From: an uncultured Nitrososphaerota archaeon
Lineage (GTDB): Archaea; Thermoproteota; Methanomethylicia; Culexarchaeales; Culexmicrobiaceae
Assembly (NCBI GenBank): GCA_964462875.1
Contig: CAYWZQ010000009.1
Location: 3,618 to 67,617, forward strand
Length of the DNA stretch: 64,000 bases
Reading direction: 5' to 3'
Shown: positions 1 to 64,000 of the stretch, in pieces
Layout: the number at the start of each line of letters is the position of its first letter
Position numbering within the stretch: the first letter of the stretch is position 1
Program-made: the position numbers and the translations under genes
The notes under the pieces: generated by a model
The model's input: the letters and a program-made list of their open reading frames with translations, nothing else
What the model was told of the DNA's origin: nothing
Database searches by the model: none

Positions 1-905
1 AGCAAAATTGGGTATCCGAAAAGTGGATGGGTAGTTAGATAATCTAATTTCTCTGAAAGAGTCACCTGCTCAATAGCTTCAATTTTCTGAACTCTAGACA
101 CTATTCTACTTATAATGGAATAGCGTTCTGAAGCAATAATTACTGGTGCCGGCTCTCCATGGAGCTCCTCGAGAGTAGAAGCCAATTCATCAGCTAGCAA
201 CAGGATTAGGGAACCGTTTTCATGGCTTGAAACAACTTTAATAACTTCCTCATCCCTCTCCAAGATTTTAACAGCAATCCATCTCGCAGGATACTTATTA
301 CATAGCTCAGGCATGTTCTTGGAAATAGCCCTCGACAGCACCTGAATTTTCTCTTCAACCTCTCTCCCATATCTGATTTTAAGAGGTTTTAGCTTGACTC
401 TTCCTTCAACAACATCGATTACAGTAGATAAAAGCCTATCCACTCCATAGCCAGTAATTGCCACTGTTGGAATTACTGGTACACCGAGCTCACGCTCCAA
501 GGCATCAACATCTATTTTAATACCCTTCTTAACCGCAACATCCCACAAATTCAATGCTATAACGAGGGGGGCTTCGAGCTCCAGCAATTGAATTGTGAGA
601 TACAAATTTCTCTCCAAGGATGAGGCATCAACAATATTTATAACAACATCAGGCCTCTCAAGAGCAACATATTCTCTAGCCACAATTTCCTCTTGAGAAT
701 AAGCAGAAAGAGAATAAGTTCCAGGTAGATCAAGCACATGAATTTCGTAACCCATATAGTATAACTTGCCCTCAGCTCGCTCAACTGTCTTTCCAGGCCA
801 ATTTCCAACAGTTTGACTAGCACCAGTCAACTGATTGAATATGACACTCTTACCCACATTTGGATTACCAGCTAAAGCTATAGTTATCCTGCGCTTAGCA
901 GGCAA
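1..905 (-). CDS. feoB: Ferrous iron transporter FeoB, N-terminal GTPase part. The gene runs off the left edge of the window.
   Basis: Reverse-strand translation gives ...AKRRITIALAGNPNVGKSVIFNQLTGASQTVGNWPGKTVE..., which matches the FeoB G1 and G-domain motifs. The probable start is the TTG at the reverse complement of 903-905. The ORF track omits it because its stop lies outside the window. Confidence 0.8.
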   Translation of the reverse strand, partial: MPAKRRITIALAGNPNVGKSVIFNQLTGASQTVGNWPGKTVERAEGKLYYMGYEIHVLDLPGTYSLSAYSQEEIVAREYVALERPDVVINIVDASSLERNLYLTIQLLELEAPLVIALNLWDVAVKKGIKIDVDALERELGVPVIPTVAITGYGVDRLLSTVIDVVEGRVKLKPLKIRYGREVEEKIQVLSRAISKNMPELCNKYPARWIAVKILERDEEVIKVVSSHENGSLILLLADELASTLEELHGEPAPVIIASERYSIISRIVSRVQKIEAIEQVTLSEKLDYLTTHPLFGYPIL

Positions 906-907
906 GA

Positions 908-1537
908 CTATTCCTCCACAGTTTTAATAAAAATTCTTGAGGCCACACCTCTCCCTAAAGCCAAGAAACTACCGCGAACCTGAACAATCACTGGGCCACC
1001 AAATGGAGCATTTCTTACAACCGACACCTCTACACCAGGTGTTAATCCCATATCTGCAAGCCTCCTTATGAAACCATAACCACCAACCATAAACGCCACT
1101 ATACCTTTACTACCCGGGGAAAGAGATGAGAGAGGCTTAACATCCTCAATCCTAACATTAAGTGAGCTAAGCTGGCTATGTAAATGGGATAATCCCTCAC
1201 GATCAAGACCATGCCTACTACTCCAATGAGCACTAATATCCTTGCCCCTAAGAAAAGCACTCCACGGATAACTATACTTGTGAACTAGCCGATCATGAAG
1301 AAAACGCTCTCTATGCCTCAAAACCAGTTCGCGACCCCGATCAGTTAAATCATAGCTACTCGAATCTATTAATCCATCCCGAATAGCAAGCTCAATAGCC
1401 CTAACAACACTATCAACCTTAACACCCAATCTCTCAGCAATAAGCTCCGGAGTAGGCTTCAAATTTCTAGATTTAAGTAGTAATATGACTTCAAGTATAC
1501 ATGGAAGCAGCCTTCTAATCCTCCTCTTAAAAATCAC
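908..1537 (-). CDS. DtxR/MntR-family metal-dependent transcriptional regulator with a C-terminal FeoA (SH3-like) domain
   Basis: N-terminal wHTH 'ELIAERLGVKVDSVVRAIELAIRDGLI' is DtxR-like. C-terminal 'KGIVAFMVGGYGFIRRLADMGLTPGVEVSVVRNAPFGGPVIVQVRGSFLALGRGVASRIFI' is FeoA-like. It lies directly upstream of feoB on the same strand. Confidence 0.75.
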   Translation of the reverse strand: MIFKRRIRRLLPCILEVILLLKSRNLKPTPELIAERLGVKVDSVVRAIELAIRDGLIDSSSYDLTDRGRELVLRHRERFLHDRLVHKYSYPWSAFLRGKDISAHWSSRHGLDREGLSHLHSQLSSLNVRIEDVKPLSSLSPGSKGIVAFMVGGYGFIRRLADMGLTPGVEVSVVRNAPFGGPVIVQVRGSFLALGRGVASRIFIKTVEE

Positions 1538-1603
1538 CCTAACACCTCCATTAGTCAGCAGTATTCTAGGATGTGGTGACCACCTATTGTGTGCGCTCAG
1601 CCA

Positions 1604-1621
1604 TTTTCGGTTAACCTAAAA
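1604..1621. promoter_or_regulatory. Near-palindromic 18-mer TTTTCGGTTAACCTAAAA (16 of 18 positions symmetric). Candidate DtxR-type operator in the promoter of the dtxR-feoA / feoB operon.
   Basis: Inverted symmetry read directly from the sequence. It resembles a DtxR-box half-site (TTAGGTTA...). It sits between a TATA-like element (reverse complement of ~1626-1636, AAAATATATTA) and the regulator start codon at 1537. Confidence 0.35.
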
Positions 1622-1645
1622 ATTATGTAATATATTTTGCGACTT

Positions 1646-4132
1646 CTACCTCAAAACCTCTATATGACTTATCCCAGAGTCATCCTTGTACACATGAACT
1701 TGCGCCTCAAAATAAGGGTTATCCCTTACTTCATCAACATGAGATATCACAATTATCTTCTCATAATCCCTTTGCAACTCATTAAGCGTCTTTAACAGTT
1801 CTTCTCTAAACTCACTACTTAAAGGACCGAAGCCCTCATCAATTATTAGGAAACGCGGTGAAACACCAGCCTTCTCAGCTAAAGCCCTAGCTATACCAAG
1901 CCTAATAGCAAAACCTAGGAGCACAGTTTCTCCGCCTGAGTAGGTTGTTAAATCTCTAATCTGGGCACCATCATAGACTATTATTGAAACCTCATCTTCT
2001 CCAGCCTCAATTTTAATGCTCTTACCAGGTAGAAACCTGGAGACATAGCCATCTGCCCAATACTCAACCCTTTCGAGAAAAGCTCTCAGCATAGTTAGAG
2101 GCAGTCCCTTCTCATGGAAAATATATTTATACAAGTAGCTGAGAGCACTAATTCTCTTTTCCAGTTCAGCTATCTTAGCATCCAGCTCTTTAACGCGGCT
2201 CTTCTTATGCTCCAATTCTTGAAGTTGCTGCTTCATTTGCTCCAATCTAGCTTTACATTTATACATTTCACTCATACTTGCTTCAAGCAATTTCTCAACC
2301 TCGGCAAGCTTATCAGCAACCTCTTTGAGGGAGCTTTGAAGCATAGAAAAATCACTGTGAAGTTTAGGAAGCACCTTAACCTCGTTAATTAACTGATTAG
2401 CTTCAGCTTCCAATTCAACTTTCAATCTTCTCAATGACTCAATATTGACTATGCTAGTCTTCACTTTCATCAATTTATTTGAGCACTCTTCAAGCATTCC
2501 CCTACAAGTATTCAATTTACTTTCGGCATCTCCTACACCAACATATTCACCAAATAGCAACTTATACTGCTGAGAAATCTCATTGAATTTAGATTCCAAT
2601 TCACTAATCCTGATTTCACTCTCCCTTAACTCAACAATTAGAGATTTCAGCTCAGTTAATTGCCTATTTAACTGATTTTTCTTTTCAATTAACTTGGCAA
2701 GTTCCTTCTCCCTTAATCTCAAAGTCTCCTCCAAATTTTTCAGCTTATTGACCTCAACCACTAACTTCCTATGCTCATTTTCAAGTAAAGCTATATTCCC
2801 ATTTATCTCATTAAGCTCCTCCCTCAAATGAAATACTGCTTCTCCAGCACGCTCCCTAGTTAATACAGTTTTACATACCGGACAAACAACTTCCTCCCCC
2901 TCAAATTCCTCAAGCGCCCTTATGCTTTCCTCTATATACTTGGAATAGCCACGTAAATTCGAAATCTCTGTCTTTATTCTCTCCAATTCATCATTTAAAT
3001 AACTCATTTTACGTATATTATTTTCAATAGTTTTAATTTCACTATTCAAATCATTTATCCTATCCAGTGTTACTTTGAGTTCTTCTTCGATCTCATTTTT
3101 CCTCGCCAGTAACTGAGCTCTGTTTTTAATGGATTCCCTAAGCAATAATATCTCTCTTTCTATGTTTGAAAGATTCTCCAGCATTGAAATCCTATGCTTC
3201 AATTTCCTATACTCATTTTCGATCTCTTTTTCCATTCTAGCTAGCTCTATGCAACCTCTTAACTCAGCATTTATCTGTTTCAGCTTATCCTCAATATTAG
3301 CAAGCTTCTGCTTCTTATCTTCCAATTGCTCGATTTCACTTTTAATGGCTGAAATTCTTTCTTGAAGAATGCTCTTAGCATTACTTAACTTTTCCCTTTC
3401 TCCTTTTAAGGTGGCCACCTTCTTCTCTAATGACATAAATTTGGATTCAAGCTCTACTACCTTCCTCTTAATTTCATTTTCCAAATGTATATCTCTAAGT
3501 AAAAGCTCCCTTTCCTTTTTAAACTGCTCTAGCTGGCCCTTAAGCATATCATGTAATTCCTTAGCCTTATCCTTATGCTTCTTGAAGTCTATGTCGAAGG
3601 CTCTCAAGAAAATATTTCTCCTCTCTGATGGAGATACATCCCTACTAATCAGCTCTGCAACCCTACCCTGCCTAACAACCACGGTATTTATGAAAGTCTT
3701 GAAGTCCATGCCTATTAGCTTCGCCAATTCACTTTCAACAGCTCTTATTCCAGATGCTATTAGCTCCTTCACCCTGCCAAGATCATCTAATTTATATAGC
3801 ATTGCCCTTGCATCACCGCTCTTCTCGAGTACTCTAATAACCCTATATCTGGATCCATCATTCAATGTGAAGTCAACTTCAACCTTTGACCTTGAAGCCC
3901 ACGTTGGAATCACGTATTTAGCATACTTCTTCTCGGATTGACCATAAGCTCTACCATAAAATGCCAGTGTTATAGCATCAACAAAAAATGTCGTCTTTCC
4001 AGCTCCAGTGCTACCAAAAACTGAAATTGTTGAACCAAGCCTATCAAGATCTAACTCTGCCCTTCTGTAGGTCGCGAAGTTTTCAACCTTAATCTTATTT
4101 ATTATCAATTCACTCGCCCCTCTCAACTTCAT
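1646..4132 (-). CDS. rad50: DNA double-strand break repair ATPase Rad50
   Basis: 828 aa. Walker A 'GSTGAGKTT', long coiled coil with Zn-hook 'CPVC', signature 'YSGGE', Walker B 'LIIDEGF'. Lies downstream of mre11. Confidence 0.92.
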   Translation of the reverse strand: MKLRGASELIINKIKVENFATYRRAELDLDRLGSTISVFGSTGAGKTTFFVDAITLAFYGRAYGQSEKKYAKYVIPTWASRSKVEVDFTLNDGSRYRVIRVLEKSGDARAMLYKLDDLGRVKELIASGIRAVESELAKLIGMDFKTFINTVVVRQGRVAELISRDVSPSERRNIFLRAFDIDFKKHKDKAKELHDMLKGQLEQFKKERELLLRDIHLENEIKRKVVELESKFMSLEKKVATLKGEREKLSNAKSILQERISAIKSEIEQLEDKKQKLANIEDKLKQINAELRGCIELARMEKEIENEYRKLKHRISMLENLSNIEREILLLRESIKNRAQLLARKNEIEEELKVTLDRINDLNSEIKTIENNIRKMSYLNDELERIKTEISNLRGYSKYIEESIRALEEFEGEEVVCPVCKTVLTRERAGEAVFHLREELNEINGNIALLENEHRKLVVEVNKLKNLEETLRLREKELAKLIEKKNQLNRQLTELKSLIVELRESEIRISELESKFNEISQQYKLLFGEYVGVGDAESKLNTCRGMLEECSNKLMKVKTSIVNIESLRRLKVELEAEANQLINEVKVLPKLHSDFSMLQSSLKEVADKLAEVEKLLEASMSEMYKCKARLEQMKQQLQELEHKKSRVKELDAKIAELEKRISALSYLYKYIFHEKGLPLTMLRAFLERVEYWADGYVSRFLPGKSIKIEAGEDEVSIIVYDGAQIRDLTTYSGGETVLLGFAIRLGIARALAEKAGVSPRFLIIDEGFGPLSSEFREELLKTLNELQRDYEKIIVISHVDEVRDNPYFEAQVHVYKDDSGISHIEVLR

Positions 4133-5348
4133 CGATTATTCTAAGGCCTTCACTAATTATCAGCTCAACAACATCCTTCGATAATGAAAGCACTCTCCTC
4201 TTTACAAACACCTTCTCAACATATTCACGGAAAGCCTCCCTAACATCCCTAAAGCTCCCTGAAGATACTATGCACTTAACCCTCACTCTTTGAGGTTCAA
4301 TAAACCAGTGAAGTACATTTATGCTCTTCATGTACTTGCTCACTTCACTCCTATCAATGCCCCTACCATAGGGTAGCTTCACTCTCAATCTTAAAATTGC
4401 TCCATCAGGGATCTTGACTCTTGAAAGAAGCTCAATTAATTTTCGTGTTGGATTAAGTGCACCTGTTAAATCGAAAAATTCCTCCGCATAACCATATTTT
4501 TCTCTAGGAAGCGTAATCAGCGGTCTACATGGAAGCTTAATGAAAGCTGAAGATAAATCACCACCAGCCTCCTCAACTAAAACAACTCCCTTCTCCTCAT
4601 CCTCCTCTCCAAAGTTTATCCTCTCTATAGATCCAGAGTAAATTACTGAACTCGATACTTCTTGATGATAATGAATATGGCCTAAAGCAGTATAGCTAAC
4701 TCTATTATTAATGAACACATGCTTTGGAATGGCAATATCGTATAGCGGTATATATGGTCCATAAGATTCGCTAGGCCCTATTTTCGCACCTTCAACATAG
4801 AAATGCGCTACCGTAACTATATAGTCACATTCCCCAATTGAACTTACAAGTCTACTTAAAGTTGCATCTATAGCATTGACGTAGGCTGCTCTCTCACCAG
4901 CAGTAGGCGGTAAATATGGAAGGCATATGAAGCCAACTTTCCTGCCACTTCTGCTACCCTTCAAAACTAATTTACATGGCTTTTTAATGTAATAGAAGTT
5001 TGGCGCCCTGGCTTCATGGAGAGCCTTAATATAGGCCTCGGTTCTCGTTGTTCTAGGCTGATCATGATTGCCAGCCACAACAATAGTATATATGTCCTTC
5101 TCAGCTAGACTTGCAATAAATCTTGAAAATTCATTCAAGAGTAAGCCGCTCGGCCTAAGTGAATGGAAAACATCCCCAGCAATAATTAAGAAATCACATT
5201 CATTTTCAACTGCTAATTTCCTAATTCTCCATAACTGCTCAATGAAATCCCTATCCCTCTTTTGAATAACTAATGAATTGAAACCTGCACCTCTAACTCC
5301 AACACCTAAGTGAAAATCAGCTGTATGCAGAATTTTAAGTTTAGTCAA
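4110..5348 (-). CDS. mre11: DNA double-strand break repair nuclease Mre11. The track ORF extends to 5441; the likely true start is the TTG at 5348.
   Basis: Phosphoesterase motifs 'HTADFHLG', 'GDVFH', 'GNHD', 'GHIH'. A GGAGGAG Shine-Dalgarno sits about 8 nt upstream of the TTG at 5348, and that start overlaps the herA stop (TTGACTAA). The in-frame ATG at 5372 has no ribosome-binding site. Confidence 0.88.
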   Translation of the reverse strand: MTKLKILHTADFHLGVGVRGAGFNSLVIQKRDRDFIEQLWRIRKLAVENECDFLIIAGDVFHSLRPSGLLLNEFSRFIASLAEKDIYTIVVAGNHDQPRTTRTEAYIKALHEARAPNFYYIKKPCKLVLKGSRSGRKVGFICLPYLPPTAGERAAYVNAIDATLSRLVSSIGECDYIVTVAHFYVEGAKIGPSESYGPYIPLYDIAIPKHVFINNRVSYTALGHIHYHQEVSSSVIYSGSIERINFGEEDEEKGVVLVEEAGGDLSSAFIKLPCRPLITLPREKYGYAEEFFDLTGALNPTRKLIELLSRVKIPDGAILRLRVKLPYGRGIDRSEVSKYMKSINVLHWFIEPQRVRVKCIVSSGSFRDVREAFREYVEKVFVKRRVLSLSKDVVELIISEGLRIIDEVERGE

Positions 5349-7041
5349 TTGTTTGCTCCTCCTTGTAACCATAGGCTTCAAAAAGCTTATCTGATTCATC
5401 TCTTCTAATAAGCTCGCTATAGATTCCTTTGGCCTCCTCAATAGCTTCTCTATAATCCCTTACAGTTACAACTGAAGGAACACTTATTGCCTCACCAAAA
5501 ATGAGCACTTCCCTTCTCCTCAAGCTCTCTATTACTGGCTTAAATAGCTTAGAATGCGGTAGACCTTTAGAGGCTGCCTCAATATCTGAATCCTCCGTCA
5601 AGCACATGACGAAATTATTCCATAGCATGGCCCTAGCATCTTCAAAGATTTGGGAGGGCCTTTGATCTATAATGCATAGAATTATACCTCTCTTCCTCAG
5701 CTCCCTAGCTATATTTCCGAATGGGGTCATGTAGTAGACATTGGGACCGAGAAACTTATGCGCCTCTTCTAAGAAGATCACAACCCTATACTTCAGCCTC
5801 TCTCCACTCATGATCCTCCGAATACACTCATTCCACAGCCTCCTAGCAATTATATTTGCAATTAACATGTAAGCAACCCTATCATCACCATATCTACCAA
5901 AGCTTATAATAACACTCCTATCTCCCCTAAGCAACTCTTCAACTACACGATAAGCGGAATCCTCTTCAAACTCACCTTCCCAATCTATGAACTCATAATT
6001 ACTAAGCCTGGCAAGCTTACCCCTAGCAGATAGAAGAGATGTCAATGCACCAATACCATACTTCTCTCTAATCCTCCTCCTAACACTTTCATCACGCGAT
6101 TCAGGTATGAAACCACATAAAGCCTTCAACCACTCATCACCAAACATGTCCCTAAGCAAGCTCGAAAATGAAGGTAGCAAGTCCATGAAAGCCCTCGTTA
6201 ATCCAAGAGCCTCACCGGACGCTATCAGGTCACTGACCATAATACTTCTATAGTCCAGCTTAAACGCATCTAAACCAGCTTCTCTAGCCAACACCTCATC
6301 CGGCGTTAACCTCAGGAAATCATATTTAAAAGCTAAGCCAACACCATCAGCATACTCCTCACCAAGCTGATCCTTAACCTTTAACCCATACTCGCTATGC
6401 ATGTCAAAAATTAGAAGCTTAACCTTCTTCTCAAATGCACCAGCATAATTGGCCAATAAAATGTATGTGGCAATCAAGTTTCCAAGAAAAGTTTTTCCAG
6501 TACCGCTCTTACCAAAAATTCCGAAGCAACCTCTAACCAAAGCATCAATATTTATTGGTATACTTGCACGCAATTCCTTAGTTGCAATTGGAGTTTTAGG
6601 AGCACCTATATACCATAGCTTCTTCAAATCAGCTTTGCCATAAAACCTCTCAATATCACTTGCCGACGGCACACCAACAGGAGACATTAATTCCGGTATA
6701 CTATCAGCTCTATCAACAACTCCACTCCTAGATACAGCTATTGGAATCAATGTAAGCTCAGCACCAAGAACACCTTGACGCTTAAGTTGAGAAGCAGCAA
6801 CCTCCTGAGCCACTCTTAAATTATTTGAGGAGCCATTCTCACTCCTAGTCAAAAAGTCGGCAATTTCAGTTCCAGACTTCAACTGCAAGTCCGAGATCAA
6901 CGCCAAATACCTATTCTTCACACCGGAAACAACAGCAATAGAACTCGTTCTAATATCCTCGGGGGAATAGCTACTTAGAATCCTAGCCTCCAAGCCTCTA
7001 CTCAAACTACCACCAGTAATTCTAGCAAAAAAATCCTCCAA
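5341..7041 (-). CDS. herA: HerA DNA helicase/translocase (FtsK-HerA superfamily ATPase)
   Basis: 566 aa. Walker A 'GKSGTGKT', Walker B 'VVIFLEEAHKF', 'IDQRPSQI' motif, N-terminal HAS-barrel-like region. Operon context with mre11 and rad50. Confidence 0.9.
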   Translation of the reverse strand: MEDFFARITGGSLSRGLEARILSSYSPEDIRTSSIAVVSGVKNRYLALISDLQLKSGTEIADFLTRSENGSSNNLRVAQEVAASQLKRQGVLGAELTLIPIAVSRSGVVDRADSIPELMSPVGVPSASDIERFYGKADLKKLWYIGAPKTPIATKELRASIPINIDALVRGCFGIFGKSGTGKTFLGNLIATYILLANYAGAFEKKVKLLIFDMHSEYGLKVKDQLGEEYADGVGLAFKYDFLRLTPDEVLAREAGLDAFKLDYRSIMVSDLIASGEALGLTRAFMDLLPSFSSLLRDMFGDEWLKALCGFIPESRDESVRRRIREKYGIGALTSLLSARGKLARLSNYEFIDWEGEFEEDSAYRVVEELLRGDRSVIISFGRYGDDRVAYMLIANIIARRLWNECIRRIMSGERLKYRVVIFLEEAHKFLGPNVYYMTPFGNIARELRKRGIILCIIDQRPSQIFEDARAMLWNNFVMCLTEDSDIEAASKGLPHSKLFKPVIESLRRREVLIFGEAISVPSVVTVRDYREAIEEAKGIYSELIRRDESDKLFEAYGYKEEQTID

Positions 7042-7043
7042 AA

Positions 7044-7706
7044 CTAACCCTCCACCAATATTCTCCTAGCCCTATCAAGCACAATTGATATATTTGAGTC
7101 AACACCCCATCTAGCTATCGAAGCCGAAATCGACTTAAACAATTGAATTCGCTCATCAGAGCTAAACTTTTCAGCTAGAATTGAAAAGAAGGCTTCAGCT
7201 AGAAAGGCGAACTCCTTTACACCCAATATGTGGACTATTAAGGGCACATAATCAGCTTTAAGCTCACCATTAATCCTATGAAAAGCCCTAATGAAATCAT
7301 CACCCGGTATGAATGCCAAGTCATGTATTAGCGGCTTCCTTCTAGGCCTTGAATGATAGAATCTACCATTACGATACCAGCCAATTGATATTGCATGATA
7401 AGTGTCAATTAATCGGTCCTCTAAATCAGGATACCTACTTTTGACCTCACTCCTAGAAGCCCTCATTGGAGCAGGTATTGACTGAAGCCCAGGTGCAACA
7501 GTCATTTCAGATTGATGTACAAGCCCAATGGTTAGATGCGTGCCACAGTTAACTACAATTATTGAGCCATACTCCGGAGTTAAATCATAACCATATTTGT
7601 AAGCTCTAACCTTGAAAGAATAACTGTTAGATTCATATACTTCGCCAAATGCATTTTCAGGACTTGAATAGTAACTTAGCCAATCAACGAACTCCCTAGG
7701 CAACAT
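7044..7706 (-). CDS. Hypothetical protein embedded between nurA and herA, with no recognisable motifs
   Basis: 220-aa ORF. Its stop abuts the herA start (7044 versus 7041) and its start is 32 nt after the nurA-like stop. It has protein-like composition. Confidence 0.5.
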   Translation of the reverse strand: MLPREFVDWLSYYSSPENAFGEVYESNSYSFKVRAYKYGYDLTPEYGSIIVVNCGTHLTIGLVHQSEMTVAPGLQSIPAPMRASRSEVKSRYPDLEDRLIDTYHAISIGWYRNGRFYHSRPRRKPLIHDLAFIPGDDFIRAFHRINGELKADYVPLIVHILGVKEFAFLAEAFFSILAEKFSSDERIQLFKSISASIARWGVDSNISIVLDRARRILVEG

Positions 7707-7738
7707 CTACACCAAAATAAATGATACGGGTGAGCTAA

Positions 7739-8929
7739 TTAAAGTACTCCCCTAATTTTACGCTTAAACTTACCCGAAAGAACTATGCCTGAGCCTCCAT
7801 GACTCCTAATCAGCTTATCTATGTAACTAAGAACCCATCTACGCTCCCTAGAACTTATATAGGCCTCTTCGTGAGCTCTTTCAAGAACATAAGGATATCC
7901 CCTACCAATAATAGATTGGGCAAGCACTACATCTCGGATTACATCAACATAATTCAAACACCATTCTGGAAACTCGACCCTGACAACATTATCACTACTC
8001 AGCTTAAGATAGAAACTCACAATTTTAAAGTGAGGCATGCTAAGAGTAACCGGGTTCAATACTCCAAAAATTGGAGAACACCAGCCCACATCCAGAGCTC
8101 TATTCATTAAAATCGAATCTCTAACAAAAGAAAATTTACTGCAAACTTTCTCACTACTGGCGCAACTCCTACATTCTAAACCACTACATGCAACAAGCTT
8201 TACAATTGAACGCACCAATGCTTTAGACCTAGTATAGAAGACACCAACAGGTATTACATTTAAATCCCTAAGCCTACATAGGAGATCCCACATTGCACGG
8301 GCAACTCTAACTCTAAACTTCCTATCTCTCGTCATGAGATAACTCAATGAAAAGCTCTCATCGAAAAGCACAATTTTATGCTCAACGCCCTTTATGAGGT
8401 CAGCAACATTACTTATCACAGCCAGCTCATTTTCAATTCTCTTAACTTCCAATACCCATGACGGCAGCCTCCTCACGCCTTCAAACTCCTCCGCCAGCTC
8501 ACTATAAATATAGAAGTTGGGGCGACTGCCATTGATGTGATTGGGTTTCTCGCCATAGATTATTGCTTGGAAGCCAACATTAACCAATAGGAATAAGGGA
8601 GCTATGTGAGGAGTTGGTGCAATCTCGCTCGTATCAACACCAATAACGCAGCAATTACTTAAAGCTCTTAGGGCCCATTCATGATCAATAACATCACCAT
8701 ATTTAGGATTTGGAGGAGAAATTTCAGGGCGATAAATTGGATAGGCGAGCTCCCTAAACCTCTTAACTAGAAAATCTATTTCATTCTCCATGCAAGTCAG
8801 ATTTGAAAACCTCAGTTTCATCAAATAATCAACCAGCTCATCTGTAATGTCAGGATATTTCTTTAACTCCTTACTGAGAAGCCCTATTTTACTTTTAATT
8901 TGAACTTGAACTCTAGGAATATCCAGCAT
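7739..8929 (-). CDS. nurA: NurA-like 5'-3' nuclease (HerA partner)
   Basis: 396 aa. Candidate motif I 'VIGVDTSEI' (a DxS-type catalytic Asp) and a later 'ERAHEE'. Sits at the head of the X-herA-mre11-rad50 gene string. The assignment rests partly on context. Confidence 0.55.
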   Translation of the reverse strand: MLDIPRVQVQIKSKIGLLSKELKKYPDITDELVDYLMKLRFSNLTCMENEIDFLVKRFRELAYPIYRPEISPPNPKYGDVIDHEWALRALSNCCVIGVDTSEIAPTPHIAPLFLLVNVGFQAIIYGEKPNHINGSRPNFYIYSELAEEFEGVRRLPSWVLEVKRIENELAVISNVADLIKGVEHKIVLFDESFSLSYLMTRDRKFRVRVARAMWDLLCRLRDLNVIPVGVFYTRSKALVRSIVKLVACSGLECRSCASSEKVCSKFSFVRDSILMNRALDVGWCSPIFGVLNPVTLSMPHFKIVSFYLKLSSDNVVRVEFPEWCLNYVDVIRDVVLAQSIIGRGYPYVLERAHEEAYISSRERRWVLSYIDKLIRSHGGSGIVLSGKFKRKIRGVL

Positions 8930-8951
8930 TTCACTTCAACCCAACACCTAT

Positions 8952-10568
8952 TCAGAGCTTCAGTGTAATATACTTGAGTATTACAGGTTCTAAATGCACA
9001 CTCAGCTTACCATCGATTAACTGAAACACTATTCTCTTCAACCAATTTACGTTATCCATTGTAACAAAATCATCTCTATAGTGAGCACCTCTGCTCTCAC
9101 ACCTCATTAAAGCAGCTCTAACCACCAATTCAGCTATTTCAATCATATTCCTTAGCTCAAACACCTCAATTAGATCAAGTGCCTTGGTTGCCTTGACATC
9201 ATTAAGTTTATCCCTCAATTCTCTAATCGAGGATTGAGCATCAATTAACTCATCACCTCTCCTAATAACACCACACTTATACCACATTATTCTCTTCAAT
9301 TCACTCTTCAATTGCCTAGCATCCAAAGTCCCTCTCTTAAACGATTCAATAGCCCTCTGATACTTAACCAATAAATCCTGACCATTAAAGCGCGCCTTCC
9401 TTTTCATCGAGAAAATTGCTGCCGATAAACCAGCTCTAGCACCAAAGACCACTGCCTCAGTTAATGCATTACCTCCGAGCCTATTGGCTCCATGAACACC
9501 TCCAACTACTTCCCCACAAGCATAGAGGCCTGGAACACCCGTTTCACAATCAACATTTACCTTTATACCACCCATTGTAAAGTGAGCAAGAGGAGCAATT
9601 CTAACCTTATCCATCTTAATACCCAACTTAATAGATAGAGAAGAGGCAAGCGATGAAAGAACCCTCGAGACTTCACCTTCAGCCACTCTGCTTAAATCAA
9701 TAATAAGAGATTCGCCAACACCCCTACCCTCAATTATTTCTCGCCAGATAACTCTTGACAGCAAGTCCCTATGCTTAATAGCAGCAATGTGTAGTGGCGT
9801 CTTAATACCATGCTTTTCCAGCACATCCTCTCCAAGAGCATTCACCAGCTTCCCCTGCACAGCAGGGAAAATCCATGTGGGCATGCCATCCTCAGCTAAA
9901 CCCAATGGAAAGAATTGAACAAACTCCATATCAATTAGCTTTGCACCAGCCCTCAAAGCCATAGCACAACCATCACCAGTTACTCTCACAGGATTATCGC
10001 TCCTCATGAAAAGCTGACTATAACCTCCAGTTGCCAACACTATTGCATTACATTGAAAAACCTCAATTTCGCCGGAGCGAGTATTTAGTGCTATTAGCCC
10101 ATTGACACCATCATCCACAACTAAATCAAGCGCCATATATCCATCAATAAATTGAACACCGAGCTTTCGAGCAAAATCAGCTAATGGACCTACTAGAGAA
10201 AGCCCGGTCATTAAGGGTGGACCCTCAACATAAACTCCTCCATCACGCAGCTTCAGGTCAACACCAAAGCTCCTTAGCTCTAACAGTCTCTTAGGAGCCT
10301 CCAAAACCATAGCTCTGACAAGCTCTTGATCATTAATGAAGCATCCGCCAAGAATTGTTTCTTCAAAATGCCTCTCAACACTATATTTGCCAAAAGCAGC
10401 TCTAAAGCCTCCACCAGCATAGAGAGTTGACGAGGCATATCCGATGGGAGCTTTAGATAAAATTGCAACTCTAGCACCCATTCGCGCAGCCTCAATTGAG
10501 GCTCTGAGTCCAGCTGCTCCACCACCGACAACTATAACATCGAAAACTTGCAAGAAATCACCACTCAC
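8952..10568 (-). CDS. FAD-dependent oxidoreductase of the succinate dehydrogenase / fumarate reductase flavoprotein family (L-aspartate oxidase / SdhA / TfrA-like)
   Basis: N-terminal 'VIVVGGGAAGLRASIEAA' FAD-binding fold, 'HFTMGGIKVN' and 'ESRGAHYRDDF' family motifs. 538 aa. No adjacent SdhB/C or NadA/C genes. Confidence 0.8.
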   Translation of the reverse strand: MSGDFLQVFDVIVVGGGAAGLRASIEAARMGARVAILSKAPIGYASSTLYAGGGFRAAFGKYSVERHFEETILGGCFINDQELVRAMVLEAPKRLLELRSFGVDLKLRDGGVYVEGPPLMTGLSLVGPLADFARKLGVQFIDGYMALDLVVDDGVNGLIALNTRSGEIEVFQCNAIVLATGGYSQLFMRSDNPVRVTGDGCAMALRAGAKLIDMEFVQFFPLGLAEDGMPTWIFPAVQGKLVNALGEDVLEKHGIKTPLHIAAIKHRDLLSRVIWREIIEGRGVGESLIIDLSRVAEGEVSRVLSSLASSLSIKLGIKMDKVRIAPLAHFTMGGIKVNVDCETGVPGLYACGEVVGGVHGANRLGGNALTEAVVFGARAGLSAAIFSMKRKARFNGQDLLVKYQRAIESFKRGTLDARQLKSELKRIMWYKCGVIRRGDELIDAQSSIRELRDKLNDVKATKALDLIEVFELRNMIEIAELVVRAALMRCESRGAHYRDDFVTMDNVNWLKRIVFQLIDGKLSVHLEPVILKYITLKL

Positions 10569-11116
10569 AAACCCAGCTCATCAGCTATATCCTTCAAAGC
10601 CGAAAGGCTCAATTCAAGAAACTCGCCTAAATCAATACCTAGCTTTTCACACAACAGTATTTTAGCTCTATCAACACCCCTTGCAAAATCTTTTTGCTTA
10701 AACTTCTTCTTCAAGCTCTTAACTTTAACCTCACACAGCTTCTTATTCGGCATTACGAGAGCAGTTGCAATCACTAAGCCAGAAACGTGATCAGCGGCTC
10801 TTAGCGCTAGGGCCAGCTTGGTTTTTGCCTCAAATCCAAGATTTTCATTATGACATTTAATTGCCTCAAGCGCTTCTTCAGGCAATTTATTCTTCAATAT
10901 CTCAATAGTCTTTAATCCATGAACATTCAAGTCCCCACCAGTCAACTCGTAGTCTAGGTCATGAAGTAATCCCGTTAACCCCCAAAGCTCAACATCCTCA
11001 CCTAGCCTTTCAGCCAACTTCTTCATAATAGCTTCAACAGCAAGCATGTGTTTAAACAGCTTATCACTCTTAATATACTCCTTAATTAGGCTTAGCGCAG
11101 ATCCCCTATCAATCAT
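10565..11116 (-). CDS. HD-domain phosphohydrolase
   Basis: 'HMLAVEAIMKKLAERLG...LTGLLHDLDY' matches the H...HD motif. Overlaps the downstream flavoprotein gene by 4 nt, which indicates an operon. Confidence 0.75.
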   Translation of the reverse strand: MIDRGSALSLIKEYIKSDKLFKHMLAVEAIMKKLAERLGEDVELWGLTGLLHDLDYELTGGDLNVHGLKTIEILKNKLPEEALEAIKCHNENLGFEAKTKLALALRAADHVSGLVIATALVMPNKKLCEVKVKSLKKKFKQKDFARGVDRAKILLCEKLGIDLGEFLELSLSALKDIADELGL

Positions 11117-11322
11117 AAAGACACCCCTTAATTCAGATTAACTCTCAGTCTAAAACATTTAAATTAGTGTTCACCAGACACGCTTATTAACCTAAGCTTC
11201 CAAGAACTTTGCAGAATCACTAGAACATTATCCAATGACTGAAATACATGCTGAACCAATGATCCTCCCCATCTCACGTCAAGTAAGTACGAAGTTAATT
11301 GCGCTCATGTAGGCGGTAGAGT

Positions 11323-12462
11323 ATGTGGAGAGTACTGCTAATATCATTCCTATCAAGCTTCACTTTAGGGGGCCTTGGACTTGCAGTACCACTTGTTCTA
11401 CTAGAGAAAAATATCAGTTTAACCGAGATAGGAGCCATCATGTCAATTCTACCGTTAGTATTTCTTTTCGTTAGAATTTTGTTTGCAGCTTTAGCGGATC
11501 AAGTTGGTTGGTCACCAATGTTTCTCGTCAACTGGATCTCACTTTTAACAGCAACTACAATATATTTACTGGCCAGCTCACCAATAGACTTCGCCATAGG
11601 TAAAGTACTAGAGGGGATTTCCGTATCAGCATACTGGGCTGTAAGCAGAACTGCAACATACCTCCTATCACCAAGTAGGGAAGCTGGAGAGGCCACAAAG
11701 GTTATTGGAGTAGTCGTGCTTGGTGGAGCGCTAGGAGCAGCTATTACTGGTGCAGTTATGTCTAAGTTTGGTGCGCATAGCGCATTTAGTCCACTCATAA
11801 TAGCATCAGTACTACTAATCTACCCAACAATAGCCCTATGGAACGTTGGAACGAAAAGATCCAAAATCAATCTAACCCAAATACTTGGGGCTCTAGACCC
11901 AAGGGGGAAGGGGAGGGATTTCTGGAATGTTTCAATCATAATGGCAATCAATAGCTTAGCCAGATACCCACTACTATCATTAGTATTACCAGTCTTCATG
12001 TCCAAGGAAATGGGCTACGATTACATGGCGATTGGGATGGCCTTCATGGCATATAACATAGCGACAGCACTTACAGTGTTCCTTACCATGAAATTGCCAT
12101 TAAGCTTTATAAGAGCAGTGATTCAAAGCGTAATATACTTTATTGCATGCGTAGCCCTCCCAAGCTCAAAAATATTACTACCACTATACATAACCGGATT
12201 AGCTATTGCAAGTGGACTTGGAACACGCTTCTACGAAACTATCATAGCTGAAGTAAGCAAGCATAGAACTAAAACATTATCGATAGATATAGGAATATTA
12301 CACATACCCATGCGAATAACAGAATTCTCATCCCTCATTCTATTCAGCATAATAGTTGAAAGTCTTGGATATCAAGTAACACTCATTCTATCAGGGCTAG
12401 CCTACATGGCATTCTCAATTCTATCGTATATTCAATTGAAAAAGAGAAGTAGGATATCATAA
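11323..12462 (+). CDS. MFS-type membrane transporter
   Basis: 379 aa with about 10-12 hydrophobic segments and an MFS-like N-terminus. Confidence 0.65.
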   Translation: MWRVLLISFLSSFTLGGLGLAVPLVLLEKNISLTEIGAIMSILPLVFLFVRILFAALADQVGWSPMFLVNWISLLTATTIYLLASSPIDFAIGKVLEGISVSAYWAVSRTATYLLSPSREAGEATKVIGVVVLGGALGAAITGAVMSKFGAHSAFSPLIIASVLLIYPTIALWNVGTKRSKINLTQILGALDPRGKGRDFWNVSIIMAINSLARYPLLSLVLPVFMSKEMGYDYMAIGMAFMAYNIATALTVFLTMKLPLSFIRAVIQSVIYFIACVALPSSKILLPLYITGLAIASGLGTRFYETIIAEVSKHRTKTLSIDIGILHIPMRITEFSSLILFSIIVESLGYQVTLILSGLAYMAFSILSYIQLKKRSRIS

Positions 12463-13263
12463 TTTCAATAGCTCGCTATAGAGGTCAATTCTTCTATCTT
12501 TGAATACATGATTTAACTCCGTAATCCACTTATTCCTAGCCAATGATACATTAATTTGAACTACTTTGACTTCCTCCTCATTTTCACTTGCTCTTGCAAG
12601 CACCTCCATTTTGGGGCTCGTAACTTGACTCATTCCGGTAAATTTAAGGCTCATCCCTCCACGGCATTCAATTCCAATCCTATTGGCTGTTATTGTGTAC
12701 ACTCTATTTTCTATGGATCGTGCAAGCATCACTTTATGAGCATATGGCAACACCAAATTTGCTGGATGACAAATTATATCTGCTCCTTTAAGCGCCAGTA
12801 TTCTGCAGGCCTCTGGAAAACACCAGTCAAAGCAAATTATTACTCCTATCTTTGCTAAACCAATGTCAAATACTTGAAAACCAGTATCTCCAGGGGCAAA
12901 TACTTCTTTCTCCCTATAGAATAGATGAGCCTTCCTATACTTACCAATAAAACCGTTCGGGCCAACGATGATGGCGGAATTATAAACTTTGCTCTGAGAA
13001 AGTTCAGCAATTCCTGCCACAATAAAAGTCCTAGTCTTCTTAGCAACTTTAATAAGCTTTTGAGTAGTGTATCCTGAAGGTATCTCCTCAGCTAGCTCTC
13101 TCGCCTCCCACCTATCCACGAATAAATATCCAGTGTTAAACAGTTCTGGGAGTACAAGTAAATCTGCATCAACACCCTCTATGAAAGCCACAGCCCTATC
13201 GACATTATCCTCTACTTCACCGAATTTCGGATTTAATTGAATAAAGCCTATTTTCAAGCCCAA
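12457..13263 (-). CDS. Carbon-nitrogen hydrolase (nitrilase superfamily amidase)
   Basis: Glu-Lys-Cys triad context: 'LPELFNTGY', 'KAHLF', 'IICFDWCFPE'. Confidence 0.8.
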   Translation of the reverse strand: MGLKIGFIQLNPKFGEVEDNVDRAVAFIEGVDADLLVLPELFNTGYLFVDRWEARELAEEIPSGYTTQKLIKVAKKTRTFIVAGIAELSQSKVYNSAIIVGPNGFIGKYRKAHLFYREKEVFAPGDTGFQVFDIGLAKIGVIICFDWCFPEACRILALKGADIICHPANLVLPYAHKVMLARSIENRVYTITANRIGIECRGGMSLKFTGMSQVTSPKMEVLARASENEEEVKVVQINVSLARNKWITELNHVFKDRRIDLYSELLKL

Positions 13264-13278
13264 GTACCCTTGTAAAAT

Positions 13279-14484
13279 TCATGTTGGAATTATTAGCTCT
13301 TCTAAATTCCTTGGATAATAGGTTACTACCTCCACTCCATCCTCAGTTATTATGACAGTGTCAGAATGCCTAAAACCTGCAAATCCAGGTATGTAGATGC
13401 CAGGCTCACAGCTGAATACCATTCCGGGCTTCAAAATCGTTTCATCACCATCCTCTATCCATGGAGGCTCATGGCCCTCAAGTCCAATACCATGCCCAAC
13501 CCTATGAAGAATATACTCTTGAGGAACTCCCTCCTCCTTAAACACCTTGAAAGCAGCCTTATTAACTTCACATGCCTTAATTCCTGGCTTAAATGCATTT
13601 AGAGCTGCCTGCTGAGCCTTAACCATAATGTTGAAGTATTTAACTTGCTTCTCGCTTGGCTTACCGACAATCATAGTTCTCTCAAGCTCCGCACTATAAC
13701 CACCCACATTAGCTCCAGCACCAGTTACCAGTACATCACCCTCCTTAATTACCATGCTCCCAGCAAGCATGTGAGGATAAGCCGAATAGGCACCTATTTG
13801 ACCACGAAAACCAGCTCGGGCAGGTAGGGATGTCCCTGGATCATATTCTGGACCTAAAGCCTTTATCATAGCAACTGAAGCTTCATAGCTAGCCCTCATT
13901 GCAACTTCAGTTTCAATCAAACCTGGAGCAGTATAGTCTTGCAGAAGCCTATGAGCTAAATTAGCCCACTTAGCGCTTTCCCTAATTAAATCGAGCTCCT
14001 CCTCATCCTTAATCAGTCTCATCTCATCAATTAGCTGTGGCATAATAGTTATTTTGGCCTTCGGAAGCAGCTCACTCAGCTTTGGCCCCCGATAACCCAT
14101 CACACCTCCATAACCAGGTGCATCAGCTGCAATATTCTTTTCATGCAACTTCATTTCCTCTAATGCTTTAGCTAAAACCTTCATTGGATGCTCTACACCA
14201 GGATACTCAAAGTAAACTATTCTCTTCTTAACATGCGGTACTCTAAACTTCGAATGCTCCTCTTCAAGCTTTGGTACGAAAAGGGCAGTTTCATCGTCAA
14301 CTGGAACTATCAGAGCTATGGGCCTCTCCGTTGGTATCACTCGATAGCCCGTCAAATAGAATATTCTTATGGGACTGAAGAGTATTAGTGCATCCAAATT
14401 CTTTGACTCGAGAACTTTCCTCACTTTCTCAATTCTATTCAAATAGTTCTTAATGCTAATTGAAAACCTACCCATAATATACAC
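13279..14484 (-). CDS. M24 family Xaa-Pro aminopeptidase / prolidase
   Basis: Creatinase-like N-terminal domain plus a pita-bread fold with 'HRVGHGIGLEGHEPPWI' and the 'SCEPGIY' metal-ligand motif. Confidence 0.85.
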   Translation of the reverse strand: MYIMGRFSISIKNYLNRIEKVRKVLESKNLDALILFSPIRIFYLTGYRVIPTERPIALIVPVDDETALFVPKLEEEHSKFRVPHVKKRIVYFEYPGVEHPMKVLAKALEEMKLHEKNIAADAPGYGGVMGYRGPKLSELLPKAKITIMPQLIDEMRLIKDEEELDLIRESAKWANLAHRLLQDYTAPGLIETEVAMRASYEASVAMIKALGPEYDPGTSLPARAGFRGQIGAYSAYPHMLAGSMVIKEGDVLVTGAGANVGGYSAELERTMIVGKPSEKQVKYFNIMVKAQQAALNAFKPGIKACEVNKAAFKVFKEEGVPQEYILHRVGHGIGLEGHEPPWIEDGDETILKPGMVFSCEPGIYIPGFAGFRHSDTVIITEDGVEVVTYYPRNLEELIIPT

Positions 14485-14529
14485 CGATTTAAAATATTTG
14501 CAACTTAATTTTAAAACCTAATTACTGCA

Positions 14530-15495
14530 TTAAAGAATGGTTGTCCTAACGAGCTCCGCAGCCTCACTCATTAACCTCATTTTCAATACCGCAGTTCTCT
14601 GAGCCTCATCCTCACTCCCAAATGCCTGCCTAAACCCCTTAAAACCGCAGTCAGGCGCTAGAAAAAGTCGCTCAAAACCGAAAACTTCACCGGCATGCTT
14701 AATGAAACCTACAACTTCATCCACACTCTCGACCTCAATATCACCATTCTTCGGAACTGTTTGAACACAACCCAAACCCAATAACTTATCATAAGACTCC
14801 AAATCTCTCCTACTATAAGCAGCTAGATTTCTCGGAAAGCCCTTAAACTCGTGATGTAAAATCTTGGCCGATGTTTGAAGCAAAATACTTGCAAAACCCC
14901 TAATATCACCACATACATGAACTCCAACAAGCTTACCCTTTGCAGCAGCCTTACTAAGAGGTTTACTTATGGCCTTAATCAGGAGGTCCTCTTCCACCCC
15001 CATGAATGAAGCATATGGAAGAGAAGGCTCATCTATAAAAACCACCTTAACTTCTCGAGGCTCTGATAACTGGTCAACAATACCAGTAACAGCATCAATA
15101 AACTCCTCAACAACACTTTCATAGCTCAAAGCAACCATCTTATCAGTTACTTTGGTTACTGAGGCAAGAGTTAATGGTCCCGTAACTTGAACTTTCAATG
15201 AAACCTCCCCGCGAACTTTCTTCAGGACCTCTATTGCCTCGTGCAGCTGATGCACTACTCCGCTTACTCTCGGAGTTTTAATTGATGAAACTAACCACGC
15301 AGTATCGCCAACTACTTCAATACCGCACTTATTCCTTGAAAACTCTTCAAGAAAAAGCATGCAAAAATCCTTTAACTGAGGTAGAGCTGGAAAAGTAATA
15401 TTACACATAACTTGATCTAATAAGGCTCTTCTAAAGTTTTCAGCAGTAGGTGATAAGGGGAAACTTCCGATAGTAGTTGTCGGTAGCATACACAA
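14530..15495 (-). CDS. Short MetE-like protein: cobalamin-independent methionine synthase C-terminal-domain homologue, possibly a methylcorrinoid:homocysteine methyltransferase
   Basis: 'TTTIGSFP' N-terminal motif and 'VHVCGDIRGF' resemble the MetE catalytic domain. 321 aa is typical of the archaeal short MetE. Confidence 0.6.
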   Translation of the reverse strand: MCMLPTTTIGSFPLSPTAENFRRALLDQVMCNITFPALPQLKDFCMLFLEEFSRNKCGIEVVGDTAWLVSSIKTPRVSGVVHQLHEAIEVLKKVRGEVSLKVQVTGPLTLASVTKVTDKMVALSYESVVEEFIDAVTGIVDQLSEPREVKVVFIDEPSLPYASFMGVEEDLLIKAISKPLSKAAAKGKLVGVHVCGDIRGFASILLQTSAKILHHEFKGFPRNLAAYSRRDLESYDKLLGLGCVQTVPKNGDIEVESVDEVVGFIKHAGEVFGFERLFLAPDCGFKGFRQAFGSEDEAQRTAVLKMRLMSEAAELVRTTIL

Positions 15496-15521
15496 ATTTT
15501 ATGCAGAGCTTTGATATAAAT

Positions 15522-16064
15522 CTAGGCCTTCTCGCCAGTAGTTGAGGCCATTTCTCTAAGCTCATCGATACTATCTCTATAGCCACTAACCATCAACACA
15601 TCGCCTGCCCTAACAAGATAGCTAGCTGGTGGATTTCTAATCCACTCACCGTCAACCCTCTTAACAGCTAAAACCCTGATTCCCATCTCATCTAATGCAA
15701 GCTCCTCTAGGCTTTTACCATCAAGTTCACTTTTCTCTTCAACTCTAACCATTGCAATGCTCTCTTCAACCTCGTGAAAGACCTTTTGAAGTATTGGATG
15801 AGGCTTTAGCCCTCTAAGAACAACATCAGCTATTGAAGCTGCTGCATCAGAAATAGCTTCAGCAGATAAACCAAATCTTATTAAGCCAAGAATGCCCTTT
15901 TCCTCACCTTCACGCTCCCTTAACTTCAAGACTTCTAATTCAAACTCAGTATGCAGTTCATCCACTTCCTCCTCCAACCTCATAACTTCTTCAGCTAAAG
16001 CCTTGTTATTAAAGAGTAGCGCGGAGTAGGCCAAATCTATCATGGTCCTTGAAGTATCAAGCAA
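15522..16064 (-). CDS. Cytosolic regulatory protein with a PhoU-like helical domain and a TrkA-C (RCK_C) domain
   Basis: 'MIDLAYSALLFNN...' PhoU-like N-terminus. C-terminal '...RVLAVKRVDGEWIRNP...VRAGDVLMVSG' is TrkA-C-like. Paralog of 16097..16729. Confidence 0.6.
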   Translation of the reverse strand: MLDTSRTMIDLAYSALLFNNKALAEEVMRLEEEVDELHTEFELEVLKLREREGEEKGILGLIRFGLSAEAISDAAASIADVVLRGLKPHPILQKVFHEVEESIAMVRVEEKSELDGKSLEELALDEMGIRVLAVKRVDGEWIRNPPASYLVRAGDVLMVSGYRDSIDELREMASTTGEKA

Positions 16065-16096
16065 TCTCCATAGTAGATCTTTAATTCTATCTAAAC

Positions 16097-16729
16097 TCAG
16101 TTCTCAATCACCTCTTCCCAATTTTTAATTTCACCTGAAGCAGCCTTCACGAAATCCTCAATGCACGAAGATGGTCCCTTAACAATCACTACATCACCTT
16201 CATGGAAGACTTCAAAGTCGTCTGGGTCAATTATTAGCTCTTTACCCCTCCTAATTGCTATAACATAAATCCCCAGCTCGACATCCAAATCTAATTCGCC
16301 AATAGACTTCCCAATTAAACATGAACCATTTGATATCACAACTTTCCTATATCTAGGCTCAATTTTCTCAAAAACTTCTCTAACTGATTGATGAATACCT
16401 AGCCTCTTCAGAACCACTTGAGTTATATCTGAAACAGCATTTGAAATTTCATCCATCGCTATGGCAACTCTAATGACACTTGACATAGCTTCAGCATCAC
16501 TTCGATCTCTAACAGCCAAAGCCGCGCTCATCCATAATTGATAAAGCAGACCATCCATTTCCCGCTCCAATTCTAAAACTTCACTCGCCAACTCCTCATC
16601 ATTTAGCAGAACAGAGGCATAAGCCAGGTCAATCATTAATCCGCAGATGTTCTTCATTTCCCTTAAGACTTCCCTAACAGACATAGGTTTAACATGAGAA
16701 AGAGAACTTCTACCCATACTGCCTCTCAT
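16097..16729 (-). CDS. Cytosolic regulatory protein with PhoU-like and TrkA-C (RCK_C) domains, paralog
   Basis: 'LMIDLAYASVLLNDEE...' followed by '...YVIAIRRGKELIIDPDDFEVFHEGDVVIVKG', which is TrkA-C-like. Confidence 0.6.
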   Translation of the reverse strand: MRGSMGRSSLSHVKPMSVREVLREMKNICGLMIDLAYASVLLNDEELASEVLELEREMDGLLYQLWMSAALAVRDRSDAEAMSSVIRVAIAMDEISNAVSDITQVVLKRLGIHQSVREVFEKIEPRYRKVVISNGSCLIGKSIGELDLDVELGIYVIAIRRGKELIIDPDDFEVFHEGDVVIVKGPSSCIEDFVKAASGEIKNWEEVIEN

Positions 16730-16807
16730 AGTTAATCTTTAAACCCCCACTCCACAAGGTACAGGATTCACCATAAAAACTATTGGATACAAAATATAAG
16801 GAGATTG

Positions 16808-17953
16808 CTATAGCAAATGCATTAAACTCACAATAAGTAAAGTACCAAGAAAGTCAGATAATGAACTAACGATGGGTATCACTAAGTTATCTGGATCCCA
16901 TCCCCTATTATAAGCCACAATTCCTATCACAAAAGAAACAGCCACCACCAATGGCACTCCGACCATGCCAACCATGATGCACAGCAGAATCATAGATTGC
17001 AAAACCACAGACAAGCCAATAGATATACAAAAAGCAAATGCAAGAGAACCATATAACGAATACAAGAGCAGTGATGAAGAGTAAACTCCTAGAACATCTA
17101 ATAATAAATACTTAAAAGACGACAAAGATGGATAAAGCAAGCCGAGTGCAAGACGAGTAGTGGTTAGAGAGCCAATAATGGAGCCGACAGCGCCCAAGGC
17201 ATTAAGCAATACTGGATAAACAACAATAACCTCAGGCTTCATTTGGATGGCATACTTATAATGAGCCAGAATAACTCCATTAATAACACCATCCAGACTA
17301 GTTAAGATCACCACTGGAGTCGCCTCCCTTATAGTTGAGCTATAAGACCGCAATTTCCAATCAGTTCTAGAGGCAATTAAAATAATTATTAAAAGCAAGA
17401 ATGCAAACAAGAGGAAAAGCGAGATAAAGTTACCTGTCAATGCAATGGTCAACAAAATAACTATTGAATAGCTCACTGCAACAAGTACATCATTCATGAT
17501 CGCAATCACGGGATAAACCACTACATCCGGGTCAAATCCCCTTCTGAAACTACTAAATGCCGTTACTAAGGTTATTGGCATGGATAGCCCCGTAGATAGT
17601 AGGCAAGCAACTATAGGTACCAATGCGAAATATGGTAGATCAGCTAAGCAGGCATTTTCAGCAAGAAAGTTTATTATAAACGTCAAGAAGCCCATCGCCA
17701 GTGAATCTATGTAAGTTAGTGCAAAAAGAGACTTAATCAATGCATAGAAATCCCTCGTATTACCAATAAATTTAGGTTCAACTTCACCGGTATGTAGCAT
17801 AGTTGAAATTCTACCAGAAAGAACACCACTAATATCGCCTCTAAGTGATAGAATCGATGGATATAAAGCGAGAATCCATGGAAGCGATATGAACAGGCCC
17901 TTAAAGCTAGAAATAACACCACCAGAAAACATACCACCAATACTAAAACTCAA
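16808..17953 (-). CDS. MgtE/SLC41-like divalent-cation transporter membrane domain (tandem repeat) that lacks the cytosolic N/CBS domains
   Basis: 381-aa polytopic protein with internally repeated halves. 'SLRGDISGVLSGRIST' resembles the MgtE pore motif. Lies next to the two PhoU/TrkA-C genes. Confidence 0.5.
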   Translation of the reverse strand: MSFSIGGMFSGGVISSFKGLFISLPWILALYPSILSLRGDISGVLSGRISTMLHTGEVEPKFIGNTRDFYALIKSLFALTYIDSLAMGFLTFIINFLAENACLADLPYFALVPIVACLLSTGLSMPITLVTAFSSFRRGFDPDVVVYPVIAIMNDVLVAVSYSIVILLTIALTGNFISLFLLFAFLLLIIILIASRTDWKLRSYSSTIREATPVVILTSLDGVINGVILAHYKYAIQMKPEVIVVYPVLLNALGAVGSIIGSLTTTRLALGLLYPSLSSFKYLLLDVLGVYSSSLLLYSLYGSLAFAFCISIGLSVVLQSMILLCIMVGMVGVPLVVAVSFVIGIVAYNRGWDPDNLVIPIVSSLSDFLGTLLIVSLMHLL

Positions 17954-18140
17954 AGCTATAGATGACTGAATGAAAATTCTCCGAAAATGCTTAAATCTAG
18001 ATTCCAGCCCTATTGCCCCACAACAATCATCTCCATCAACTGCTCAGTTTAAACAAGATTAAAACTCCTTTATAGTTTTCGTCTGAAGCATATCGTTTTA
18101 AGTTCATAAATTAATGAAAAAGTAATGGGGGCAATTTGCC

Positions 18141-19160
18141 GTGAATGAAGTTAGTAAGGAGGTAATTGAAGAAGCAAGAAAACTGCATGAGGAGTCAATC
18201 GTTATCGATGCACATTGCGATTCAATACTACACACAGTACCTAGAATACATAAACCGGACTGGAAAACCAGATCTTTAATCGTAAAGAGTAGTGAAGGAC
18301 ATGTAGACTTTCCAAGATTAATTGAAGGAGGAGTTACATGTCAATTCTTCGCAGTCTATGTTGACCCGCCCTACAAGCCGGAAAGAGCAACTGAAAGAGC
18401 ACTAGAAATGATTAGCTCATTCTATGTTGAAGTAGAAAAGAGCAAGAATAAAGTTTTAATTGTCGACAATAGCAATGACATAGTTAAAGCTAAAGAAGAA
18501 AACAAATTAGCAGCATTACTATCACTCGAGGGAGGAGAACCAGTACAATATAATCCAATACTCCTGAGAGCATTCCATAAATTAGGTATTAGATCCATGT
18601 CATTAACGTGGAATGAAAGAAATATGCTTGCAGATGGAGTTTCTGAAGCAAGAACTAGGGGAGGACTAACATCTTTAGGTCTGAAAACAATAGAATTAAT
18701 GGAAAAGCTAGGAATAATAATTGATGTATCACATATAAGTGAATCAGGATTTTGGGATATCATCGAAAATACGCATAAACCTATAATAGCATCCCACTCA
18801 AATTGCAAGGCAATATGCAATCATCCAAGAAACCTATCAGACGAGCAAATAAAGGCCATTGCAGAAAAGGGAGGTGTTATAGGGATAAACTTCTACCCCA
18901 AATTCTTAACTAAAGAAGAAAAAGCTACAATAGAGGACATAATAAGACACATAGACCACATAGATAAGTTGGTGGGAATTAATCATGTTGGACTCGGCTC
19001 CGACTTTGATGGCATATCCACAACACCTGAGGGATTAGAAGATGTTAGTAAACTACCCATGTTAACGGCCAAAATGCTTGAACACGGATACTCGAAAAAT
19101 GATGTTAAGAAATTTCTAGGAGAGAACTTCCTTAGAGTAATACGTGAAGTGATCGGCTAA
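18141..19160 (+). CDS. Membrane dipeptidase (renal dipeptidase family, M19)
   Basis: 'DAHCDSILHT', 'SLTWNERNMLADG', 'IIDVSHISESGFWD' and 'GLGSDFDGI' are M19 hallmark motifs. GTG start. Confidence 0.85.
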   Translation: MNEVSKEVIEEARKLHEESIVIDAHCDSILHTVPRIHKPDWKTRSLIVKSSEGHVDFPRLIEGGVTCQFFAVYVDPPYKPERATERALEMISSFYVEVEKSKNKVLIVDNSNDIVKAKEENKLAALLSLEGGEPVQYNPILLRAFHKLGIRSMSLTWNERNMLADGVSEARTRGGLTSLGLKTIELMEKLGIIIDVSHISESGFWDIIENTHKPIIASHSNCKAICNHPRNLSDEQIKAIAEKGGVIGINFYPKFLTKEEKATIEDIIRHIDHIDKLVGINHVGLGSDFDGISTTPEGLEDVSKLPMLTAKMLEHGYSKNDVKKFLGENFLRVIREVIG

Positions 19161-19217
19161 TATGCAATGAAACTTAAGAGCAGAGATTAAGTACAAGTAC
19201 TTGGAAGAGGCGATATT

Positions 19218-20822
19218 ATGGAGTATGATATTCTCATAACTGGCGGGAGAATTATTGATGGAACGGGCAATCCATGGTTTAGAGCTGATATTGGAATTAA
19301 GAATGGCAAAATAGTTTCAATTGGTAAGTTAAGCGGAGAGGAAGCTAAAGAGGTAATTTCAGCTGAAAAATTAATCGTTTGCCCAGGATTTATAGATATA
19401 CATAGTCATTCGGACTTCACACTATTAGTAAATCCTAGAGCAGAAAGTAAGGTGAGGCAGGGAGTAACTACCGAGATCATCGGAAACTGCGGAAGTTCAG
19501 CTGCACCCATACTAGGTCAATTAAGAGATGAAATGAGCAGAGTAGCTGAAAGATATGGCATAAAAATAGATTGGACTTACATGGGCGAGTACCTGAGAAA
19601 GCTAGAGGAAAATGGAATAGCAGTTAATGTGGCAACATATGTTGGATTTGCAAATATAAGAGTAGCGGTCATGGGTTATGAAAATAGGGAGCCAAACAAA
19701 GAGGAACTTGAGGAAATGAAGAGCTTAGCTGCAAGGTCAATGGATGAGGGAGCAATTGGCCTCTCAACAGGTTTACGATATGATCCCCAATCTTATGCAA
19801 AAACCAGTGAAATAATTGAGATAGCAAAAGTAGTGGCGGAGAAGGGAGGAATATATGCTTCACATATTAGAGATGAGGGAGATAGAGGACTACTACTTGA
19901 AGCTATTAAAGAAGCTATTGAAATAGGTGAAAAAGCAAACATACCGGTTCAAATCTCTCATCTTAAAATACTGGCAAAACCATTATGGGATAAGTGTGAT
20001 GAAATGCTGAGAATAATTGAAGAAGCCAGGGAGCGAGGCATCGACGTCACAGCAGATCAATATCCGTACAATGCCAGCGGAACCTCCTTATTGGCATGGA
20101 TACCGAAATGGGCCCATGAAGGAGGAAGAGAAAAACTGCTTGAGAGGCTGGAGAATAAGGAGATGAGAGCTAAAATTAAAGAGGAATTGGTGAGAGTAAT
20201 GGAACTACGTGGAGGGCCGGAAAGAGCCCTAATATCACGCTTTGAGGCCGATCCAGCACTAGAAGGATTAACAGTAAAGCAAGTGGCAGATAAGTGGAAA
20301 ACTTCACCAGATGAAGCTGCAATGAGACTGGTGGAAATTGCAGTTAAGAGAGAATCATCATTAGGAATCATAAACTTCAATCAATCAGAAGAAAACATAG
20401 TCAAGATAATGAAAAAGCCATGGGTCATGATTTCAACGGATGGATATGCATTAGCACCATATGGTATTCTAAGCAAGGGAGTACCGCATCCAAGAAGCTA
20501 TGGAACATACCCGAGAGTTCTAAGCAAATATGTGAGAAAAGAAAAAATATTAACTTTGGAAGAAGCAATTAGAAAAATGACTTCCCTACCAGCAAGTAAG
20601 CTGAGATTTTTCGATAGAGGAATCATTAGACCTGGATTCTGGGCAGATATCGTAATATTTGATCCCAAAAAAGTAGTGGACAAAGCAGATTACATGAACC
20701 CAAAGCAGTATCCTGAAGGCATAAAGTATGTTATTGTAAATGGAGTAATAGTAATTAGAGAAGGCGAACATACCGGAGAATTGCCTGGAAAAGTTCTTAG
20801 AAGAAAAAGAGAAGAGACATAA
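19218..20822 (+). CDS. N-acyl-D-amino-acid deacylase (D-aminoacylase) family amidohydrolase
   Basis: 'DILITGGRIIDGTGNPWFRADIGIKNGKIVSIG', 'GFIDIHSHSD' and a ~530 aa length match the D-aminoacylase architecture. Confidence 0.8.
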   Translation: MEYDILITGGRIIDGTGNPWFRADIGIKNGKIVSIGKLSGEEAKEVISAEKLIVCPGFIDIHSHSDFTLLVNPRAESKVRQGVTTEIIGNCGSSAAPILGQLRDEMSRVAERYGIKIDWTYMGEYLRKLEENGIAVNVATYVGFANIRVAVMGYENREPNKEELEEMKSLAARSMDEGAIGLSTGLRYDPQSYAKTSEIIEIAKVVAEKGGIYASHIRDEGDRGLLLEAIKEAIEIGEKANIPVQISHLKILAKPLWDKCDEMLRIIEEARERGIDVTADQYPYNASGTSLLAWIPKWAHEGGREKLLERLENKEMRAKIKEELVRVMELRGGPERALISRFEADPALEGLTVKQVADKWKTSPDEAAMRLVEIAVKRESSLGIINFNQSEENIVKIMKKPWVMISTDGYALAPYGILSKGVPHPRSYGTYPRVLSKYVRKEKILTLEEAIRKMTSLPASKLRFFDRGIIRPGFWADIVIFDPKKVVDKADYMNPKQYPEGIKYVIVNGVIVIREGEHTGELPGKVLRRKREET

Positions 20823-20831
20823 CTCAACTAT

Positions 20832-22853
20832 TTATTTTTTCAAGTATTCATCCAACCACTTCACTATATGCTTTAATCTCTCAATCCTATGCTTGGGCTT
20901 ACCAGTTCTCGATAGATCATGATTCTCCTTGGGTATTAATACTAATCGCACTTCCTTTCCAAGCCATTTTAATGCCGTAAAGAATTGCAGTGCCTGCTCA
21001 TAATAACACCTTAAATCTTCAATGCTATGAATAATCAGCAGAGGAGTTGATGCATGCTCGGCATAAGTTATTGGAGACTTCTCAATCATCTTCATAATAT
21101 TTTCCCTCGTCAATGGCCTTTCCTTCAAGTCTCCGAGTATATGATCAAGCGTAAACCAGTAGCCTATATCGCTCACACCATAAAAGCTAAACCAGTTTGA
21201 AATACCCCGCATACTTATCGCTGCTCTAAATTTATCTGTATGCGTCACTATCCAATTTACCATAAATCCACCATAGGATCCACCTGCAACTCCAATTCTA
21301 TCTTCATCAATGAAATCATAGGTCTTTAATACGTATTCAAGTCCCTCCATCAAATCTTGGTAGTCTCTCTCACCATAGCGACCGCGTATGTCTGCAAATT
21401 CCTCACTATAACCATCACTCCCCCTAGGATTCATATAAATGAGCACGTATCCCTTGGCGGCTATCAAGTGAAATTCATGTATAAATGAATAGCCATAGGC
21501 AGTTTTGGGGCCTCCATGAATGTATAATAGCGCAGGATTTTTTGCCTCACACTTCGGTGGCTTCAAAATCCATCCATCTATTTCAACTCCATCGCTAGCC
21601 TTAAATTTAAACCTCATAGGCTTGGATAATTCAATTTCAGCAAGTAGATTAGTATTGAAACTGGTAATTTTTCGCTCGCCACTTTCTTCATCCCAAACAT
21701 ATAGTTCTGGCGGCTCGATTGCAGTCATCGAAGTATATGCCAAGAAGTGCTTACCATTAACTTCAACGCCGGAGAATGCCTCAATGCTTCGCTCACCGCT
21801 TGTCACAACTTCAATTTCCCTTGAATCAAACTTCATTCTATATAAGTTAACTGAACCTCCACTGTGAATTACGAAGTAAATGTAGTTTCCAATCCATATT
21901 GGACCATGCTCTCTACCAGGACCCCTAACATCGCTATTAAGAGTATTCAGGGTATTCCTGTCAATATTAGCAGTTAAGTCCGTTAATTCGCCACCATTTG
22001 ATGAAACCACATATATGTGGCGATGAGATATCGTTCCCCTTCTAAAATCATGGCCTCTGAAAACTAGGTACTTATCGTCTGGACTCCATGAGACATGATC
22101 AATGCTCATATTCGACTTTGTTAATTTCAAGTGCTCTTGAGTTTTAAAGTCATAAATGAATAAGTCAGTTATGAATGGCTTTGAATCATCCAGTTTAGCT
22201 ATATAAGCCACTTTACTACCATCATGACTGACGGAAATATAGTTCACATCTAAGTCACCCTTAGTTAACTGTACAAGTTCTCCAGTGAGAGCATTTACTA
22301 AGTACATGTGCTGCCTTAATGAGTGAATGAAACCCTTTCCATTGAACCAGTAAAGAAGCCTCTCAATCACCTTAACATCTTCTTGAATTTCACCTTCACT
22401 AGTCAATAACACCATTTCCTTTTCATTGGGAAGCCACTCCACTTGCGTAATTGGGTTCTTTACCTTAACAACTAATCGCGGCTCTCCACCTTCAATTCTT
22501 GAAATCCAAAGCTCACTGCCCCGCTCCTCTTTCTTCAATGTCCTACGCGATGTAAACGCAATATATTTTCCCGATGAACTCCATCTAGGACTGACATCCT
22601 TTGGCCCGTTAGTTAAACTGTACACTTCATTTTTATTTAAATCAGCAATCCACACTCGATTAACATATTCATCGGCCTCCAAATCCATTTTAGAAGCCAC
22701 GAAAGCTATCTTGTCACCTTTAGGGGAAATTCGTGGATCTGAAACCATAACTATTTTAGCTAGATCTTCAAAATCCATCGGGCGAGACATGGCTATCATT
22801 AAAGAGTAAGTGTTGGGAGCATTTATAGGTTTATGTAATTCCTTGAAATGCAC
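20832..22853 (-). CDS. S9 family acylaminoacyl-peptidase / prolyl oligopeptidase (beta-propeller plus alpha/beta hydrolase)
   Basis: Catalytic 'GGSYGGFM' with Asp/His downstream ('ENHDL'), and an N-terminal propeller. The true start may be at the internal 'MSRPMDFEDL'. Confidence 0.85.
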   Translation of the reverse strand: MHFKELHKPINAPNTYSLMIAMSRPMDFEDLAKIVMVSDPRISPKGDKIAFVASKMDLEADEYVNRVWIADLNKNEVYSLTNGPKDVSPRWSSSGKYIAFTSRRTLKKEERGSELWISRIEGGEPRLVVKVKNPITQVEWLPNEKEMVLLTSEGEIQEDVKVIERLLYWFNGKGFIHSLRQHMYLVNALTGELVQLTKGDLDVNYISVSHDGSKVAYIAKLDDSKPFITDLFIYDFKTQEHLKLTKSNMSIDHVSWSPDDKYLVFRGHDFRRGTISHRHIYVVSSNGGELTDLTANIDRNTLNTLNSDVRGPGREHGPIWIGNYIYFVIHSGGSVNLYRMKFDSREIEVVTSGERSIEAFSGVEVNGKHFLAYTSMTAIEPPELYVWDEESGERKITSFNTNLLAEIELSKPMRFKFKASDGVEIDGWILKPPKCEAKNPALLYIHGGPKTAYGYSFIHEFHLIAAKGYVLIYMNPRGSDGYSEEFADIRGRYGERDYQDLMEGLEYVLKTYDFIDEDRIGVAGGSYGGFMVNWIVTHTDKFRAAISMRGISNWFSFYGVSDIGYWFTLDHILGDLKERPLTRENIMKMIEKSPITYAEHASTPLLIIHSIEDLRCYYEQALQFFTALKWLGKEVRLVLIPKENHDLSRTGKPKHRIERLKHIVKWLDEYLKK

Positions 22854-22932
22854 AACATCGATTATGGAACATCACTGAAAATTTGACGGTCATTGTTAAG
22901 TAACTTAGAATATATTAAATTAGGCGTTAATG

Positions 22933-23037
22933 ATCATATAGTAGTGATTGAGATGGCTAATGGGATATGCTCAGCAGGGTGTGTAGTCATCATAGATCAG
23001 ATACTGGCGGCCTCATCATCATAATGTAGTGACTGAG
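22933..23037. repeat. Imperfect 20-bp direct repeat in a 232-bp divergent intergenic region: ATCATATAGTAGTGATTGAG and ATCATAATGTAGTGACTGAG
   Basis: 17 of 20 positions identical, about 85 bp apart. A related 'GTAGTCATCATAGATCAG' lies between them. Confidence 0.4.
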
Positions 23038-23085
23038 TAAATAGACTTAAATTTATCTTTAAACCTAAGTCAAAATAGCTCGGCA

Positions 23086-23928
23086 ATGAAGCTGATAGGT
23101 AAAGCCATTAAAACCAAGTACTGGCTACCAGGAGAAGATTTTGAAAAATACATTGTCGCTGTAGCAGAAAGAGTCGCCGAAAACGGAGATATAATAGTTA
23201 TTTCGGAGAAAGCAATATCAGTTGCACTCGGCAATTTGATAGATGAATCTCAAATTAAACCATCCAAGTTTTCGATGATAATAACTTATATACTCATGAG
23301 AATTCTATGGGCTTGGATCCTTGGACCCCTTTGCAGATTCAAGTTAAAAACCATAAATTTCCTAAGGACCTACCCCATTAAAGAGGGAGCTGCACATAAG
23401 CAAATATGCCTTAAAATTGCAGGTCCAATGCAGGCGTTAAAGCATTACTCCGAAGGAGGAATAGATCTAACCAATGTTCCATACAGCTATGCATGTCTTC
23501 CACTTAAAGAAGCTCAAAAAATAGCCGACCAAATAAGAAGGAGAGTTAAAGAGGAAACTGGCAAGAATATTGGAATACTAATTGTTGACAGCGATAAGTC
23601 GTATTCATTTAGGAGGTTGCACATAACATCTAGACCGAACGCTATTAAGGGGATAAAGCCGTTTATGGGAATACTAGCATTCTTGATAGGAAGAGCACTA
23701 AGATGGAAAATTAGGGCAACACCAATAGCAGCTTCAGGAGTTAATTTGACAGTTGATGAAATACTAGATATAGCCGACTTCGCGGATAAGGTTAGGGGGA
23801 GTGGGGCAGGTCCTACTGCATGGGAGATAGCTGAAAGATTTGGCGTTGGGCCAGATGAAGTTACTTGGAAAATGCTTCTATCAGTAAAGCATAAACCAAT
23901 AGTGGTTGTAAGAATATTGCGAAAATGA
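23086..23928 (+). CDS. CofE-like protein (F420-0:gamma-glutamyl ligase family)
   Basis: 'GEDFEKYIVAVAERVAENGDIIVISEKAISVALG', 'GGIDLTNVPY', 'LPLKEAQKIADQIRRRVKEETGKNIGILIVDSDKSYSFRR' line up with the CofE signature blocks. It has an unusual hydrophobic insert, 'MIITYILMRILWAWILGPL'. Confidence 0.55.
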   Translation: MKLIGKAIKTKYWLPGEDFEKYIVAVAERVAENGDIIVISEKAISVALGNLIDESQIKPSKFSMIITYILMRILWAWILGPLCRFKLKTINFLRTYPIKEGAAHKQICLKIAGPMQALKHYSEGGIDLTNVPYSYACLPLKEAQKIADQIRRRVKEETGKNIGILIVDSDKSYSFRRLHITSRPNAIKGIKPFMGILAFLIGRALRWKIRATPIAASGVNLTVDEILDIADFADKVRGSGAGPTAWEIAERFGVGPDEVTWKMLLSVKHKPIVVVRILRK

Positions 23929-24905
23929 GTATGAAAATAGAACACCTTGTAGAGGAGGAATTGAGGAGAGACGAGAACCTGCTTAGAATACTTAAAGAGA
24001 CCCCTGCAGTTGTTGGAGAATTTAGCAATAGAAATCTTTGGGAAAGCTCTCTCAAGCTAATAATCATTTTCAGTGGGGACTATGGGTTAAGAGTATTAGA
24101 AAACATGCTTAATAGTACTGGTCACTGCATTAGCTGCGGTCATTTATGCATTGATAAGCAATGTAAATATGGAAAGTACAGCTTTGCAGACAACATAGTC
24201 GCAGTATATGAAGTACCTCCGCCTAATGAGCTACCTGAAGTAATTGATGATCCACTCAAATACTTGCCAAGCAAGCTTCCAAAAGCTGACTTAGCTTTAG
24301 CTACAGGGCTTCATAGCGATCTATACTTAGAGCTGCCGGAAATCTTGCAGAAAAGCAACATTGATGCACTCATAGTTTTCCGTGAAGATCCGAGAGATGC
24401 ACCTAGAGGGTTGGTTTCAGAGTTGAGAGATAAATGCAGTGAATATGGAATAGAATTTGAAGCACCAAAACCCTCATGCACTCTCAGACCGAGTAATAAG
24501 CAAGTGATAGACAGATTCATAAGAGAATTCAGAATGGGAAAACCACTGCTTAAACTTGACATAGCTGAGATTGGAAATTTAAGGAAAATAACATCTGTGA
24601 AAGTTTATGTGTCAGCTCCATGCGGAACAACATGGTATGTTGCGAGACAAATGCTAAATTATGAAATTAGCTCACTTAATGAGATAGAGCTCAGAAAAAT
24701 GTATGACTTCATAGCATTACACCACCACGCCGCTCCATGTATTGGTTCAATGAGCTATGACCCTGAACTTGGAGATACAATTCTTCACTGGGGTTCATAT
24801 ATTGAGAGAGAAGCATATTTGAGAGCTTTAGGGTTAATTGATGAGCTTAGAAAAACTGTTCAAGAGAGACTTAGGAGGAAAGTGCCATGCACTATTCTAC
24901 AGTGA
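23925..24905 (+). CDS. Conserved Cys-rich protein of unknown function, first of two tandem paralogs (possibly the DUF166/COG1810-like archaeal family)
   Basis: 'IIIFSGDYGLRVLENMLNSTGHCISCGHLCIDKQCKYGKY' and 'ISAPCGTTWYVARQML'. Overlaps the cofE-like stop, which indicates translational coupling. Confidence 0.6.
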   Translation: MSMKIEHLVEEELRRDENLLRILKETPAVVGEFSNRNLWESSLKLIIIFSGDYGLRVLENMLNSTGHCISCGHLCIDKQCKYGKYSFADNIVAVYEVPPPNELPEVIDDPLKYLPSKLPKADLALATGLHSDLYLELPEILQKSNIDALIVFREDPRDAPRGLVSELRDKCSEYGIEFEAPKPSCTLRPSNKQVIDRFIREFRMGKPLLKLDIAEIGNLRKITSVKVYVSAPCGTTWYVARQMLNYEISSLNEIELRKMYDFIALHHHAAPCIGSMSYDPELGDTILHWGSYIEREAYLRALGLIDELRKTVQERLRRKVPCTILQ

Positions 24906-25828
24906 GAAGTGAAGAAGAGGGAATTCAAGAGTTAATGAAGTTACCGGGCATTTCAGTTGGAAGAGAGAGTAACGAGGTTTTAAGGAGTAATATGAAGATT
25001 TGCTTAATAATCTCCAATGATTATGGAGAGAAAATAGTCGAGAATTTAATGAATAGAAGGGGACACTGCAATATATGCTTAGAAAAGTGTATTGGAAAGC
25101 TCTGCAAGTATGGTAAATACGACTTCACACACAATATTCACATAATTAGGGTACCGAGTATTCATGAGTTACCCGAAGTATTGGATGAGCCAGAGAAAAT
25201 ATTGGAGAATAAAATACCTGAGGTAGATCTAGTTATAGCAATGGGTATTCATAATGATTTGTATTTAGCTTTGCCAGAAATTCTCCATAAAAAGGGGATT
25301 AGAGCCCTCATAATCTTCAGAGGGAGCCCATTAGATGCACCTCCAGGAGTTGTAAGGGAAGTCATAGAGCAATGCAATGAGTTTAAAATAGAAGTTGAAA
25401 CTGTGAAGCCACCATGCCTTCTGACACCCAAGAAAAGCAAACCAGTCATAAGCAAATTCATTAAAGAATTCAGAATTGGATATCCAGTACTGGAAGTTAA
25501 AGTAGTGAAGATGGGAAGTAGAGCTAAAATTGAAGGAATTGAAGTGAAGACATCGACACCATGTGGTGCTACTTGGTATATTGCGAGAATGATGCTAGGT
25601 TATGAAGTTAATTTAGAGGACGAGAAGTCCGTAATGGAGATGTGCAGATACGTCGCATCATTACTTCAATCATATTGCATTGCATCATCAGCGTGCGATT
25701 ACGAGTTAGGCGACACGGTGATTCACTGGGCAACCTACATTAGCATAGAATCCTATTTGAGAGCTTTAAACTTGAAAAAGGAATTGAAATATTTTGTTAA
25801 AGAAAGAATTAGGAGAAAAATTACTTGA
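24887..25828 (+). CDS. Conserved Cys-rich protein of unknown function, second tandem paralog
   Basis: Collinear with 23925..24905: 'ICLIISNDYGEKIVENLMNRRGHCNICLEKCIGKLCKYGKY' and 'TSTPCGATWYIARMML'. Confidence 0.6.
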   Translation: MHYSTVRSEEEGIQELMKLPGISVGRESNEVLRSNMKICLIISNDYGEKIVENLMNRRGHCNICLEKCIGKLCKYGKYDFTHNIHIIRVPSIHELPEVLDEPEKILENKIPEVDLVIAMGIHNDLYLALPEILHKKGIRALIIFRGSPLDAPPGVVREVIEQCNEFKIEVETVKPPCLLTPKKSKPVISKFIKEFRIGYPVLEVKVVKMGSRAKIEGIEVKTSTPCGATWYIARMMLGYEVNLEDEKSVMEMCRYVASLLQSYCIASSACDYELGDTVIHWATYISIESYLRALNLKKELKYFVKERIRRKIT

Positions 25829-26813
25829 ATATTGGGATCACTCTTCTACTAAATAGGTCTATTGACTTCCTAACATTTGGACCTATAGGTGACCCTGCAA
25901 CTATCTGCGTTACACCTATTCTGGCTAACTCCTCTATCCTCTTAATGCACATGTCTGGTGTTCCCGTTATTGAGAAGGCATCTATCATCTTCTTGGTAAC
26001 CATTGAAAACGCATCTTTCCATCTAGCTTCGCTCAGTGCTTTCTTAATTTCATTTGCCTCACTAACACTTATTCCATGCCTTTCAAGTATGAACTCTGGA
26101 CTTCCAGCGACAATGAATGCTACAACTCTTGAAGCGGCTTTCATCGCTCTATCCAGATCATCATCTATTGATAGTGAAGTGTATGCGGCAATTTCAATTT
26201 CTTCAATTGACTTGCCAGCTGCCTTAACTCCCTTCTCAATATGCTTCATTGCCTCCTGTATGTCTTTGGGATGTGAAGCGTTTATTAAAACGCCATCACC
26301 ATACTTTGCAGCTATTCTAAGCATTTGAGGCCCTTGAGCTCCAATGTAGATTGGTATTTTACCTGCAACTTTGAAGTTAAATCTTGCCTTCGGAATTCTA
26401 AATACTTTGCCCTCAAATTCAACACTACCCTTCTCAAATAACTGCCTAGCTATCAAGACACATTCCTTCACAGCAGCCACCGGCAACTTCATTTCCACAC
26501 CTAAACTTTCCAATGTAGTCTTGTCTCCTGGACCGACTCCGAGTATTACTCTATTGGGAGCAATTTCACTTAATGAAGCCACTGCTTGAGATGTCATTAC
26601 TGGATTCACGAGGTATGGGTTTGTTACACCTATTCCCAACCTGATTTTGCTTGTGTGTAGAGCTATTGATGTGAGCGTAACGTATACATTTCTATTATTA
26701 TAGTGGTCTGTAACCCATATGTTTTCAAAGCCTCTTTTCTCTGCTTGTATTGCATAAAATGTTGTTTTCCAGAAGGGTTCATAAGGTACGAATTCAATGC
26801 CAAACTTAACCAT
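25821..26813 (-). CDS. mer: F420-dependent 5,10-methylenetetrahydromethanopterin reductase
   Basis: 'KFGIEFVPYEP', 'WVTDHYNNRNVY', 'GVTNPY', 'LGVGPGDKTT', 'IPIYIGAQGPQML', 'INASHPKD' and 'GVTQIVAGSPIGP' align block for block with Mer. Confidence 0.85.
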   Translation of the reverse strand: MVKFGIEFVPYEPFWKTTFYAIQAEKRGFENIWVTDHYNNRNVYVTLTSIALHTSKIRLGIGVTNPYLVNPVMTSQAVASLSEIAPNRVILGVGPGDKTTLESLGVEMKLPVAAVKECVLIARQLFEKGSVEFEGKVFRIPKARFNFKVAGKIPIYIGAQGPQMLRIAAKYGDGVLINASHPKDIQEAMKHIEKGVKAAGKSIEEIEIAAYTSLSIDDDLDRAMKAASRVVAFIVAGSPEFILERHGISVSEANEIKKALSEARWKDAFSMVTKKMIDAFSITGTPDMCIKRIEELARIGVTQIVAGSPIGPNVRKSIDLFSRRVIPIFK

Positions 26814-26819
26814 GAATCA

Positions 26820-27095
26820 TCAACCCCCAATTAGCTCAGCTAATTTAGAAAATTCTAATTCATTTAACTTGCTAGCAGCTTTCTCCGGTTCAATTTTCTT
26901 CGCAATATTAAGGAGGAACTCCAACCCATTAATGGTTGTAAACTTATCCTCCTGCCATAATCTTAGAAATGTTTTCGCCTCCTCGCTATCTATTTCATGG
27001 GACTTTTTTGATGATAGTATAACGTCTATTAAGGCTAAAGCAGCTTTGCGCCTACTACTCTTCGTCATTTCTCTAATTACATCTTTGATAACCAT
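26820..27095 (-). CDS. Small hypothetical hydrophilic protein upstream of mer
   Basis: 91-aa ORF with charged, helical-looking composition. Its stop is 6 nt before the mer start. Confidence 0.35.
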   Translation of the reverse strand: MVIKDVIREMTKSSRRKAALALIDVILSSKKSHEIDSEEAKTFLRLWQEDKFTTINGLEFLLNIAKKIEPEKAASKLNELEFSKLAELIGG

Positions 27096-27186
27096 TTACG
27101 AAACCCCCTAGAGAATTGATTTATACTGCTTAAATAGATAACTAAAGGGAAGCTTTGATTGCTATGTAATGGCGGGTTGAATTAAA

Positions 27187-27996
27187 TTGAAAATAGCTAT
27201 AACTGGCAAGGGTGGAGTTGGGAAAACAACAATTGCAGGTACACTTGCGAGGTTATTTGGTAGAACAGGCTTTAAAGTTATAGCTGTTGATGCAGATCCT
27301 AACACTAATCTAGCTTACACGCTTGGACTATCACATAGTATTGCATCTAAAATTCAGCCTCTAGCAGTTAATAGGAGACTTCTAAAAGAGCGTATGGAAG
27401 TTTATCCAGGAAGCCTTGATCAGGGATTCTTTAAGCTTTACCCTAAGGTTGATGACATAGTTGATACTTATGGTGTCAAGTGCCCGGATAACGTTACGCT
27501 CTTAGTTATGGGTACAGTTAGAGATGGAGGAACGGGATGTCTATGTCCAGCTCATGCACTTATGCGTGCAATATTAAGACACTTAATTTTAAAGACAAAC
27601 GAAATAGTAATTCTTGATATGGAAGCGGGGATAGAGCATTTAGCGAGAGGGACTGCGAGAGGTGTGGATTTAATGATAACTGTTGTCGAGCCGAATATGA
27701 AGGCAATAGATACTGCATGTAGAATTAAGAAGTTAGCATATGATATTGAAGTGAAGAGAGTTGCAGCAGTAGGTAATAAGGTTTCGTGTGAGGAAGAGAA
27801 GAGGTTTATTGAGGAAAGTTTAAAGTCAACTAAGCTTGAACTGCTCCAATTAATACCCTACGATGAACATGTAAAAATTGCCGATATGAAGAGAGCTTCA
27901 ATATTAGACTTGTACCCCAACTCACCGGTTGTAAAGGCAATTGAGGAATTGAGGAATAAGATAGTTGAAGTTATTTGGAGGAACCCTTCAACTTAA
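27187..27996 (+). CDS. cooC: CooC/AcsF-family nickel-insertion ATPase (CODH/ACS maturation factor)
   Basis: P-loop 'ITGKGGVGKTT', 'DADPNTNL' and the 'GCLCPAH' CxC metal motif typical of CooC. TTG start. Confidence 0.85.
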   Translation: MKIAITGKGGVGKTTIAGTLARLFGRTGFKVIAVDADPNTNLAYTLGLSHSIASKIQPLAVNRRLLKERMEVYPGSLDQGFFKLYPKVDDIVDTYGVKCPDNVTLLVMGTVRDGGTGCLCPAHALMRAILRHLILKTNEIVILDMEAGIEHLARGTARGVDLMITVVEPNMKAIDTACRIKKLAYDIEVKRVAAVGNKVSCEEEKRFIEESLKSTKLELLQLIPYDEHVKIADMKRASILDLYPNSPVVKAIEELRNKIVEVIWRNPST

Positions 27997-28321
27997 TCCA
28001 TAACTCCCTAACCATGTTCGATCCCATGGACTTAACTTCCTCCCATAAATGCTCAACCTCTTCACTGTATCTTCCACTCTTAATACACTCCTCATACTTA
28101 CTTAAGAAGCTGAACACAAGCCCTATCATAGGATGCTTGAAGAGCTGCAATTGCTCTTTCATAACATTAACTTCACGGATAATTGCTGATTCAACAACCT
28201 TCTCGTCACCTATAATATCTCTCAGAATAACGTTTCCATTACTGAACTTTGCGTATACAATGTCTGTCCCTACATCCTCAATTGAATCAATGCTCTTAGA
28301 TATCACCTTAAACTCGCACAT
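27971..28321 (-). CDS. CooT-like putative nickel-binding protein with a C-terminal extension
   Basis: If started at the internal 'MCEFKVISKSIDSIEDVGTDIVYAKFSNGNVILRDIIGDEKVV', it matches the CooT 'MC...KV' N-terminus with the conserved Cys2. It then carries ~55 extra C-terminal residues. The track ORF starts 4 codons earlier, at 28333. Confidence 0.45.
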   Translation of the reverse strand: MCEFKVISKSIDSIEDVGTDIVYAKFSNGNVILRDIIGDEKVVESAIIREVNVMKEQLQLFKHPMIGLVFSFLSKYEECIKSGRYSEEVEHLWEEVKSMGSNMVRELWIKLKGSSK

Positions 28322-28353
28322 GCAAATCACCAAAAATAGACACCATTCACCGC

Positions 28354-28383
28354 TTAAATTTTTAGCGATAGCTAAAAATTTAA
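28354..28383. promoter_or_regulatory. Perfect 13-bp inverted repeat with a 4-bp spacer, TTAAATTTTTAGC-gata-GCTAAAAATTTAA. Candidate operator overlapping the TATA/BRE region of the divergent cooT-like and rnfB-like-fwdB-like-hdrA promoters.
   Basis: Read directly from the sequence. The arms are exact reverse complements. It sits about 55 nt upstream of the ATG at 28438 and about 20 nt upstream of the cooT-like start. Confidence 0.5.
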
Positions 28384-28437
28384 TACGATGTTATGTAAAA
28401 TCCCTATGAGAGAAGGTAAAGTGCAGGGTTGTGGGAT

Positions 28438-28902
28438 ATGGTTAAACTCAATCCAATGCAGATATTCAAACTGCTACCAAGAACAAATTGTAAAAAATGT
28501 GGTTATACGTGTATGGCATTTGCAGTTAAGCTTCTACAGAAAGAAGTTAGACTGGAGGATTGCGAGCCACTCTTCACGGATCCAAAGTATTCTAGTAACC
28601 TCGAGAAGCTGAAAGAGCTATTAAAACCTCTATTTGAAGCTGCTGAGACATTGATTAAAATCGATGAAGAGAAGTGCATTGGATGCGGTAATTGCATAAT
28701 TGCATGCCCAGCTAATGTTAGTATTGACCCTGAAGTAGGTAGAGGCATTAATCCGGTTAATGAGGAGGTAGTGTTCACCGTAATTGATGGTAAAATTAAG
28801 GTTTTAAACCTTGAGAAGTGTCGAAGATATCCTCCCCATAGAATGAACTGTAGGATATGTGAGGAAGTTTGCTTTAGTGGAGCTATTAAGGTGGTTGCAT
28901 GA
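28438..28902 (+). CDS. RnfB-like iron-sulfur protein: N-terminal CFeSP/RnfB-type [4Fe-4S] domain plus a 2x[4Fe-4S] ferredoxin domain (FwdG-like)
   Basis: 'LLPRTNCKKCGYTCMAFAVKLLQKEVRLEDC' follows a CX2CX3CX16C pattern like the CdhE/RnfB N-terminal domain. It is followed by 'CIGCGNCIIACP' and a second cluster motif. The track starts at the TTG at 28429. Confidence 0.7.
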   Translation: MVKLNPMQIFKLLPRTNCKKCGYTCMAFAVKLLQKEVRLEDCEPLFTDPKYSSNLEKLKELLKPLFEAAETLIKIDEEKCIGCGNCIIACPANVSIDPEVGRGINPVNEEVVFTVIDGKIKVLNLEKCRRYPPHRMNCRICEEVCFSGAIKVVA

Positions 28903-30149
28903 AGAAGTTTACTAATGTAGTATGTACTGGATGCTCTCTTGCATGTAGTGACCTAGTTGTTGAAGTTGAAGATAGTAGAGTGGAAAGGGTTTGGGGAGCT
29001 TGTAGCCATGGAGTAAAGCGTATAAAGGAGCTACCTGCAAAAAGATTGAAAAGTAATTTAAGTGTAAATGAATTGATCGACAAGGCGATTGATCTATTGA
29101 GAAAATCGAGAAAGCCCTTAATTTATGGATTTACTTCAAGTACAATTGAAACCATAAAAATAGGTCTATCGATCGCTGAAAAATTGAATGGAGTTTTTGA
29201 TAGTGAGCCAAGTATATGTCAACTACATATACCAATATCATTTGAAGTAGGCTTAAAGGAAGTTGGATTCGAAGAAGTTCTCGAGAAATCAGACTTCATA
29301 ATATACGCCTTCACCAACATAGCCAGTACTCATCTCAGACATGCAAGCAAATACGCCGTCTATCCTAGAGGGGAGTATGTTAAATCTGGTAAGGAGAGCA
29401 GAATTGTTATGACAATCAACTATAGAATGAATGATACCACTAAAATAGCTCAGCACAACATTAAAGTGGAGCTCGGTAAGGAAGTTGAAGCAATAGCTTC
29501 ATTGAAGAAGCTATTAATCGACGAAGAGCTGAAAGCGTCAGAGAAACTAGGTTTAACACGAGAAGCAGCCCTCCTCTTACTTAATGACTTTAAAGCTTCA
29601 ACTTACACCTCAATATTCGTGGGGCACCATCTACTATCTAGCATTTCAGCTAAAGAAGCCTACCACGAGATAGCTAGTCTCGTAAAAGAGATTGAAGAGA
29701 GAAAGGTTGCTACTTTAATACCACTTGCTGAAGAACTGAATTCCATGGGGGTAGCTAGAATTCTCTATGAAAAATATGGTGCCACACATGCATTAGAGTT
29801 CAAGAATGGGAAAGCGGAAAGCAATCCTACAGTTACAAGTGCATTTTCGAAGTTGATGAGGGAAGAGTTCGACTTAGCACTAATCGTTGGAAGCGATTTA
29901 TTTACATGCATCCCGCTTAGTGTAGCTGTAAAGCTTAAGAAGATACCAGTAATCTATGTTGGGTGTAGGAAAACTTTAATCTCAAAAGTTGCCAATGTAA
30001 GCATCCCAACTTTAATAGTCGGATTAGAGAGTGGAGGAGAGATAGTCAGGTCTGATGGTGTCAGAGTAGAGCTTACTCCGTTTCTAAATCCCCCACCAAG
30101 CATTTTAAGTGAAGAGGAGATTTTAAGTGAGATTTTAAGAGGGCTCTAG
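28899..30149 (+). CDS. Formylmethanofuran dehydrogenase subunit B-like molybdopterin oxidoreductase (second FwdB/FmdB paralog)
   Basis: N-terminal 'NVVCTGCSLACSDLVV' CxxCxxxC [4Fe-4S] motif as in FwdB. ~416 aa matches FwdB length. Assignment is at family level only. Confidence 0.55.
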   Translation: MKKFTNVVCTGCSLACSDLVVEVEDSRVERVWGACSHGVKRIKELPAKRLKSNLSVNELIDKAIDLLRKSRKPLIYGFTSSTIETIKIGLSIAEKLNGVFDSEPSICQLHIPISFEVGLKEVGFEEVLEKSDFIIYAFTNIASTHLRHASKYAVYPRGEYVKSGKESRIVMTINYRMNDTTKIAQHNIKVELGKEVEAIASLKKLLIDEELKASEKLGLTREAALLLLNDFKASTYTSIFVGHHLLSSISAKEAYHEIASLVKEIEERKVATLIPLAEELNSMGVARILYEKYGATHALEFKNGKAESNPTVTSAFSKLMREEFDLALIVGSDLFTCIPLSVAVKLKKIPVIYVGCRKTLISKVANVSIPTLIVGLESGGEIVRSDGVRVELTPFLNPPPSILSEEEILSEILRGL

Positions 30150-30150
30150 A

Positions 30151-32520
30151 TTGGTGGCGGGTAGAGATCTAAAGATTGCAGTTCTCATATGCAGGTGCGG
30201 CACAAACATAGCTGGAGTAGTAGATGTCGATTATTTAGTTAAAGAGATATCGCGTGTTGATGGCGTGGTTTGCTATGAGCATGAACACTGGTGTAGTGAA
30301 GATGGACTTCTCAAAATGCGTGAAGTAATTAAAGATGAAAAACCAGATAGAGTAGTCATCGCGGCTTGCACGCCACATCTGCATGAAGAGCTTTTCAGAG
30401 AAAACGCTGAGAAAGCTGGTTTAAATGGTGGATACGTGAAAGTAGTCAACATAAGGGAGCAATGTAGCTGGGTTCATTATAGAGAGCCGAGGAGAGCAAC
30501 CATTAAGGCTTTAGAATTAATTAGAGCTGCTATTGCAGCTGCTCCTTACTTTAGTCCCATTAAGAAAATTAAAGTTCCCATTACTAAGAAAGCTCTCGTA
30601 ATTGGAGGTGGAGTTTCCGGAATAACAGCTTCACTCTCACTAGCTGAAAAAGGTATTGAGGTTTATCTCGTGGAAAGAGAGGGATTCCTTGGAGGCCATA
30701 TGGCTAAACTTGATAAAGTTTTCCCAACAATGGACTGCAGCATTTGCATTCTTGGGCCATTAATGTCGAAGACTTACTCTCACCCTAAAATTAAAGTTTT
30801 AACGTTAAGTGAAGTGAAGGAAGTTGAAGGTGTACCAGGCAACTTCAGAGTTAAGATATTGAAGAGACCGAGATATGTTGACGAAGATAAGTGTAATGGA
30901 TGTAATAAGTGCTTGGAAGTATGCCCAATAGAAGTTCCAAATGAATATAATTATGGGCTAGGATACAGGAAGGCTATTGTGAAACCAGTTGCTGAAACTG
31001 TTCCAATTGCACCATACATTGACATGAAAAACTGTATTCTATGCATGTCATGTGCTGGAGTTTGCGAAAAAGAGGCAATAGATTTTGATCAGAAAGAAGA
31101 GCTTATAGAGCTCAACGTGGGGACAATAATTCTAGCGACAGGATTTGAAATTATAGATCCAAAGGAACTTGAAGAGTATGGTTATGGCAAATTTAGAAAT
31201 GTCATTTTAGGTATCGAATTGGAAAGACTTGTTAACCCGGATGGGCCTACAAGGGGTAGGGTCATTAGAATAAGTGATGGAAAGCCCGTAAGACGGGCAG
31301 CAATAATTCTATGTGCTGGATCCAGAGATGAAAGACACCTCCCATATTGTTGCAAGTTTGGTTGCATGGCCGGATTAAAACACGCAGTTTACTTAACAAG
31401 TTTAATTCCAAAAATTGAAGTTTACATTTTATATACGGATATTAGGGCAGCAGGTAAAGGATTCGAGGAATTTTATCAAAGAGTTAGGCGACTAGAAAAC
31501 GTCCATTTCATTAGAGGCAAGCCTTGTGAAATACTTGAGGATAGTGATGGAAGCATTAAAATACAAGTGTTTGACACCATAGCAGAGGAGCTATTTGAAC
31601 TGAAAGTCGATTTACTAATTCTTGAAGCTGGAATTGTACCTTCAAAGGGAACTAGCGAATTGTCGAAAATGCTTAAAATACCATTAAGCCCTGAGGGATT
31701 CTTCATGGAGTTTCATCCAAAGCTGAGACCAGCTGAAACATTTATTCATGGAGTATTCCTTGCTGGTGCATGCCAAGGACCAAAAGACATATCTGATAGC
31801 GTGTCTCATGCGGGCTTAGCAGCCTCTAAAGCAGCAACTCTGTTAATGTCTGAGAGCTTGGAGCTCCAAGTCCAAGCACCAGAAGTTGACACAAATAAAT
31901 GTGTTAAGTGCGGGCTCTGCGTTATATCCTGCGATTATAATGCCATAAAATTGACTAGAGAAGGCCCGGTGATAGCAACTGAACTCTGCGGTGGATGTCA
32001 AGCATGTGTAGCAGCCTGTCCTACTGGAGCGCTCAAACCAGTAGTGGATTTGAGTAATGAAGCAATATCAGCTATGATAGGGGAGCTGTTAAGGGAGAAG
32101 AGCGAGTATCCATTAATCATAGTGTTTGCATGTAAGTGGTGCGGTTATGAAGCGTTAGACTATGCGGGTGTAAATAGAATACCATATCCGACCGGTGTGA
32201 GAGTGATAGAGGTTACATGCTCTGCTAGAGTTAATCCAATACATATCCTCGAAGCATTGAAACTAGGTGCTGATGGAGTACTAATAATTGGGTGTAGAGA
32301 GCAAGACTGCCACTATAGAACTGGAAGGATTAGAGCCAATAGAAAACTTAATGCTTTAAAGGAAGCTCTAAAGCTTATAGGGATAAATCCAGATAGAGTT
32401 AAGATCATTGGTGCAGGGGCATCTGAAGGCGAAGAAGCAGCTAAGAAAATAACTGAATTTATTGAGGAAATAAAGAAAATTGGACCTTTAGGAACCGAAT
32501 TTGGGCGGGAGAAACTGTGA
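30151..32520 (+). CDS. hdrA: Heterodisulfide reductase subunit A with a C-terminal MvhD-like domain (HdrA-MvhD fusion)
   Basis: N-terminal Cys-rich domain, FAD fold 'ALVIGGGVSGITASLSLA', inserted and C-terminal 2x[4Fe-4S] motifs, and C-terminal 'ACKWCGYEALDYAG...CSARVNP...IIGCREQDCHY', which is MvhD-like. Confidence 0.85.
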   Translation: MVAGRDLKIAVLICRCGTNIAGVVDVDYLVKEISRVDGVVCYEHEHWCSEDGLLKMREVIKDEKPDRVVIAACTPHLHEELFRENAEKAGLNGGYVKVVNIREQCSWVHYREPRRATIKALELIRAAIAAAPYFSPIKKIKVPITKKALVIGGGVSGITASLSLAEKGIEVYLVEREGFLGGHMAKLDKVFPTMDCSICILGPLMSKTYSHPKIKVLTLSEVKEVEGVPGNFRVKILKRPRYVDEDKCNGCNKCLEVCPIEVPNEYNYGLGYRKAIVKPVAETVPIAPYIDMKNCILCMSCAGVCEKEAIDFDQKEELIELNVGTIILATGFEIIDPKELEEYGYGKFRNVILGIELERLVNPDGPTRGRVIRISDGKPVRRAAIILCAGSRDERHLPYCCKFGCMAGLKHAVYLTSLIPKIEVYILYTDIRAAGKGFEEFYQRVRRLENVHFIRGKPCEILEDSDGSIKIQVFDTIAEELFELKVDLLILEAGIVPSKGTSELSKMLKIPLSPEGFFMEFHPKLRPAETFIHGVFLAGACQGPKDISDSVSHAGLAASKAATLLMSESLELQVQAPEVDTNKCVKCGLCVISCDYNAIKLTREGPVIATELCGGCQACVAACPTGALKPVVDLSNEAISAMIGELLREKSEYPLIIVFACKWCGYEALDYAGVNRIPYPTGVRVIEVTCSARVNPIHILEALKLGADGVLIIGCREQDCHYRTGRIRANRKLNALKEALKLIGINPDRVKIIGAGASEGEEAAKKITEFIEEIKKIGPLGTEFGREKL

Positions 32521-33800
32521 GCATTGAAAAACCAACTTTACAGTTAATAGAATTCAATCACATCATAAAGTATGAGTGGGTAGCTCCGAAGCTTATTAAG
32601 AGATTGAAGTACTTTAAAGATAAATGCAACGGCTGTGGATTATGCGTAGAAGTTTGCCCTGTAAATGCAATAATGCTTGGTCCCGTAAAAGAGGTTGCAT
32701 CTGGAGAAATGGAGGCACCACTAATAATAATCGATGAAACCAAATGCATAGCGTGCCCTTTATGCATGCTGATATGTCCATTAAATGCCATAGTACTTGA
32801 ACACGAAAAGATACTTGAGTACCCAAAAGTTGAAGGTGAAATCAAAGTAGATAAGGAAAAATGCATACCGTGCCTGTTATGCGAGAAGATATGCCCACTT
32901 AAGGCCATAGAGGTTGAAGTTAAAGTTCCTAAAAAGGATGAACTTGTTAAGTACGTGTCTGATGAAAAATGGGCCGAGGGGTCCATATTTATAAACGAGG
33001 AAAAGTGCGTTTACTGTGGACTTTGTGAACTGCTGTGTGATGCTATAAAAATTTATTGGAGCGAACCAAAACCGCCAGAGTATAGGCCAGCACTTGGCAT
33101 TGTAATTGACGAAAGTAAGTGTGATTACTGTGAGCTATGTGAAGAAATATGCCCAGTTGATGCAATTAAGGTTGAATGCACTTCTTCAGCCCCAAGAAAA
33201 ATATTTAAAGTATCGATATCTGGTGAAGTTAAAATTGATAGAGATAAGTGTGTTTATTGTGGTTTATGCGAACATGTCTGTCCAGTTGAGGCGATGGAAG
33301 TTGAGAGAGCACTTGAAGGTAGAATTGAGCTAGTGAACTTGGAGAAATGCGATCCATCAGGATGCAAAAACTGCATCAACATTTGTCCAACTAATGCAAT
33401 ATTCGCGAGAAAAAAGGAGAAAGGTATCAGTATTAGCGATAAAAGTTGTATATACTGTGGAGCCTGTGAAAATGCTTGTCCGGAGCAGGTAATTGAGGTG
33501 AGAATTTCTAAGATTAAAGTTAAAGGAAGGAAAAGTCCGCATGACGAAGCTTTAAGGAAGCACTTAATGAAGGTTATTGAGGACTATGAAATTCCTAAGC
33601 CAGAGATTTACATTAGAGAAGTTAAGCCTCCGGAAATTAAAGTAGAATTACCTGAGGCTATGGAAGTGCCTCCTAAGCCTGAGGGGTACGATACTGCAAG
33701 AAAGGCTATTGACGAGTTACTAGGGCACTTACGGAGTAGTAAGACGAGAATTCTACTTGAATTAGGGAAAATAGATAAATTGAAGGAGGTTATAGTTTGA
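32517..33800 (+). CDS. Polyferredoxin with 8 predicted [4Fe-4S] clusters (FwdF/MvhB-like)
   Basis: Eight CxxCxxCxxxCP-type motifs, for example 'CNGCGLCVEVCP', 'CIACPLCMLICP', 'CVYCGLCEHVCP', 'CIYCGACENACP'. Confidence 0.85.
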   Translation: MSIEKPTLQLIEFNHIIKYEWVAPKLIKRLKYFKDKCNGCGLCVEVCPVNAIMLGPVKEVASGEMEAPLIIIDETKCIACPLCMLICPLNAIVLEHEKILEYPKVEGEIKVDKEKCIPCLLCEKICPLKAIEVEVKVPKKDELVKYVSDEKWAEGSIFINEEKCVYCGLCELLCDAIKIYWSEPKPPEYRPALGIVIDESKCDYCELCEEICPVDAIKVECTSSAPRKIFKVSISGEVKIDRDKCVYCGLCEHVCPVEAMEVERALEGRIELVNLEKCDPSGCKNCINICPTNAIFARKKEKGISISDKSCIYCGACENACPEQVIEVRISKIKVKGRKSPHDEALRKHLMKVIEDYEIPKPEIYIREVKPPEIKVELPEAMEVPPKPEGYDTARKAIDELLGHLRSSKTRILLELGKIDKLKEVIV

Positions 33801-33811
33801 AGCACCTTCAA

Positions 33812-34204
33812 TTACTGTTCAGGTGAAATTAGTGAAATTAAGCTGGTTAGTGAGGTACATAGCGCTGGCTTAACTGTGACCTTAATTCGCCCGTAAACTG
33901 GATGCCCTTCACTACTAACTATTGGTGGGATTAGGGCCATAGACCAAGGACTAAGGGGCATTATTATTAGCCCTTCCTCAATGTCCTCTTTACTGAAAGC
34001 TTTAACTACGACTTTTGAGGTCATGAATGAAAGCTCTATGCAATCACCATCTTTAATGCCAAGTTTCTCCATATCAGTTTTTGATAGAAAAGCTAACGCA
34101 CAGAATTTCACATATTCATCACTGCAAGTACTGATCTTTGATGCTAACTCTTGGTCGTGTGTACGCTCAATTAGTAATGTGAGCCTTAGCATTTCACTCT
34201 TCAC
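33812..34204 (-). CDS. FwdD-like protein (molybdopterin-dinucleotide-binding barrel domain), standalone
   Basis: 'LRLTLLIERT', 'MEKLGIKDGDCIELSF...KVVVKA' and 'IIMPLSPWSMALIPPIVSSEGHPVYGRIKVTVKP' parallel FwdD 'GMPHFKG...VKIE'. Overlaps the cdhE stop. Confidence 0.55.
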   Translation of the reverse strand: MKSEMLRLTLLIERTHDQELASKISTCSDEYVKFCALAFLSKTDMEKLGIKDGDCIELSFMTSKVVVKAFSKEDIEEGLIIMPLSPWSMALIPPIVSSEGHPVYGRIKVTVKPALCTSLTSLISLISPEQ

Positions 34205-35630
34205 TCTTTTCCCCGAAAACTTCTGGAATCCATACTTTATCTATAAACTTCTTTATATTGGCAGAATCTCTTGGACCGACGAATACTCTCCAATCCTTAA
34301 GCATATCTTCTAATTCACCACTTAAACGAGCTGCATAGCCCGGCAATATGATTGTCTTATGCTTTACCTTTTCAGCTAAATTGAATTCTTGCACTGCTTC
34401 AGCTATCTTATCTGATGTGAACTTCTTACCTGCAACAGCAGATTCTACGCTTATACCTTCAGTATCGATGACGAGGAGCCATGCATCGATTTTCGCTTTT
34501 TCAACATCATCCTTGACTAAGTAGTATGTTAATGCGAAGTTTCCAGTTACTAGTAGCGGTGAGTTTTCATTAGGCTTTCCAATCTCGTAGAGGCCGGGCT
34601 TAACTGATGGTGGTACTCTTGGGTCGGTATATACGCAATCTCTCCACACAATTACTGGTAGTATGGGCCAGACATCAGTACTGTGCATTATAAGGATGTC
34701 AGCATATCTTGACATTAGGGATGATGCAATTATCGATTCAATATATGCTTTTTCCTCCGGAGACTTCTCCTTATCAAGCCAAATAACTGCTGGTACACCC
34801 AGAAGTGGATAGCCAAGAAGCTCATCGCCTTCCTCTATAGCTGCGTATCGAAGAGCACTGAATAAGCTTATAGTGTCAATTATTGAATCTCCTAGGTTAG
34901 TTCCTGGATCAAGAACTAGGTCGTCAAGACCGAAGTGTTCTTTCAAAGACTTAACAAGTGATCTTAGAAGGTCAGGATTTCCCGGTGCTGATACGACAAG
35001 CGGGCATTTGTATTTAATCGATAAATTCGCCACATCCTTCCAGTTCCTTTCGTTTGCAGCATATATTAGTGGCTTTCTATCCTTAGCTACGATTAAAGCT
35101 TCTTCAAGCACGTTCGGATCGTAAGAGCATAGAATGAAAGGTTTAGAGGTTAACTTCATGACTCTTGAGACTACTTTTGCAAACTTCTCTGGTATGCCCG
35201 AAACGCATCTAATGGCTAATCCATCAAGTGTTAGCTCCTTTCCTATTCTAATATATTTGAATTCATTTACGAACTTCACTCTCTTACTTATCTCATCTTC
35301 GTCCATTTCATCATGAATATCAATCATTATTGCAGTTTGAAATCTCCATGTCCATTCATGCCTGTAAACTACATCTTTTCCGCCAATTTTTACTTCATGG
35401 GGAGGGACACCGAAAAGTACCTCCTTAACTGGTGGACGAATCAGTTTTAGCAGTTCTTTTAACTTTGAAGCGTATCTTGGGTCTCTAAATAGAGGTTTAC
35501 ATTTTTCAACTGAAACCTCTCTTTCTATTAATTTACTGGCAAAAGCCATACAGCTTTTCTCTCCACATTCACCGCAGTTAGTTTGAGGTAGATATCGATA
35601 AACTTGAAGTGGATTCAATCTCTTGGGCAT
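34194..35630 (-). CDS. cdhE: ACDS/CFeSP gamma subunit (corrinoid iron-sulfur protein large subunit)
   Basis: N-terminal 'LPQTNCGECGEKSCMAFASKLIEREVSVEKC' [4Fe-4S] motif followed by a TIM-barrel corrinoid domain. 478 aa. Confidence 0.85.
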   Translation of the reverse strand: MPKRLNPLQVYRYLPQTNCGECGEKSCMAFASKLIEREVSVEKCKPLFRDPRYASKLKELLKLIRPPVKEVLFGVPPHEVKIGGKDVVYRHEWTWRFQTAIMIDIHDEMDEDEISKRVKFVNEFKYIRIGKELTLDGLAIRCVSGIPEKFAKVVSRVMKLTSKPFILCSYDPNVLEEALIVAKDRKPLIYAANERNWKDVANLSIKYKCPLVVSAPGNPDLLRSLVKSLKEHFGLDDLVLDPGTNLGDSIIDTISLFSALRYAAIEEGDELLGYPLLGVPAVIWLDKEKSPEEKAYIESIIASSLMSRYADILIMHSTDVWPILPVIVWRDCVYTDPRVPPSVKPGLYEIGKPNENSPLLVTGNFALTYYLVKDDVEKAKIDAWLLVIDTEGISVESAVAGKKFTSDKIAEAVQEFNLAEKVKHKTIILPGYAARLSGELEDMLKDWRVFVGPRDSANIKKFIDKVWIPEVFGEKSEE

Positions 35631-35642
35631 AAATATCCCTCC

Positions 35643-36926
35643 CTAATACTTTGCAGTAACCCAGCTTTCATACCCAGCTTCACTTAATGGCTTCCTCACC
35701 TTCTTTAGTGCTTCAGCGAACATTCTTATGGTGCGCATTGCTCTTGGATGCAACATCATAAATAAATCCGTGCCAGCTAGTAGAGCAATAATAGCTGTTG
35801 AGACCTCCCAGAGAGGCCCTCTAATCTCTCTAGGTCCAAGTGATGGATCCTTACTTCTAGCTTCTCTTGCAGCCCATGCATTTGATGAGGCCGAGCACAT
35901 AGGTACTTGAAGTACTTCCTCTCCTAGCAGAGCTGAAAGTCTAATTCTCTCCATTATACTGAATGAATATTCAATACCGTAACCCAAGGCGCCAGTGGTT
36001 GGATCTAAAATTATTCTATTCTTTGGTAGACCTGCCTCCATAGCCTTCCTACAGAGATCCTTAGCTTGGTTAATATCTATGAAAGCGAGTGCTATCACAT
36101 CGTGACCATGCTCTTTTATTGGCTTGACAGCTTTCTCGATGTTCATGTCAAGTGTTATTGAGTTAAATACTATACGCTCACCTGCAGTTACTTCAGCAAG
36201 TTTAGTAAAGAGCTTGACATCTTTTTCAGGATCTCCGGAGCCACCAATGATTAATGGTACTTTAACTGCTTGGAGCACGTTCTCAACTACCTTAGCAGCT
36301 TCACTGACAGGCGTATCTTTTATTCCCGGATCAGTGCTTATCAAGTGCAATGAGATGATGTCCGCGCCGAATTTCTCAACTGCAACCCTGGCCCACTCAG
36401 CAGGATCATTTATAGCATCACCATAAATCTCCCTTACTGGCCGAGGGGCAGACGGCATGTCGAATACGTCTAAAGTAGCAACCATTGGATTTGGTGGTGT
36501 TTCAGCAAATAGGAAGAATGGCATTGATGATGATCCACCAACCTTAATAATGTGACTCCTAGTGCCACCTTCACTTTTTGTTGCTCCAATTGTAACTTCA
36601 GCTATCTTACCTTTGAATGGTAGTTTTGGATACTCAAATTTTACTTTAATGAGCTCTACAGGTTTAGGCTTTGCTGGAGGAGCTGGAGGTAGCGATATTA
36701 ATCTAACACCTTGAGGTGAAGCCTCAACTAGTAACTCTAACTTACTAGCTCCAGTTAGAGGTTCGAGGGTTAACTTAAAGTAACCGGGCATTTGGGGTGC
36801 TTGAGGAGGTATGAAAGTTACTGTTAATTCATCAGCATCAATAACTACGTCAGTTAACTCTATCTCCTCAGCTTCTGAAATTAAATTAAGCAAATCTTTG
36901 AAGGCTTTCCTCTTATGTTCCTCCAC
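35643..36926 (-). CDS. cdhD: ACDS/CFeSP delta subunit (corrinoid iron-sulfur protein small subunit)
   Basis: 427 aa. Position and size match cdhD in the cdhABCDE order. No cysteine-cluster motif, as expected. Confidence 0.7.
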   Translation of the reverse strand: MEEHKRKAFKDLLNLISEAEEIELTDVVIDADELTVTFIPPQAPQMPGYFKLTLEPLTGASKLELLVEASPQGVRLISLPPAPPAKPKPVELIKVKFEYPKLPFKGKIAEVTIGATKSEGGTRSHIIKVGGSSSMPFFLFAETPPNPMVATLDVFDMPSAPRPVREIYGDAINDPAEWARVAVEKFGADIISLHLISTDPGIKDTPVSEAAKVVENVLQAVKVPLIIGGSGDPEKDVKLFTKLAEVTAGERIVFNSITLDMNIEKAVKPIKEHGHDVIALAFIDINQAKDLCRKAMEAGLPKNRIILDPTTGALGYGIEYSFSIMERIRLSALLGEEVLQVPMCSASSNAWAAREARSKDPSLGPREIRGPLWEVSTAIIALLAGTDLFMMLHPRAMRTIRMFAEALKKVRKPLSEAGYESWVTAKY

Positions 36927-37082
36927 TTTGCCTACCCCTCTCCCTGGAAATTATCATTTTATTTGCCCTAATCTCTACACCTTCAAGTTCCACTACGTAG
37001 TTCCGCTTTAGCAAATTAGTAATGAAGGATATTAAATCTGATAATGGTTCCTCAGCTTTCTTCTCGGATTTCTCACTCAATA

Positions 37083-38519
37083 CTACTTCCCACCAGCTTT
37101 CTTTATGATTAGTTTATTAATCTTAATCTTGACACCTTTAAGTGCTATCTTAAATGGTACTGCCGAAGCTGCGGGTTGAATTGGAACTGTCGGTATTTGA
37201 GGAGCAGTTATTGGGGTGACCTCTGGAGCAGCTGTAGGTGCTGCTGGTGGTGCAACTTCAACAGCAGCTGCTTCTTCGGCTTTAGCTTTTTCCTCCATCT
37301 CCTTAATTTTCTCAGCTAGTGGATGCCCTCTCTCAATTAGGAACTTCTTTAACTCCTCAATGTCAGTTGCATCTTCCTCAGTTGCAATTTTATCGTATAG
37401 ATCTGGTGGAATAGCATCCTTCACTCTTTCTTTAAGCTCCTTGGGCATCCACACTATGCGTTTCCATCCACCATCAGCGTAGAAGAACTTCCTTGACCTC
37501 ATCCACTCAATTCCAATACCCAGGAAACCTTCAGTTTGCATTCCACCACCAGCTTGAGCCGCCATAGTTGAGAAAGGTAGCCCGTTTACTGCTGTTCCCT
37601 TGAATCCTCTATGAACAATACCTATGCCGTCAACTTCAGGAATGTAGAAGGCTATTGCCTCAAAGCATCCGCATGAAGTGTGCGGGTAGCCAAACATGCT
37701 ATATAAGTATACCCTCTTAACTTCACCTAGAGACCTCTTCGCAACTACCTCGTTTACCCCACTCCATTCTCCCTTAACTGGATCCAAGCATTCCCCTTTG
37801 GGAATTGGAAAGTTAGGACCTTTGGGATCTATATTTGCTGCAGCTCTAGCGTCAAGCCAAGTTAATGCACCACAAAGGGCTACTCTTTCAGGAGTTATTA
37901 CACATACATGCGTTGGAGCGAATGATTGGCAGAGAACACAGCCATAGAACATGTCCACTTCCTCATCCTTTAATCCACGAACTCTAGCATCACGCTTCTC
38001 GTATACCTTTAATGCCTCTTGATACCATTTCTTCACTTCTTCAGGGTCAGTTATGAAAGTTACTTGCATCTTCTCTATGTAGGGCATTTCAGACTTGAAT
38101 AGTAGTATTAGAGCTTTCCCCCACCACTTTAAGGAATTTAACCCTTTCTTAACTGCTTTCTTCGATATTCTAATCCAAATATCATACCTCTGGTTTAAGT
38201 GCATTATTCCTTCAATGTAATTCGTGTACATGTGAATTCGACGCTCAATGACTCCTTCAAGGTCTTCCTCAAGCTTCTTACCAGCTACATATATTAAGAT
38301 TCCGAGGGGATATGATCCGCCCTCCTTGAGCTCCATTAGGTCTGGGCCTATAATCTCGACTTTTCCATCTTCAACTTCATCTAATGGCTTAACCCTCACT
38401 AGCTCAAACTTATAGTCTATCTTGGGGCCTCCAAGTTCAACATACATATTTTTTCTTCTAACCCTCTGACCTTCAAAGGCAGGACTTATCTCTACCGGGA
38501 AGTCTTTAAAAGCTGACAT
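37083..38519 (-). CDS. cdhC: Acetyl-CoA synthase (ACDS beta subunit, A-cluster)
   Basis: 'CQSFAPTHVCVITPERVALCGA' and 'HTSCGCFEAIAFYIP' form the Cys-Gly-Cys A-cluster motif. It ends with an Ala/Pro-rich linker and a Lys-rich tail. Confidence 0.85.
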   Translation of the reverse strand: MSAFKDFPVEISPAFEGQRVRRKNMYVELGGPKIDYKFELVRVKPLDEVEDGKVEIIGPDLMELKEGGSYPLGILIYVAGKKLEEDLEGVIERRIHMYTNYIEGIMHLNQRYDIWIRISKKAVKKGLNSLKWWGKALILLFKSEMPYIEKMQVTFITDPEEVKKWYQEALKVYEKRDARVRGLKDEEVDMFYGCVLCQSFAPTHVCVITPERVALCGALTWLDARAAANIDPKGPNFPIPKGECLDPVKGEWSGVNEVVAKRSLGEVKRVYLYSMFGYPHTSCGCFEAIAFYIPEVDGIGIVHRGFKGTAVNGLPFSTMAAQAGGGMQTEGFLGIGIEWMRSRKFFYADGGWKRIVWMPKELKERVKDAIPPDLYDKIATEEDATDIEELKKFLIERGHPLAEKIKEMEEKAKAEEAAAVEVAPPAAPTAAPEVTPITAPQIPTVPIQPAASAVPFKIALKGVKIKINKLIIKKAGGK

Positions 38520-38522
38520 GCT

Positions 38523-39068
38523 CTACTTCCCCTCACCACTTAAAACTTTTAGAACCATATTAAGATTTTCCACCCACTTATCTTCAGGAAGATTTGGAAA
38601 TGAAAATGTAGCATTTGGATGATAATATCTATCAAGAGTTAGTGTGCGGAGGTGAGTAGCGAAGTTCTTTAGCGTCGATAGTAATTGAGACTCCAGCTGG
38701 TAAGTTATTCCAATGTAAATTATAAGGTCGTGAGGTTGGTTTGATCCGTCAACGCTCCAGCTCGGATCTTGAAGTCTATCAGTTACTTCAATTGAGCCCA
38801 TTACAGCTGCAGGTTGGAAGTTTCTTTCGAGAAATGCCTTTAAAGTATTTGATGTTGCGACAACAGGTGCTTTCATGAGTTTCGCTAGCTCAATTACGTA
38901 GTCTATTAAAGTTTTACCTTCACCAACACTGGTGCGCATAGCTTCTGCTCCGACAACTATTAGTGGCTTCTTAGCTACCTTAATGAGCCTACCGGCAACT
39001 TTCCCATCAATCGGAGTAGCTGTTCGTGGACCGGGAACATTTCCAAACTGCCAAGGTGCTGAAGCCAA
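38523..39068 (-). CDS. cdhB: CODH epsilon subunit
   Basis: 181 aa. Lies between cdhA and cdhC, and size matches CdhB. Confidence 0.6.
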   Translation of the reverse strand: MASAPWQFGNVPGPRTATPIDGKVAGRLIKVAKKPLIVVGAEAMRTSVGEGKTLIDYVIELAKLMKAPVVATSNTLKAFLERNFQPAAVMGSIEVTDRLQDPSWSVDGSNQPHDLIIYIGITYQLESQLLSTLKNFATHLRTLTLDRYYHPNATFSFPNLPEDKWVENLNMVLKVLSGEGK

Positions 39069-39084
39069 GATTTCACCTCCAACA

Positions 39085-41445
39085 TCACTTCCTAACTCTA
39101 ATCAACCTTTCAAGCAATGTTGGATCTACTGAGGGCTTCTCCCAAGGCTTCCATCCTACCTTCTTTAAGTAATCGAGTATCTCAAACTTATGCGTTATGG
39201 GTATATCTGCCTCAGTTCTAATGAACAAATGTAAATCAGGTGGTAAAGTCCCGTAGAACTTCCTGTAAAGCTCGACGTAGTGTGTTAGTTTAATCATTCT
39301 ACCCTTAGTTGTATCGTTAGGTCTAATACATAGCTTAGCAGCCATAACCATAGCCTCTTCCTTAGTCTCAGCAACATATACTAAGTGCTCAGGTGTTGGC
39401 CCAATCCAAATCTTCCTACCAGTCCTAGCATCATACGCCTTGAAGCTCTCAATGTCTTCCTTCCTACCTAGATATAATCTCCTATATTTTGCTCCCTGAG
39501 GCCCTAAAATCACTGGAACACCTAACCTATTGAAGCCAGTCGCTATTGCAGCAGCTTTCTGCGACATTGCGCCCCAAGCAATTCCGCAAGCACCAACTCT
39601 ATTCAAAATATAATCAGCTATCTCCTCGTAGTTTGCTCTCAGTTTCCTTCTAGCGAAAATGCTTGCTATCTTAATGCATGCACCCGATATATGCGCATTA
39701 GCTACGCATGAACCAACGTTAACTAGTCCTCCAGCCTCAAAGCCTCCGGAATACTCTTCATAAAGTGTTGTTCCCTCCTCGGTTCTGTACTCAGCAATAC
39801 TCATTGCCGCACATCCGGAGGCCACAACAATATACCTCCGCCTCAAAAATTCTTCAGCCATAATTGCTACATCTCTACCTCCATTTGGATAGTTGGCGCA
39901 CCCAACAAATGCAATAACTCCCGGAATTTCACCCAACACTATTGGTGAACCAACCTCTCTAATTTCAGTGTCAAGTATTGGGCCTCTACCAGCCCTAATC
40001 TTATACTTGGAGGTCTTAATTTTATACTCGGCTGAAGCAGTAATTAGGCTCAATATGGGAATTCCCCTTGGACAAGCACTCTCACATCTCGCACAGCCCA
40101 AGCAAACATCGTGTATTTCAGCTAACTTATCAAGCACACCGCTTTTAGCAGCATATACGGCTTCATCTATTCTCAAGTCTATTGGACAGTTCCTCCTGCA
40201 ACTACCACACTTGACGCACTTAGAAGCTATTTTAATAAGCTCTTCTCTGCTCGGTATTGTTTTAAACTTCTTTCTTAAAGGAGCAACCCTCATGGCAGTT
40301 AGTACGGCTACTGCAGCTGCTTTCTCTAAATCTAGAATTGCAACTCCAGGAACCTTGTAATTGGCAAGCATATCAACTATTTCCTCAACAGGCCTATCAG
40401 TTACATCCTCTAGTCCTCTTAAAGCCTTATTTGAAACAGATATCAGTGGGGCCTTAACTCTCTGAGCTTCATGTAGAATTGACGTGTGAATACATTGCTC
40501 ATCAGTCACTATTACATCTGCAGCCCCAGATCTTATAAACCTCAATTGATAGGATATTGGGCCGACAATCTTAGTTGACTTATTGTACCTCACAATATCA
40601 TGAGCCGTACAGCATAGACCAGCTACCTCAACCACTTCTCCAGGCTCACCTAAACCGCTCTTCTCTAAGAAATCAACTATGTCTATGGCATTGGTTACAT
40701 TATGTCCAATCACCAGGACTAAAGGCTTAGTCACATCCACACAGCCTAATCCTATTTCAACCAGTGGGGCCTCGGGATCTCCCTTTGGGAAGTTGAAAGC
40801 TACAATTTGAGCCATATCAGCGATCTCCATAGCTACATGGTCAAGCATTCCCAGATGTAGAGCTTTGGACTCAAAATCTAGGTAATCGCTTTCCTGACCT
40901 ATGTGCGAAGCTGCAAGTGTTTGAACTATTTGCTCCTCAACATAATTAAGGGCGAAAGCTAAGTCCCCCAAAGTTCTCGGCTTTATTCCCACTACAAGCC
41001 TCGTATGAGGCATCTCCACGTGAATTTCCCCGCCCAAGTCAATGGGATAATCCTCACCATACCTCTCAATTAATGTTTCAACGAGCTCTCTTGCATGACT
41101 CGCATGCGTGGCTGCACCAATAGCACAAGCCAACATCACAATTCTTGCCTGTTGAACATCCAATGTTAAACCACAAGCACCCCTCTTACCAGCAGTTAAA
41201 TCACATTTACCATAAGTGCACAGACAACAGAGATCACAGAATGGCATGTAAAATGGCCTATAACGCTTCAGCAGCTTCATGTCCCATGACCTCAAAGTCT
41301 CAATTCTTGGCATTGGCGTTGGCCCCATTGGCTCCCACTCTTCCTCCATTGCAAGCCTTCCAATTGCAATCTCCACATCTTCTAATGACACAGCTTCAGT
41401 TTTAAGGGATTTAAAGGAAAACTTCAGCGGTCCCTTCTCACCCAT
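39085..41445 (-). CDS. cdhA: Carbon monoxide dehydrogenase catalytic alpha subunit (ACDS)
   Basis: 786 aa. N-terminal Cys-rich B/D-cluster region, internal 2x[4Fe-4S] insert 'CVKCGSCRRNCP...CLGCARCESACP', and a C-cluster-type domain. Confidence 0.85.
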   Translation of the reverse strand: MGEKGPLKFSFKSLKTEAVSLEDVEIAIGRLAMEEEWEPMGPTPMPRIETLRSWDMKLLKRYRPFYMPFCDLCCLCTYGKCDLTAGKRGACGLTLDVQQARIVMLACAIGAATHASHARELVETLIERYGEDYPIDLGGEIHVEMPHTRLVVGIKPRTLGDLAFALNYVEEQIVQTLAASHIGQESDYLDFESKALHLGMLDHVAMEIADMAQIVAFNFPKGDPEAPLVEIGLGCVDVTKPLVLVIGHNVTNAIDIVDFLEKSGLGEPGEVVEVAGLCCTAHDIVRYNKSTKIVGPISYQLRFIRSGAADVIVTDEQCIHTSILHEAQRVKAPLISVSNKALRGLEDVTDRPVEEIVDMLANYKVPGVAILDLEKAAAVAVLTAMRVAPLRKKFKTIPSREELIKIASKCVKCGSCRRNCPIDLRIDEAVYAAKSGVLDKLAEIHDVCLGCARCESACPRGIPILSLITASAEYKIKTSKYKIRAGRGPILDTEIREVGSPIVLGEIPGVIAFVGCANYPNGGRDVAIMAEEFLRRRYIVVASGCAAMSIAEYRTEEGTTLYEEYSGGFEAGGLVNVGSCVANAHISGACIKIASIFARRKLRANYEEIADYILNRVGACGIAWGAMSQKAAAIATGFNRLGVPVILGPQGAKYRRLYLGRKEDIESFKAYDARTGRKIWIGPTPEHLVYVAETKEEAMVMAAKLCIRPNDTTKGRMIKLTHYVELYRKFYGTLPPDLHLFIRTEADIPITHKFEILDYLKKVGWKPWEKPSVDPTLLERLIRVRK

Positions 41446-41551
41446 GCTCTCACCAGATTATATTTTCAGCTATAATGTGTTTGAAGTGGATTTAAGAGTT
41501 ATTCTAAGATTATTAATGAATTGACCCTAACTATGAAAGGCTTCTGATCAA

Positions 41552-42355
41552 TTAGACATTCATTTTAGGAAGCAGCCTCTCAATAATTTTGCGCGTAGCT
41601 TTGACTGCTATAGAGTTATCTGGAAGCTCTATTATGGGCAGGCCCTTTAGATCGTAATCGATTACCATTGGGTCCTCAGGTATTGAACCTATTACTTTGA
41701 AATTCCTCTTAATAAGCTCTTCAATTACTCTAGGGGCTAATACTCTTGTAATCTTATTGATCACGACGTAGATCTCTCTAACTCCGATTTCAAGTTTAAG
41801 TGCCAAATCTCTAATTCGCTCAGCAGTAACTATGCTACGAATACTAGGATCAACCACTATTAGCATGAAATCGACATTTCTAGTAGTTCTCCTACTCAAA
41901 TGCTCCAATCCAGCCTCACAGTCAATTATTACGAAGTCATAGCTTCTTGCCAGTCTATCAAGAACATGCCTCAATAGATGATTTACATAGCAATAGCAGC
42001 CAGGCCCCTCAGGTCTACCCATAGCTATGAAATCAAATTTATCAGCTTCAACTAATACATCCTCATAAAGTGCAGACTCAAAAAGCAAGTCTTTGCCACC
42101 GCCAGATGTATAATTGAGAAACTCCTCTCTCAAATCACCTAAAGTTTTTTTAAATTCTATGCCAAGAGCCCTGTTCAGATTAGTATTGGAATCAGCATCC
42201 ACAACTAAAAAAGACTTATCACCAAAAATTTCCATTAAATGCCTTAAAATTAATGTAGCCACAAGAGTTTTCCCAGTACCACCCTTACCAGTTACCGTAA
42301 TAGTGACCGTCAAACTTACACCACCAACAAAGTAGTTTGCAACTACTATAAGCAT
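41552..42355 (-). CDS. CooC/AcsF-family nickel-insertion ATPase, second paralog, upstream of cdhA
   Basis: P-loop 'VTGKGGTGKT' and the 'GCYCYVNH' CxC motif. Confidence 0.8.
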   Translation of the reverse strand: MLIVVANYFVGGVSLTVTITVTGKGGTGKTLVATLILRHLMEIFGDKSFLVVDADSNTNLNRALGIEFKKTLGDLREEFLNYTSGGGKDLLFESALYEDVLVEADKFDFIAMGRPEGPGCYCYVNHLLRHVLDRLARSYDFVIIDCEAGLEHLSRRTTRNVDFMLIVVDPSIRSIVTAERIRDLALKLEIGVREIYVVINKITRVLAPRVIEELIKRNFKVIGSIPEDPMVIDYDLKGLPIIELPDNSIAVKATRKIIERLLPKMNV

Positions 42356-42370
42356 TACTTCTTAATTGAT

Positions 42371-43399
42371 TTAGGCCTCAACTGGAACAATAAAATCTTC
42401 AGGATGACCTCCTACAACAAGCCTATAATAAACCGTTCCATCACCCATCAAAACTTGCTCAACCTTCCCCTCAGCAACAATGGTATCACCCTTAAAAGCG
42501 CACTCGCAAAAACGTCCCCTAAATGAAAACACTTCACTTATCGGGACATTAGCCCCAGAAATCACTGAAACATCATCAACAGAGTAACTGCAAGGAGTAA
42601 ATATTGCATTAGAATCATCAATTACCACTGCTTTTATTCTAGCCCTACCAATAGACATATAAATCCTATCACCATATCTCTCATTAACTTCACATGGCTC
42701 CTTAACCAGTCTAATAAAGTAATCTCTACCACTAAACTTACCCTGCAACACCTTTCTTGCTTCAACTACCATAAAAGTTCTTAGCGGCATATAAGTGTCC
42801 TTAACCCTGAACTTATAAAGTCCAATTAAATCCCTCGTGGTATATCTAGCAATGGAATTGGCGTGAAAAACACCACTTCTAAGTGCGTGATATAAGTTCC
42901 AGCCAGACTTGTATCCATAAACTATGAGATCTAAATCAGAATGCTTACCATGAAGTCCAACAAGTATTGAACCGGACACTCCAATACTGCTTAATGGGAC
43001 ACCTGATAGATCATGTAACTCTTCAGCAAATGTAACTGCAGACTTCTCAATTTCATCTAGTAAATACCTCCCAGAAACCATTTCATTTAACCGTTCTCTT
43101 GGCTTGTAAACCTTCTTTATTAGCTCTGTGGGAACAGACTGCATTTCAACATTAAATACAGCATCATAATGAAGATACTGAGGGTAGAAGTTTTTAAGAA
43201 ATAGATATCTTTCAGTGAGCGAGTAAAGCTTGACATATTTAACATTACCTCTAACTCTATTCCCCCTTGGTGATGGAACGTATCTCACGAAAGCGACCAC
43301 CCTATTTGGTGGATGAGTTAATCCCTTAACATCAAATATTAGGGATTCTATGGTTTCTATGAAATCTCCCTCTATGATGTTCACACCTCTCACCAGCAC
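42371..43399 (-). CDS. Uncharacterised protein with a Pol-beta-type nucleotidyltransferase signature (paralog A), first gene of the cooC-cdhABCDE string
   Basis: 'GVSGSILVGLHGKHSDLDLIVYG' fits the pattern GS x9-13 DhDh. The N-terminal domain 'DFIETIESLIFDVKGLTHPPNRVVAFVRYVP' is shared with 54163..55239. Confidence 0.6.
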   Translation of the reverse strand: MLVRGVNIIEGDFIETIESLIFDVKGLTHPPNRVVAFVRYVPSPRGNRVRGNVKYVKLYSLTERYLFLKNFYPQYLHYDAVFNVEMQSVPTELIKKVYKPRERLNEMVSGRYLLDEIEKSAVTFAEELHDLSGVPLSSIGVSGSILVGLHGKHSDLDLIVYGYKSGWNLYHALRSGVFHANSIARYTTRDLIGLYKFRVKDTYMPLRTFMVVEARKVLQGKFSGRDYFIRLVKEPCEVNERYGDRIYMSIGRARIKAVVIDDSNAIFTPCSYSVDDVSVISGANVPISEVFSFRGRFCECAFKGDTIVAEGKVEQVLMGDGTVYYRLVVGGHPEDFIVPVEA

Positions 43400-43522
43400 G
43401 AATCAGTTACTAGGATAACTGGCAGTAGGAAGTATTAATTCGTAACGCTTAAATTGAATTTACAATTTTACATTTCTGTGTAGATAAGTACAGTTAATAG
43501 TATTAGATAGGAGGAAAAAGCA

Positions 43523-44281
43523 TTGAAAGTATCAGCAAAAACGATTTCTCTAATTGCAGTATTTGCAGGACTCTACTACGTGTTATCAACAATACCCGGC
43601 CCACCCATTGTGGGGGGCACTGGCAGCGTTAAAGTAATTCTTGCAGGCTTAGCAACAGTATATGGCTTACTCTTTGGACCAATACTTGGAGCCATCACAG
43701 CATTTCTAGGCGCAATACTTGCATGGTGGCTTCCACCAGGTGTACCGGAAATCTTCGGGTTATTAATGACAATGTGCCCATTAATGGGTGCAATTGTAGC
43801 TGGAGGGCTATCAACCACCAGGTTCAGGGGGAAGGGCTGGATTATATCGTTAATAGTAATGACAGTACTTATCCTTGGATGGTACTTAACATGGGTTGGT
43901 TCAAGAGCTCCACTATACCCCATAATGCACATTGTAGCGCTCATACTAATAGTAGCATTGAGGGAAAAGATATCCGACCTCATTTGGAGCACTAATAAAA
44001 TGAAAATGACATTAGGAACTATTATTGCTAGCTATGCTGGAGCAATGGCAGATCACATGACTGGGAATTTAATATTCATTAATTCCCTTGGAATAATAAT
44101 ACCTTGGAGTGCAATTGAAAAATGGCTTGAAAAAATGGGCTTACCAGATGTACCAGCACTATTCATGTACATGCTACCAATATCGGCTATTGAAAGAGCA
44201 TTAATGATCTTAGCTGCAGTCATTATTGGAACAGCACTAATTGCTACACTGCCTAGAACAGGGTTAATAGAGAAACCCTAG
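43523..44281 (+). CDS. Polytopic membrane protein, possibly an ECF-type S component (substrate unknown)
   Basis: 252 aa with about 6 TM helices and a Gly/Pro-rich loop 'IPGPPIVGGTGSVKV'. Confidence 0.45.
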   Translation: MKVSAKTISLIAVFAGLYYVLSTIPGPPIVGGTGSVKVILAGLATVYGLLFGPILGAITAFLGAILAWWLPPGVPEIFGLLMTMCPLMGAIVAGGLSTTRFRGKGWIISLIVMTVLILGWYLTWVGSRAPLYPIMHIVALILIVALREKISDLIWSTNKMKMTLGTIIASYAGAMADHMTGNLIFINSLGIIIPWSAIEKWLEKMGLPDVPALFMYMLPISAIERALMILAAVIIGTALIATLPRTGLIEKP

Positions 44282-44373
44282 ACAAAACACCACAATTCAT
44301 CATTTTTCATGTTAAATTTAATATTAAAAATTGAAATTAAAATTGATTAGTAGAGGAGAAGAGCAGTGGAAGA

Positions 44374-45819
44374 ATGATCGAGGAAACACGTGTATGGCCA
44401 TGGATCATTCCATTACCAATTGAAGGCGAAAAGCACTATAAGGTGCTACTATCAGTGTTTAAGTCTAAGGCGACACTGGACATTTTAAAGAACATTAAGT
44501 TAAATGGAAAAACCTATCAGTCAGACTTAATTAGAAAGCTTCCATACTCAAATAAAACAGTCATCTGCAAATTGAGGGAGCTAGTTAGAAGTAAGATATT
44601 GGAGCAAGGAGTTGAAAGAAAGATTATTAGAGGAAGAAGCGTTCGCGTGAATTGGTTTAAACCGACACCTCTTGGAAGATGGCTAATAACATTTCTAACT
44701 CCGCCGAGCGAAATGAAGCCTGAAAATATTGAGAAAACCTTAAGCCAATTATTCAAATTATACATCAAAAGTATAACTAGGCTATGTGCAAATTATGGAT
44801 TTGACATATCCGAGTACCATCAAGAACTAGAGGAAGAGTACATAAAGGAACTTATTCAAATAGCTGCTAGAAGACGAGGAAAAGAAGAAATTGATGCTAC
44901 GGTTGTCGGCTCAATTTCACTAGATATTACCGTTTCATTCCACGAAATGCCGAAAACGGATGCAGCTGCAATAGCAAAAATAGTAAAAGTAGCTTCAGGA
45001 GGATCCGCCGCTAATGTGGCAATTGCATTAACTAGACTTGGACTCAAGACATCCTTTATGGGTAAAGTTGGAACTGATGAAGCAAGTAGAATAGCATTAA
45101 CTGAACTAGCAAGTGAAGGCGTCGATATATCGCCAGTAAAAGTTGTTAGAGGAGCAACTTTACCAAAATCAATAGTTTTCATTGAAAAGAGTACTAAGAG
45201 AATATTAACAATAACCGATGAGAAAGCACTATCACTAAGTTCACCGGAAGAAGTAGATTGGGAAGCCATAGACTTAAGTAAAATCATTTACATAGGCGAG
45301 ACATATACCGAAATAGCCTCCATAATAGCATCTTATGCTAAGGCTAAAGGTAAAATTGTGATCTACAGACTATTAACTCCATACGCAAAAATGGGGCTAA
45401 GTAAACTTAAGGGCGTACTCGCAAATTCAAATTACGTAATAATGAACGAAGTTAGCTGGAAGATTTTGAGAGAAACATCAAAAAACATAGTGACACCCCA
45501 CAGCTTAATACTTAATTATGGCGTAGATGGATTGATAATTACTAGAGGAGGAAAAGGAGTCACAGGGTATACTGGTAGAGGAAAACTTTCACTTCCAGCG
45601 ATAAAAATTGGAGATGTAGTGGACACAACTGGAGCAGGCGATGCATTCTCAGCTGCATTTATTTGGGCGTTAATTGGAGGCTCAAGCTTTGAAAAAGCAG
45701 TTAAGATAGCGAATATAGCTGCAGCAATGTCCACAACAAAGCTTGGAGCTAAGGATAGCATGCCAACAATTAATGAGCTTAGAAAGCTACTTGCCTCAAG
45801 ACCTTCCCTTCAGGTATAA
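44374..45819 (+). CDS. Fusion of an N-terminal winged-helix DNA-binding domain with a PfkB/ribokinase-family sugar or nucleoside kinase
   Basis: C-terminal 'VDTTGAGDAFSAAFIWALIGG' PfkB motif and N-terminal 'GGSAANVAIALTRLG'. The first ~170 aa, 'YQSDLIRKLPYSNKTVICKLRELVRSKILEQG', are wHTH-like. Confidence 0.75.
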   Translation: MIEETRVWPWIIPLPIEGEKHYKVLLSVFKSKATLDILKNIKLNGKTYQSDLIRKLPYSNKTVICKLRELVRSKILEQGVERKIIRGRSVRVNWFKPTPLGRWLITFLTPPSEMKPENIEKTLSQLFKLYIKSITRLCANYGFDISEYHQELEEEYIKELIQIAARRRGKEEIDATVVGSISLDITVSFHEMPKTDAAAIAKIVKVASGGSAANVAIALTRLGLKTSFMGKVGTDEASRIALTELASEGVDISPVKVVRGATLPKSIVFIEKSTKRILTITDEKALSLSSPEEVDWEAIDLSKIIYIGETYTEIASIIASYAKAKGKIVIYRLLTPYAKMGLSKLKGVLANSNYVIMNEVSWKILRETSKNIVTPHSLILNYGVDGLIITRGGKGVTGYTGRGKLSLPAIKIGDVVDTTGAGDAFSAAFIWALIGGSSFEKAVKIANIAAAMSTTKLGAKDSMPTINELRKLLASRPSLQV

Positions 45820-46954
45820 GAAGCGAAAGACATGCTGCGAGAAGAAATAGGCATGAAATCGAAAGCATGTAAAGCCCATAGCCATAATTATCAATTAGAA
45901 AGCCGCCGAGAAAGGCACCGATAGAAGCACCAATAAAACCCGTAGCATTACCAATACCAAGCGAAAGACCCTTAACCTCCTCCGGCGAACATTCAACAGT
46001 ATAAGCAATTATTGGGGCCGCACCAGTTGCACTCATTAAACCAAAGAGAAAAATGGAGAAAGCCAATAGCTCAGATGGAGCATAATGTAGCATCAATGTC
46101 GAGACCGAAGCTAGAATCATAGATACTATTAGAGCACTTTTATATCCCAGCTTATCCGTAAGAAAGCCTCCCAAGAGATGCCCGAAAAATCCCATAAGAG
46201 AAGAAGCAGAAGCCATAAAGGCAGCATGCATCACAGAAAGATGCTTAACTTCAACCAAGTATAATGAGAGAAACGTTGCCAGACTCATAGAAGACATCAA
46301 TGAAATTGCCGGAATGATATAGGCCAGTATTAAGGGTCTATGAAAACACCTTAGCACAGATAATCCTTTAATCGAAGACCGCTTTAATCTCTGCGGCTCA
46401 ATTGCAGAGAAAAGAAAGGCAAGCGAAACCAAAATGCCCGGTACAGACAAGGCAGTAAATGAGCTCCTCCAGCCATAGTGTGCAGCTAAATAGACTGCAA
46501 TAACAGGCGCTATAGCGGAGCCAAACCTGGAACCTGACATGAAAAAGCCTACGGCTCTTCCTCTACTTTCCACCTCATAAGCATCGCTCAGCATTGAAAT
46601 CATGGGTGCATAATAGAATCCAGCAGCAAAACCGAAAAGCAGTCTCACGATAAGAAGCTGAACGTATGAAGCAACCATTCCACAAAGAAGCGTTGTAATA
46701 GACGATAACAATATGCATAGAAAAACTATCAGCTTTCTACTGAAAATATCGCTTAACAAGCCAGCTGGCACTTGCATTAGCGCATACGATATAAAGAAGG
46801 CCGACATGAGCATTCCAGCTTCAAAGCTACGTATACCCAAATCAGCAACCATGATCGGTAGTAGTGGAGGAAGCATCATTCTATAAACATAGTTTAGAGA
46901 CCAGCCGGAGAAGCCGAGCAGCAGAAGCTTGATGCGACCCCTCATATAAAACAC
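45779..46954 (-). CDS. MFS-type membrane transporter
   Basis: 391 aa, 12 predicted TM segments, MFS-like 'GLLSDIFSRK' loop. Confidence 0.7.
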   Translation of the reverse strand: MFYMRGRIKLLLLGFSGWSLNYVYRMMLPPLLPIMVADLGIRSFEAGMLMSAFFISYALMQVPAGLLSDIFSRKLIVFLCILLSSITTLLCGMVASYVQLLIVRLLFGFAAGFYYAPMISMLSDAYEVESRGRAVGFFMSGSRFGSAIAPVIAVYLAAHYGWRSSFTALSVPGILVSLAFLFSAIEPQRLKRSSIKGLSVLRCFHRPLILAYIIPAISLMSSMSLATFLSLYLVEVKHLSVMHAAFMASASSLMGFFGHLLGGFLTDKLGYKSALIVSMILASVSTLMLHYAPSELLAFSIFLFGLMSATGAAPIIAYTVECSPEEVKGLSLGIGNATGFIGASIGAFLGGFLIDNYGYGLYMLSISCLFLLAACLSLLIPEGKVLRQVAF

Positions 46955-46987
46955 ATAAAAAGGGTATTTGACAATTAACTGCGAAAG

Positions 46988-47902
46988 CTATTGACTTGAT
47001 GCCAGTTCAATGGCCTCCTTAGTGTACAACTTATACTTTCCAAGCCTGCCACCATAGTTAGCGGCAGTTATTTTCCTGACACCCTTAATCTTGGCAGCTG
47101 CAAGTATAGCCACACCCATTGCTCTAAGAACCCTCTTGACATCAAGGCCATTGATAACTATCTCGTAAACGCAATTAACATCTGGTGGAACTTTAGTGTC
47201 TGGAACCTTGTCCTTAATTGTTGGGCAGAAGAAGTGATTCGTCGTAGCAATCAGCTTTGGATACTTTAGGGAACCAACTTTCGAACCCGACCTAACAATT
47301 CCACCAGGGAAAGGTAAAATAACACCCTTAACCTGCTCACGAACCGCTTTAACAGCGGCCTCCGCAGCTTTTAACCCAGCCTCTAAGTCCTCAGCAAGAA
47401 TAAGCAAATTGCCTCCAGCTACAGCCTTAACAACACCAACTTTATCCTCTATTAAAAAGTCTCCCTCCATAACAGGGATTCTATACATAACTTTACCATA
47501 CAGCTCTTCTCTCGTTTCAAAGCCGTCTCCAAACTTGGATAATGGTGCACCAACATAGATAAACCGTTTTGCTCTCGGCAATCCATTAAATACTGCTGTC
47601 GTGGGACATGTGAGAACACATTGTCCTATCCTACTCAGCACTTGCATTTTGAGCTCCGGTATCGACCTATGGTAAATTTGTATGAGAGCACCCGGCCTTC
47701 CATCAGGAGTTTCTTCTAGCGGCACCAAGCCCTCCACGCCTGCCTCTGCTGGTGCCGCAATTATGGAAGTTGCAAAGCCAGTTGCCACTTGAGCTGCAGT
47801 CAAAGCCCACTTCTCGTTTATAGCTGTTATGAGAATTCTAGTAGCATACATTGGAAAGGCTTCAGCAAATGTTTCCTCGATTTCAACGCCATTAATTTTC
47901 AT
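46988..47902 (-). CDS. ftr: Formylmethanofuran:tetrahydromethanopterin formyltransferase
   Basis: 'INGVEIEETFAEAF', 'RILITAINEKWA', 'ATGFATSIIAAPAEAG', 'ETPDGRPG' and 'IGQCVLTCPTTAVF' match Ftr block for block. Confidence 0.9.
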   Translation of the reverse strand: MKINGVEIEETFAEAFPMYATRILITAINEKWALTAAQVATGFATSIIAAPAEAGVEGLVPLEETPDGRPGALIQIYHRSIPELKMQVLSRIGQCVLTCPTTAVFNGLPRAKRFIYVGAPLSKFGDGFETREELYGKVMYRIPVMEGDFLIEDKVGVVKAVAGGNLLILAEDLEAGLKAAEAAVKAVREQVKGVILPFPGGIVRSGSKVGSLKYPKLIATTNHFFCPTIKDKVPDTKVPPDVNCVYEIVINGLDVKRVLRAMGVAILAAAKIKGVRKITAANYGGRLGKYKLYTKEAIELASSQ

Positions 47903-48027
47903 AAACTACACCTCCTCAGAGCGATTATTACTCGAAAAATCTACCTATTTATATGCTACACCCACTCAAGCTTCTCTTAAAGCTTAAATCAATAACTCAT
48001 TATAGACTTTAGCGCGGGTGATTTATT

Positions 48028-48867
48028 GTGAGTGAAAGGGTTGTAAAGATTAGCATTATCAAAGTCGGGTGCATTGGCTGCAGTCCACTACTAGATTACA
48101 TGCTTGATGAAAGAGCTGACAGAACGGACATAGATGTGCGGGTTTTTGGTTCCGGATCTAAGCTCGATGAAGCAAGAGCTGAAGATGTTGCCAAAAGAGC
48201 TCTAGAATTCAATCCAGATCTAGTGATTATATCGACTCCAAATGCAGCATTACCAGGACCAGCCAAGGCAAGAAACATTGTAGCTGAAAAGGGAATTCCA
48301 TGCATTATAGTGACAGATGCACCTTCAAAGAAGATCGCTAAGGAACTAAAGGAAAAGGGATTTGGCTACATAATAGTTGAAGCAGATTCAATGCTAGGTG
48401 CTAGAAGGGAGTTTCTGGATCCAATTGAAATGACGATCTACAATGCGGACCTAATTAAAGTTCTTTCAGTCACCGGTGCATTTCGAGTAGTCATTGAAGC
48501 CATAGACAAGGTCATTGAAGCCATTAAGAAAGGTGAAAAACCAGAACTCCCTGCAATCACTGTTAATAGGGACACTGCAATCAAAGCAGCTGAATTTAAT
48601 AATCCATATGCTAAAGCCAAGGCCATGGCCGCATGGGAAATGAGCAAACGAGTAGCCGATTTAACTACAAAGGCCTGCTTTGTAGTTAAAGAATGGGAAG
48701 TATATACATCCCTATGCGCAGCAGCTCATGAACTAATGAGAGAAGCCGCGAAATTAGCTGATGAAGCCAGAGAAATTGAAAAATATGGTGATTACCTCGT
48801 CAGAAAACCACATAGCAAATCCGGAGCCATACTGAGAAAAGCAAAGTTAATTGAAAAGCCAAAATAG
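48028..48867 (+). CDS. mtd: F420-dependent methylenetetrahydromethanopterin dehydrogenase
   Basis: 'VKISIIKVGCIGCSPLLDYMLDERADR', 'LPGPAKARNI', 'GFGYIIVEADSMLGARREFLDPIEM' and 'KVLSVTGAFRVV' match Mtd. GTG start. Confidence 0.9.
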   Translation: MSERVVKISIIKVGCIGCSPLLDYMLDERADRTDIDVRVFGSGSKLDEARAEDVAKRALEFNPDLVIISTPNAALPGPAKARNIVAEKGIPCIIVTDAPSKKIAKELKEKGFGYIIVEADSMLGARREFLDPIEMTIYNADLIKVLSVTGAFRVVIEAIDKVIEAIKKGEKPELPAITVNRDTAIKAAEFNNPYAKAKAMAAWEMSKRVADLTTKACFVVKEWEVYTSLCAAAHELMREAAKLADEAREIEKYGDYLVRKPHSKSGAILRKAKLIEKPK

Positions 48868-48884
48868 GAGGTGTATAGCTAATC

Positions 48885-50621
48885 ATGGGGACAACAGTTC
48901 AAGTAACCCTAGTTACTGGTAGAACTATTAATCAAGGAACAGCTCTAGATAAAGGAAAACTGCTACCAGAATATTATGAGAAAGTTGCAATAGTTGAGCT
49001 CGATGAAGAAGATATGAAGAAGCTTGGAGCAAAAAACGGAGACAGTGTTGAAGTAGCCACGGAGCATGGAAGAGTAGTAGTGAGAGCTATTAAATCGAGA
49101 TTTAGACACCCGGGAATAGCATTTATGCCCATGGGTCCATGGACAAACATAGTGACGAACCCAAACACCTACGGCTCTGGAATGCCAACATTTAAGGGTG
49201 TAAGAGCCCAGCTCAAAGTCACTGACGAAAAACCCTTAACTCAAATAGAGCTCCTATCCAAAATATATGGACTAGAAGTCCCAGGGGTAAAGGTGGAAGA
49301 GCCTGAGGCTAAAGGTGTAGAGAAAACATTTTCATCAGTTATCTGTAGTTTCTGCGGATGTCTTTGCGATGACTTAGAAGTTAAAGTGAAAGATGGCATT
49401 ATAGTTGAGGTTAAAGGAGCTTGTCCACTCGGATATTCTAAGATAATGCATTATAGGGAAAATCGAATTCTCAAGCCATATATTCGGGATGGAACCAAAT
49501 TTATTGAAGTAACACTCGATGAAGCAGTAAGAAAAGCTGCCGAAATATTAGTTAATGCATCATATCCGCTACTATACGGCTGGAGCTCTACTTCAACTGA
49601 AGCAATAAGACTAGGTGTTGAATTGGCAGAGTTGCTTGGAGGAGTAATGGATAACACAAGCGTAATGTGTCATGGACCAACAATTCTAGGAGTACAGGAA
49701 GCTGGAACTGTTGCTGCAACTCTAGGTCAAATAAGAAACTTTGCAGATTTAATGATTTACTGGGGATGCAACCCATTCCATGCCCATCCAAAGCACCCAG
49801 CAAGATATAGTGCCATGTCAAGAGGATATTACATTAAAAGTAGAGCAGAAAGGAAAATAGTAGTTGTTGATGTAAGAGAAACACCGACAGCTAAAATAGC
49901 AGACCTATTCATTAGAGTTAGACCTGGAGAAGACTTTGAACTCATAAGAGCTCTAAGAATGGCAGTCAATGACATGGACATAGAGGCTGATGAAATTGCA
50001 GGCGTTCAAGTAGAGAAAATTTACGAGTTAGCTGACATTATGAGAACTGCAAAATTCGGCGTACTATTCTTCGGCTTGGGCGTCACCATGACTAGGGGGA
50101 AGGGTAGGAATATTGAGGAAGTCATTAGACTTGTTCAAGATTTAAATAATTGGACTAAGTTCGTGCTCATGCCCATGAGAGGACACTTCAATGTTGTTGG
50201 TGCAAACATGGCCACACTATGGGCAACGGGATTTCCATATGCAGTCGACTTTAGCAAGGGCTATCCAAAACATAATCCTGGAGTAACATCGGCACCAGAC
50301 CTACTCATGGATGGTGACGTTGACGCAGCCCTAATAGTCGCTTCAGACCCAGTAGCACACTTCCCGGCTGAAGCAGTTAAGCATCTAGTGAAAATACCAG
50401 TGATAACTATTGATCCAAAGTGGAATTTAACAAGCCTAATCTCACAAGTTGTAATACCATCGGCATTCGTAGGAATTGAATGCGAAGGAACAGCATACAG
50501 AATGGACAAAGTCGTATTGAGACTGAAAAAACTCGTCGATCCACCTCCAGGAGTCTTGAGTGATGAGGAAATTTTAATGAAGCTTATTAATGAAGTTAAA
50601 AGGTTAAAGGGGGTGGCATGA
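48885..50621 (+). CDS. fwdB: Formylmethanofuran dehydrogenase FwdD-FwdB fusion (molybdopterin/tungstopterin subunit)
   Basis: N-terminal 'VTLVTGRTINQG...MPMGPWTNIVTNPNTYGSGMPTFKG' is FwdD-like. 'VICSFCGCLCDDLEV' onward is FwdB-like. Confidence 0.85.
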   Translation: MGTTVQVTLVTGRTINQGTALDKGKLLPEYYEKVAIVELDEEDMKKLGAKNGDSVEVATEHGRVVVRAIKSRFRHPGIAFMPMGPWTNIVTNPNTYGSGMPTFKGVRAQLKVTDEKPLTQIELLSKIYGLEVPGVKVEEPEAKGVEKTFSSVICSFCGCLCDDLEVKVKDGIIVEVKGACPLGYSKIMHYRENRILKPYIRDGTKFIEVTLDEAVRKAAEILVNASYPLLYGWSSTSTEAIRLGVELAELLGGVMDNTSVMCHGPTILGVQEAGTVAATLGQIRNFADLMIYWGCNPFHAHPKHPARYSAMSRGYYIKSRAERKIVVVDVRETPTAKIADLFIRVRPGEDFELIRALRMAVNDMDIEADEIAGVQVEKIYELADIMRTAKFGVLFFGLGVTMTRGKGRNIEEVIRLVQDLNNWTKFVLMPMRGHFNVVGANMATLWATGFPYAVDFSKGYPKHNPGVTSAPDLLMDGDVDAALIVASDPVAHFPAEAVKHLVKIPVITIDPKWNLTSLISQVVIPSAFVGIECEGTAYRMDKVVLRLKKLVDPPPGVLSDEEILMKLINEVKRLKGVA

Positions 50622-52333
50622 TTCCCAATCAAATACTAATTAAAAATGGTATAGTTTATGACCCAATAAATAAGGTCAATGGAGAAAAAATGGATATTGC
50701 AATTAAAAATGGAAAAATAGTCGAAATAAGCCAAATCGACAAATCAAAAGCCAAAATAATTGATGCTTCAGGGAAAATCGTAATGCCCGGAGGAGTCGAT
50801 TTACACTCACACATTGCGGGCCCCAAGGTCAACCTAGGAAGACTCATGAGACCTGAGGACCACTACGACTACGTGATGAAACTAGTTCCCGGTATAAGGA
50901 GATCAGGTTCAGGCTACACTGTTCCCTCAACAACAATTGCAGGCTATAAGTACGCCGAAATGGGATATACAACAGTAATTGAACCAGCATCCCCACCACT
51001 CAAGAACAGGCACACACACGAAGAACTGGATGACACACCCATAATCGATAAGGCAGTATTCATATTAATGGATTCAAACTGGTTTATTCTCAAGTACCTT
51101 GAAAGCAATGATATTGAAAAGTGCGCAGCCTATGTGGCTTGGCTTCTTGAAGCAACTAAGGGGTATGCCATCAAGCTCGTAGATCCAGGAGTAGCTATTC
51201 CATGGATTAGAGGAAAAGGTTATGGACTGGATTTAGATGATCAAATACCACCATTCAATCTAACACCAAGAGAAATAGTTACGGGTCTCTGCAAAGTTAA
51301 TGAAAAACTCAAACTACCGCATCCAATACATGTCCACTGCAATAAATTGGGCATACCCGGAAACTACACAACAACTCTAAATACAATGAAAGCGGTTTCA
51401 GGTCTAGCAGGTGAAGATAAAGTTGCAATGCATGTAACACATGTCCAGTTCAATAGCTATGGTGGAGTTTCATGGGGAAACTTGAAGAGTAGAGCCGAGG
51501 AAATTGCAAAATATGTTAACTCAGTAAATCACATAACCTTAGATTTAGGCCAAATAATTTTCGGAGAAGCAACTACAATGACAGCTGATGCACCCTTTGA
51601 ATTTGCCCTCTTTCACATGACTAAGTGGAAGTGGGGCGGAGCAGAAGTTGAAGCTGAAGCAGCAGCAGGAATAGTACCGTTTAGGTACAAAGCAAAGAAC
51701 TATGTACATGCCATTCAATGGTGTATTGGACTAGAAGTAGCATTACTCGTTAAAAACCCATGGAAAGTGGTGCTAACAACAGACCACCCAAATGGAGGAC
51801 CATTCCAGAAGTACCCAGAAGTCATAGCATGGCTAATGAGCAGGAAAGCGAGAAGCAAAGTCATAGAAAAGCTAAATAGCAGAGCTTTAAGGGAAGTAGT
51901 TTTACCAAGTATAGAGAGGGAATATGACCTGTATGAAATAGCAATTATAACTAGAGCTGGACCGGCCAAGTTATTGGGATTGGAAAGCAAAGGACACTTA
52001 GGTATTGGAGCTGATGCAGACATAGCTATTTACGATGTAAATCCACTTGAAGTAGACTTATCAGAGAACCCCGAGTTAATAATCAAAGCATTCAGCAAAG
52101 CACTTTACACTATAAAGAATGGAGAAATTGTAGTGAAGAATGGGGAAGTAGTTAAGCACATTTATGGAACAACCTACTATGTGAAAGCCAAAGTAGAGGA
52201 TGAACTTATGAACCAGGTACTGGGTGAGGTGAAGAACAAGTTCAAGGAATGGTACACCGTCAGTTTTGAAAATTATGAAATAAAAGATCATGAAATAAGA
52301 AATCTTAAACCCATAACTGCGGGAGGTGCATAA
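50618..52333 (+). CDS. fwdA: Formylmethanofuran dehydrogenase subunit A (amidohydrolase)
   Basis: 'ILIKNGIVYDPING...IKNGKIVEI' and the 'GGVDLHSHIAGPKVN' metal-binding motif. 571 aa. Confidence 0.85.
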   Translation: MIPNQILIKNGIVYDPINKVNGEKMDIAIKNGKIVEISQIDKSKAKIIDASGKIVMPGGVDLHSHIAGPKVNLGRLMRPEDHYDYVMKLVPGIRRSGSGYTVPSTTIAGYKYAEMGYTTVIEPASPPLKNRHTHEELDDTPIIDKAVFILMDSNWFILKYLESNDIEKCAAYVAWLLEATKGYAIKLVDPGVAIPWIRGKGYGLDLDDQIPPFNLTPREIVTGLCKVNEKLKLPHPIHVHCNKLGIPGNYTTTLNTMKAVSGLAGEDKVAMHVTHVQFNSYGGVSWGNLKSRAEEIAKYVNSVNHITLDLGQIIFGEATTMTADAPFEFALFHMTKWKWGGAEVEAEAAAGIVPFRYKAKNYVHAIQWCIGLEVALLVKNPWKVVLTTDHPNGGPFQKYPEVIAWLMSRKARSKVIEKLNSRALREVVLPSIEREYDLYEIAIITRAGPAKLLGLESKGHLGIGADADIAIYDVNPLEVDLSENPELIIKAFSKALYTIKNGEIVVKNGEVVKHIYGTTYYVKAKVEDELMNQVLGEVKNKFKEWYTVSFENYEIKDHEIRNLKPITAGGA

Positions 52334-53201
52334 AGTGAGCGAAGAACTATGCGAAATCATAATTAAACCTAAAAAAGCATTTAGAGTACCCGTGGACATG
52401 GAACTAATAAAGCCGGAAAACATTGCAGGGAAAACACTAAATGAGTTATTAAATGAATTGACTGTTTATGAAGGTAATAGAGAGAGAAAATTTGGAGAGC
52501 TATTCGATGTTAAAGGAGAGCCAGTAAGTGATGCTAGCAAAATAAGATTGATAATCGAGCCAAGTACTAGAAAGTTGTGGAGCATTGGCATGGGAATGAC
52601 TACCGGAGAAATAGTAGTTAAGGGTGATGCAGGCCACTACATTGGAGCTAAAATGCGCGGCGGAAAAATAGTGATTTATGGAAAAACAGGATCATGGATT
52701 GGCGCCGAGATGAGTGGAGGAACAATAGAAGTTCATGGAGATGCCGGAGACTATGTTGGAGCAAGATTTAGAGGCAAAGGTTCAGAAGCAGGAATGACCG
52801 GCGGGATGATTATCATACACGGTAATGCTGGAGTTGAAGTAGGTAGGGGAATGATTAAGGGTACAATAATGATTTATGGGAGCTGCCTAGAGTTTCTGGG
52901 CGCAAATATGAAGGGAGGATCAATACTAGTTAAGGGCAATTGTCCAGGTAGAGTAGGCTCAGGTATGACGGGAGGTAAAATAGTGATATGCGGACACGTT
53001 AATAGCATACTACCATCATTCTACATAGACGATAAAGTCGACAAGACGAAAGTTAAGGGCAATGTTATTGAGGGGCCATTTTACCTATTCATCGGAGACT
53101 ACATGGCTGCTCCAAAGGTTTATGGAAGGCTATTTATATCAATTCCAAGCAATCCACATTTAAAGAGGTTCTTAGAGCTAATTGAGGAGGTAGAAGCATG
53201 A
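52326..53201 (+). CDS. fwdC: Formylmethanofuran dehydrogenase subunit C
   Basis: Tandem glycine-rich repeats 'GxxxGAxMxGGxIxVxG(D/N)AG', typical of FwdC and the GltB C-terminal domain. Confidence 0.85.
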   Translation: MHKVSEELCEIIIKPKKAFRVPVDMELIKPENIAGKTLNELLNELTVYEGNRERKFGELFDVKGEPVSDASKIRLIIEPSTRKLWSIGMGMTTGEIVVKGDAGHYIGAKMRGGKIVIYGKTGSWIGAEMSGGTIEVHGDAGDYVGARFRGKGSEAGMTGGMIIIHGNAGVEVGRGMIKGTIMIYGSCLEFLGANMKGGSILVKGNCPGRVGSGMTGGKIVICGHVNSILPSFYIDDKVDKTKVKGNVIEGPFYLFIGDYMAAPKVYGRLFISIPSNPHLKRFLELIEEVEA

Positions 53202-54163
53202 TAAGCGTGAATAAAAAGGCAATGAAAATAATTGATGAAATGATCGATAAGGAAGATGAATTGAACATTAAGGTATTGAAAGCAGAGTCAGGAGCAACAA
53301 TAATAGACTGTGGAGTAAATGTTGATGGAGGATTTCTAGCAGGAGTATATGCATCCAAAATATGTCTAGGAGGACTTGGGGAAGTAAACTTATCACATAA
53401 AGTCTACGAGGAAGTAGTATTACCAGTAGTAAATGTATACACGGACCATCCGGTAATAGCATGCATGGCATCCCAATATGCAGGTTGGAGAATAAGTGTT
53501 GGAAAATACTTCGCAATGGGGTCAGGGCCAGCTAGAGCCCTATCTAAAAAGCCAAAATATCTCTATGAGGAAATAGGATATGAAGATATATCAGATGAAG
53601 CAGTAATAGTGCTTGAAGCCTCTAAACTCCCACCAAACGAAGCAGTACTGGAAATAGCTAGCAAGTGTAATGTTAAACCCCAAAACCTATACATTCTAGT
53701 GACACCAACTAGCAGCATTGCAGGCTCAGTACAAATAAGTGCAAGAATAGTTGAAACAGGCATACATAAGCTGCATGAACTAAAATTTGACATCAAGCAC
53801 ATAGTCAATGGTTCAGGTACCTGTCCAATAGCACCAGTACACCCAAACGCTATGATCATGATGGGTAGAACAAATGACATGATACTTTATGCCGGAGAAA
53901 CTACCTACTTGATCAATTATGAAGATGATGAAAAGCTAAGAGAGATAGTAAGAAAGGTCCCATCATGCACATCCAGAGATTATGGGAAACCATTCTATGA
54001 AGTATTTAAGGGATATAATTTTGACTTCTACAAAGTTGATCCACATCTATTCGCTCCAGCAGTAATAAGCGTAACTAATAAGCGCACCGGATTGACGCTC
54101 AAAGCAGGATACGTAAATGTTGAAGTGTTAAAGAAATCGATTGGCTTTGAGAAGTTAGAATAA
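53198..54163 (+). CDS. mch: Methenyltetrahydromethanopterin cyclohydrolase
   Basis: 'SGATIIDCGVNVDGG', 'VNVYTDHPVIACMASQYAGWRISVGKYFAMGSGPARAL', 'YEEIGYED' and 'TSSIAGSVQISARIVETGIHKL' match Mch closely. Confidence 0.9.
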   Translation: MISVNKKAMKIIDEMIDKEDELNIKVLKAESGATIIDCGVNVDGGFLAGVYASKICLGGLGEVNLSHKVYEEVVLPVVNVYTDHPVIACMASQYAGWRISVGKYFAMGSGPARALSKKPKYLYEEIGYEDISDEAVIVLEASKLPPNEAVLEIASKCNVKPQNLYILVTPTSSIAGSVQISARIVETGIHKLHELKFDIKHIVNGSGTCPIAPVHPNAMIMMGRTNDMILYAGETTYLINYEDDEKLREIVRKVPSCTSRDYGKPFYEVFKGYNFDFYKVDPHLFAPAVISVTNKRTGLTLKAGYVNVEVLKKSIGFEKLE

Positions 54164-55239
54164 TGATCGTGAGAAAATTCAGGGATAGGGACTTCATAGA
54201 AACGCGTGAAGGTATGTTCTTTTGCGTTATCGGAAATGTGCATCCAAGGAACAGGATAATATCATACTTAAAGTACGTTCCATGGGAAGTCAAGGGAGCA
54301 AAGAGATTAGGTTGGAGGAGAAATGGAAGAGAATATGGAAGAATTCTACCACATTATAGTGCTCTAGGAGTCCAGAAAGTTAAAGATTTTTTAAAGCACT
54401 TCTTTCCCAATTATGTTTACTTCGATAAATACCTAAACATAGAGATTATAGGTATCCCAGTTAATGAAATAAAAACACATTATAGACCCGAAGTTAGAAT
54501 GCAGGAAATATTGAAGAAATCATCAGATGAACTTGAAGCTGATGTAGCGTTTTTAGCCAGGGAACTTGCGTCAGCAGGGAATATTTCAAAAGCTTATCTG
54601 GGAGTAACGGGTTCAATTCTAATTAAAATTCATAATCCAAAATTTTCAGACATAGACTTGATAGTTTATGGTAGAGAAAATGCATTAAGGATAAAAAATT
54701 CGATTTCAAACTTAATTAATCAAAATAAGAGTTTCAGGCGGCTAGATGAGATAACGAAGAAAAGACTTGCAAAGGAAATTTCGCAAATTCATCCATTAAC
54801 TCTACATGAAGCATACAAGCTAATTAGTGAACGCTGGTATAATGGGTTCTTTAGAGGAAGATTCTTCTCAATTCATCCAGTTAAGCTTGAAAGAGAAGTT
54901 AATGAAATACATGAGCAGAAAATCTATAGGTTCAAGGGCATAGTAACTATTAAATGCAAGGTCGAGGATGCTAGCGAATCCATGTTTCTCCCCTCTAAGT
55001 ACTTGGTTAAGGAAGTAAGGTTCCTTGATGGAAGAGAGGTTAATAATTTGAGAGAGGTCGTTAGCTATGAAGGACTATACTGCGATGCAGCAGCTAATGG
55101 AGATATCATTTATGTTAGAGGTAAACTGGAGGAAGTTAATGACCTTACAACATCCGAGACCTATCATAGAGTTCAAGTGGGCTCATTCGAGGCTAGAGGA
55201 TCGGATTTCATAAAAAATGTAAGGTGGATTAAAGGTTAA
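54163..55239 (+). CDS. Uncharacterised Pol-beta-type nucleotidyltransferase-signature protein (paralog B), between mch and the ATP-grasp ligase
   Basis: 'GVTGSILIKIHNPKFSDIDLIVYG'. N-terminal 'DFIETREGMFFCVIGNVHPRNRIISYLKYVP' is collinear with paralog A. Its ATG overlaps the mch stop (TAATG). Confidence 0.6.
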   Translation: MIVRKFRDRDFIETREGMFFCVIGNVHPRNRIISYLKYVPWEVKGAKRLGWRRNGREYGRILPHYSALGVQKVKDFLKHFFPNYVYFDKYLNIEIIGIPVNEIKTHYRPEVRMQEILKKSSDELEADVAFLARELASAGNISKAYLGVTGSILIKIHNPKFSDIDLIVYGRENALRIKNSISNLINQNKSFRRLDEITKKRLAKEISQIHPLTLHEAYKLISERWYNGFFRGRFFSIHPVKLEREVNEIHEQKIYRFKGIVTIKCKVEDASESMFLPSKYLVKEVRFLDGREVNNLREVVSYEGLYCDAAANGDIIYVRGKLEEVNDLTTSETYHRVQVGSFEARGSDFIKNVRWIKG

Positions 55240-55273
55240 TTACCCGCCTCAGCCAATTATTATCTCGACCCAT

Positions 55274-56155
55274 ATGATCATTGGAATAGCAACTAGAAAT
55301 CGCAGAGCATGGTGCTCAATCCAATTATTTAAAGCTATAAAGAAAAGAGGGTTGAAGGCAGCTTTTATTGACCTCGCAAAAACCATTGTGGGCATAAATT
55401 GCAACTTCAATATATTATATAAAGGAGTAGATTTAGCTGAAAAATTAAATGCGCTAATCGTAAGACCGCTTGGAGTTGATTCCCCGGAGAGAACATTTTC
55501 AAGACTAAATGTCCTACATAAATTAAATGATTGCGGTGTAAAGGTTATAAATAGTCCTCATGCAATTGAGAAATGCATAGATAAGTTCGCTACACTTCTA
55601 CTCCTCAGTAAACATGGAATACCAGTTCCTCAAACAATAGTCACAGAAGAGATTAGCGGTGGGCTAAAAGGCTTTGAAAATCTCGGCGGAGATGTTGTAG
55701 TAAAACCAATTTTCGGGTCAAGAGGATATGGAATTATTCGAGTAAGCGATTTTGATGTTGCTTTCAGAGTCTTTAAAACACTATATTCAATTGGCAACGT
55801 CATCTACCTGCAGAAATTCATTCCGCATAGAAATAGAGATATCAGAGCTTTTGTTGTTGGAGGAGAAGTAATATCGTCCATGGTAAGAGAGGCTAGTAGC
55901 TGGAAAACCAATATAGCTCAGGGAGCAAAGCCCAGATACATTAAGTTAAGTAGCGAGCTAAGCGAAATAGCAGTGAAGGCAGCAGAAGCGCTGGGATGCG
56001 AAGTTGCAGGAGTCGATATTTTGGTGAGTGAAAATGGGGAATATTATGTAACAGAGATAAATAGCATGCCCAACTGGCAGGGACTGCAATCTGTTACCCC
56101 ATTTAATATAGCTGAGAAAATAATAGAATATATTGTTTACAGCATTATGAAGTAG
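55274..56155 (+). CDS. RimK-family ATP-grasp ligase, likely tetrahydromethanopterin:alpha-L-glutamate ligase (MptN), or else CofF-like
   Basis: ATP-grasp fold with 'GDVVVKPIFGSRGYGI' and 'GVDILVSENGEYYVTEINSMPNW'. Lies in the operon with the H4MPT-dependent enzymes. Confidence 0.7.
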   Translation: MIIGIATRNRRAWCSIQLFKAIKKRGLKAAFIDLAKTIVGINCNFNILYKGVDLAEKLNALIVRPLGVDSPERTFSRLNVLHKLNDCGVKVINSPHAIEKCIDKFATLLLLSKHGIPVPQTIVTEEISGGLKGFENLGGDVVVKPIFGSRGYGIIRVSDFDVAFRVFKTLYSIGNVIYLQKFIPHRNRDIRAFVVGGEVISSMVREASSWKTNIAQGAKPRYIKLSSELSEIAVKAAEALGCEVAGVDILVSENGEYYVTEINSMPNWQGLQSVTPFNIAEKIIEYIVYSIMK

Positions 56156-56161
56156 CTTTAG

Positions 56162-57556
56162 CTATTTTTCAAATATTCTGGCGTATCTAGCCCATCTATA
56201 GTATGCACCTAGAGAGGATGCAGCCCTATCGGGAGATGGATATGCGGGTACGCCAACATCATTTAGCAGCTTTAATCCTTCATAACATTCTACCCCACCA
56301 ATGAAGCTAACTACAAGTGGCTTAGGAGCTCTAGATTCAATGTAGCTTCTCACGATTGCCCTAGCAACCATGCCCGGATCAGTTATTGCGGTGTGACAGT
56401 AAATTACTAATATGGCACCAATTCTTGGGTCCTCAAGAGCTACTTTAACTGCACCAGCATAAGCCTCCTCAGTTGCTTCGCCGGTTAGGTCTATGGGGTT
56501 TCTCACGCTTCCAAAGGGAGGCATAAACTTTCTAAATTCATTGGCTAAGTCCTCCGGTAAATCCATTAAGTGAAGCTCATACTCTTCACATGCATCTGCT
56601 GCTATTACGCCAGCTCCACCACCATTAGTTATGACAACAACGTTCTCATTTATTGGAGGAGGCTGGAAAACCATAGTTCTAGCCCAATCAAATGCTTCTT
56701 GAATAGACTTGGCTCTTAAAACACCTGCCTGCCTGAAAGCCGCACTATAGACCTCATCAGAACCAGCCAATGAACCAGTATGTGATGCAGCCGCCAAGGC
56801 ACCTCTCTCAGATCTACCAGCCTTAAGCACAATAATTGGTTTCACCTTACTAACTCTTTTCGCTACTTCCAAGAAGCGCCTCCCATTCTTTAAGCCCTCC
56901 ATGTAAATTAAAATGACCTTAGAATTTGGATCATTAACGAAGAAATCAAGCAAATCTGCATCCTCAATATCAGCTTTATTTCCAACGCTCACAACAGCTG
57001 ATAAGCCAATTCTCTCTAGAAAAGTCCATCCCATAAGAGCTATGCCCAAGGCACCGCTTTGAGATATAAATGCTATATTACCTTTTCGAACCTTCATGGG
57101 GCCAAATGTAGCATTTAACTTAGAGGGAGTATAAAGCACGCCGAAAACATTTGGACCCAAAATTCGCATGCCATATTTCCTAGCTATTTCAACTACTTTC
57201 CTCTCAGCTTCAACATTACCTACTTCAGAGAAACCAGAACTTATTATCACAACAACCTTTACTCCCTTTCTCCCGCAATCCTCAAGAACCTTAGGCACAA
57301 TTCTTGCTGGAACAGAAATTACTGCTAAGTCAACTTCATCTGGAACATCGACTATTGATGGATAAGCTTTATACCCCAAAATTTCATCTGCATGAGGATT
57401 CACCGGGAATATTTTTCCATCATATCCGAAGCCTATTATGTTCCTTAGAATTTCATGACCAATTTTACCAGGAGATCTCGATGCACCTATAATTGCAACT
57501 GACCTGGGATAAAAAAGATATTTAAGCCCATTAGAGCTCTCAACATGATTACCCAT
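56162..57556 (-). CDS. Acetyl-CoA synthetase (ADP-forming) alpha subunit / NDP-forming acyl-CoA synthetase
   Basis: N-terminal CoA-binding 'PRSVAIIGASRSPGKIG' followed by a succinyl-CoA-synthetase-like ligase domain. 464 aa. No beta subunit is adjacent. Confidence 0.8.
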   Translation of the reverse strand: MGNHVESSNGLKYLFYPRSVAIIGASRSPGKIGHEILRNIIGFGYDGKIFPVNPHADEILGYKAYPSIVDVPDEVDLAVISVPARIVPKVLEDCGRKGVKVVVIISSGFSEVGNVEAERKVVEIARKYGMRILGPNVFGVLYTPSKLNATFGPMKVRKGNIAFISQSGALGIALMGWTFLERIGLSAVVSVGNKADIEDADLLDFFVNDPNSKVILIYMEGLKNGRRFLEVAKRVSKVKPIIVLKAGRSERGALAAASHTGSLAGSDEVYSAAFRQAGVLRAKSIQEAFDWARTMVFQPPPINENVVVITNGGGAGVIAADACEEYELHLMDLPEDLANEFRKFMPPFGSVRNPIDLTGEATEEAYAGAVKVALEDPRIGAILVIYCHTAITDPGMVARAIVRSYIESRAPKPLVVSFIGGVECYEGLKLLNDVGVPAYPSPDRAASSLGAYYRWARYARIFEK

Positions 57557-57750
57557 GAAAATCCTCTCACTTAGTCGTAGGGAGTATTATAAGAATAAAA
57601 TAAATATTTTATCTCTTACCTAATTATTGAACCTTCTTTATATAAGTAAAGTTCAACCAATCATAAGAGTCACCACGACATGAAGCAGCCAAGAAAGGAA
57701 ATTAATATATCTTGAAAGAAATGACCACTTATTCGGAAAGTGTGAGATTA

Positions 57751-59310
57751 ATGAGGATAAGTAGAGTCATAGTAGTTGACTTCGGATCTCAATATACGCA
57801 TCTTATTGCTAGGAGGGTTAGAGAGCTAAAGGTATATAGCATTGTTGTACCTTGTATGGAAGGCCCAGAACTTTACAACAATCTCAAACCAAATGGAATA
57901 ATATTATCTGGTGGGCCAAGAAGCGTATATGAAGAAAACGCTCCAACAATAAATAAGGACGTACTAGATTGGGCTATTGAGAATAAGATTCCAGTATTAG
58001 GAATATGCTATGGACACCAGCTAATAGCCAAGATGCTTGGCGGAGAAGTCATGAGAGGAAAGGAGGGAGAGTATGGCTTAAGTAAATTGGAAGTCCATAA
58101 TGAAGACTTGATATTTAAGGGTACGCCAAGAGTTCAAGATGTATGGATGTCCCATAGAGACTTAGTAGCAAAATTACCAGAAAACTTTGAAATCCTAGCT
58201 TCAACAAAATATACAGCAATAGCAGCATATAAGTCAAAAGACAACTTAATTTATGGACTCCAATTTCACCCAGAAGTCAGACATACCAAATATGGCAAGA
58301 AAATTTTAAGAAACTTCCTATTTGAAGTATGCAATTGTAAAGCAAACTGGAGACTAGGTGACTTCATTAAAAGGAAAGTCAGGGAAATAAAGCAGACAAT
58401 TGGAAGTAGCAATGTGATCATGGCGGCTAGCGGAGGAGTGGATTCCACAACAGCTGCATATTTAATTAAAATGGCTGTTGGAGATAAGTTACACTTAGTC
58501 TATGTTGATACGGGGCTAATGAGAGAAAAAGAGGATGAGGAAGTAATTAGTATGCTTAAAAAATTGGGATTTAAACACATTCATAGAGTTAATGCAGCAA
58601 AAATTTTTCTAAAGAGACTGAAGGGAGTAGTTGACCCGGAAAAGAAGAGACAAATCATTGCTAGGACATTCATCGAAGTTTTTGAGGAAAAAGCTAGGGA
58701 ATTAGAAAGAATTTACGGTAAATTCGAGTTTCTGGGTCAGGGAACAATATATCCCGATAGAATTGAAAGCGGACAAGCAAGTCCACTAGCTGATAGAATA
58801 AAAAGCCATCACAACGTGGTTTTACCCAAAGGAATGAAATTCAAGCTAATAGAACCAATAGCAGACTTATATAAAGATGAAGTTAGGAAAATAGCTAGAA
58901 AGCTAGGTTTACCGAAAGAACTAGTTAAGAGGCATCCATTTCCAGGTCCAGGACTAGCAGTAAGAATTATAGGTGAGGTAACGGAGGAGAAGCTCAAAAT
59001 TCTAAGGAAAGCAGATAAAATTGTTGAAGAAGAAATGAAGAAAAGTGGATGGTACTGGAGAGTATGGCAAGCCTTTCCAGTACTATTACCAGTAAAAACT
59101 GTAGGAGTTATGGGAGACCAAAGATCCTACAACTATGCTATTGCACTGAGAATAGTTTATAGCGAGGATGGTATGACCGCGAACTTCGTTAAAATGCCGT
59201 GGAAGCTGCTTGAGCGAATAGCCAGTAGAATAGTTAATGAAGTTGATGGAGTAAATAGAGTGTTATATGACGTTACAAATAAACCTCCAGCTACAATAGA
59301 ATTTGAATAA
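57751..59310 (+). CDS. guaA: GMP synthase (glutamine-hydrolysing), fused GATase and ATP-pyrophosphatase domains
   Basis: 'IVVDFGSQYTHLIARRVRE', 'ICYGHQL' (GATase) and 'SGGVDST' (PP-loop). The track ORF starts 13 codons upstream at 57712, so the start is ambiguous. Confidence 0.9.
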   Translation: MRISRVIVVDFGSQYTHLIARRVRELKVYSIVVPCMEGPELYNNLKPNGIILSGGPRSVYEENAPTINKDVLDWAIENKIPVLGICYGHQLIAKMLGGEVMRGKEGEYGLSKLEVHNEDLIFKGTPRVQDVWMSHRDLVAKLPENFEILASTKYTAIAAYKSKDNLIYGLQFHPEVRHTKYGKKILRNFLFEVCNCKANWRLGDFIKRKVREIKQTIGSSNVIMAASGGVDSTTAAYLIKMAVGDKLHLVYVDTGLMREKEDEEVISMLKKLGFKHIHRVNAAKIFLKRLKGVVDPEKKRQIIARTFIEVFEEKARELERIYGKFEFLGQGTIYPDRIESGQASPLADRIKSHHNVVLPKGMKFKLIEPIADLYKDEVRKIARKLGLPKELVKRHPFPGPGLAVRIIGEVTEEKLKILRKADKIVEEEMKKSGWYWRVWQAFPVLLPVKTVGVMGDQRSYNYAIALRIVYSEDGMTANFVKMPWKLLERIASRIVNEVDGVNRVLYDVTNKPPATIEFE

Positions 59311-59367
59311 ATCAAAGTGTTAAAATAATACATAACCACTATTTTACAGTGATTTAAAGGTGAAAGT

Positions 59368-60228
59368 ATGATACCCACGAGAGCGGCTCCTCCAAGAAAA
59401 ACGCCAATAATTACTTGGAGTTTAATAGCAATAAATACAGCCATATTCCTATACTTAATATTCAAAGGTGGAAGAGCACTTGAAATTGCAACCATGAAAT
59501 ATGGAATGATACCCATTTATATTCTAAGAGGAAGAAAGCTCTACACACTAATCACATCAATGTTTCTGCATGGAAGTCTATATCACCTTATAGGAAACAT
59601 GATATACCTTCACGTTTTCGGCAGCAGTGTTGAATCAAGACTGGGGAGGATGAAATACTTAGCATTATATTTGTTGAGTGGAATTTTCGCCTCAATAGCC
59701 CATATAATAATACAGCTGTTCTTCGCGCAACCAATAATTATTTATGGTCCATATCTTGTTCCTGTCAAAATAATTGATCCACTTAAAATTCCATGCATTG
59801 GTGCGAGCGGCGCAATATCAGGCGTTTTGGGTGCTTACCTGATTATGTTCCCATATTCGAAAGTTGGAGTAATGACATATGATATCTTCGGCTTTCCAAT
59901 AATGATTTCAGTACCAGCTTATGTCTTCATAGGCTTCTGGTTCATCTATCAGCTATACATGGGCTTCATGAGTTTAGTGGCACCATTCATCTACTATGCA
60001 GGGGTAGCATTTTGGGCGCATATTGGTGGGTTTATTGGCGGACTAATTTTATGCGCATTCATGGGGGGAAGAAGAAGAAAGAAAATATACTGGCTTGGAA
60101 GAAGATGGTACGACATACCAGTCTATGCATTAACAAGCAACATAAACCATAAATCTACAAAACACTTTGACCTCACTGCTCTTCAAGATAGCGCTTATAA
60201 TTTTCAAATATCGTTGGAGCAACCTTGA
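59368..60228 (+). CDS. Rhomboid-family intramembrane serine protease
   Basis: 'GASGAISGVLGAYL' (GxSG) and 'AHIGGFIGGL' (catalytic His) on polytopic helices. Confidence 0.8.
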   Translation: MIPTRAAPPRKTPIITWSLIAINTAIFLYLIFKGGRALEIATMKYGMIPIYILRGRKLYTLITSMFLHGSLYHLIGNMIYLHVFGSSVESRLGRMKYLALYLLSGIFASIAHIIIQLFFAQPIIIYGPYLVPVKIIDPLKIPCIGASGAISGVLGAYLIMFPYSKVGVMTYDIFGFPIMISVPAYVFIGFWFIYQLYMGFMSLVAPFIYYAGVAFWAHIGGFIGGLILCAFMGGRRRKKIYWLGRRWYDIPVYALTSNINHKSTKHFDLTALQDSAYNFQISLEQP

Positions 60229-60793
60229 TCACTTCTTTAAGCATTAATTTAGCCATTTCACGTATCTCCCATTGAGCATCCTTCGCTAATCTTAAGTTAA
60301 AGAAGTGCATAAGTTCCCTAGCATTCATTGTAACAACAATTGATGTCTCAACTCCTTGGGGAATTACATATCTCGCATCCTCCTTCGGCACTCCCAAATC
60401 AATGAGTTTCTTATAAGCTTCCCTAGCCTTTTCAACTACTTCAATAAAGATTCTATATGCCTCGCTTACCTTCCTTATCGATGGAGGTACAATGAAATTC
60501 GCATTTCTCAAATTAACTGCCCTCTGACTCTGCTGACTATAACTTGCTATACGATGCCTAACTAGCTGATGACTGGTTACTCTACTAATTCCCTCAATTA
60601 AAAAAGTGAAGGATGCATGCTCTATTGGACTTAAATGACCCATCTTAATACACATTTTAATTAAGCGTTTGATATCGTCGTCACTTAATTCTTTATAAAT
60701 TTCATCGGCACCCTTACGGCTTCTACATTGCCTAATAGCGCTGGCGACAACACGCTCCGGATCAGGAGTATATGCCAGCAGAACTACTCTCAC
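60173..60793 (-). CDS. thyX: Flavin-dependent thymidylate synthase
   Basis: ThyX signature 'SHQLVRHRIASYSQQSQRAV' (RHRxxSxxxxSxR). Confidence 0.85.
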   Translation of the reverse strand: MRVVLLAYTPDPERVVASAIRQCRSRKGADEIYKELSDDDIKRLIKMCIKMGHLSPIEHASFTFLIEGISRVTSHQLVRHRIASYSQQSQRAVNLRNANFIVPPSIRKVSEAYRIFIEVVEKAREAYKKLIDLGVPKEDARYVIPQGVETSIVVTMNARELMHFFNLRLAKDAQWEIREMAKLMLKEVIKVAPTIFENYKRYLEEQ

Positions 60794-60928
60794 ATTAACC
60801 CCTCAAATAGTACTTTCTGTATACAAGAAGGTATTCTGCTTTACGACCTTAACTGAGCAAATATGCGCAAAAGAATACATGAGAAATACTTACGTATTCT
60901 ATGAGCAATATGAGTTAGAGGAGAGCAC

Positions 60929-61156
60929 ATGATTCAAGTGAAAATTGATAGAGATAAATGCATCGGGTGCGGCGGCTGCATTATACTCCTTCCAGCACTC
61001 TTTGAATATTCTGAACAAGCTAAAGCAAGAATTAGGAGCAAATATAGAGTTGATGAAGAAGGATGTATTGGAAGAGTGAATGATGAATTAGGTGAGAAGC
61101 TCAAGAAAATTGCCGAGCTATGCCCCACATACGCGATAACAGTTGAGGCGAGGTAA
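60929..61156 (+). CDS. Small ferredoxin (single Cys cluster motif)
   Basis: 'CIGCGGCI...ELCP'. 75 aa. Lies 28 nt upstream of thiC. Confidence 0.55.
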   Translation: MIQVKIDRDKCIGCGGCIILLPALFEYSEQAKARIRSKYRVDEEGCIGRVNDELGEKLKKIAELCPTYAITVEAR

Positions 61157-61184
61157 AATAATATATGTCTAAACGTAAAATTCA

Positions 61185-62501
61185 ATGCTAAATAATGTGG
61201 GAGGAATTGTGGTGGCAACCCAGCTACTCGAAGCCAAGCATGGAAAAATAAGTGAAGAAGTCAAGGAAGTGGCAAGAAAAGAGAACATGGATCCCGAAAA
61301 GCTTGCCAGGTTAGTTGCTAGAGGACTAATAATAATACCCAGGAACATTAAAAGGGAAAAAATAAAGATAACTGGTGTTGGTACTGGACTTAAAACTAAA
61401 GTCAATGTTAATATTGGAACATCAACACTATACGCCGACCTCGACATGGAAATCGAGAAAGCCAAAATTGCAGTTAAATATGGCACGGATACAATAATGG
61501 ATTTAAGCACTGGAGGAGATCTAAATCTCATCAGAAGAAAGCTCATGGAAGTAGCTCCCGTACCCTTCGGCACAGTTCCAATATATCAAGCTTTTATTGA
61601 GGCGGCGAAAAGAGAGGGAGCCGGAATCCACATGAACGAAGACGATATCTTCAATACAATAGAACTGCATATGAAGGATGGAGTCGACTTCATGACAATA
61701 CATGCGGGAATAACACTTGAAATCGCGAAAAAAGCTGTGAAATCAAACAGAGTAACTGGAATTGTTAGTAGAGGAGGAGCAATATTAACTGCATGGATGC
61801 TTCATAACGAAAGGGAGAACCCCCTATATGAGAACTACGACTACCTACTTGAAATGGCTCGAGAATATGATGTAGTCATTAGCTTGGGTGACGCGCTGAG
61901 ACCAGGATGCATAGCCGATGCACACGATTACCTCCAAATGGCAGAGCTACTAGTCGTCTCAGAACTTGTAGAAAAATCCTGGAAGGCAGGAGTTCAAGTC
62001 ATGGTTGAGGGGCCTGGACATGTACCAATAAACCAAGTGGCCGCAGACATCAGGCTACAGAAGGCCATTTGCAAAGGCGCACCCTACTATGTGCTCGGAC
62101 CAATAGTAACAGACATAGGAGCGGGATACGATCACATATCATCAGCCATCGGAGCAGCAATAGCTGCAGCTGAAGGAGCAGACCTAATATGCTACTTAAC
62201 ACCAGCAGAGCACCTATCACTACCAAGCCCGGAAGATGTTAAGGAGGGGCTAATAGCAGCAAAAATTGCGGCTCATGCAGGAGATGTAGTTAAACTTGGA
62301 GAGAAAGCAATGAAAAAAGACCTAGAGATGTCAATTGCTAGAGCCAACTTGGATTGGAATAGAATGTTCAAGCTCTCACTTGACCCTGAAAAAGCTAGAG
62401 AAATGCATAGAAGATTTGGCGGAACAGAGGGGCCTTGCACAATGTGTGGTGAACTATGTGTTTATCTGTTACTAGATAAATGGAGGAAGAAAAGTGTCTG
62501 A
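61185..62501 (+). CDS. thiC: Phosphomethylpyrimidine synthase
   Basis: ThiC-length protein with the C-terminal 'CTMCGELC' Fe-S motif and conserved '[10 protein letters not shown]' / 'DLSTGG' blocks. Confidence 0.88.
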
Positions 62502-62991
62502 AGCCAAGCTTCTTAGTATCTGGGTTAAGGCACCAATACTTAAGGGAGCAGATATACTCTTGGTCAGTGAATGCGTCAAGTACGTAAATCCCAAAATTCT
62601 CAAGGAAATCGGTAAAGGAAAAACAATTCTAACCTACTGTCCAGAACGGGAAGGAGCTATGGGTTATGGTAAGCTGGCCTCGATAATTAGAGCTTCAAAG
62701 CCAAAAAGCATAACTGTCCTAACCATAGATGGATCGCCACACTGCATTCAACTTCACGCAGCAGTCAATGAAGCAATATTCGATACTGCGGAGCAAATAA
62801 GGCAGGAACACTTTGTGCTAGTTGATGGCATCCAATTAGTTAAAATAGCACCCGATGCAGTTAGAGTTGCGAGATACCTGAGTTTGGTTCAAAAGCTAAT
62901 TAATGAGAAACCAGATATTCTCAGAGAGCTTGAAAAACACAGTCTAGAATATAAGTCTTCGATTAAAATGAAGCTTGAAAAACACAGTTAA
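62494..62991 (+). CDS. Hypothetical protein co-operonic with thiC
   Basis: 165-aa ORF. Its start overlaps the thiC stop by 8 nt. No recognisable motif. Confidence 0.45.
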
Positions 62992-63698
62992 TCTTCAAGA
63001 AAAACTTCAACGGTTACTTCATCACCATCTTCCAATTGCAACACATCCCTCAGCTTTTTGGGAGAGATTACTTCAATGACATCATCACCATAATGCGTGC
63101 GCTCTATAAGTATAATAGCACCGTCAACACCGTTTATTTTAGCTCTGAAGCACTTAGCACCACCATAAGTTCGCTTTCCATCGGAAAAGCCCTTAATTTC
63201 AATTCCAGGCAGAATTTTTAGCAACTTCTTCACCTCGAGATCATAAATACTTTTCAACTTCAAATTTAGTGTCCCAGCATATGGCTTGAAACCTAGCTTC
63301 TCAGAGAACTGATTATAGTAGTGCGGTATGGACATGTAATACGCACCTTCGCCAAAACCAGTAAAAACATAGCCTCTAATAATGAAGGAACGCGGTATTT
63401 CAGAGAACAGCTTTCTTAAATTCACATACACATCTCTTAGCACACTTATTCCCTTCTCCGTTATCTTTATAAACTGCCCTCTCTTCGAAATCTCTCTAAC
63501 TATTAAATTCAGCTCTTCAAGCTCCTTCAATCTCCTTGAAGCTGTTTGCTGAGACACGCCTAAAACTTCTCCCAACTGCTTTGAAGCAATTAATATTGGC
63601 TTCCAGCATCCACCGAGTAAAGCTATTTTGTATAGTGTTATGAAGTACTTGTCCTTCACACTATACAATATTGAGATAAATAAGATATACTTAATCAA
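62988..63698 (-). CDS. RbkR-type regulator: HTH domain fused to a CTP-dependent archaeal riboflavin kinase (MJ0056 family)
   Basis: 'SKQLGEVLGVSQQTASRRLKELEELNLI' HTH. C-terminal 'GYVFTGFGEGAYYMSIPHY...PYAGTLNLKL' riboflavin-kinase beta-barrel motifs. Confidence 0.75.
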   Translation of the reverse strand: MIKYILFISILYSVKDKYFITLYKIALLGGCWKPILIASKQLGEVLGVSQQTASRRLKELEELNLIVREISKRGQFIKITEKGISVLRDVYVNLRKLFSEIPRSFIIRGYVFTGFGEGAYYMSIPHYYNQFSEKLGFKPYAGTLNLKLKSIYDLEVKKLLKILPGIEIKGFSDGKRTYGGAKCFRAKINGVDGAIILIERTHYGDDVIEVISPKKLRDVLQLEDGDEVTVEVFLED

Positions 63699-64000
63699 TT
63701 ACCCCTAACATAAAAGAGAGAAATAAATACTATAGCTGAAATAATCATCATAACAGCACTGGATGCTATAAAGGGCATCAATGGAGAGAGCATCTGATAA
63801 CCATATCCAGCCAAGAAGGAACCGCTAACCATTGAGAATTCGCCAATAAAGCTTTTGATGGCAACAGCCCTCCCTCTAAAGTCCTGAGGTATAATATCAG
63901 TTATTAGAGCCGATGCAACAATAGAGAAAACACTAGAAGAAGTAGAGTAAAGAAGCATAACGATCATTAGGTTTTGCGCCGATGAGGCATAGGGAAAGAG
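63695..64000 (-). CDS. C-terminal part of a membrane transporter (MFS-like). The gene continues beyond the right edge of the window.
   Basis: The reverse-strand frame stays open to position 64000: '...LFPYASSAQNLMIVMLLYSTSSSVFSIVASALITDIIPQDF...'. Hydrophobic helices. Confidence 0.5.
   Translation of the reverse strand, partial: LFPYASSAQNLMIVMLLYSTSSSVFSIVASALITDIIPQDFRGRAVAIKSFIGEFSMVSGSFLAGYGYQMLSPLMPFIASSAVMMIISAIVFISLFYVRGN

Follow-up and report, generated by a model that had tools for sequence, protein, structure and literature searches.

A complete H4MPT-type Wood-Ljungdahl pathway in one chromosomal neighborhood of a probable Culexmicrobium-type archaeon

Analysis of a 64-kb stretch of archaeal DNA (here, the window) revealed a block that encodes the archaeal Wood-Ljungdahl pathway of the H4MPT type with all of its catalytic steps. 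With a probability of roughly 85%, we read it as an ordinary chromosome segment of a nonmethanogenic Culexmicrobium-type archaeon, carrying a complete pathway through ancient vertical inheritance and no mobile island. The catalytic set comprises Fwd (a fused D-B subunit, A, and C), Ftr, Mch, Mtd, and Mer, followed by the CODH/ACS complex (CdhABCDE); two CooC proteins, CooT, and two DUF166 proteins form a nickel/maturation set; and a small Fe-S protein, a second FwdB, an HdrA-MvhD fusion, an FwdF polyferredoxin, and an FwdD-like protein form a redox module of the "Fwd-Hdr" type. An ADP-forming acyl-CoA synthetase, represented by its alpha subunit, completes the inventory. About 25 functionally linked genes fall among roughly 36 consecutive ones, which is far beyond chance given a genome of about 1,500 to 2,500 genes. 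From ~23.1 to 57.6 kb they form nine short blocks, each resembling a transcription unit, that alternate in strand, and the order recurs in relatives. The true left edge lies at ~23086: position 25821, where a preliminary description of this DNA had begun the block, is preceded by two DUF166 genes and, before them, by one that is CofE-like.

In NCBIfam and Pfam scans, all of the genes named in that description, from mer to the acetyl-CoA synthetase alpha subunit, were present at full length with scores above or near the curated family cutoffs, and the pathway that it had called near complete proved to be complete and intact. The genes are not fragmented pseudogenes, a reading that would have undone the description, because the profile alignments run end to end and the extracted ORFs contain no internal stop codons; the coding density of the window is 95%.

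In the methyl branch, the F420-dependent methylene-H4MPT reductase gene mer (25821-26813, minus strand; NF002619, 428 bits against a cutoff of 276) is full length and has directly upstream of it an ORF of 91 aa (26820-27095, minus strand) with no match in the Pfam and NCBIfam scans. The formylmethanofuran:H4MPT formyltransferase gene ftr (46988-47902, minus strand; NF002554, 416 bits, cutoff 297) lies next to an operon-like block on the plus strand (48028-54163), all of whose members exceed their curated cutoffs: mtd (48028-48867; 404 bits, cutoff 297), the fused fwdD-B (48885-50621; FwdD at residues 6 to 128 and FwdB at residues 152 to 570, the latter with 560 bits against 328), fwdA (50618-52333; 804 bits, cutoff 393), fwdC (52326-53201; 242 bits, cutoff 131), and mch (53198-54163; 452 bits, cutoff 229). 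The FwdB part of the fusion displays the canonical Cys-His and PMRGH motifs. Farther along are a RimK-family ATP-grasp ligase (55274-56155, plus strand; TIGR00768, 227 bits, cutoff 143), which is MptN-like but misses the MptN cutoff (NF040720, 275 bits against 350), and the ADP-forming acyl/acetyl-CoA synthetase alpha subunit (56162-57556, minus strand; TIGR02717, 605 bits, cutoff 567), for which the window holds no beta subunit. At the opposite end, the CofE-like protein (23086-23928, plus strand) belongs to the PF01996 family (Pfam F420_ligase, 73.9 bits), and its homologs occur near cdh in five relative loci. Its identification as CofE itself was rejected, as the CofE equivalog profile gave only 47 bits against a cutoff of 181.

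The CODH/ACS genes are arranged on the minus strand (34194-41445) in the order cdhA-cdhB-cdhC-orf55-cdhD-cdhE. CdhA (39085-41445) scores 1,188 bits against a cutoff of 781, and cdhB (38523-39068), cdhC (37083-38519), cdhD (35643-36926), and cdhE (34194-35630) each pass at least one curated family cutoff; CdhC carries the CGC motif of the A cluster. The intervening ORF of 55 aa (36913-37080, minus strand) is kept in two relative loci. Two CooC/AcsF-type nickel insertion ATPases with matches to the MinD/CbiA families accompany these genes, one (27187-27996, plus strand) with a GKGGVGKT P-loop and a CLC version of the CxC motif and the other (41552-42355, minus strand) with GKGGTGKT and CYC. A CooT-like nickel chaperone (27971-28333, minus strand; PF10133, 32 bits, cutoff 27) likely starts at the ATG at codon 4, which would give it an N-terminal Met-Cys. 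The preliminary description did not list the tandem DUF166 paralogs (23925-24905 and 24887-25828, plus strand; Pfam DUF166, 184 and 166 bits for the pair), which lie just left of its starting point. In Methanococcus maripaludis, CODH/ACS-dependent autotrophy needs DUF166, which there adjoins CooC2 (bioRxiv 10.1101/2024.03.05.583561). By analogy, the pair in the window is a candidate CODH/ACS accessory factor.

The redox module begins with a small Fe-S protein (28429-28902, plus strand) that combines an N-terminal FeS domain of the CdhE/RnfB type (PF04060, 45.8 bits) with a ferredoxin (Fer4 matches). It is followed by a divergent FwdB-like subunit (28899-30149, plus strand; TIGR03129, 288 bits, below the cutoff of 328) that has no Pfam Molybdopterin match and is 31% identical to the canonical FwdB of the window; its nearest named relative is labeled "Candidatus Methanomethylicota archaeon." Both genes, upstream of HdrA, were missing from the preliminary description. 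Alignment of the second FwdB with the solved FwdB and with orthologs revealed that the cysteines of the cluster and the Cys that serves as metal ligand are kept, whereas His119 and the catalytic Arg288 are lost. The HdrA protein (30151-32520, plus strand; NF040770, 945 bits, below the cutoff of 1,100) is of the HdrA2 type (type Ia) with a C-terminal MvhD fusion: residues 8 to 629 match the solved HdrA, with equivalents of E356 and K409 kept, and residues 654 to 780 match MvhD. No HdrBC was found in the 64 kb. The FwdF-like polyferredoxin (32517-33800, plus strand; NF042909, 254 bits, below the cutoff of 375) has seven CxxCxxCxxxC motifs, and the stand-alone FwdD-like protein (33812-34204, minus strand; NF042908, 55 bits; Pfam Molydop_binding, 33 bits, cutoff 26.8) is encoded at the very end of the cdh transcription unit, where its gene overlaps the cdhE stop by 11 nt. 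This FwdB/FwdD-HdrA-polyferredoxin module matches the "Fwd-Hdr" cluster of the cultured Methanonezhaarchaeia, whose description reports a fused FwdBD in an FwdABCD cluster beside pathway genes and a further FwdBD associated with Hdr and FwdF; the overall layout in the window is the same.

The window belongs to a 68-kb metagenome contig (ENA ERZ27248328, k141_369317). On the basis of protein similarity and synteny, its source is most likely an uncultured archaeon of the Culexmicrobium type within the class Culexarchaeia (Thermoproteota). CdhA is 92% and 86% identical to the representative sequences of clusters to which the metagenome-derived proteins RLE51051.1 and RLE54503.1 also belong and 84% identical to that of the cluster with MCS7365770.1 of "Candidatus Culexmicrobium"; identity is 76% to GCA_019056805.1, 68 to 71% to Nezhaarchaeales, and ~63% to Bathyarchaeia. 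Gene order is the same in the 92% and 84% relatives. The cdh genes may not follow the species tree exactly, because CdhA is only 60% identical to that of Culexarchaeum nevadense, less than to the Nezhaarchaeales. In the published table of Culexarchaeia genes (PMC9723716), contig Ga0190363_1001945 (GB-1867-035) lists fwdG as gene 3, fwdB as 4, fwdF as 6, cdhE as 8, cdhD as 9, cdhC as 11, cdhB as 12, and cdhA as 13. The window agrees with this contig at every gene, down to the slots without annotation that correspond to HdrA, the FwdD-like protein, and the 55-aa ORF, with fwdG as the equivalent of the small Fe-S protein. In the same table, contig Ga0190363_1004361 carries ftr, mtd, fwdBD, and fwdA as genes 4 to 7, and contig Ga0080004_1136821 carries cdhE to cdhA as genes 5 to 9, ftr, mtd, fwdBD, fwdA, fwdC, and mch as 13 to 18, and mer as 22. 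The G+C content of the window (~40%) falls within the published range for Culexarchaeia (32 to 42%).

No Mcr or Mtr gene was found in the 64 kb, as had been claimed; the accompanying claim that the window lacks methyltransferase genes fails for a MetE-like member of a methyltransferase family (14530-15495), which lies outside the block. "Candidatus Culexmicrobium" and other Culexarchaeia reportedly have neither MCR nor F430 biosynthesis and, of the Mtr subunits, only MtrH, with mcrABGCD in none of the 10 genomes tabulated (PMC9723716), and by analogy with these published relatives, mcr and mtr would be absent from the rest of this genome as well. The host is probably thermophilic and nonmethanogenic. 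The proposed fit with a protein-fermenting or acetogenic archaeon agrees with the published account of these organisms as peptide- and lipid-degrading generalists in which the pathway might run reductively (acetogenesis) or oxidatively (PMC9723716), and the upstream peptidase cluster invoked for it is present (M24, M19, S9, and an amidohydrolase). In this lineage, the pathway could be reversible, acting either as an electron sink and CO2 fixation route with acetate and ATP as end products or in the oxidation of acetyl-CoA and methyl groups derived from the degradation of peptides and lipids. Both options have been proposed for Culexarchaeia (PMC9723716).

One alternative is that the contig comes from a methanogen or alkane oxidizer, e.g., of the Methanonezhaarchaeia, with mcr and mtr elsewhere and the pathway feeding or draining methyl-CoM. 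The CdhA values of 68 to 76% to Nezhaarchaeales and related genomes, the layout shared with the cultured methanogen YNP3N, and a view limited to 64 kb of the genome all speak for this; however, the nearest relatives (84 to 92%) group with Culexmicrobium and not with Nezhaarchaeales, the gene order is that of a published Culexmicrobium genome without mcr, in which only mtrH was found (PMC9723716), and two Methanonezhaarchaeia families have lost MCR yet keep the pathway, leaving this origin improbable. Still harder to sustain is the view that the genes are decaying remnants of an ancestral methanogenesis that have lost their function. It could draw on the loss of Arg288 and His119 from the second FwdB and on a neighborhood without HdrBC and the synthetase beta subunit, but the core enzymes are intact, including their metal site motifs, in densely coding DNA, and the Arg288/His119 loss is common to most members of the wider family of the second FwdB, in which the Arg-less form is kept as a subfamily rather than arising by random decay.

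The preliminary description also suggested that so tight a supercluster could move as a unit, and recent acquisition of a mobile 31- to 34-kb metabolic island would be in keeping with the unusually tight clustering of a whole pathway and with similar sub-blocks in distant phyla (Asgard, Bathyarchaeia, and Hadarchaeales). The evidence makes this quite unlikely. In tetranucleotide and G+C composition, the cluster is indistinguishable from its flanks (tetranucleotide correlation, r = 0.977, higher than between the halves of either part; permutation p of 0.15); no integrase or transposase domain was found in any ORF scanned, the window has no tRNA genes and no Rfam matches, and flanking repeats amount to short matches at chance level. 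Housekeeping genes (guaA, thyX, and thiC) directly flank one side, with a HerA-NurA-Mre11-Rad50 operon farther upstream. The order within sub-blocks is conserved among relatives, so there is no sign of a mobile unit; the blocks themselves are rearranged piecemeal instead of being present or absent as a whole, and every gene ranks the other lineages by identity in the same order. Genes of cdh and the methyl branch also lie within 10 kb of each other in Bathyarchaeia, Hadarchaeales, Jordarchaeia, Methanomethylicia-labeled, and Culexarchaeum loci. Moreover, a 3.5-kb insert without a link to the pathway (43523-46954, both strands), which the preliminary description had missed, interrupts the block between the cdh and ftr units and encodes a polytopic membrane protein (43523-44281, plus strand), a wHTH-PfkB sugar kinase (44374-45819, plus strand), and an MFS transporter (45779-46954, minus strand); it is kept in the two relative loci that keep the 55-aa ORF and absent from two others. 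The clustering would be best understood as selection for the coregulation and coassembly of an ancient, vertically inherited pathway.

For Culexarchaeia, both methane-free use of the pathway and this order of its genes have already been published, and the fresh points here are only the loss of Arg288 and His119 in the second FwdB and a conserved pair of nucleotidyltransferase-like proteins. The first of the pair (42371-43399, minus strand) has a weak Pfam NTP_transf_2 match, and its homologs lie near cdh in seven relative loci. The second (54163-55239, plus strand) has 1,131 homologs, named "predicted nucleotidyltransferase" by their sources, and is a paralog of the first (33% identity; E value of 1e-47). 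No full-length match to it was found in the PDB; in its AlphaFold2 model (pLDDT of 95), a nucleotidyltransferase core of the Pol-beta type lies between an N-terminal beta domain and a C-terminal OB fold.

After all ORFs had been listed, every substantial one in the window was scanned against NCBIfam and Pfam profiles. The scans recovered each of the genes named in the preliminary description where it had been placed, with end-to-end equivalog matches above the curated cutoffs for mer, ftr, mtd, the fused fwdD-B, fwdA, fwdC, mch, cdhA to cdhE, and acd α. All four catalytic subunits of Fwd (A to D) are thus present, with scores above their cutoffs for fwdA (804 bits), for the FwdB portion of the fusion at 48885-50621 (560 bits), and for fwdC (242 bits); in the fused FwdB, both active-site motifs, Cys-His and Arg-Gly-His, have their canonical form. 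Ftr, Mch, Mtd, and Mer are all full length and exceed their equivalog cutoffs. The five-subunit CODH/ACS (CdhABCDE), with the A-cluster Cys-Gly-Cys motif in CdhC, is accompanied by its Ni-insertion factors, namely, CooT and two CooC-type ATPases that both possess a P loop and a CxC metal motif. No stop codon falls inside any extracted ORF, and the coding density of the window is 95%. Together, the end-to-end matches, the metal and active-site motifs, the uninterrupted ORFs, and the dense coding indicate that the archaeal H4MPT-type Wood-Ljungdahl pathway is complete and intact, with full-length rather than fragmented enzymes, which is more than the "near-complete" pathway originally proposed. 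All of its steps lie within 34.5 kb, along with the maturation factors (two CooC, CooT, and two DUF166 proteins). The MptN-like ligase noted earlier does belong to the RimK family, but it falls short of the MptN equivalog cutoff (275 versus 350 bits).

Among the ORFs of at least 80 aa in the 64-kb window, none encodes McrABG or MtrA to MtrH; within the window, there is therefore no sign of a methanogen or an alkane oxidizer, in agreement with the initial reading. That reading had also excluded methyltransferase genes, and here it needs qualification, as a MetE-like (Meth_synt_2) protein of a methyltransferase family is encoded at 14530-15495 on the minus strand, scoring below the methionine synthase cutoffs. 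The Acd α subunit scores 605 bits, and the β subunit is not encoded in the window, nor are any hydrogenase/Fdh, Rnf, Ech, or Fpo modules. The lifestyle that had been suggested from the gene content, a protein-fermenting or acetogenic archaeon, accords with what has been published for the lineage (PMC9723716).

The closest CdhA homologs come from two clusters whose representatives are 92% and 86% identical to the window protein and which also hold proteins with RLE accessions from metagenome-assembled genomes (RLE51051.1 and RLE54503.1). Next comes the representative of the cluster in which a "Candidatus Culexmicrobium" protein is found (84%), then GCA_019056805.1 (76%), Nezhaarchaeales (68 to 71%), and Bathyarchaeia (about 63%). 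Culexmicrobium falls within the class Culexarchaeia. The loci of the 92% and 84% relatives have exactly the gene order of the window over 22 kb, and in the 76% relative these modules are all present but rearranged. The same order can be read from the published Culexarchaeia gene table (Kohtz et al. 2022, ISME Commun, PMC9723716): on one contig of GB-1867-035, fwdG, fwdB, fwdF, cdhE, cdhD, cdhC, cdhB, and cdhA are genes 3, 4, 6, 8, 9, 11, 12, and 13, and the unannotated slots 5, 7, and 10 match the HdrA, FwdD-like, and 55-aa ORFs of the window, reproducing the order fwdG-fwdB-[hdrA]-fwdF-[fwdD-like]-cdhE-D-[orf]-C-B-A gene number by gene number. On another contig of this genome, ftr, mtd, fwdBD, and fwdA are genes 4 to 7; in YNP-WB-040, cdhE to cdhA (genes 5 to 9), ftr, mtd, fwdBD, fwdA, fwdC, and mch (genes 13 to 18), and mer (gene 22) all lie on one contig (PMC9723716), paralleling the ftr-mtd-fwdBD-fwdA-fwdC-mch series of the window. 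Both the closest homologs and the gene order match published members of Culexarchaeia (Culexmicrobiaceae), the most likely source of the window, and its GC content of about 40% lies inside the published range of 32 to 42% (PMC9723716). Genes for rRNA, tRNA, and ribosomal proteins are absent from the window.

Culexarchaeia also share the absence of mcr (found in 0 of the 10 genomes in the table) and the proposed lifestyle, a peptide- and lipid-degrading generalist in which the pathway may serve acetogenesis or acetyl-CoA/methyl oxidation, with MtrH as the sole Mtr subunit present (PMC9723716). Hence, the main finding is already known: the lineage, the lack of MCR and MTR, the proposed physiology, and the gene order are all contained in the 2022 paper and its tables, and stating this averts a false claim of novelty. 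More broadly, a complete H4MPT-type pathway in nonmethanogenic archaea has ample precedent: Bathyarchaeia (e.g., PMC7886697), Archaeoglobus, Hadarchaeales, and Asgard archaea possess these enzymes, for which acetogenic or oxidative roles have likewise been proposed. The window genome is nevertheless distinct from the published Culexarchaeia (84% identity between its CdhA and the Culexmicrobium cluster representative), and the main text of that paper speaks of "portions" of the H4MPT branch and does not take up the gene clustering, DUF166, the nucleotidyltransferase-like genes, or the degenerate state of the second FwdB. The second FwdB and the conserved uncharacterized genes are accordingly modest leads. 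In addition, a compact locus with every known CODH/ACS maturation factor and these conserved genes lends itself as a template for rebuilding the pathway in a heterologous host. Separately, the best of the matches listed in a scan of genome contigs, 72% identical to the window CdhA, is an archaeal cdhA of the five-subunit type on a contig labeled "uncultured Eubacteriales bacterium" (CAZJXZ010000087.1), which is probably misbinned.

The tight clustering had suggested that the genes could move as a unit, and a comparison of composition between the block and the rest of the genome had been proposed as a check. Within the window, we found that the block (about 23.1 to 57.6 kb) is not distinct from its flanks: GC content is flat along the window, the pooled tetranucleotide frequencies of block and flanks correlate at r = 0.977, which is higher than between the halves of either part, and a permutation test on 4-kb segments gave P = 0.15. 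An island would also be expected to carry the usual hallmarks of mobility, yet the window has neither tRNA genes nor Rfam matches, no integrase or transposase domain occurs in any ORF scanned, and the flanking repeats amount to short chance-level matches. The block is bordered by housekeeping genes: guaA, thyX, and thiC flank it on one side, and on the other, at a greater distance upstream, lie HerA-NurA-Mre11-Rad50. In a comparison of 80 loci from other genomes, the cdh genes and the methyl-branch genes show the same rank order of declining identity to the window, and the cluster recurs piecemeal: cdh is found with fwdA-fwdC-mch in Bathyarchaeia, with ftr-fwd-mch in Hadarchaeales and Jordarchaeia, with ftr-mtd-fwdBD in Culexarchaeum, and beside an Fe-S protein, FwdB, HdrA, a polyferredoxin, and DUF166 in Hodarchaeota and Promethearchaeota. 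In loci L006, L072, L075, and L081 of nonmethanogenic archaea, fwd, ftr, and mch are partly colocated with cdh, and only some of the methyl branch lies within 10 kb of cdhA. Taken together, these observations argue against transfer as a unit, and the pattern is that of an ancient pathway, passed on vertically and with its modules held together by selection, rather than that of a mobile island.

The pathway-related genes extend past the left border first given, to about 23086, with a CofE-like gene (PF01996; 23086-23928) and two tandem DUF166 paralogs (23925-25828). In Methanococcus maripaludis, DUF166 adjoins the second CooC and is required for CODH/ACS-dependent autotrophy, as demonstrated by transposon fitness profiling, knockout, and complementation (bioRxiv 10.1101/2024.03.05.583561). 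The window resembles the M. maripaludis cdh operon and its divergent cooC2-DUF166 pair in associating two CooC paralogs and DUF166 with cdhABCDE; however, its DUF166 gene is tandemly duplicated and is separated from the cdh operon by about 8 kb, with mer and the CofE-like gene as neighbors. The latter recurs near cdh in several lineages; it is not CofE itself, with 47 bits against an equivalog cutoff of 181. Directly upstream of mer and on the same strand, a 91-aa ORF (26820-27095, minus strand) looks helical and has no family match. The cdh genes form a minus-strand unit, NTa-cooC2-cdhA-B-C-orf55-cdhD-E, in which NTa is a nucleotidyltransferase-like gene and whose last member is a stand-alone FwdD-like gene overlapping the cdhE stop codon by 11 nucleotides. 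The 55-aa ORF between cdhC and cdhD (36913-37080, minus strand) is 54 to 64% identical at the protein level in two close relatives, corresponds to an unannotated gene slot on the published Culexmicrobium contig, and shows similarity to both the CdhD N-terminal segment and the CdhC C-terminal tail. The insert that separates the cdh block from the ftr block (43523-46954) codes for a polytopic membrane protein lacking a family match, a PfkB sugar kinase with an N-terminal winged helix, and an MFS transporter; it has no evident link to the pathway and is kept in the two closest relatives and missing from more distant ones. The CooT ORF (27971-28333, minus strand) was listed with a TTG start, and an ATG three codons on would give an N-terminal Met-Cys; Cys2 of CooT is a known Ni-binding residue. 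The 144-aa ORF that overlaps it on the plus strand matches no family and is probably spurious.

Another unit consists of genes for an Fe-S protein (28429-28902), a divergent FwdB-like protein (the second FwdB; 28899-30149), an HdrA-MvhD fusion, and a FwdF-like polyferredoxin, whose start and stop codons overlap or abut. With the FwdD-like gene, these make up a colocated Fwd-Hdr module (28429-34204) of the type described in "Ca. Methanonezhaarchaeum fastidiosum" YNP3N (Sci Adv 2025, PMC12700198), in which a second FwdB/FwdD set likewise accompanies Hdr and a FwdF polyferredoxin, and a separate FwdABC(D) cluster with a fused FwdBD lies beside other pathway genes. YNP3N, however, is a methanogen with MCR, and its Fwd-Hdr cluster includes HdrBC; no protein with a CCG domain, and hence no HdrB or HdrC, is encoded in the window, whereas in the 76% relative HdrC and HdrB follow directly after the FwdD-like gene. 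The window HdrA can be aligned from end to end with HdrA proteins of solved structure; it has an MvhD domain fused to it and retains Glu and Lys (E356 and K409), which serve as markers of flavin-based bifurcation in one HdrA survey (PMC12054007). It shares the C-terminal MvhD fusion, the adjacent polyferredoxin, and both of these residues with HdrA2 of Methanosarcina acetivorans (PMC5296606; type Ia in PMC12054007), but it scores below the HdrA2 family cutoff (945 versus 1,100), has no adjacent HdrB2C2, and, unlike the M. acetivorans protein, comes from a probably nonmethanogenic organism without a known heterodisulfide. In the 92% relative, HdrA was called as two ORFs (L082, 18901-21262; 562 and 226 aa) rather than as one 789-aa protein; either the HdrA core and the ferredoxin-MvhD part are truly separate proteins there, or the assembly contains a frameshift.

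We aligned the second FwdB with solved FwdB structures, its orthologs, and its Asgard and Bathyarchaeia counterparts. It retains the N-terminal [4Fe-4S] cysteines and the metal-ligand Cys, but His119 is replaced by Gln, at a position that varies among the orthologs, and the Arg-Gly-His motif, which we take to be Arg288 to His290 of the Methanothermobacter enzyme, is replaced by Ala-Glu-Glu, with the Ala conserved across the subfamily. A catalytic role is reportedly assigned to Arg288 in a 2016 structure paper. His119 and His290 are among the FwdB residues named in PMC11656701. At the Arg288 position, the Hodarchaeota counterpart has Ile and the Bathyarchaeia counterpart has Pro, the latter having also lost the metal-ligand Cys. 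By alignment, then, only the Cys of the catalytic set Cys118, His119, and Arg288 is kept in the window protein. A search of 1.84 billion representative sequences with a profile of the subfamily retrieved 1,352 relatives; among the 150 best of these, the cluster cysteines are present in nearly all and the Cys-His-Arg triad in 16, a classification that depends on automated alignment and hence is approximate where the members are most distant.

What this protein does bears on the working of the recently proposed Fwd-Hdr complexes. For YNP3N, the second FwdBD, with Hdr and FwdF/FwdG, was proposed by the authors to oxidize formate (PMC12700198), whereas the second FwdB of the window is devoid of both Arg288 and His119. 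Precedents for noncatalytic relatives exist: molybdopterin oxidoreductase-like proteins in the hdrA clusters of Methanosarcinales and ANME (PMC12054007) similarly combine a FwdB/FdhA fold, a degenerate active site, and a gene adjoining hdrA, and FhcB of Methylorubrum (PMC11656701) is a further degenerate FwdB-fold protein. The parallel is incomplete, in that Cys118 is missing from the Methanosarcinales/ANME proteins, whose clade lies near FdhG/FhcB, whereas the second FwdB keeps this Cys and the [4Fe-4S] motif, has lost Arg288 and His119 instead, and has a FwdD-like partner subunit. Given the lost active-site residues and the noncatalytic precedents, we infer from the sequence that a scaffold or electron transfer role may be at least as likely as formate oxidation for this copy. 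In its fullest form, this proposal would hold that the HdrA-linked FwdB/FwdD pair is not a formate/CO2 oxidoreductase but a member of a large, largely unrecognized radiation of FwdB-like proteins with a [4Fe-4S] site and no catalytic triad, serving as an electron transfer scaffold that links the bifurcating HdrA-MvhD and the polyferredoxin to CODH/ACS. In its favor, the FwdD-like partner is translationally coupled to cdhE, and the module adjoins cdh in Culexarchaeia, Asgard, and Bathyarchaeia loci. We regard this full version as a rather doubtful proposition, with roughly one chance in four of being correct; if true, the scaffold role would revise the formate oxidation proposed for the Fwd-Hdr cluster.

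The conserved genes around cdh include two nucleotidyltransferase-like paralogs that are 33% identical to each other. NTa (42371-43399) lies directly upstream of cooC2 (41552-42355) and cdhA, and NTb (54163-55239) lies directly downstream of mch. Homologs of both turn up near cdh in a number of lineages, including distant ones in which they adjoin cdh and mch. Their family comprises over 1,100 members named only "predicted nucleotidyltransferase." The predicted structure of NTb (pLDDT of 95) combines a β domain, a Pol-β-type transferase core, and an OB fold, an architecture common to the two paralogs; no full-length solved counterpart was found in the PDB, and sequence searches against PDB chains gave nothing useful for either NTb or the 252-aa membrane protein. 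As a weaker possibility, cofactor biosynthesis, specifically that of the methanopterin side chain, may be the role of the genes recurring near cdh that resemble CofE, nucleotidyltransferases, and MptN. We also considered whether the nucleotidyltransferase-like genes are specific to the pathway and rejected this, as homologs occur in Thermofilum, Vulcanisaeta, Sulfolobales, and Methanomethylicia; the family is also present in archaea without CODH/ACS.

Toward one end of the window, a complete archaeal DNA end resection operon (1646-8929, minus strand) codes for NurA, a 220-aa protein, HerA, Mre11, and Rad50. Such NurA-HerA-Mre11-Rad50 operons are typical of thermophilic archaea, and beyond one end of the window only this same HerA/Rad50 operon was retrieved. 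Next to it, an SdhA/TfrA-like flavoprotein (8952-10568, minus strand), with no partner subunit nearby, has thiol:fumarate reductase subunit A as its best match (396 bits, below the cutoff). In Culexarchaeia, SdhA has been reported to be linked with a membrane hydrogenase cluster.

Follow-up and report, generated by a model that had tools for sequence, protein, structure and literature searches.

Which reaction a FwdB-like subunit serves when it is encoded beside an HdrA-MvhD fusion is the question raised by a 64-kb stretch of archaeal DNA, referred to here as the window. The original prediction recognized four tightly packed genes and read them as a CO2/formate-reducing module whose second electron acceptor was unknown, since neither hdrBC nor mvh lay nearby. 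The four open reading frames are confirmed (Table 1); genes 1 and 2 overlap by 4 nt, genes 2 and 3 are separated by 1 nt, and genes 3 and 4 again overlap by 4 nt. Gene callers place the start of gene 1 at ATG 28438 (154 aa), which is likely the true start. The absence of hdrBC and mvh from the locus holds: blastp at E<1e-5 finds no HdrB or HdrC homologue anywhere in the window, and inspection of the translations by eye shows no hydrogenase-like ORF.

The locus comprises five parts, namely the ferredoxin, the FwdB-like subunit, the HdrA-MvhD fusion, the polyferredoxin and a FwdD-like subunit. The four plus-strand genes look like a single unit. The FwdD-like gene is convergent with the polyferredoxin gene, tail to tail, with 11 nt between the ORF ends, and is the last, overlapping member of the minus-strand cdh string, its start overlapping the cdhE stop by 11 nt. 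This gene had been overlooked, as had the surroundings of the cluster: the cdhEDCBA operon on one side and, directly upstream of gene 1, cooC and cooT. The canonical formylmethanofuran dehydrogenase genes, expected about 19 kb away, lie 18.7 kb downstream of the four-gene cluster; they are flanked by ftr, mtd and mch, carry no fwdF or fwdG beside fwdDB-A-C, and encode an enzyme with the CH...RGH active-site motif.

Table 1. Coordinates of the module and of associated genes in the window
Feature	Position	Strand	Length	Evidence
Three-cluster ferredoxin (gene 1)	28429..28902	+	157 aa	PF04060 and two 4-Cys ferredoxin motifs
FwdB-like molybdopterin-oxidoreductase-fold subunit (gene 2)	28899..30149	+	416 aa	TIGR03129, full length
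HdrA-MvhD fusion (gene 3), HdrA2-type architecture	30151..32520	+	789 aa	
FwdF/FmdF-like polyferredoxin (gene 4)	32517..33800	+	427 aa	eight 4-Cys motifs
FwdD-like subunit, molybdopterin dinucleotide-binding domain IV	33812..34204	-		PF01568, NF042908, PDB chains
cdhE, cdhD, cdhC, cdhB, cdhA (CODH/ACS)	34194..41445	-		ORFs and translations; reciprocal BLAST; Pfam labels of related locus L001
cooC-type Ni-insertion ATPase	27187-27996	+		CbiA/NifH-type P-loop
cooT	27971-28333	-		PF10133 CooT match
Canonical formylmethanofuran dehydrogenase: fwdD-fwdB fusion, then fwdA, fwdC	48885..53201	+		

The electron-carrying subunits agree with their predicted identities, with one refinement. The 12 cysteines of gene 1 are arranged as three 4-Cys groups, with the PF04060 FeS domain at residues 16-47 (4.8e-12) and Fer4 motifs downstream. 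Its N-terminal 75 aa find their top match in the N-terminus of the CoFeSP large subunit (9fzy_F, 1.5e-6) and match RnfB only at E = 0.55, whereas the C-terminal half is closest to FwdG (5t5i_G, 9sfi_U). By homology, the protein is therefore a CdhE/CoFeSP/RnfB-type [4Fe-4S] "FeS" domain, nearer to CoFeSP than to RnfB, joined to a FwdG-like 2x[4Fe-4S] part. Gene 3 matches HdrA over residues 8-629 (5odc_A, 627 bits) and aligns over its full length with NF040770 (HdrA2) at 945 bits, below the cut-off of 1100. It combines an FAD-binding thioredoxin-reductase-like core, inserted and C-terminal ferredoxin domains, four CxxCxxCxxxC motifs and a C-terminal MvhD/FlpD domain (654-780; FlpD profile 656-778 at 1.6e-44; MvhD chains at about 1e-28). 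The polyferredoxin reaches 254 bits against NF042909 (FwdF; cut-off 375), has its top PDB matches at about 1e-50 (9sw6_H, 7bkb_K, 5t5i_F), and ends in a Cys-free extension of about 85 aa. Both the HdrA and the MvhD parts match the solved supercomplexes 5odc, 8rvu, 7bkb and 9sfi, and every part of the module is homologous to a subunit of the Fdh/Mvh-Hdr-Fmd supercomplexes. In solved complexes, the branch that holds FwdF and FwdG is the output of HdrA rather than its donor side, and FmdF homologues of TACK archaea are recognized as kin of the Hdr-bridging FmdF (PMC13580544). In Methanosarcinales, HdrA2 has been described with only an "associated polyferredoxin" (PMC9012536).

The FwdB-like protein aligns over its full length with TIGR03129 (FwdB) at 288.6 bits, below the cut-off of 327.8, while a Pfam search of it returns no match. 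Residue-level alignments to FwdB chains in the PDB range from 1e-49 to 1e-37, and identity to the canonical FwdB of the window is 31%. Its AF2 model (pLDDT 89.9, confident across both active-site loops) adopts the FwdB fold, with TM 0.83-0.86 to FwdB versus 0.63 to FhcB. The expected CxxCxxxC motif is intact as C9-x2-C12-x3-C16, with C35 as the fourth cluster cysteine. His119 and Arg288 (M. wolfeii numbering, as for Gly289 below) are the two residues on which CO2/formate chemistry normally depends, Arg288 being catalytic. Of the Mo/W site that the original prediction proposed to look for, the metal-ligand Cys is kept as C107, but alignment to FwdB shows Gln108 in place of His119 and Ala277-Glu278 in place of Arg288-Gly289. 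The FwdD-like protein is recognized by PF01568 (6.4e-8), NF042908 (FwdD, 55 bits) and the FwdD/FmdD chains 7bkb_J, 5t5i_D and 8rja_D, and no longer has, in its PW[AS]N motif, the Asn that is otherwise conserved.

These substitutions extend across the clade, where C107 and the Ala replacing Arg288 are fixed and the His119 position holds Gln, His or Arg. S105, C107, P275, A277, E278, N281 and G284 show no variation among 16 FwdB-like sequences with a mean column identity of 0.57, and the active-site region in the clade of the window is, on this alignment, under constraint. In orthologous clusters of Thorarchaeota and Hecatellales, the FwdB-like copies have lost the metal-ligand Cys. Canonical-invariant columns are retained at 58% in the clade of the window and 64% in the Cys-less homologues, values that do not tell the two groups apart; D132, D325, G375 and G380 are retained in the former and lost in the Cys-less Thor clade. 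Because Arg288 and His119 are replaced, the FwdBD-like pair would not be a classical CO2/formate catalyst, and the predicted CO2/formate-reducing role of the FwdB-like subunit appears doubtful. The D subunit is required for pterin retention (PMC11656701); since Cys107 is invariant and a dedicated FwdD-like partner is present, a metallopterin may still be bound and some catalysis may remain with it.

The predicted linkage of a FwdB paralog to HdrA-MvhD proves to be conserved well beyond this genome. A census drawn from a scan with two peptide patterns, and biased by these patterns, places the module in MAGs of Culexarchaeia, Bathyarchaeia, Nezhaarchaeia, Korarchaeia-like archaea, Hecatellales and Thorarchaeota, with the ferredoxin, FwdB-like, HdrA/MvhD and polyferredoxin genes linked down to 29-38% identity. 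Chance juxtaposition is rejected by this conservation in distant archaea. Wherever a locus contains both a FwdD-like and a polyferredoxin gene (18 distinct loci), the two are paired tail to tail. The module is followed directly by hdrC-hdrB in Nezhaarchaeia and two further lineages (at least seven loci), whereas every cdh-linked locus lacks hdrBC within the available flanks. The cluster type is already known: Kohtz et al. (Sci Adv 2025) published its hdrBC-linked form from a cultured Methanonezhaarchaeon and read it as a "Fwd-Hdr" complex that putatively oxidises formate, the strain, YNP3N, being without FdhAB and MvhAG next to its soluble HdrABC (PMC12700198). Sequence comparison indicates that the window module is orthologous to this cluster, from which it differs by abutting a CODH/ACS operon instead of hdrBC.

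The model proposed for YNP3N would have the FwdBD-like pair oxidise formate and hand the electrons, by way of the FwdG- and FwdF-like proteins and then MvhD, to the flavin of HdrA, where they would be bifurcated to heterodisulfide (through HdrBC) and ferredoxin. The missing FdhAB and MvhAG of that strain, the retained metal ligand and FwdD-like partner, the FwdB-like rather than FhcB-like fold and the MvhD domain, the usual docking point of a donor module, are in its favour, yet it is unlikely here. FMDs and FDHs are described as sharing the residues that surround the metal, which is the ground for assuming shared catalysis (PMC11656701). Throughout the clade, Ala stands for Arg288 and Gln, His or Arg at the His119 position. 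The FwdD-like Asn is gone, the orthologues of Thor and Hecatellales have no metal-ligand Cys at all, FwdF and FwdG belong to the output side of HdrA in solved complexes, and the window locus has no hdrBC. The same active-site objections apply to the originally predicted self-contained bifurcating or confurcating CO2/formate reductase with another acceptor in place of HdrBC, which is quite improbable. FwdF- and FwdG-like wires leading to the FwdB-like [4Fe-4S] cluster would resemble the Hdr-Fmd supercomplexes, and the lack of hdrBC at cdh-linked loci fits. However, the surroundings of the HdrA-linked FwdB-like gene, out to about 6.5 kb, encode neither FwdA nor FwdC at any locus examined, so the product would be free formate, for which the H4MPT pathway encoded in the window has no use. 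The hdrCB genes directly after the module at seven or more other loci mark HdrBC as its normal partner and not as something replaced, which weakens the argument for an unknown second acceptor.

A putative W/Mo-pterin enzyme of new chemistry, built on the Cys ligand and invariant Glu278 without Arg or His and using its own substrate as donor or acceptor of HdrA, likewise has a low probability. Active-site equivalents invariant in the clade, unlike those of a decaying site, a dedicated D subunit in fixed gene geometry, the four Asp and Gly residues kept here but lost in the Cys-less Thor clade, and the confidently modelled loops are consistent with it. The neighbourhood, however, yields no candidate substrate, and loss of the Cys in sister lineages that keep the whole module suggests that catalysis is dispensable for its core role. 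In the cdh-linked form, the pair may take the place of HdrBC, but Nezha-type loci hold both, so it does not generally do so. The possibility of two independent units side by side, in which HdrA2-MvhD and polyferredoxin form a soluble ferredoxin/F420-linked oxidoreductase and the ferredoxin, FwdB-like and FwdD-like proteins a separate enzyme, is remote too. Each half also occurs alone, as in Methanothrix and Methanoperedens for Fd-FwdB-like-FwdD-like and as published for HdrA2 with polyferredoxin (PMC9012536); in Thor and Kor, transcription of the two halves diverges, and two HdrA-linked lineages lack the FwdD-like gene. Against this, at least five different arrangements, from Thermoproteota to Asgard archaea, keep the two pairs side by side, the window has them in one nearly gapless string, and the HdrA-linked FwdB-likes form a clade of their own in an NJ tree without support values.

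The favoured explanation, still tentative, is a five-gene HdrA2-type bifurcating module with Fwd-type FeS wires and a remodelled FwdBD-like end, serving the CO2-reducing enzymes of the Wood-Ljungdahl pathway. Gene order suggests that all five proteins assemble into a single complex. The HdrA2-type flavoprotein would split or merge electron pairs at FAD, with the fused MvhD [2Fe-2S] domain as its adaptor. Homology to the Fdh/Mvh-Hdr-Fmd supercomplexes suggests that the low-potential branch would leave HdrA through the eight-cluster polyferredoxin and continue through the FwdG-like ferredoxin, with its extra CdhE-type FeS domain, to the [4Fe-4S] cluster of the FwdBD-like pair, a presumed terminal or relay subunit. 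The very low-potential electrons thus made or used would be exchanged with the H4MPT pathway, the candidate partners being the neighbouring CODH/ACS and the canonical FwdDB-A-C, whose gene cluster includes neither fwdF nor fwdG. For the high-potential branch, the probable route would be HdrBC, which may be encoded elsewhere in the genome, by comparison with the adjacent hdrBC of Nezhaarchaeia.

The tight and recurrent linkage to cdhABCDE is the most distinctive feature of the module version in the window. Adjacency to cdh is found in four gene arrangements (the window/Culex/Bathy type, Kor3, Hecatellales and Thor), the last with ferredoxin, FwdB-like, cooC and cdhABCDE genes co-directional. 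As mer, ftr, mtd, mch and fwd are all encoded in the same window, this adjacency could partly reflect a general clustering of C1 genes. The order from cooC and cooT to the cluster is repeated in the relatives L001 and L008.

The hdrA locus of the window comprises five genes, whose positions are listed in the table together with the adjoining cdh genes. The four plus-strand open reading frames of the original prediction are all present where it placed them, joined in order by a 4-nt overlap, a 1-nt gap and a second 4-nt overlap. The fifth gene, which encodes a FwdD-like protein on the minus strand, had been overlooked. Selenocysteine can be ruled out in the module, as all of its reading frames are uninterrupted.

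Genes of the HdrA-linked module and the adjacent cdh string in the window
Feature	Coordinates	Strand	Description
Gene 1, ferredoxin (Fd)	28429-28902	+	PF04060 'FeS' domain, then two ferredoxin-type cluster motifs
Gene 2, FwdB-like	28899-30149	+	416 aa; TIGR03129 end to end
Gene 3, HdrA-MvhD	30151-32520	+	Complete HdrA with fused MvhD domain
Gene 4, polyferredoxin (polyFd)	32517-33800	+	Eight four-Cys motifs; nearest FwdF/FmdF
FwdD-like	33812-34204	-	130 aa; PF01568, NF042908 (FwdD); best PDB matches FmdD/FwdD chains
cdhA-B-C-D-E string	34194-41445	-	Ends in FwdD-like gene

Gene 1 lies behind a 95-bp AT-rich gap (read by eye). Its longest reading frame starts at TTG 28429; gene callers choose ATG 28438, giving a protein of 154 aa that fits the length of its homologues and aligns with the CdhE N-terminus. 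Its 12 cysteines are enough for three clusters. Among solved Fwd complexes, the C-terminal half most resembles FwdG, and the best match of the first 75 residues is the N-terminal [4Fe-4S] domain of the CoFeSP large subunit (9fzy_F, 1.5e-6). Of the two sides of the RnfB/CdhE type originally proposed, RnfB gives a far weaker match (E = 0.55). The FwdB-like subunit scores 288.6 bits against the TIGR03129 equivalog, under its cut-off of 327.8, and has no Pfam match, including to PF00384, which the canonical FwdB of the window does match. The MvhD-like C-terminal domain predicted for HdrA is borne out by a FlpD domain at 656-778 and by matches to both HdrA and MvhD chains in the PDB. The best NCBIfam model for this protein is HdrA2 (NF040770), aligned over model positions 1-776 of 777 at 945.4 bits, under the cut-off of 1100. 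The four-Cys motifs counted in gene 4 likewise agree with the eight-cluster polyferredoxin that had been predicted.

The surroundings of the module tie it to carbon fixation genes. The FwdD-like stop codon lies 11 nt from that of the polyferredoxin gene, and the FwdD-like start overlaps the cdhE stop by 11 nt, which makes this gene the last of the cdh string. Directly upstream of the module are cooC and cooT, and no donor enzyme (Mvh, Fdh) is encoded at the locus. Two further claims about the neighbourhood hold: no HdrB or HdrC homologue is detectable within the window, and the canonical fwd genes, placed about 19 kb away, lie 18.7 kb downstream, in the order D-B (fused), A, C. This canonical Fwd has no F or G subunits in the window. 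The entire H4MPT methyl branch (mer, ftr, mtd, mch, fwd) and an ADP-forming acetyl-CoA synthetase subunit are also encoded there.

A profile search of 1.84 billion representatives returned a handful of close relatives before the scores merged into ordinary FwdB, and a scan of GTDB genomes with two peptide patterns yielded 80 loci, a census biased by those patterns. Annotation by ORF calling, BLAST against window references and motif extraction divided the loci into four kinds. The labelled relatives are a MAG assigned to Methanomethylicota or 'Nitrososphaerota' (61%) and Culexmicrobium and Bathyarchaeia MAGs (52%). In a neighbour-joining tree calculated without support values, all HdrA-linked FwdB-like proteins fall in one clade, apart from canonical FwdB. 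At the closest relative, locus L001 (11259-13620; 61% identity), HdrA comes as two proteins, a core of 562 aa and a ferredoxin-MvhD protein of 226 aa, an arrangement that could be a true split or a MAG frameshift.

Kind 1, the clade of the window, is marked by the FwdB-like motifs SIC[QHR] and P[LM]AE and always has the order Fd, FwdB-like, HdrA/MvhD, polyFd, with a convergent FwdD-like gene. These genes are followed by cdhEDCBA in the window, in the Methanomethylicota-labelled MAG (61% identity), in Ca. Culexmicrobium and in a Bathyarchaeia MAG, and by hdrC-hdrB in Nezhaarchaeota/-ales MAGs, a Thermoprotei MAG and hot-spring metagenomes. Both hdrB and hdrC are present at L004, L005, L010, L011, L012, L015, L055 and L086 and are absent from the available flanks of all cdh-linked loci. 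The module also occurs in two more lineages, either accompanied by hdrCB or by itself, and in these no FwdD-like gene is present within 8 kb. In the L086 lineage (15492-17272), the module and the following hdrC-hdrB lie on one strand, with a Fer4_11 and NrfD-type membrane pair 1.2 kb downstream and desulfoferrodoxin and rubrerythrin genes upstream. Kind 2 comprises Kor3, Hecatellales and eight Thorarchaeota (Thor) loci, all adjoining cdh; polyFd and HdrA/MvhD converge on the FwdD gene to form one block, from which Fd and FwdB-like diverge; in the Thor loci the latter two are co-directional with cooC and cdhABCDE. HdrA-linked FwdB-like proteins with Gly or Tyr in place of the ligand Cys are found at the Thor loci L045, L066, L070, L072, L075, L081, L082 and L083 and at the Hecatellales locus L014. 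These Cys-less proteins have lost D132 and G375, and they keep the [4Fe-4S] motif, the FwdD-like partner and the adjacency to cdh.

Kind 3 covers Asgard loci of the Loki, Hel, Hod and Odin types (L016-L062, for example L021 9474-13352), in which Fd, FwdB-like and FwdD genes are joined by a FwdA-like gene, with no FwdC nearby. The FwdB proteins carry SICQ and GGH and lack the Arg. In the FwdA-like proteins the HxH, Lys and His ligand positions are intact, and Asn stands at the Asp of the TTDHPN motif of the window FwdA, presumably the catalytic beta-8 Asp. These loci were considered as proof that an Arg-less FwdB can make formyl-methanofuran, and were rejected as such on account of that Asn and the absent FwdC; the clusters may not be ordinary formylmethanofuran dehydrogenases. 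Kind 4, from Methanothrix and Methanoperedens (L024, L032, L033, L039, L041, L044 and others), consists, in these methanogens and methanotrophs, only of FeS-ferredoxin, FwdB-like and FwdD genes, and its FwdB-like proteins carry SFCQ and VGHYNMRG, with an Arg placed five residues past the site of canonical Arg288. Arg288 itself (M. wolfeii FwdB numbering) is absent from all four kinds, the pattern CH...RGH occurring only in canonical FwdB proteins.

The pairing of the FwdD-like and polyferredoxin genes is a constant of these loci. The two lie tail-to-tail in 18 of the 18 distinct loci that have both (the window at 33800-33812, L001, L004, L005, L007, L008, L010-L013, L045, L055, L066, L070, L072, L075, L081 and L082), with ORF ends spaced from +11 to -35 nt. 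The arrangement spans Thermoproteota to Thorarchaeota despite rearranged surroundings. Antisense or termination coupling could account for it, as could nothing more than the great age of the pair.

The active site of the FwdB-like subunit was aligned with 8rja_B, 5t5i_B and 7bkb_H, with both loops ungapped and of high confidence. A Mo/W ligand, which a FwdB-like assignment calls for, is in place: in the alignment Cys107 falls on Cys118, the residue that binds tungsten in M. wolfeii FwdB, and it is the same throughout the clade. Directly after it, His119 is replaced by Gln (SICQ versus SVCH), and PLA277E278E279LN stands in place of PMR288G289H290YN, a loss of the His119/Arg288 pattern that holds across the window clade. 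Among 16 distinct members of this clade, S105, C107, P275, A277, E278, N281 and G284 are invariant at a mean column identity of 0.57, which argues that the altered active site is fixed and not decaying. The N-terminal [4Fe-4S] motif (C9, C12, C16, C35) is invariant in all groups. Additionally, the AF2 model (pLDDT 89.9) aligns by Foldseek with FwdB chains at TM 0.83-0.86, versus 0.63 with the pterin-less FhcB.

Overall conservation does not discriminate as a proxy for pterin binding, since canonical-invariant FwdB columns are kept at 58% in the window clade, 64% in Cys-less homologues and 54% in Thor. Only a few columns, D132, D325, G375 and G380, separate the window clade, which keeps them, from the Cys-less Thor clade. 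These four residues, Cys107 and the FwdD-like partner speak for a pterin; against it speaks the Met that this partner has in place of the PW[AS]N Asn of canonical, Kor-, Loki- and Methanothrix-type FwdD proteins. [quoted passage not shown]

The cluster type has already been published, so the module is not a new kind of system. The portions of Kohtz et al. (Sci Adv 2025, PMC12700198) considered here describe, in cultured Ca. Methanonezhaarchaeum YNP3N, a second, 'Fwd-Hdr' cluster of FwdBD, FwdF and FwdG with HdrABC, beside a separate canonical FwdABCD, with fused B-D, among the Wood-Ljungdahl genes, and propose that the cluster oxidises formate and, coupled to this, reduces heterodisulfide and ferredoxin. 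To that extent, YNP3N and the window have in common a second FwdB and FwdD, FwdF and FwdG with hdrA, and a separate Fwd with fused B-D. The Nezhaarchaeota/Nezhaarchaeales MAG loci L010, L015 and L055 share the gene order and the C...AE active-site signature of the window. The YNP3N cluster is the hdrBC-linked form of the window's module. In Nezhaarchaeia hdrC-hdrB directly follow the module, whereas the window has neither, with cdhEDCBA abutting and cooC/cooT upstream, and FwdB-like identity between the two is only 36-38%. The same portions of PMC12700198 contain no mention of the Arg/His replacement or of cdh-linked forms. Fwd is nowhere mentioned in the Culexarchaeia paper, and no description of the cdh-linked form was found in open-access literature on Culexarchaeia, Bathyarchaeia, Verstraetearchaeota, ANME and HdrA diversity.

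HdrA2 works with HdrB2C2 and oxidises F420H2. The HdrA2 of Methanosarcina acetivorans (MA2868) is an HdrA-MvhD fusion like that of the window, and a polyferredoxin gene adjoins its hdrA; unlike the window module, it has no reported FwdB- or FwdD-like genes. Its hdrBC may be unlinked (PMC9012536). The Fdh-Hdr-Fmd and Mvh-Hdr-Fmd/Fwd supercomplexes of methanogens (7BKB, 9SFI, 9SW6; PMC13580544, PMC13518236) contain HdrA, MvhD, FmdF/FwdF, FwdG, FwdB and FwdD, all with homologues in the window module. In contrast to them, the module has no Mvh or Fdh donor, no HdrBC and no FwdA or FwdC in the cluster; its MvhD is fused to HdrA, its G-like protein has an extra CdhE-type FeS domain and its B-like protein is without His119 and Arg288. 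PMC13580544 recognises TACK homologues of FmdF as relatives of the FmdF that bridges Hdr in class II methanogens, and asks for Hdr complexes of TACK archaea to be solved structurally; FwdB homologues outside methanogens have been noted without functional analysis (PMC10100899). A formate-dehydrogenase-family subunit with an altered active site, comparable to the FwdB-like protein, is found in ElpA of Elp-Hdr, whose structure shows no pterin (PMC12350162), in the Hdr-linked 'Molybdop' proteins of ANME-2/Methanosarcinales hdrA clusters, which have a molybdopterin fold without a functional site (PMC12054007), and in FhcB. ElpA is the experimentally shown precedent for such a subunit as scaffold or electron relay. 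These proteins miss the Cys ligand and/or the pterin-binding region or D subunit, whereas in the window Cys107, the FwdB fold over its full length (TM 0.85) and a dedicated FwdD-like partner are all retained. The Thor and Hecatellales orthologues, having lost the Cys, resemble the cofactor-less MopB scaffolds in this respect.

Methanogens without cytochromes meet the cost of CO2 reduction by flavin-based electron bifurcation at Hdr. Because every part of the module has a counterpart in the solved Hdr-Fmd supercomplexes, the parts can be placed in supercomplex order, with the methanogen wiring (FAD, polyferredoxin, G, B cluster) as template. HdrA would hold the bifurcating FAD, with the fused MvhD as adaptor, and the low-potential branch would run from HdrA through the FwdF-like polyferredoxin and the FwdG-like ferredoxin to the [4Fe-4S] cluster of the FwdB-like/FwdD-like pair. 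This pair would act as a remodelled terminal or relay subunit and not as a classical CO2/formate site, since Arg288 and His119 are missing and sister lineages that keep the module have dropped the Cys. CODH/ACS and Fwd would be the enzymes served, in view of the cdh adjacency in four arrangements, the CdhE-type FeS domain and a canonical Fwd without F and G. HdrBC, adjacent in Nezhaarchaeia, is probably encoded elsewhere in the genome of the window. As a whole, this wiring extends gene content, motifs, fold and synteny by analogy, and is proposed tentatively, as a reading that falls somewhat short of an even chance.

Other readings give the pair a different task. The formate donor of Kohtz et al. 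has the retained Cys107 and the FwdB fold on its side, but the replacement of Arg288 and His119 is left unaddressed in the portions of PMC12700198 considered, and this role is improbable. The CO2 reductase of the original prediction encounters the same replacement; at none of the loci examined is there a FwdA or FwdC match in the roughly 6.5 kb around the HdrA-linked FwdB-like gene, and such an activity is very unlikely. New W/Mo chemistry at the pair would be compatible with a kept Cys in a fixed, altered site, but not readily with the loss of that Cys in Thor and Hecatellales, and it is improbable. The prospect that two independent units merely lie side by side is slim: the divergence of the two halves in kind 2 speaks for it, and against it speak their tight junctions in the window and the single clade of HdrA-linked FwdB-like proteins.

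It is also unlikely, though a fuller departure, that non-methanogenic Thermoproteota and Asgard archaea have in the module an ancient bifurcating device dedicated to CODH/ACS. HdrA would then feed or drain the CO2/CO couple directly through polyferredoxin, CdhE-type FeS ferredoxin and remodelled FwdBD, and the pair (Cys plus Glu, no Arg/His) would perform a new W/Mo reaction or form a docking conduit to CODH/ACS, with no HdrBC or heterodisulfide. A dedicated device, if real, would explain the electrons of about -500 mV in Wood-Ljungdahl archaea without methanogenesis.

The question addressed is the origin of such electrons in non-methanogenic Wood-Ljungdahl archaea (Bathyarchaeia, Culexarchaeia, Thorarchaeota and others), and a conserved module of HdrA, polyferredoxin and the FwdBD-like pair, encoded beside cdh in several phyla, offers a concrete candidate source for CODH/ACS and Fwd. 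The replacement of Arg288 and His119 changes which assay to run first. Should the FwdBD-like pair prove to be just a relay, the module would extend the known Hdr-Fwd family only incrementally. Three points are new relative to the literature found: the cdh-linked version, which has no hdrBC and extends to Asgard archaea; the loss of Arg288/His119, fixed in the window clade while the Cys is kept; and the conserved convergent fwdD-like/polyferredoxin geometry.

Several other features of the window were observed. Upstream of cooC, cofE (F420 ligase), two tandem DUF166 (DfsP-like) genes and mer occupy 23086-26813, in an order that is the same in the relative L001. Two paralogues of about 350 aa lie beside cooC-cdhA (42371-43399, minus strand) and beside mch (54163-55239, plus strand); they have the motifs DFIET and GS-IL...SD-DLIVYG in common, and the one searched has no Pfam match. 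A complete archaeal DNA-end-resection cluster (1646-8929, minus strand) encodes rad50, mre11, herA (DUF87), a 220-aa unknown protein and nurA, and is followed by a gene for an SdhA/fumarate-reductase-like flavoprotein (8952-10568).

Follow-up and report, generated by a model that had tools for sequence, protein, structure and literature searches.

Archaeal promoters take their direction from an A-rich BRE, archaeal transcription terminates at oligo-T tracts, and archaeal repressors commonly bind palindromes that overlap the BRE and TATA elements. Regulators of the TrmB family, the Lrp family, and the MDR1 type are examples whose repressor operators overlap BRE/TATA in this way. In P. furiosus, the promoter consensus consists of a BRE, RRAAA, at -36 to -32, a TATA element, WTTTAAAW, at -30 to -23, and a YR initiator (PMC6640164). 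The BRE of T. kodakarensis is CGAAA (bioRxiv 10.1101/2020.01.31.928960). Bidirectional promoters that share a TATA element, arranged as BRE-TATA-BRE with starts ~50-52 bp apart, have been documented in the Thermococcales (PMC6640164; bioRxiv 10.1101/2020.01.31.928960). Here, we analyze a divergent gene pair in a 64-kb stretch of DNA, which we call the window and which is part of a metagenome contig. The source organism is a Culexarchaeia-type member of the Thermoproteota; its relatives carry the labels Methanomethylicota/Verstraetearchaeota, and one of their lineages is Ca. Culexmicrobium profundum (PMC9723716). The gap of 116 bp between the two divergent genes holds a perfect palindrome, which an earlier note on this DNA had read as the binding site of a dimeric regulator. 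We find that the element is functional and conserved and that it is an ordinary instance of a known element type. It is probably a compact divergent core promoter, in which two mirror-image archaeal modules are placed back to back. To our knowledge, no promoter data exist for the Culexarchaeia, whose Culexmicrobium members related to this organism were described from hydrothermal sediment of the Guaymas Basin.

Gene Context of the Palindrome

The palindrome lies between the ATG at 28321 on the minus strand and the ATG at 28438 on the plus strand, which is the spot where the BRE/TATA sets of both divergent promoters had been expected in the earlier note, and this placement is borne out. The minus-strand gene (27971-28321) encodes a CooT-like protein of 116 aa with a Met-Cys N-terminus, a CooT domain (Pfam CooT, E = 1.4e-7), and a C-terminal helical hairpin. 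The AlphaFold2 model of this nickel-chaperone gene product has a pLDDT of 94.9, and Foldseek matches it to the CooT structures 6fan and 5n76. The protein is about twice the usual CooT length and consists of the CooT beta-domain followed by the hairpin, a conserved stretch of ~55 aa in which Cys79 is invariant and Trp93 and Trp108 are nearly invariant. It falls in a subfamily of 110-120-aa proteins comprising about 25 clusters. Automatic calls put the start of the cooT-like gene at a GTG at 28306, by which the Met-Cys nickel-binding N-terminus is lost.

On the plus strand, an operon (28438-33800) encodes an FeS-domain/ferredoxin protein, a FwdB-like protein, an HdrA-MvhD fusion, and a polyferredoxin, as assigned from Pfam, the gene calls on the source contig, and synteny in relatives. 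The FwdB-like protein (416 aa, 28899-30149) has no Pfam match. The order of the genes in this operon is conserved beside cooC/cooT and the cdh operon, and the operon may constitute a putative, uncharacterised electron-bifurcating module. On the other side, a cooC-like gene converges on cooT, followed by a FwdD-like gene and the cdh (CODH/ACS) operon on the minus strand. The 3' ends of the cooC-like and cooT-like genes overlap by 26 bp (27971-27996), and the same layout is found in all related loci. A conserved open reading frame of 91 aa (26820-27095, minus strand; pLDDT of the single-sequence model 93.9) lies between the gene of a luciferase-like (Mer-like) protein and cooC. Enzymes of the methyl branch of the Wood-Ljungdahl pathway are encoded in the rest of the window: Ftr, Mtd, a molybdopterin-type protein with FwdD-/FwdB-like domains, and the luciferase-like (Mer-like) protein.

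Sequence and Chance Expectation of the Palindrome

The 30 bases at 28354-28383, TTAAATTTTTAGCGATAGCTAAAAATTTAA, form an exact 13-4-13 palindrome of the composition TTAAATTTTTAGC-GATA-GCTAAAAATTTAA. Its two 13-nt arms are exactly complementary, just as the earlier note had described, and within the 4-nt spacer the inner A-T also pairs, so that 14 of the 15 pairs are complementary. Folded as single-stranded DNA, the palindrome has an energy of -11.3 kcal/mol (z = -5.2). When the window was shuffled 300 times with its dinucleotides preserved, perfect repeats of this kind (inverted, 13-nt arms, loop no longer than 10 nt) arose at 0.013 per 64 kb, and the same rate extrapolated to a genome of 1.5-2 Mb gives ~0.3-0.4 such repeats. 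The symmetry, which had been called unusual, is therefore unusual for one 64-kb window and not for a whole genome. The mtd coding sequence (48028-48867) contains, at 48660-48690, another perfect inverted repeat with 13-nt arms, TTTAACTACAAAG-gcctg-CTTTGTAGTTAAA, and the shuffles therefore probably underestimate the true frequency of such repeats. Given the genome-wide expectation and this second repeat, exactness alone is weak evidence of function. Judged from the sequences compared below, conservation is a stronger argument than exactness against a chance origin.

Conservation across Six Lineages

The syntenic cooC/cooT/FeS-operon locus was compared in six lineages, the window and five others. 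These are L002 (also seen as L013 and L022), L004 (also seen as L005-7 and L068-70), L071/72, L008 (also seen as L009-11 and L073/74), and L075-77. A further locus, L003 (P0002), has its CooT-like gene inside a cdh operon and no divergent promoter, and so tells nothing about the palindrome. L002 is the sister of the window, with 72% identity in CooT and 61% in the FwdB-like protein, and the L004 and L008 lineages are more distant, with 51-54% identity in these proteins (CooT, FwdB-like). The core that reads TTAAATTTTTAGC GATA GCTAAAAATTTAA in the window reads ATAAATTTTTAGC GATA GCTAAAAATTTAT in L002, TTAAATTTTTTGC ATTC ACCAAAAATTTAT in both L004 and L071, TTTAAGTTTTTTGTGCAGTAGCAAAATTTAAAA in L008, and CTTAAGTTTTTTATGTTAATAGCAAAATTTAAAA in L075.

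A 28-bp core of the palindrome (28355-28382) is identical in the window and L002, in a gap that has otherwise diverged. Over the 15 kb of the window included in the comparison, only one exact run common to the two is longer. By comparison, only 38% of the four-fold degenerate sites of the adjacent gene are identical, and the element is therefore under selection and pure chance is excluded. L004 and L071 likewise have an exact core of 33 bp in common. The earlier note had held that chance symmetry would become more likely if the motif were not conserved upstream of orthologous operons and had no further copies; conservation is found in L002, and no copies were found in the window, the related loci, or a metagenome scan, so that one half of this condition applies. 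Both arms are kept in all six lineages in the form of an A4-6 run and [T/C]TTA[A/T], the left arm always being a T-run with TTAA and the right arm an A-run with TTTAA.

The symmetry itself follows a different course. The window and L002 each have 14 complementary pairs out of 15, and L004/L071 have 10 out of 15 at the homologous position. L008/L075 show no notable dyad there, their best-scoring dyads lying elsewhere in the gap. Perfect symmetry and the centre AGC-GATA-GCT are thus confined to the window and L002, and the comparison in related genomes that the earlier note had proposed bears out the arms in six lineages and the dyad with its centre only in L002. The difference in the outermost pair, T..A in the window and A..T in L002, was considered as a compensatory change and rejected, the outgroup L004/L071 having T..T; single changes from T to A, at sites where only A or T occurs, account for it, and it is no evidence of selection for pairing.

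The innermost bases, C-GATA-G (28366-28371, no strand), lie between the two BRE-like elements described below and are identical in the window and L002. The corresponding centre of L004/L071, GCATTCAC, differs from C-GATA-G. The close relatives L008 and L075 have GTGCAGT and ATGTTAAT, respectively, which is a length change of 1 bp with both arms unchanged. The form GC-N4-GC occurs in the window/L002 clade and in L008, and L004/L071 have GC-N4-AC. The 6-bp centre falls outside the consensus BRE and yet is identical in the window and L002, for which the chance at a neutral identity of 0.38 is ~0.003-0.02. This identity hints at some extra constraint, for example from a regulator or from contacts that the initiation complex may make upstream.

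Proposed Promoter Modules and Predicted Starts

We infer that the two arms are BRE/TATA elements from their resemblance to known elements, their position, and their conserved geometry. Read toward its own gene, the right arm is CTAAA-A-ATTTAATA and the left arm CTAAA-A-ATTTAAGC, with the general form CTAAA-A-ATTTAAKM. The right module (28372-28385, plus strand) is predicted to serve the FeS/FwdB-like/HdrA operon and consists of the BRE-like CTAAA, one base, and the TATA-like ATTTAATA. The left module (28352-28365, minus strand), which would serve the cooT-like gene, is its mirror image, with CTAAA, A, and ATTTAAGC. The right arm agrees with the BRE/TATA consensus at 10 of 13 positions and the left arm, counted by hand, at 9 of 13; both are moderate matches, the consensus being that of P. 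furiosus, which may differ from the host's own. Against WTTTAAAW, the TATA-like 8-mers score 7/8 for ATTTAATA (28378-28385, plus strand) and 6/8 for ATTTAAGC (28359-28352, minus strand), and both have equivalents in all six lineages. The BRE-like words on the inner side, over all lineages, are CTAAA, CCAAA, CAAAA, TAAAA, or AGCAA, and these fit CGAAA/RRAAA only in the AAA. The A-rich element is always on the inner side of the TATA-like element and the outer flanks are variable; outward firing is therefore predicted. Across the six lineages, the TATA-like element precedes the ATG by 57-61 nt on the operon side and by 38-41 nt on the cooT side, so that position and orientation are preserved throughout.

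Sites that score at least 10/13 on the Pyrococcus pattern are only about two-fold enriched in intergenic DNA here. A home-made expectation-maximisation motif search over 25 upstream regions returned a TAAAG-CTTAAAT form on which both arms score low; the search was unstable and over-fitted. The 8-mer ATTTAAGC also occurs 43 nt upstream of the minus-strand gene that starts at 17953. Upstream of the HTH-PfkB gene lies an AT-rich quasi-palindrome, ATTTTTCATGTTAAATTTAATATTAAAAAT (44302-44331), in which the right-arm 10-mer AAATTTAATA recurs, as nowhere else in the window. Its TTTAATA starts 57 nt before the HTH-PfkB ATG, and the corresponding distance for the FeS gene is 59 nt.

Start sites were predicted for all six lineages with the spacing known from P. 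furiosus (TATA at -30 to -23). The predicted start of the operon falls on a TA-R-G (TA[T/A/G]G-type) element in each of the six, so that the leader measures a constant 27-31 nt and includes, ahead of the ATG, a motif resembling GGAG/GGTG. In the window, this start would lie in the block TATGAGAGAA (28405-28414, plus strand), which is conserved between the window and L002 and in which T28407/G28408 provides a pyrimidine-purine step at the exact predicted +1. For cooT, the predicted leader is 8-11 nt in the six lineages, and motifs of the GTGAT/GTGGAT type are found 5-12 nt before its ATG in all of them. The block at 28323-28338 on the minus strand (plus strand AAATCACCAAAAATA, minus strand TATTTTTGGTGATTT), identical in the window and L002, contains a Shine-Dalgarno-like GGTGAT and the predicted start near 28328-28331. 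The T/G steps on this side, 28329/28328 and 28332/28331, are 1-3 bp from the predicted +1. Outward firing thus puts the predicted cooT start at or inside the conserved GGTGAT motif.

The proposed order of elements is TATA-BRE-6 bp-BRE-TATA, in which each module would be a BRE-like A-run followed by a TATA-like TTTAA. TBP/TFB bound to the right module would start transcription of the FeS/FwdB-like/HdrA-MvhD/polyferredoxin operon near 28408, with a leader of ~30 nt that carries a Shine-Dalgarno-like motif. TBP/TFB on the left module would start the cooT-like transcript near 28328-28331, with a leader of 8-11 nt. Both modules follow a consensus of approximately GCWAAAAATTTAW and are therefore nearly each other's reverse complement. 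Exact palindromy would then need agreement at only a few free positions, and the two modules would simply happen to be identical in the window/L002 clade. Nothing found here requires a special regulator site.

A neighboring divergent gap, between the 91-aa gene and cooC (27096-27186), provides a control. It contains two back-to-back TATA-like boxes that are 3 bp apart, ATTTATA-CTG-CTTAAAT. The core of this gap includes an exact block of 22 bp, TTGATTTATACTGCTTAAATAG, in the window and L002, and 40 of 43 positions agree by hand count. Apart from these two promoter cores, the window and L002 have no intergenic exact run of at least 17 bp in common. A non-palindromic neighbor core is thus nearly as conserved as the palindrome, whose conservation is therefore ordinary for promoter cores in this group and by itself no pointer to a regulator. 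Since ordinary promoter cores are among the longest exact stretches shared, conservation alone cannot separate a promoter from an operator.

Weighing of Alternative Explanations

The palindrome could instead be the operator of a dimeric factor that binds across the centre and both BRE-like elements, occludes or recruits TBP/TFB on both sides, and thereby co-regulates cooT and the Hdr/Fwd-like operon, an explanation that we consider unlikely. It is compatible with the arms also serving as promoter elements, and in its favor are the perfect dyad symmetry with a 4-bp spacer, the identity of the 28-bp core including spacer and centre in L002 although synonymous sites are saturated, the exact 33-bp core of L004 and L071, and the recurrence of the GC-N4-GC centre in the window/L002 clade and L008. 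However, the dyad and centre are not kept across the orthologous loci, the length of the centre varies between L008 and L075, and the non-palindromic neighboring promoter core is similarly conserved. A second site was also found neither in the 64 kb, nor in the related loci, nor in a metagenome scan. In the window, the half-site GCTAAAAATTTAA (at most two mismatches) and the inner dyad TTAGC-N4-GCTAA (at most one mismatch) do not exceed the shuffle expectation, and chance also suffices for a half-site-like GCTGAAAATATAA that precedes the cdhA ATG by 13-25 nt. Nor do the loci taken from relatives contain copies of the half-site or inner dyad beyond chance. The metagenome scan for AATTTTTAGC-N4-GCTAAAAATT (exact 20-base match) gave 50 matches, of which the only related ones, L013 and L022, are the same L002-lineage locus and the others are unrelated hairpins in unrelated organisms. 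The search for further half-sites suggested in the earlier note has therefore yielded none beyond chance in the window, the related loci, and the metagenome scan. As the note had observed, no regulator gene is adjacent, and the HTH proteins of the window are far off (wHTH-FeoA, 908-1537; HTH-PfkB, 44374-45819; MarR-riboflavin kinase, 62988-63698). Two neighboring products were considered as regulators and rejected. A role of the CooT-like protein as a nickel-sensing autoregulator through its C-terminal extension finds no counterpart in the AlphaFold2 model, in which the beta-domain is followed by a plain two-helix hairpin and for which Foldseek returned only CooT and, weakly, ATP synthase epsilon-like topologies and no DNA-binding fold. 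The 91-aa neighbor is a six-helix bundle that matches no PDB structure, no DNA-binding fold, and no Pfam family. That the operon can have a dedicated regulator is shown by more distant relatives, in which a TrmB-family winged-helix gene of 116 aa (L062, 3569-3919; L064, 3571-3921) lies directly upstream of the same FeS/FwdB-like/HdrA operon, but the window has no homologue of this protein. In these relatives (L062-L065), the FeS protein is ~65% identical and cooT is not adjacent to the operon. A dimeric operator linking a nickel-maturation gene to the Hdr/Fwd-like operon, as the earlier note had envisaged it, is thus neither required nor favored, with the perfect dyad kept only in L002 and no further copies found in the sequences searched. 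In its narrower form, a putative operator made of the centre and both BRE-like elements in this Culexarchaeia clade, where one dimer seated between the two initiation complexes would switch both promoters, the proposal is again rather doubtful. If true, such a dimer would couple the supply of the CooT-like nickel chaperone to the HdrA-MvhD/FwdB-like redox complex beside the CODH/ACS genes.

The same elements might also fire inward across one another, so that each gene would be transcribed from the arm farther from it and the starts would lie ~29 bp apart. Or one of the arms might fire in both directions as BRE-TATA-BRE, with starts ~50 bp apart. The two initiation complexes would then overlap and compete. 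We regard either version as improbable. Read rightward, the left arm is CGCTTAAATT and carries CTTAAAT at 28353, and this is the commonest TATA-like word upstream of the window's genes (23046 and 41496, where the orientation is unambiguous, and 27129, 43448, and 47983). A promoter in the far arm would also give cooT a leader of ~33 nt that contains GGTGAT, TTAA-centred TATA elements are nearly symmetric, and bidirectional promoters with a shared TATA are known from the Thermococcales. On the other hand, the outer flanks (TCACCG in the window, CATCAT in L002, AGGGAG in L004, and GTTATTG in L071) are neither A-rich nor conserved, whereas the inner A-runs are invariant. The left arm is 85 nt from the FeS ATG, as against 40-75 nt for the other CTTAAAT promoters of the window, and the conserved TA-R-G element with its constant leader of 27-31 nt fits outward firing. 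The palindrome does not have a single TATA flanked by two BREs; the centres of its two TATA-like elements are separated by 24 bp, and the A-rich elements lie within that interval. Least probable is that the element is a hairpin or oligo-T insulator, stopping read-through or antisense transcription into the opposite gene, or an AT-rich symmetry of no function. There are T5 runs on both strands (28359-28363, plus; 28374-28378, minus), the DNA hairpin is stable at the energy given above, and the extrapolated genome-wide number of such repeats would allow exactness alone to arise by chance. Yet both flanking genes point away from the element, where no gene ends. Four of the six lineages have not kept the stem, and 28 identical bp at a neutral identity of 0.38 rule out pure chance. 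Structured RNA and terminators were rejected as candidates, the gene orientations being unsuitable and Rfam giving no match at E ≤ 1 locally, nor at the gathering score over the whole window.

Comparison with Known Systems

With the back-to-back promoter as the preferred reading, the locus is predicted to be a clean and conserved example of a TATA-BRE-BRE-TATA divergent promoter in the uncultured class Culexarchaeia. The starts and leaders predicted for the cooT-like gene and the FeS/FwdB-like/HdrA-MvhD operon can be tested by metatranscriptomes. The locus also carries a caution for genome scans: in AT-rich archaea, head-to-head genes with near-consensus BRE/TATA elements can mimic operators by long, even perfect palindromes. 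Were a regulator nevertheless to bind the centre, it would connect the maturation of nickel enzymes with what may be an electron-bifurcating module of the archaeal Wood-Ljungdahl pathway.

Like the operators of the TrmB, Lrp, and MDR1-type regulators, the element is a palindrome of ~30 bp placed on core promoter elements. Unlike them, it has no second site among the sequences searched, and its dyad is kept only in the sister lineage L002. We know of no operator motif of these families that matches the half-site. The resemblance to the P. furiosus core promoter lies in an A-rich element directly upstream of a TTTAA-type 8-mer, located 38-60 nt before the start codon, in a pyrimidine-purine step at the predicted +1, and in conservation at orthologous loci (PMC6640164). 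It departs from that promoter in that its BRE-like part is CTAAA and not RRAAA and in that ATTTAATA and ATTTAAGC are off WTTTAAAW at 1-2 positions each. As in the shared-TATA promoters of the Thermococcales, symmetric AT-rich elements would drive divergent transcription from a very short piece of DNA. In contrast to these, the palindrome has its BRE-like elements enclosed by a pair of TATA-like ones (TATA-BRE-BRE-TATA), its predicted starts are ~77-80 bp apart, and both of its transcripts would be protein-coding, whereas one of the two is a sterile antisense RNA in the Thermococcales. A further likeness is within the window itself, where the 91-aa/cooC promoter shares the back-to-back TATA-like boxes, the short divergent gap, and the exact block in L002. 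The boxes of that promoter are 3 bp apart and differ in sequence, and so they form no long palindrome.
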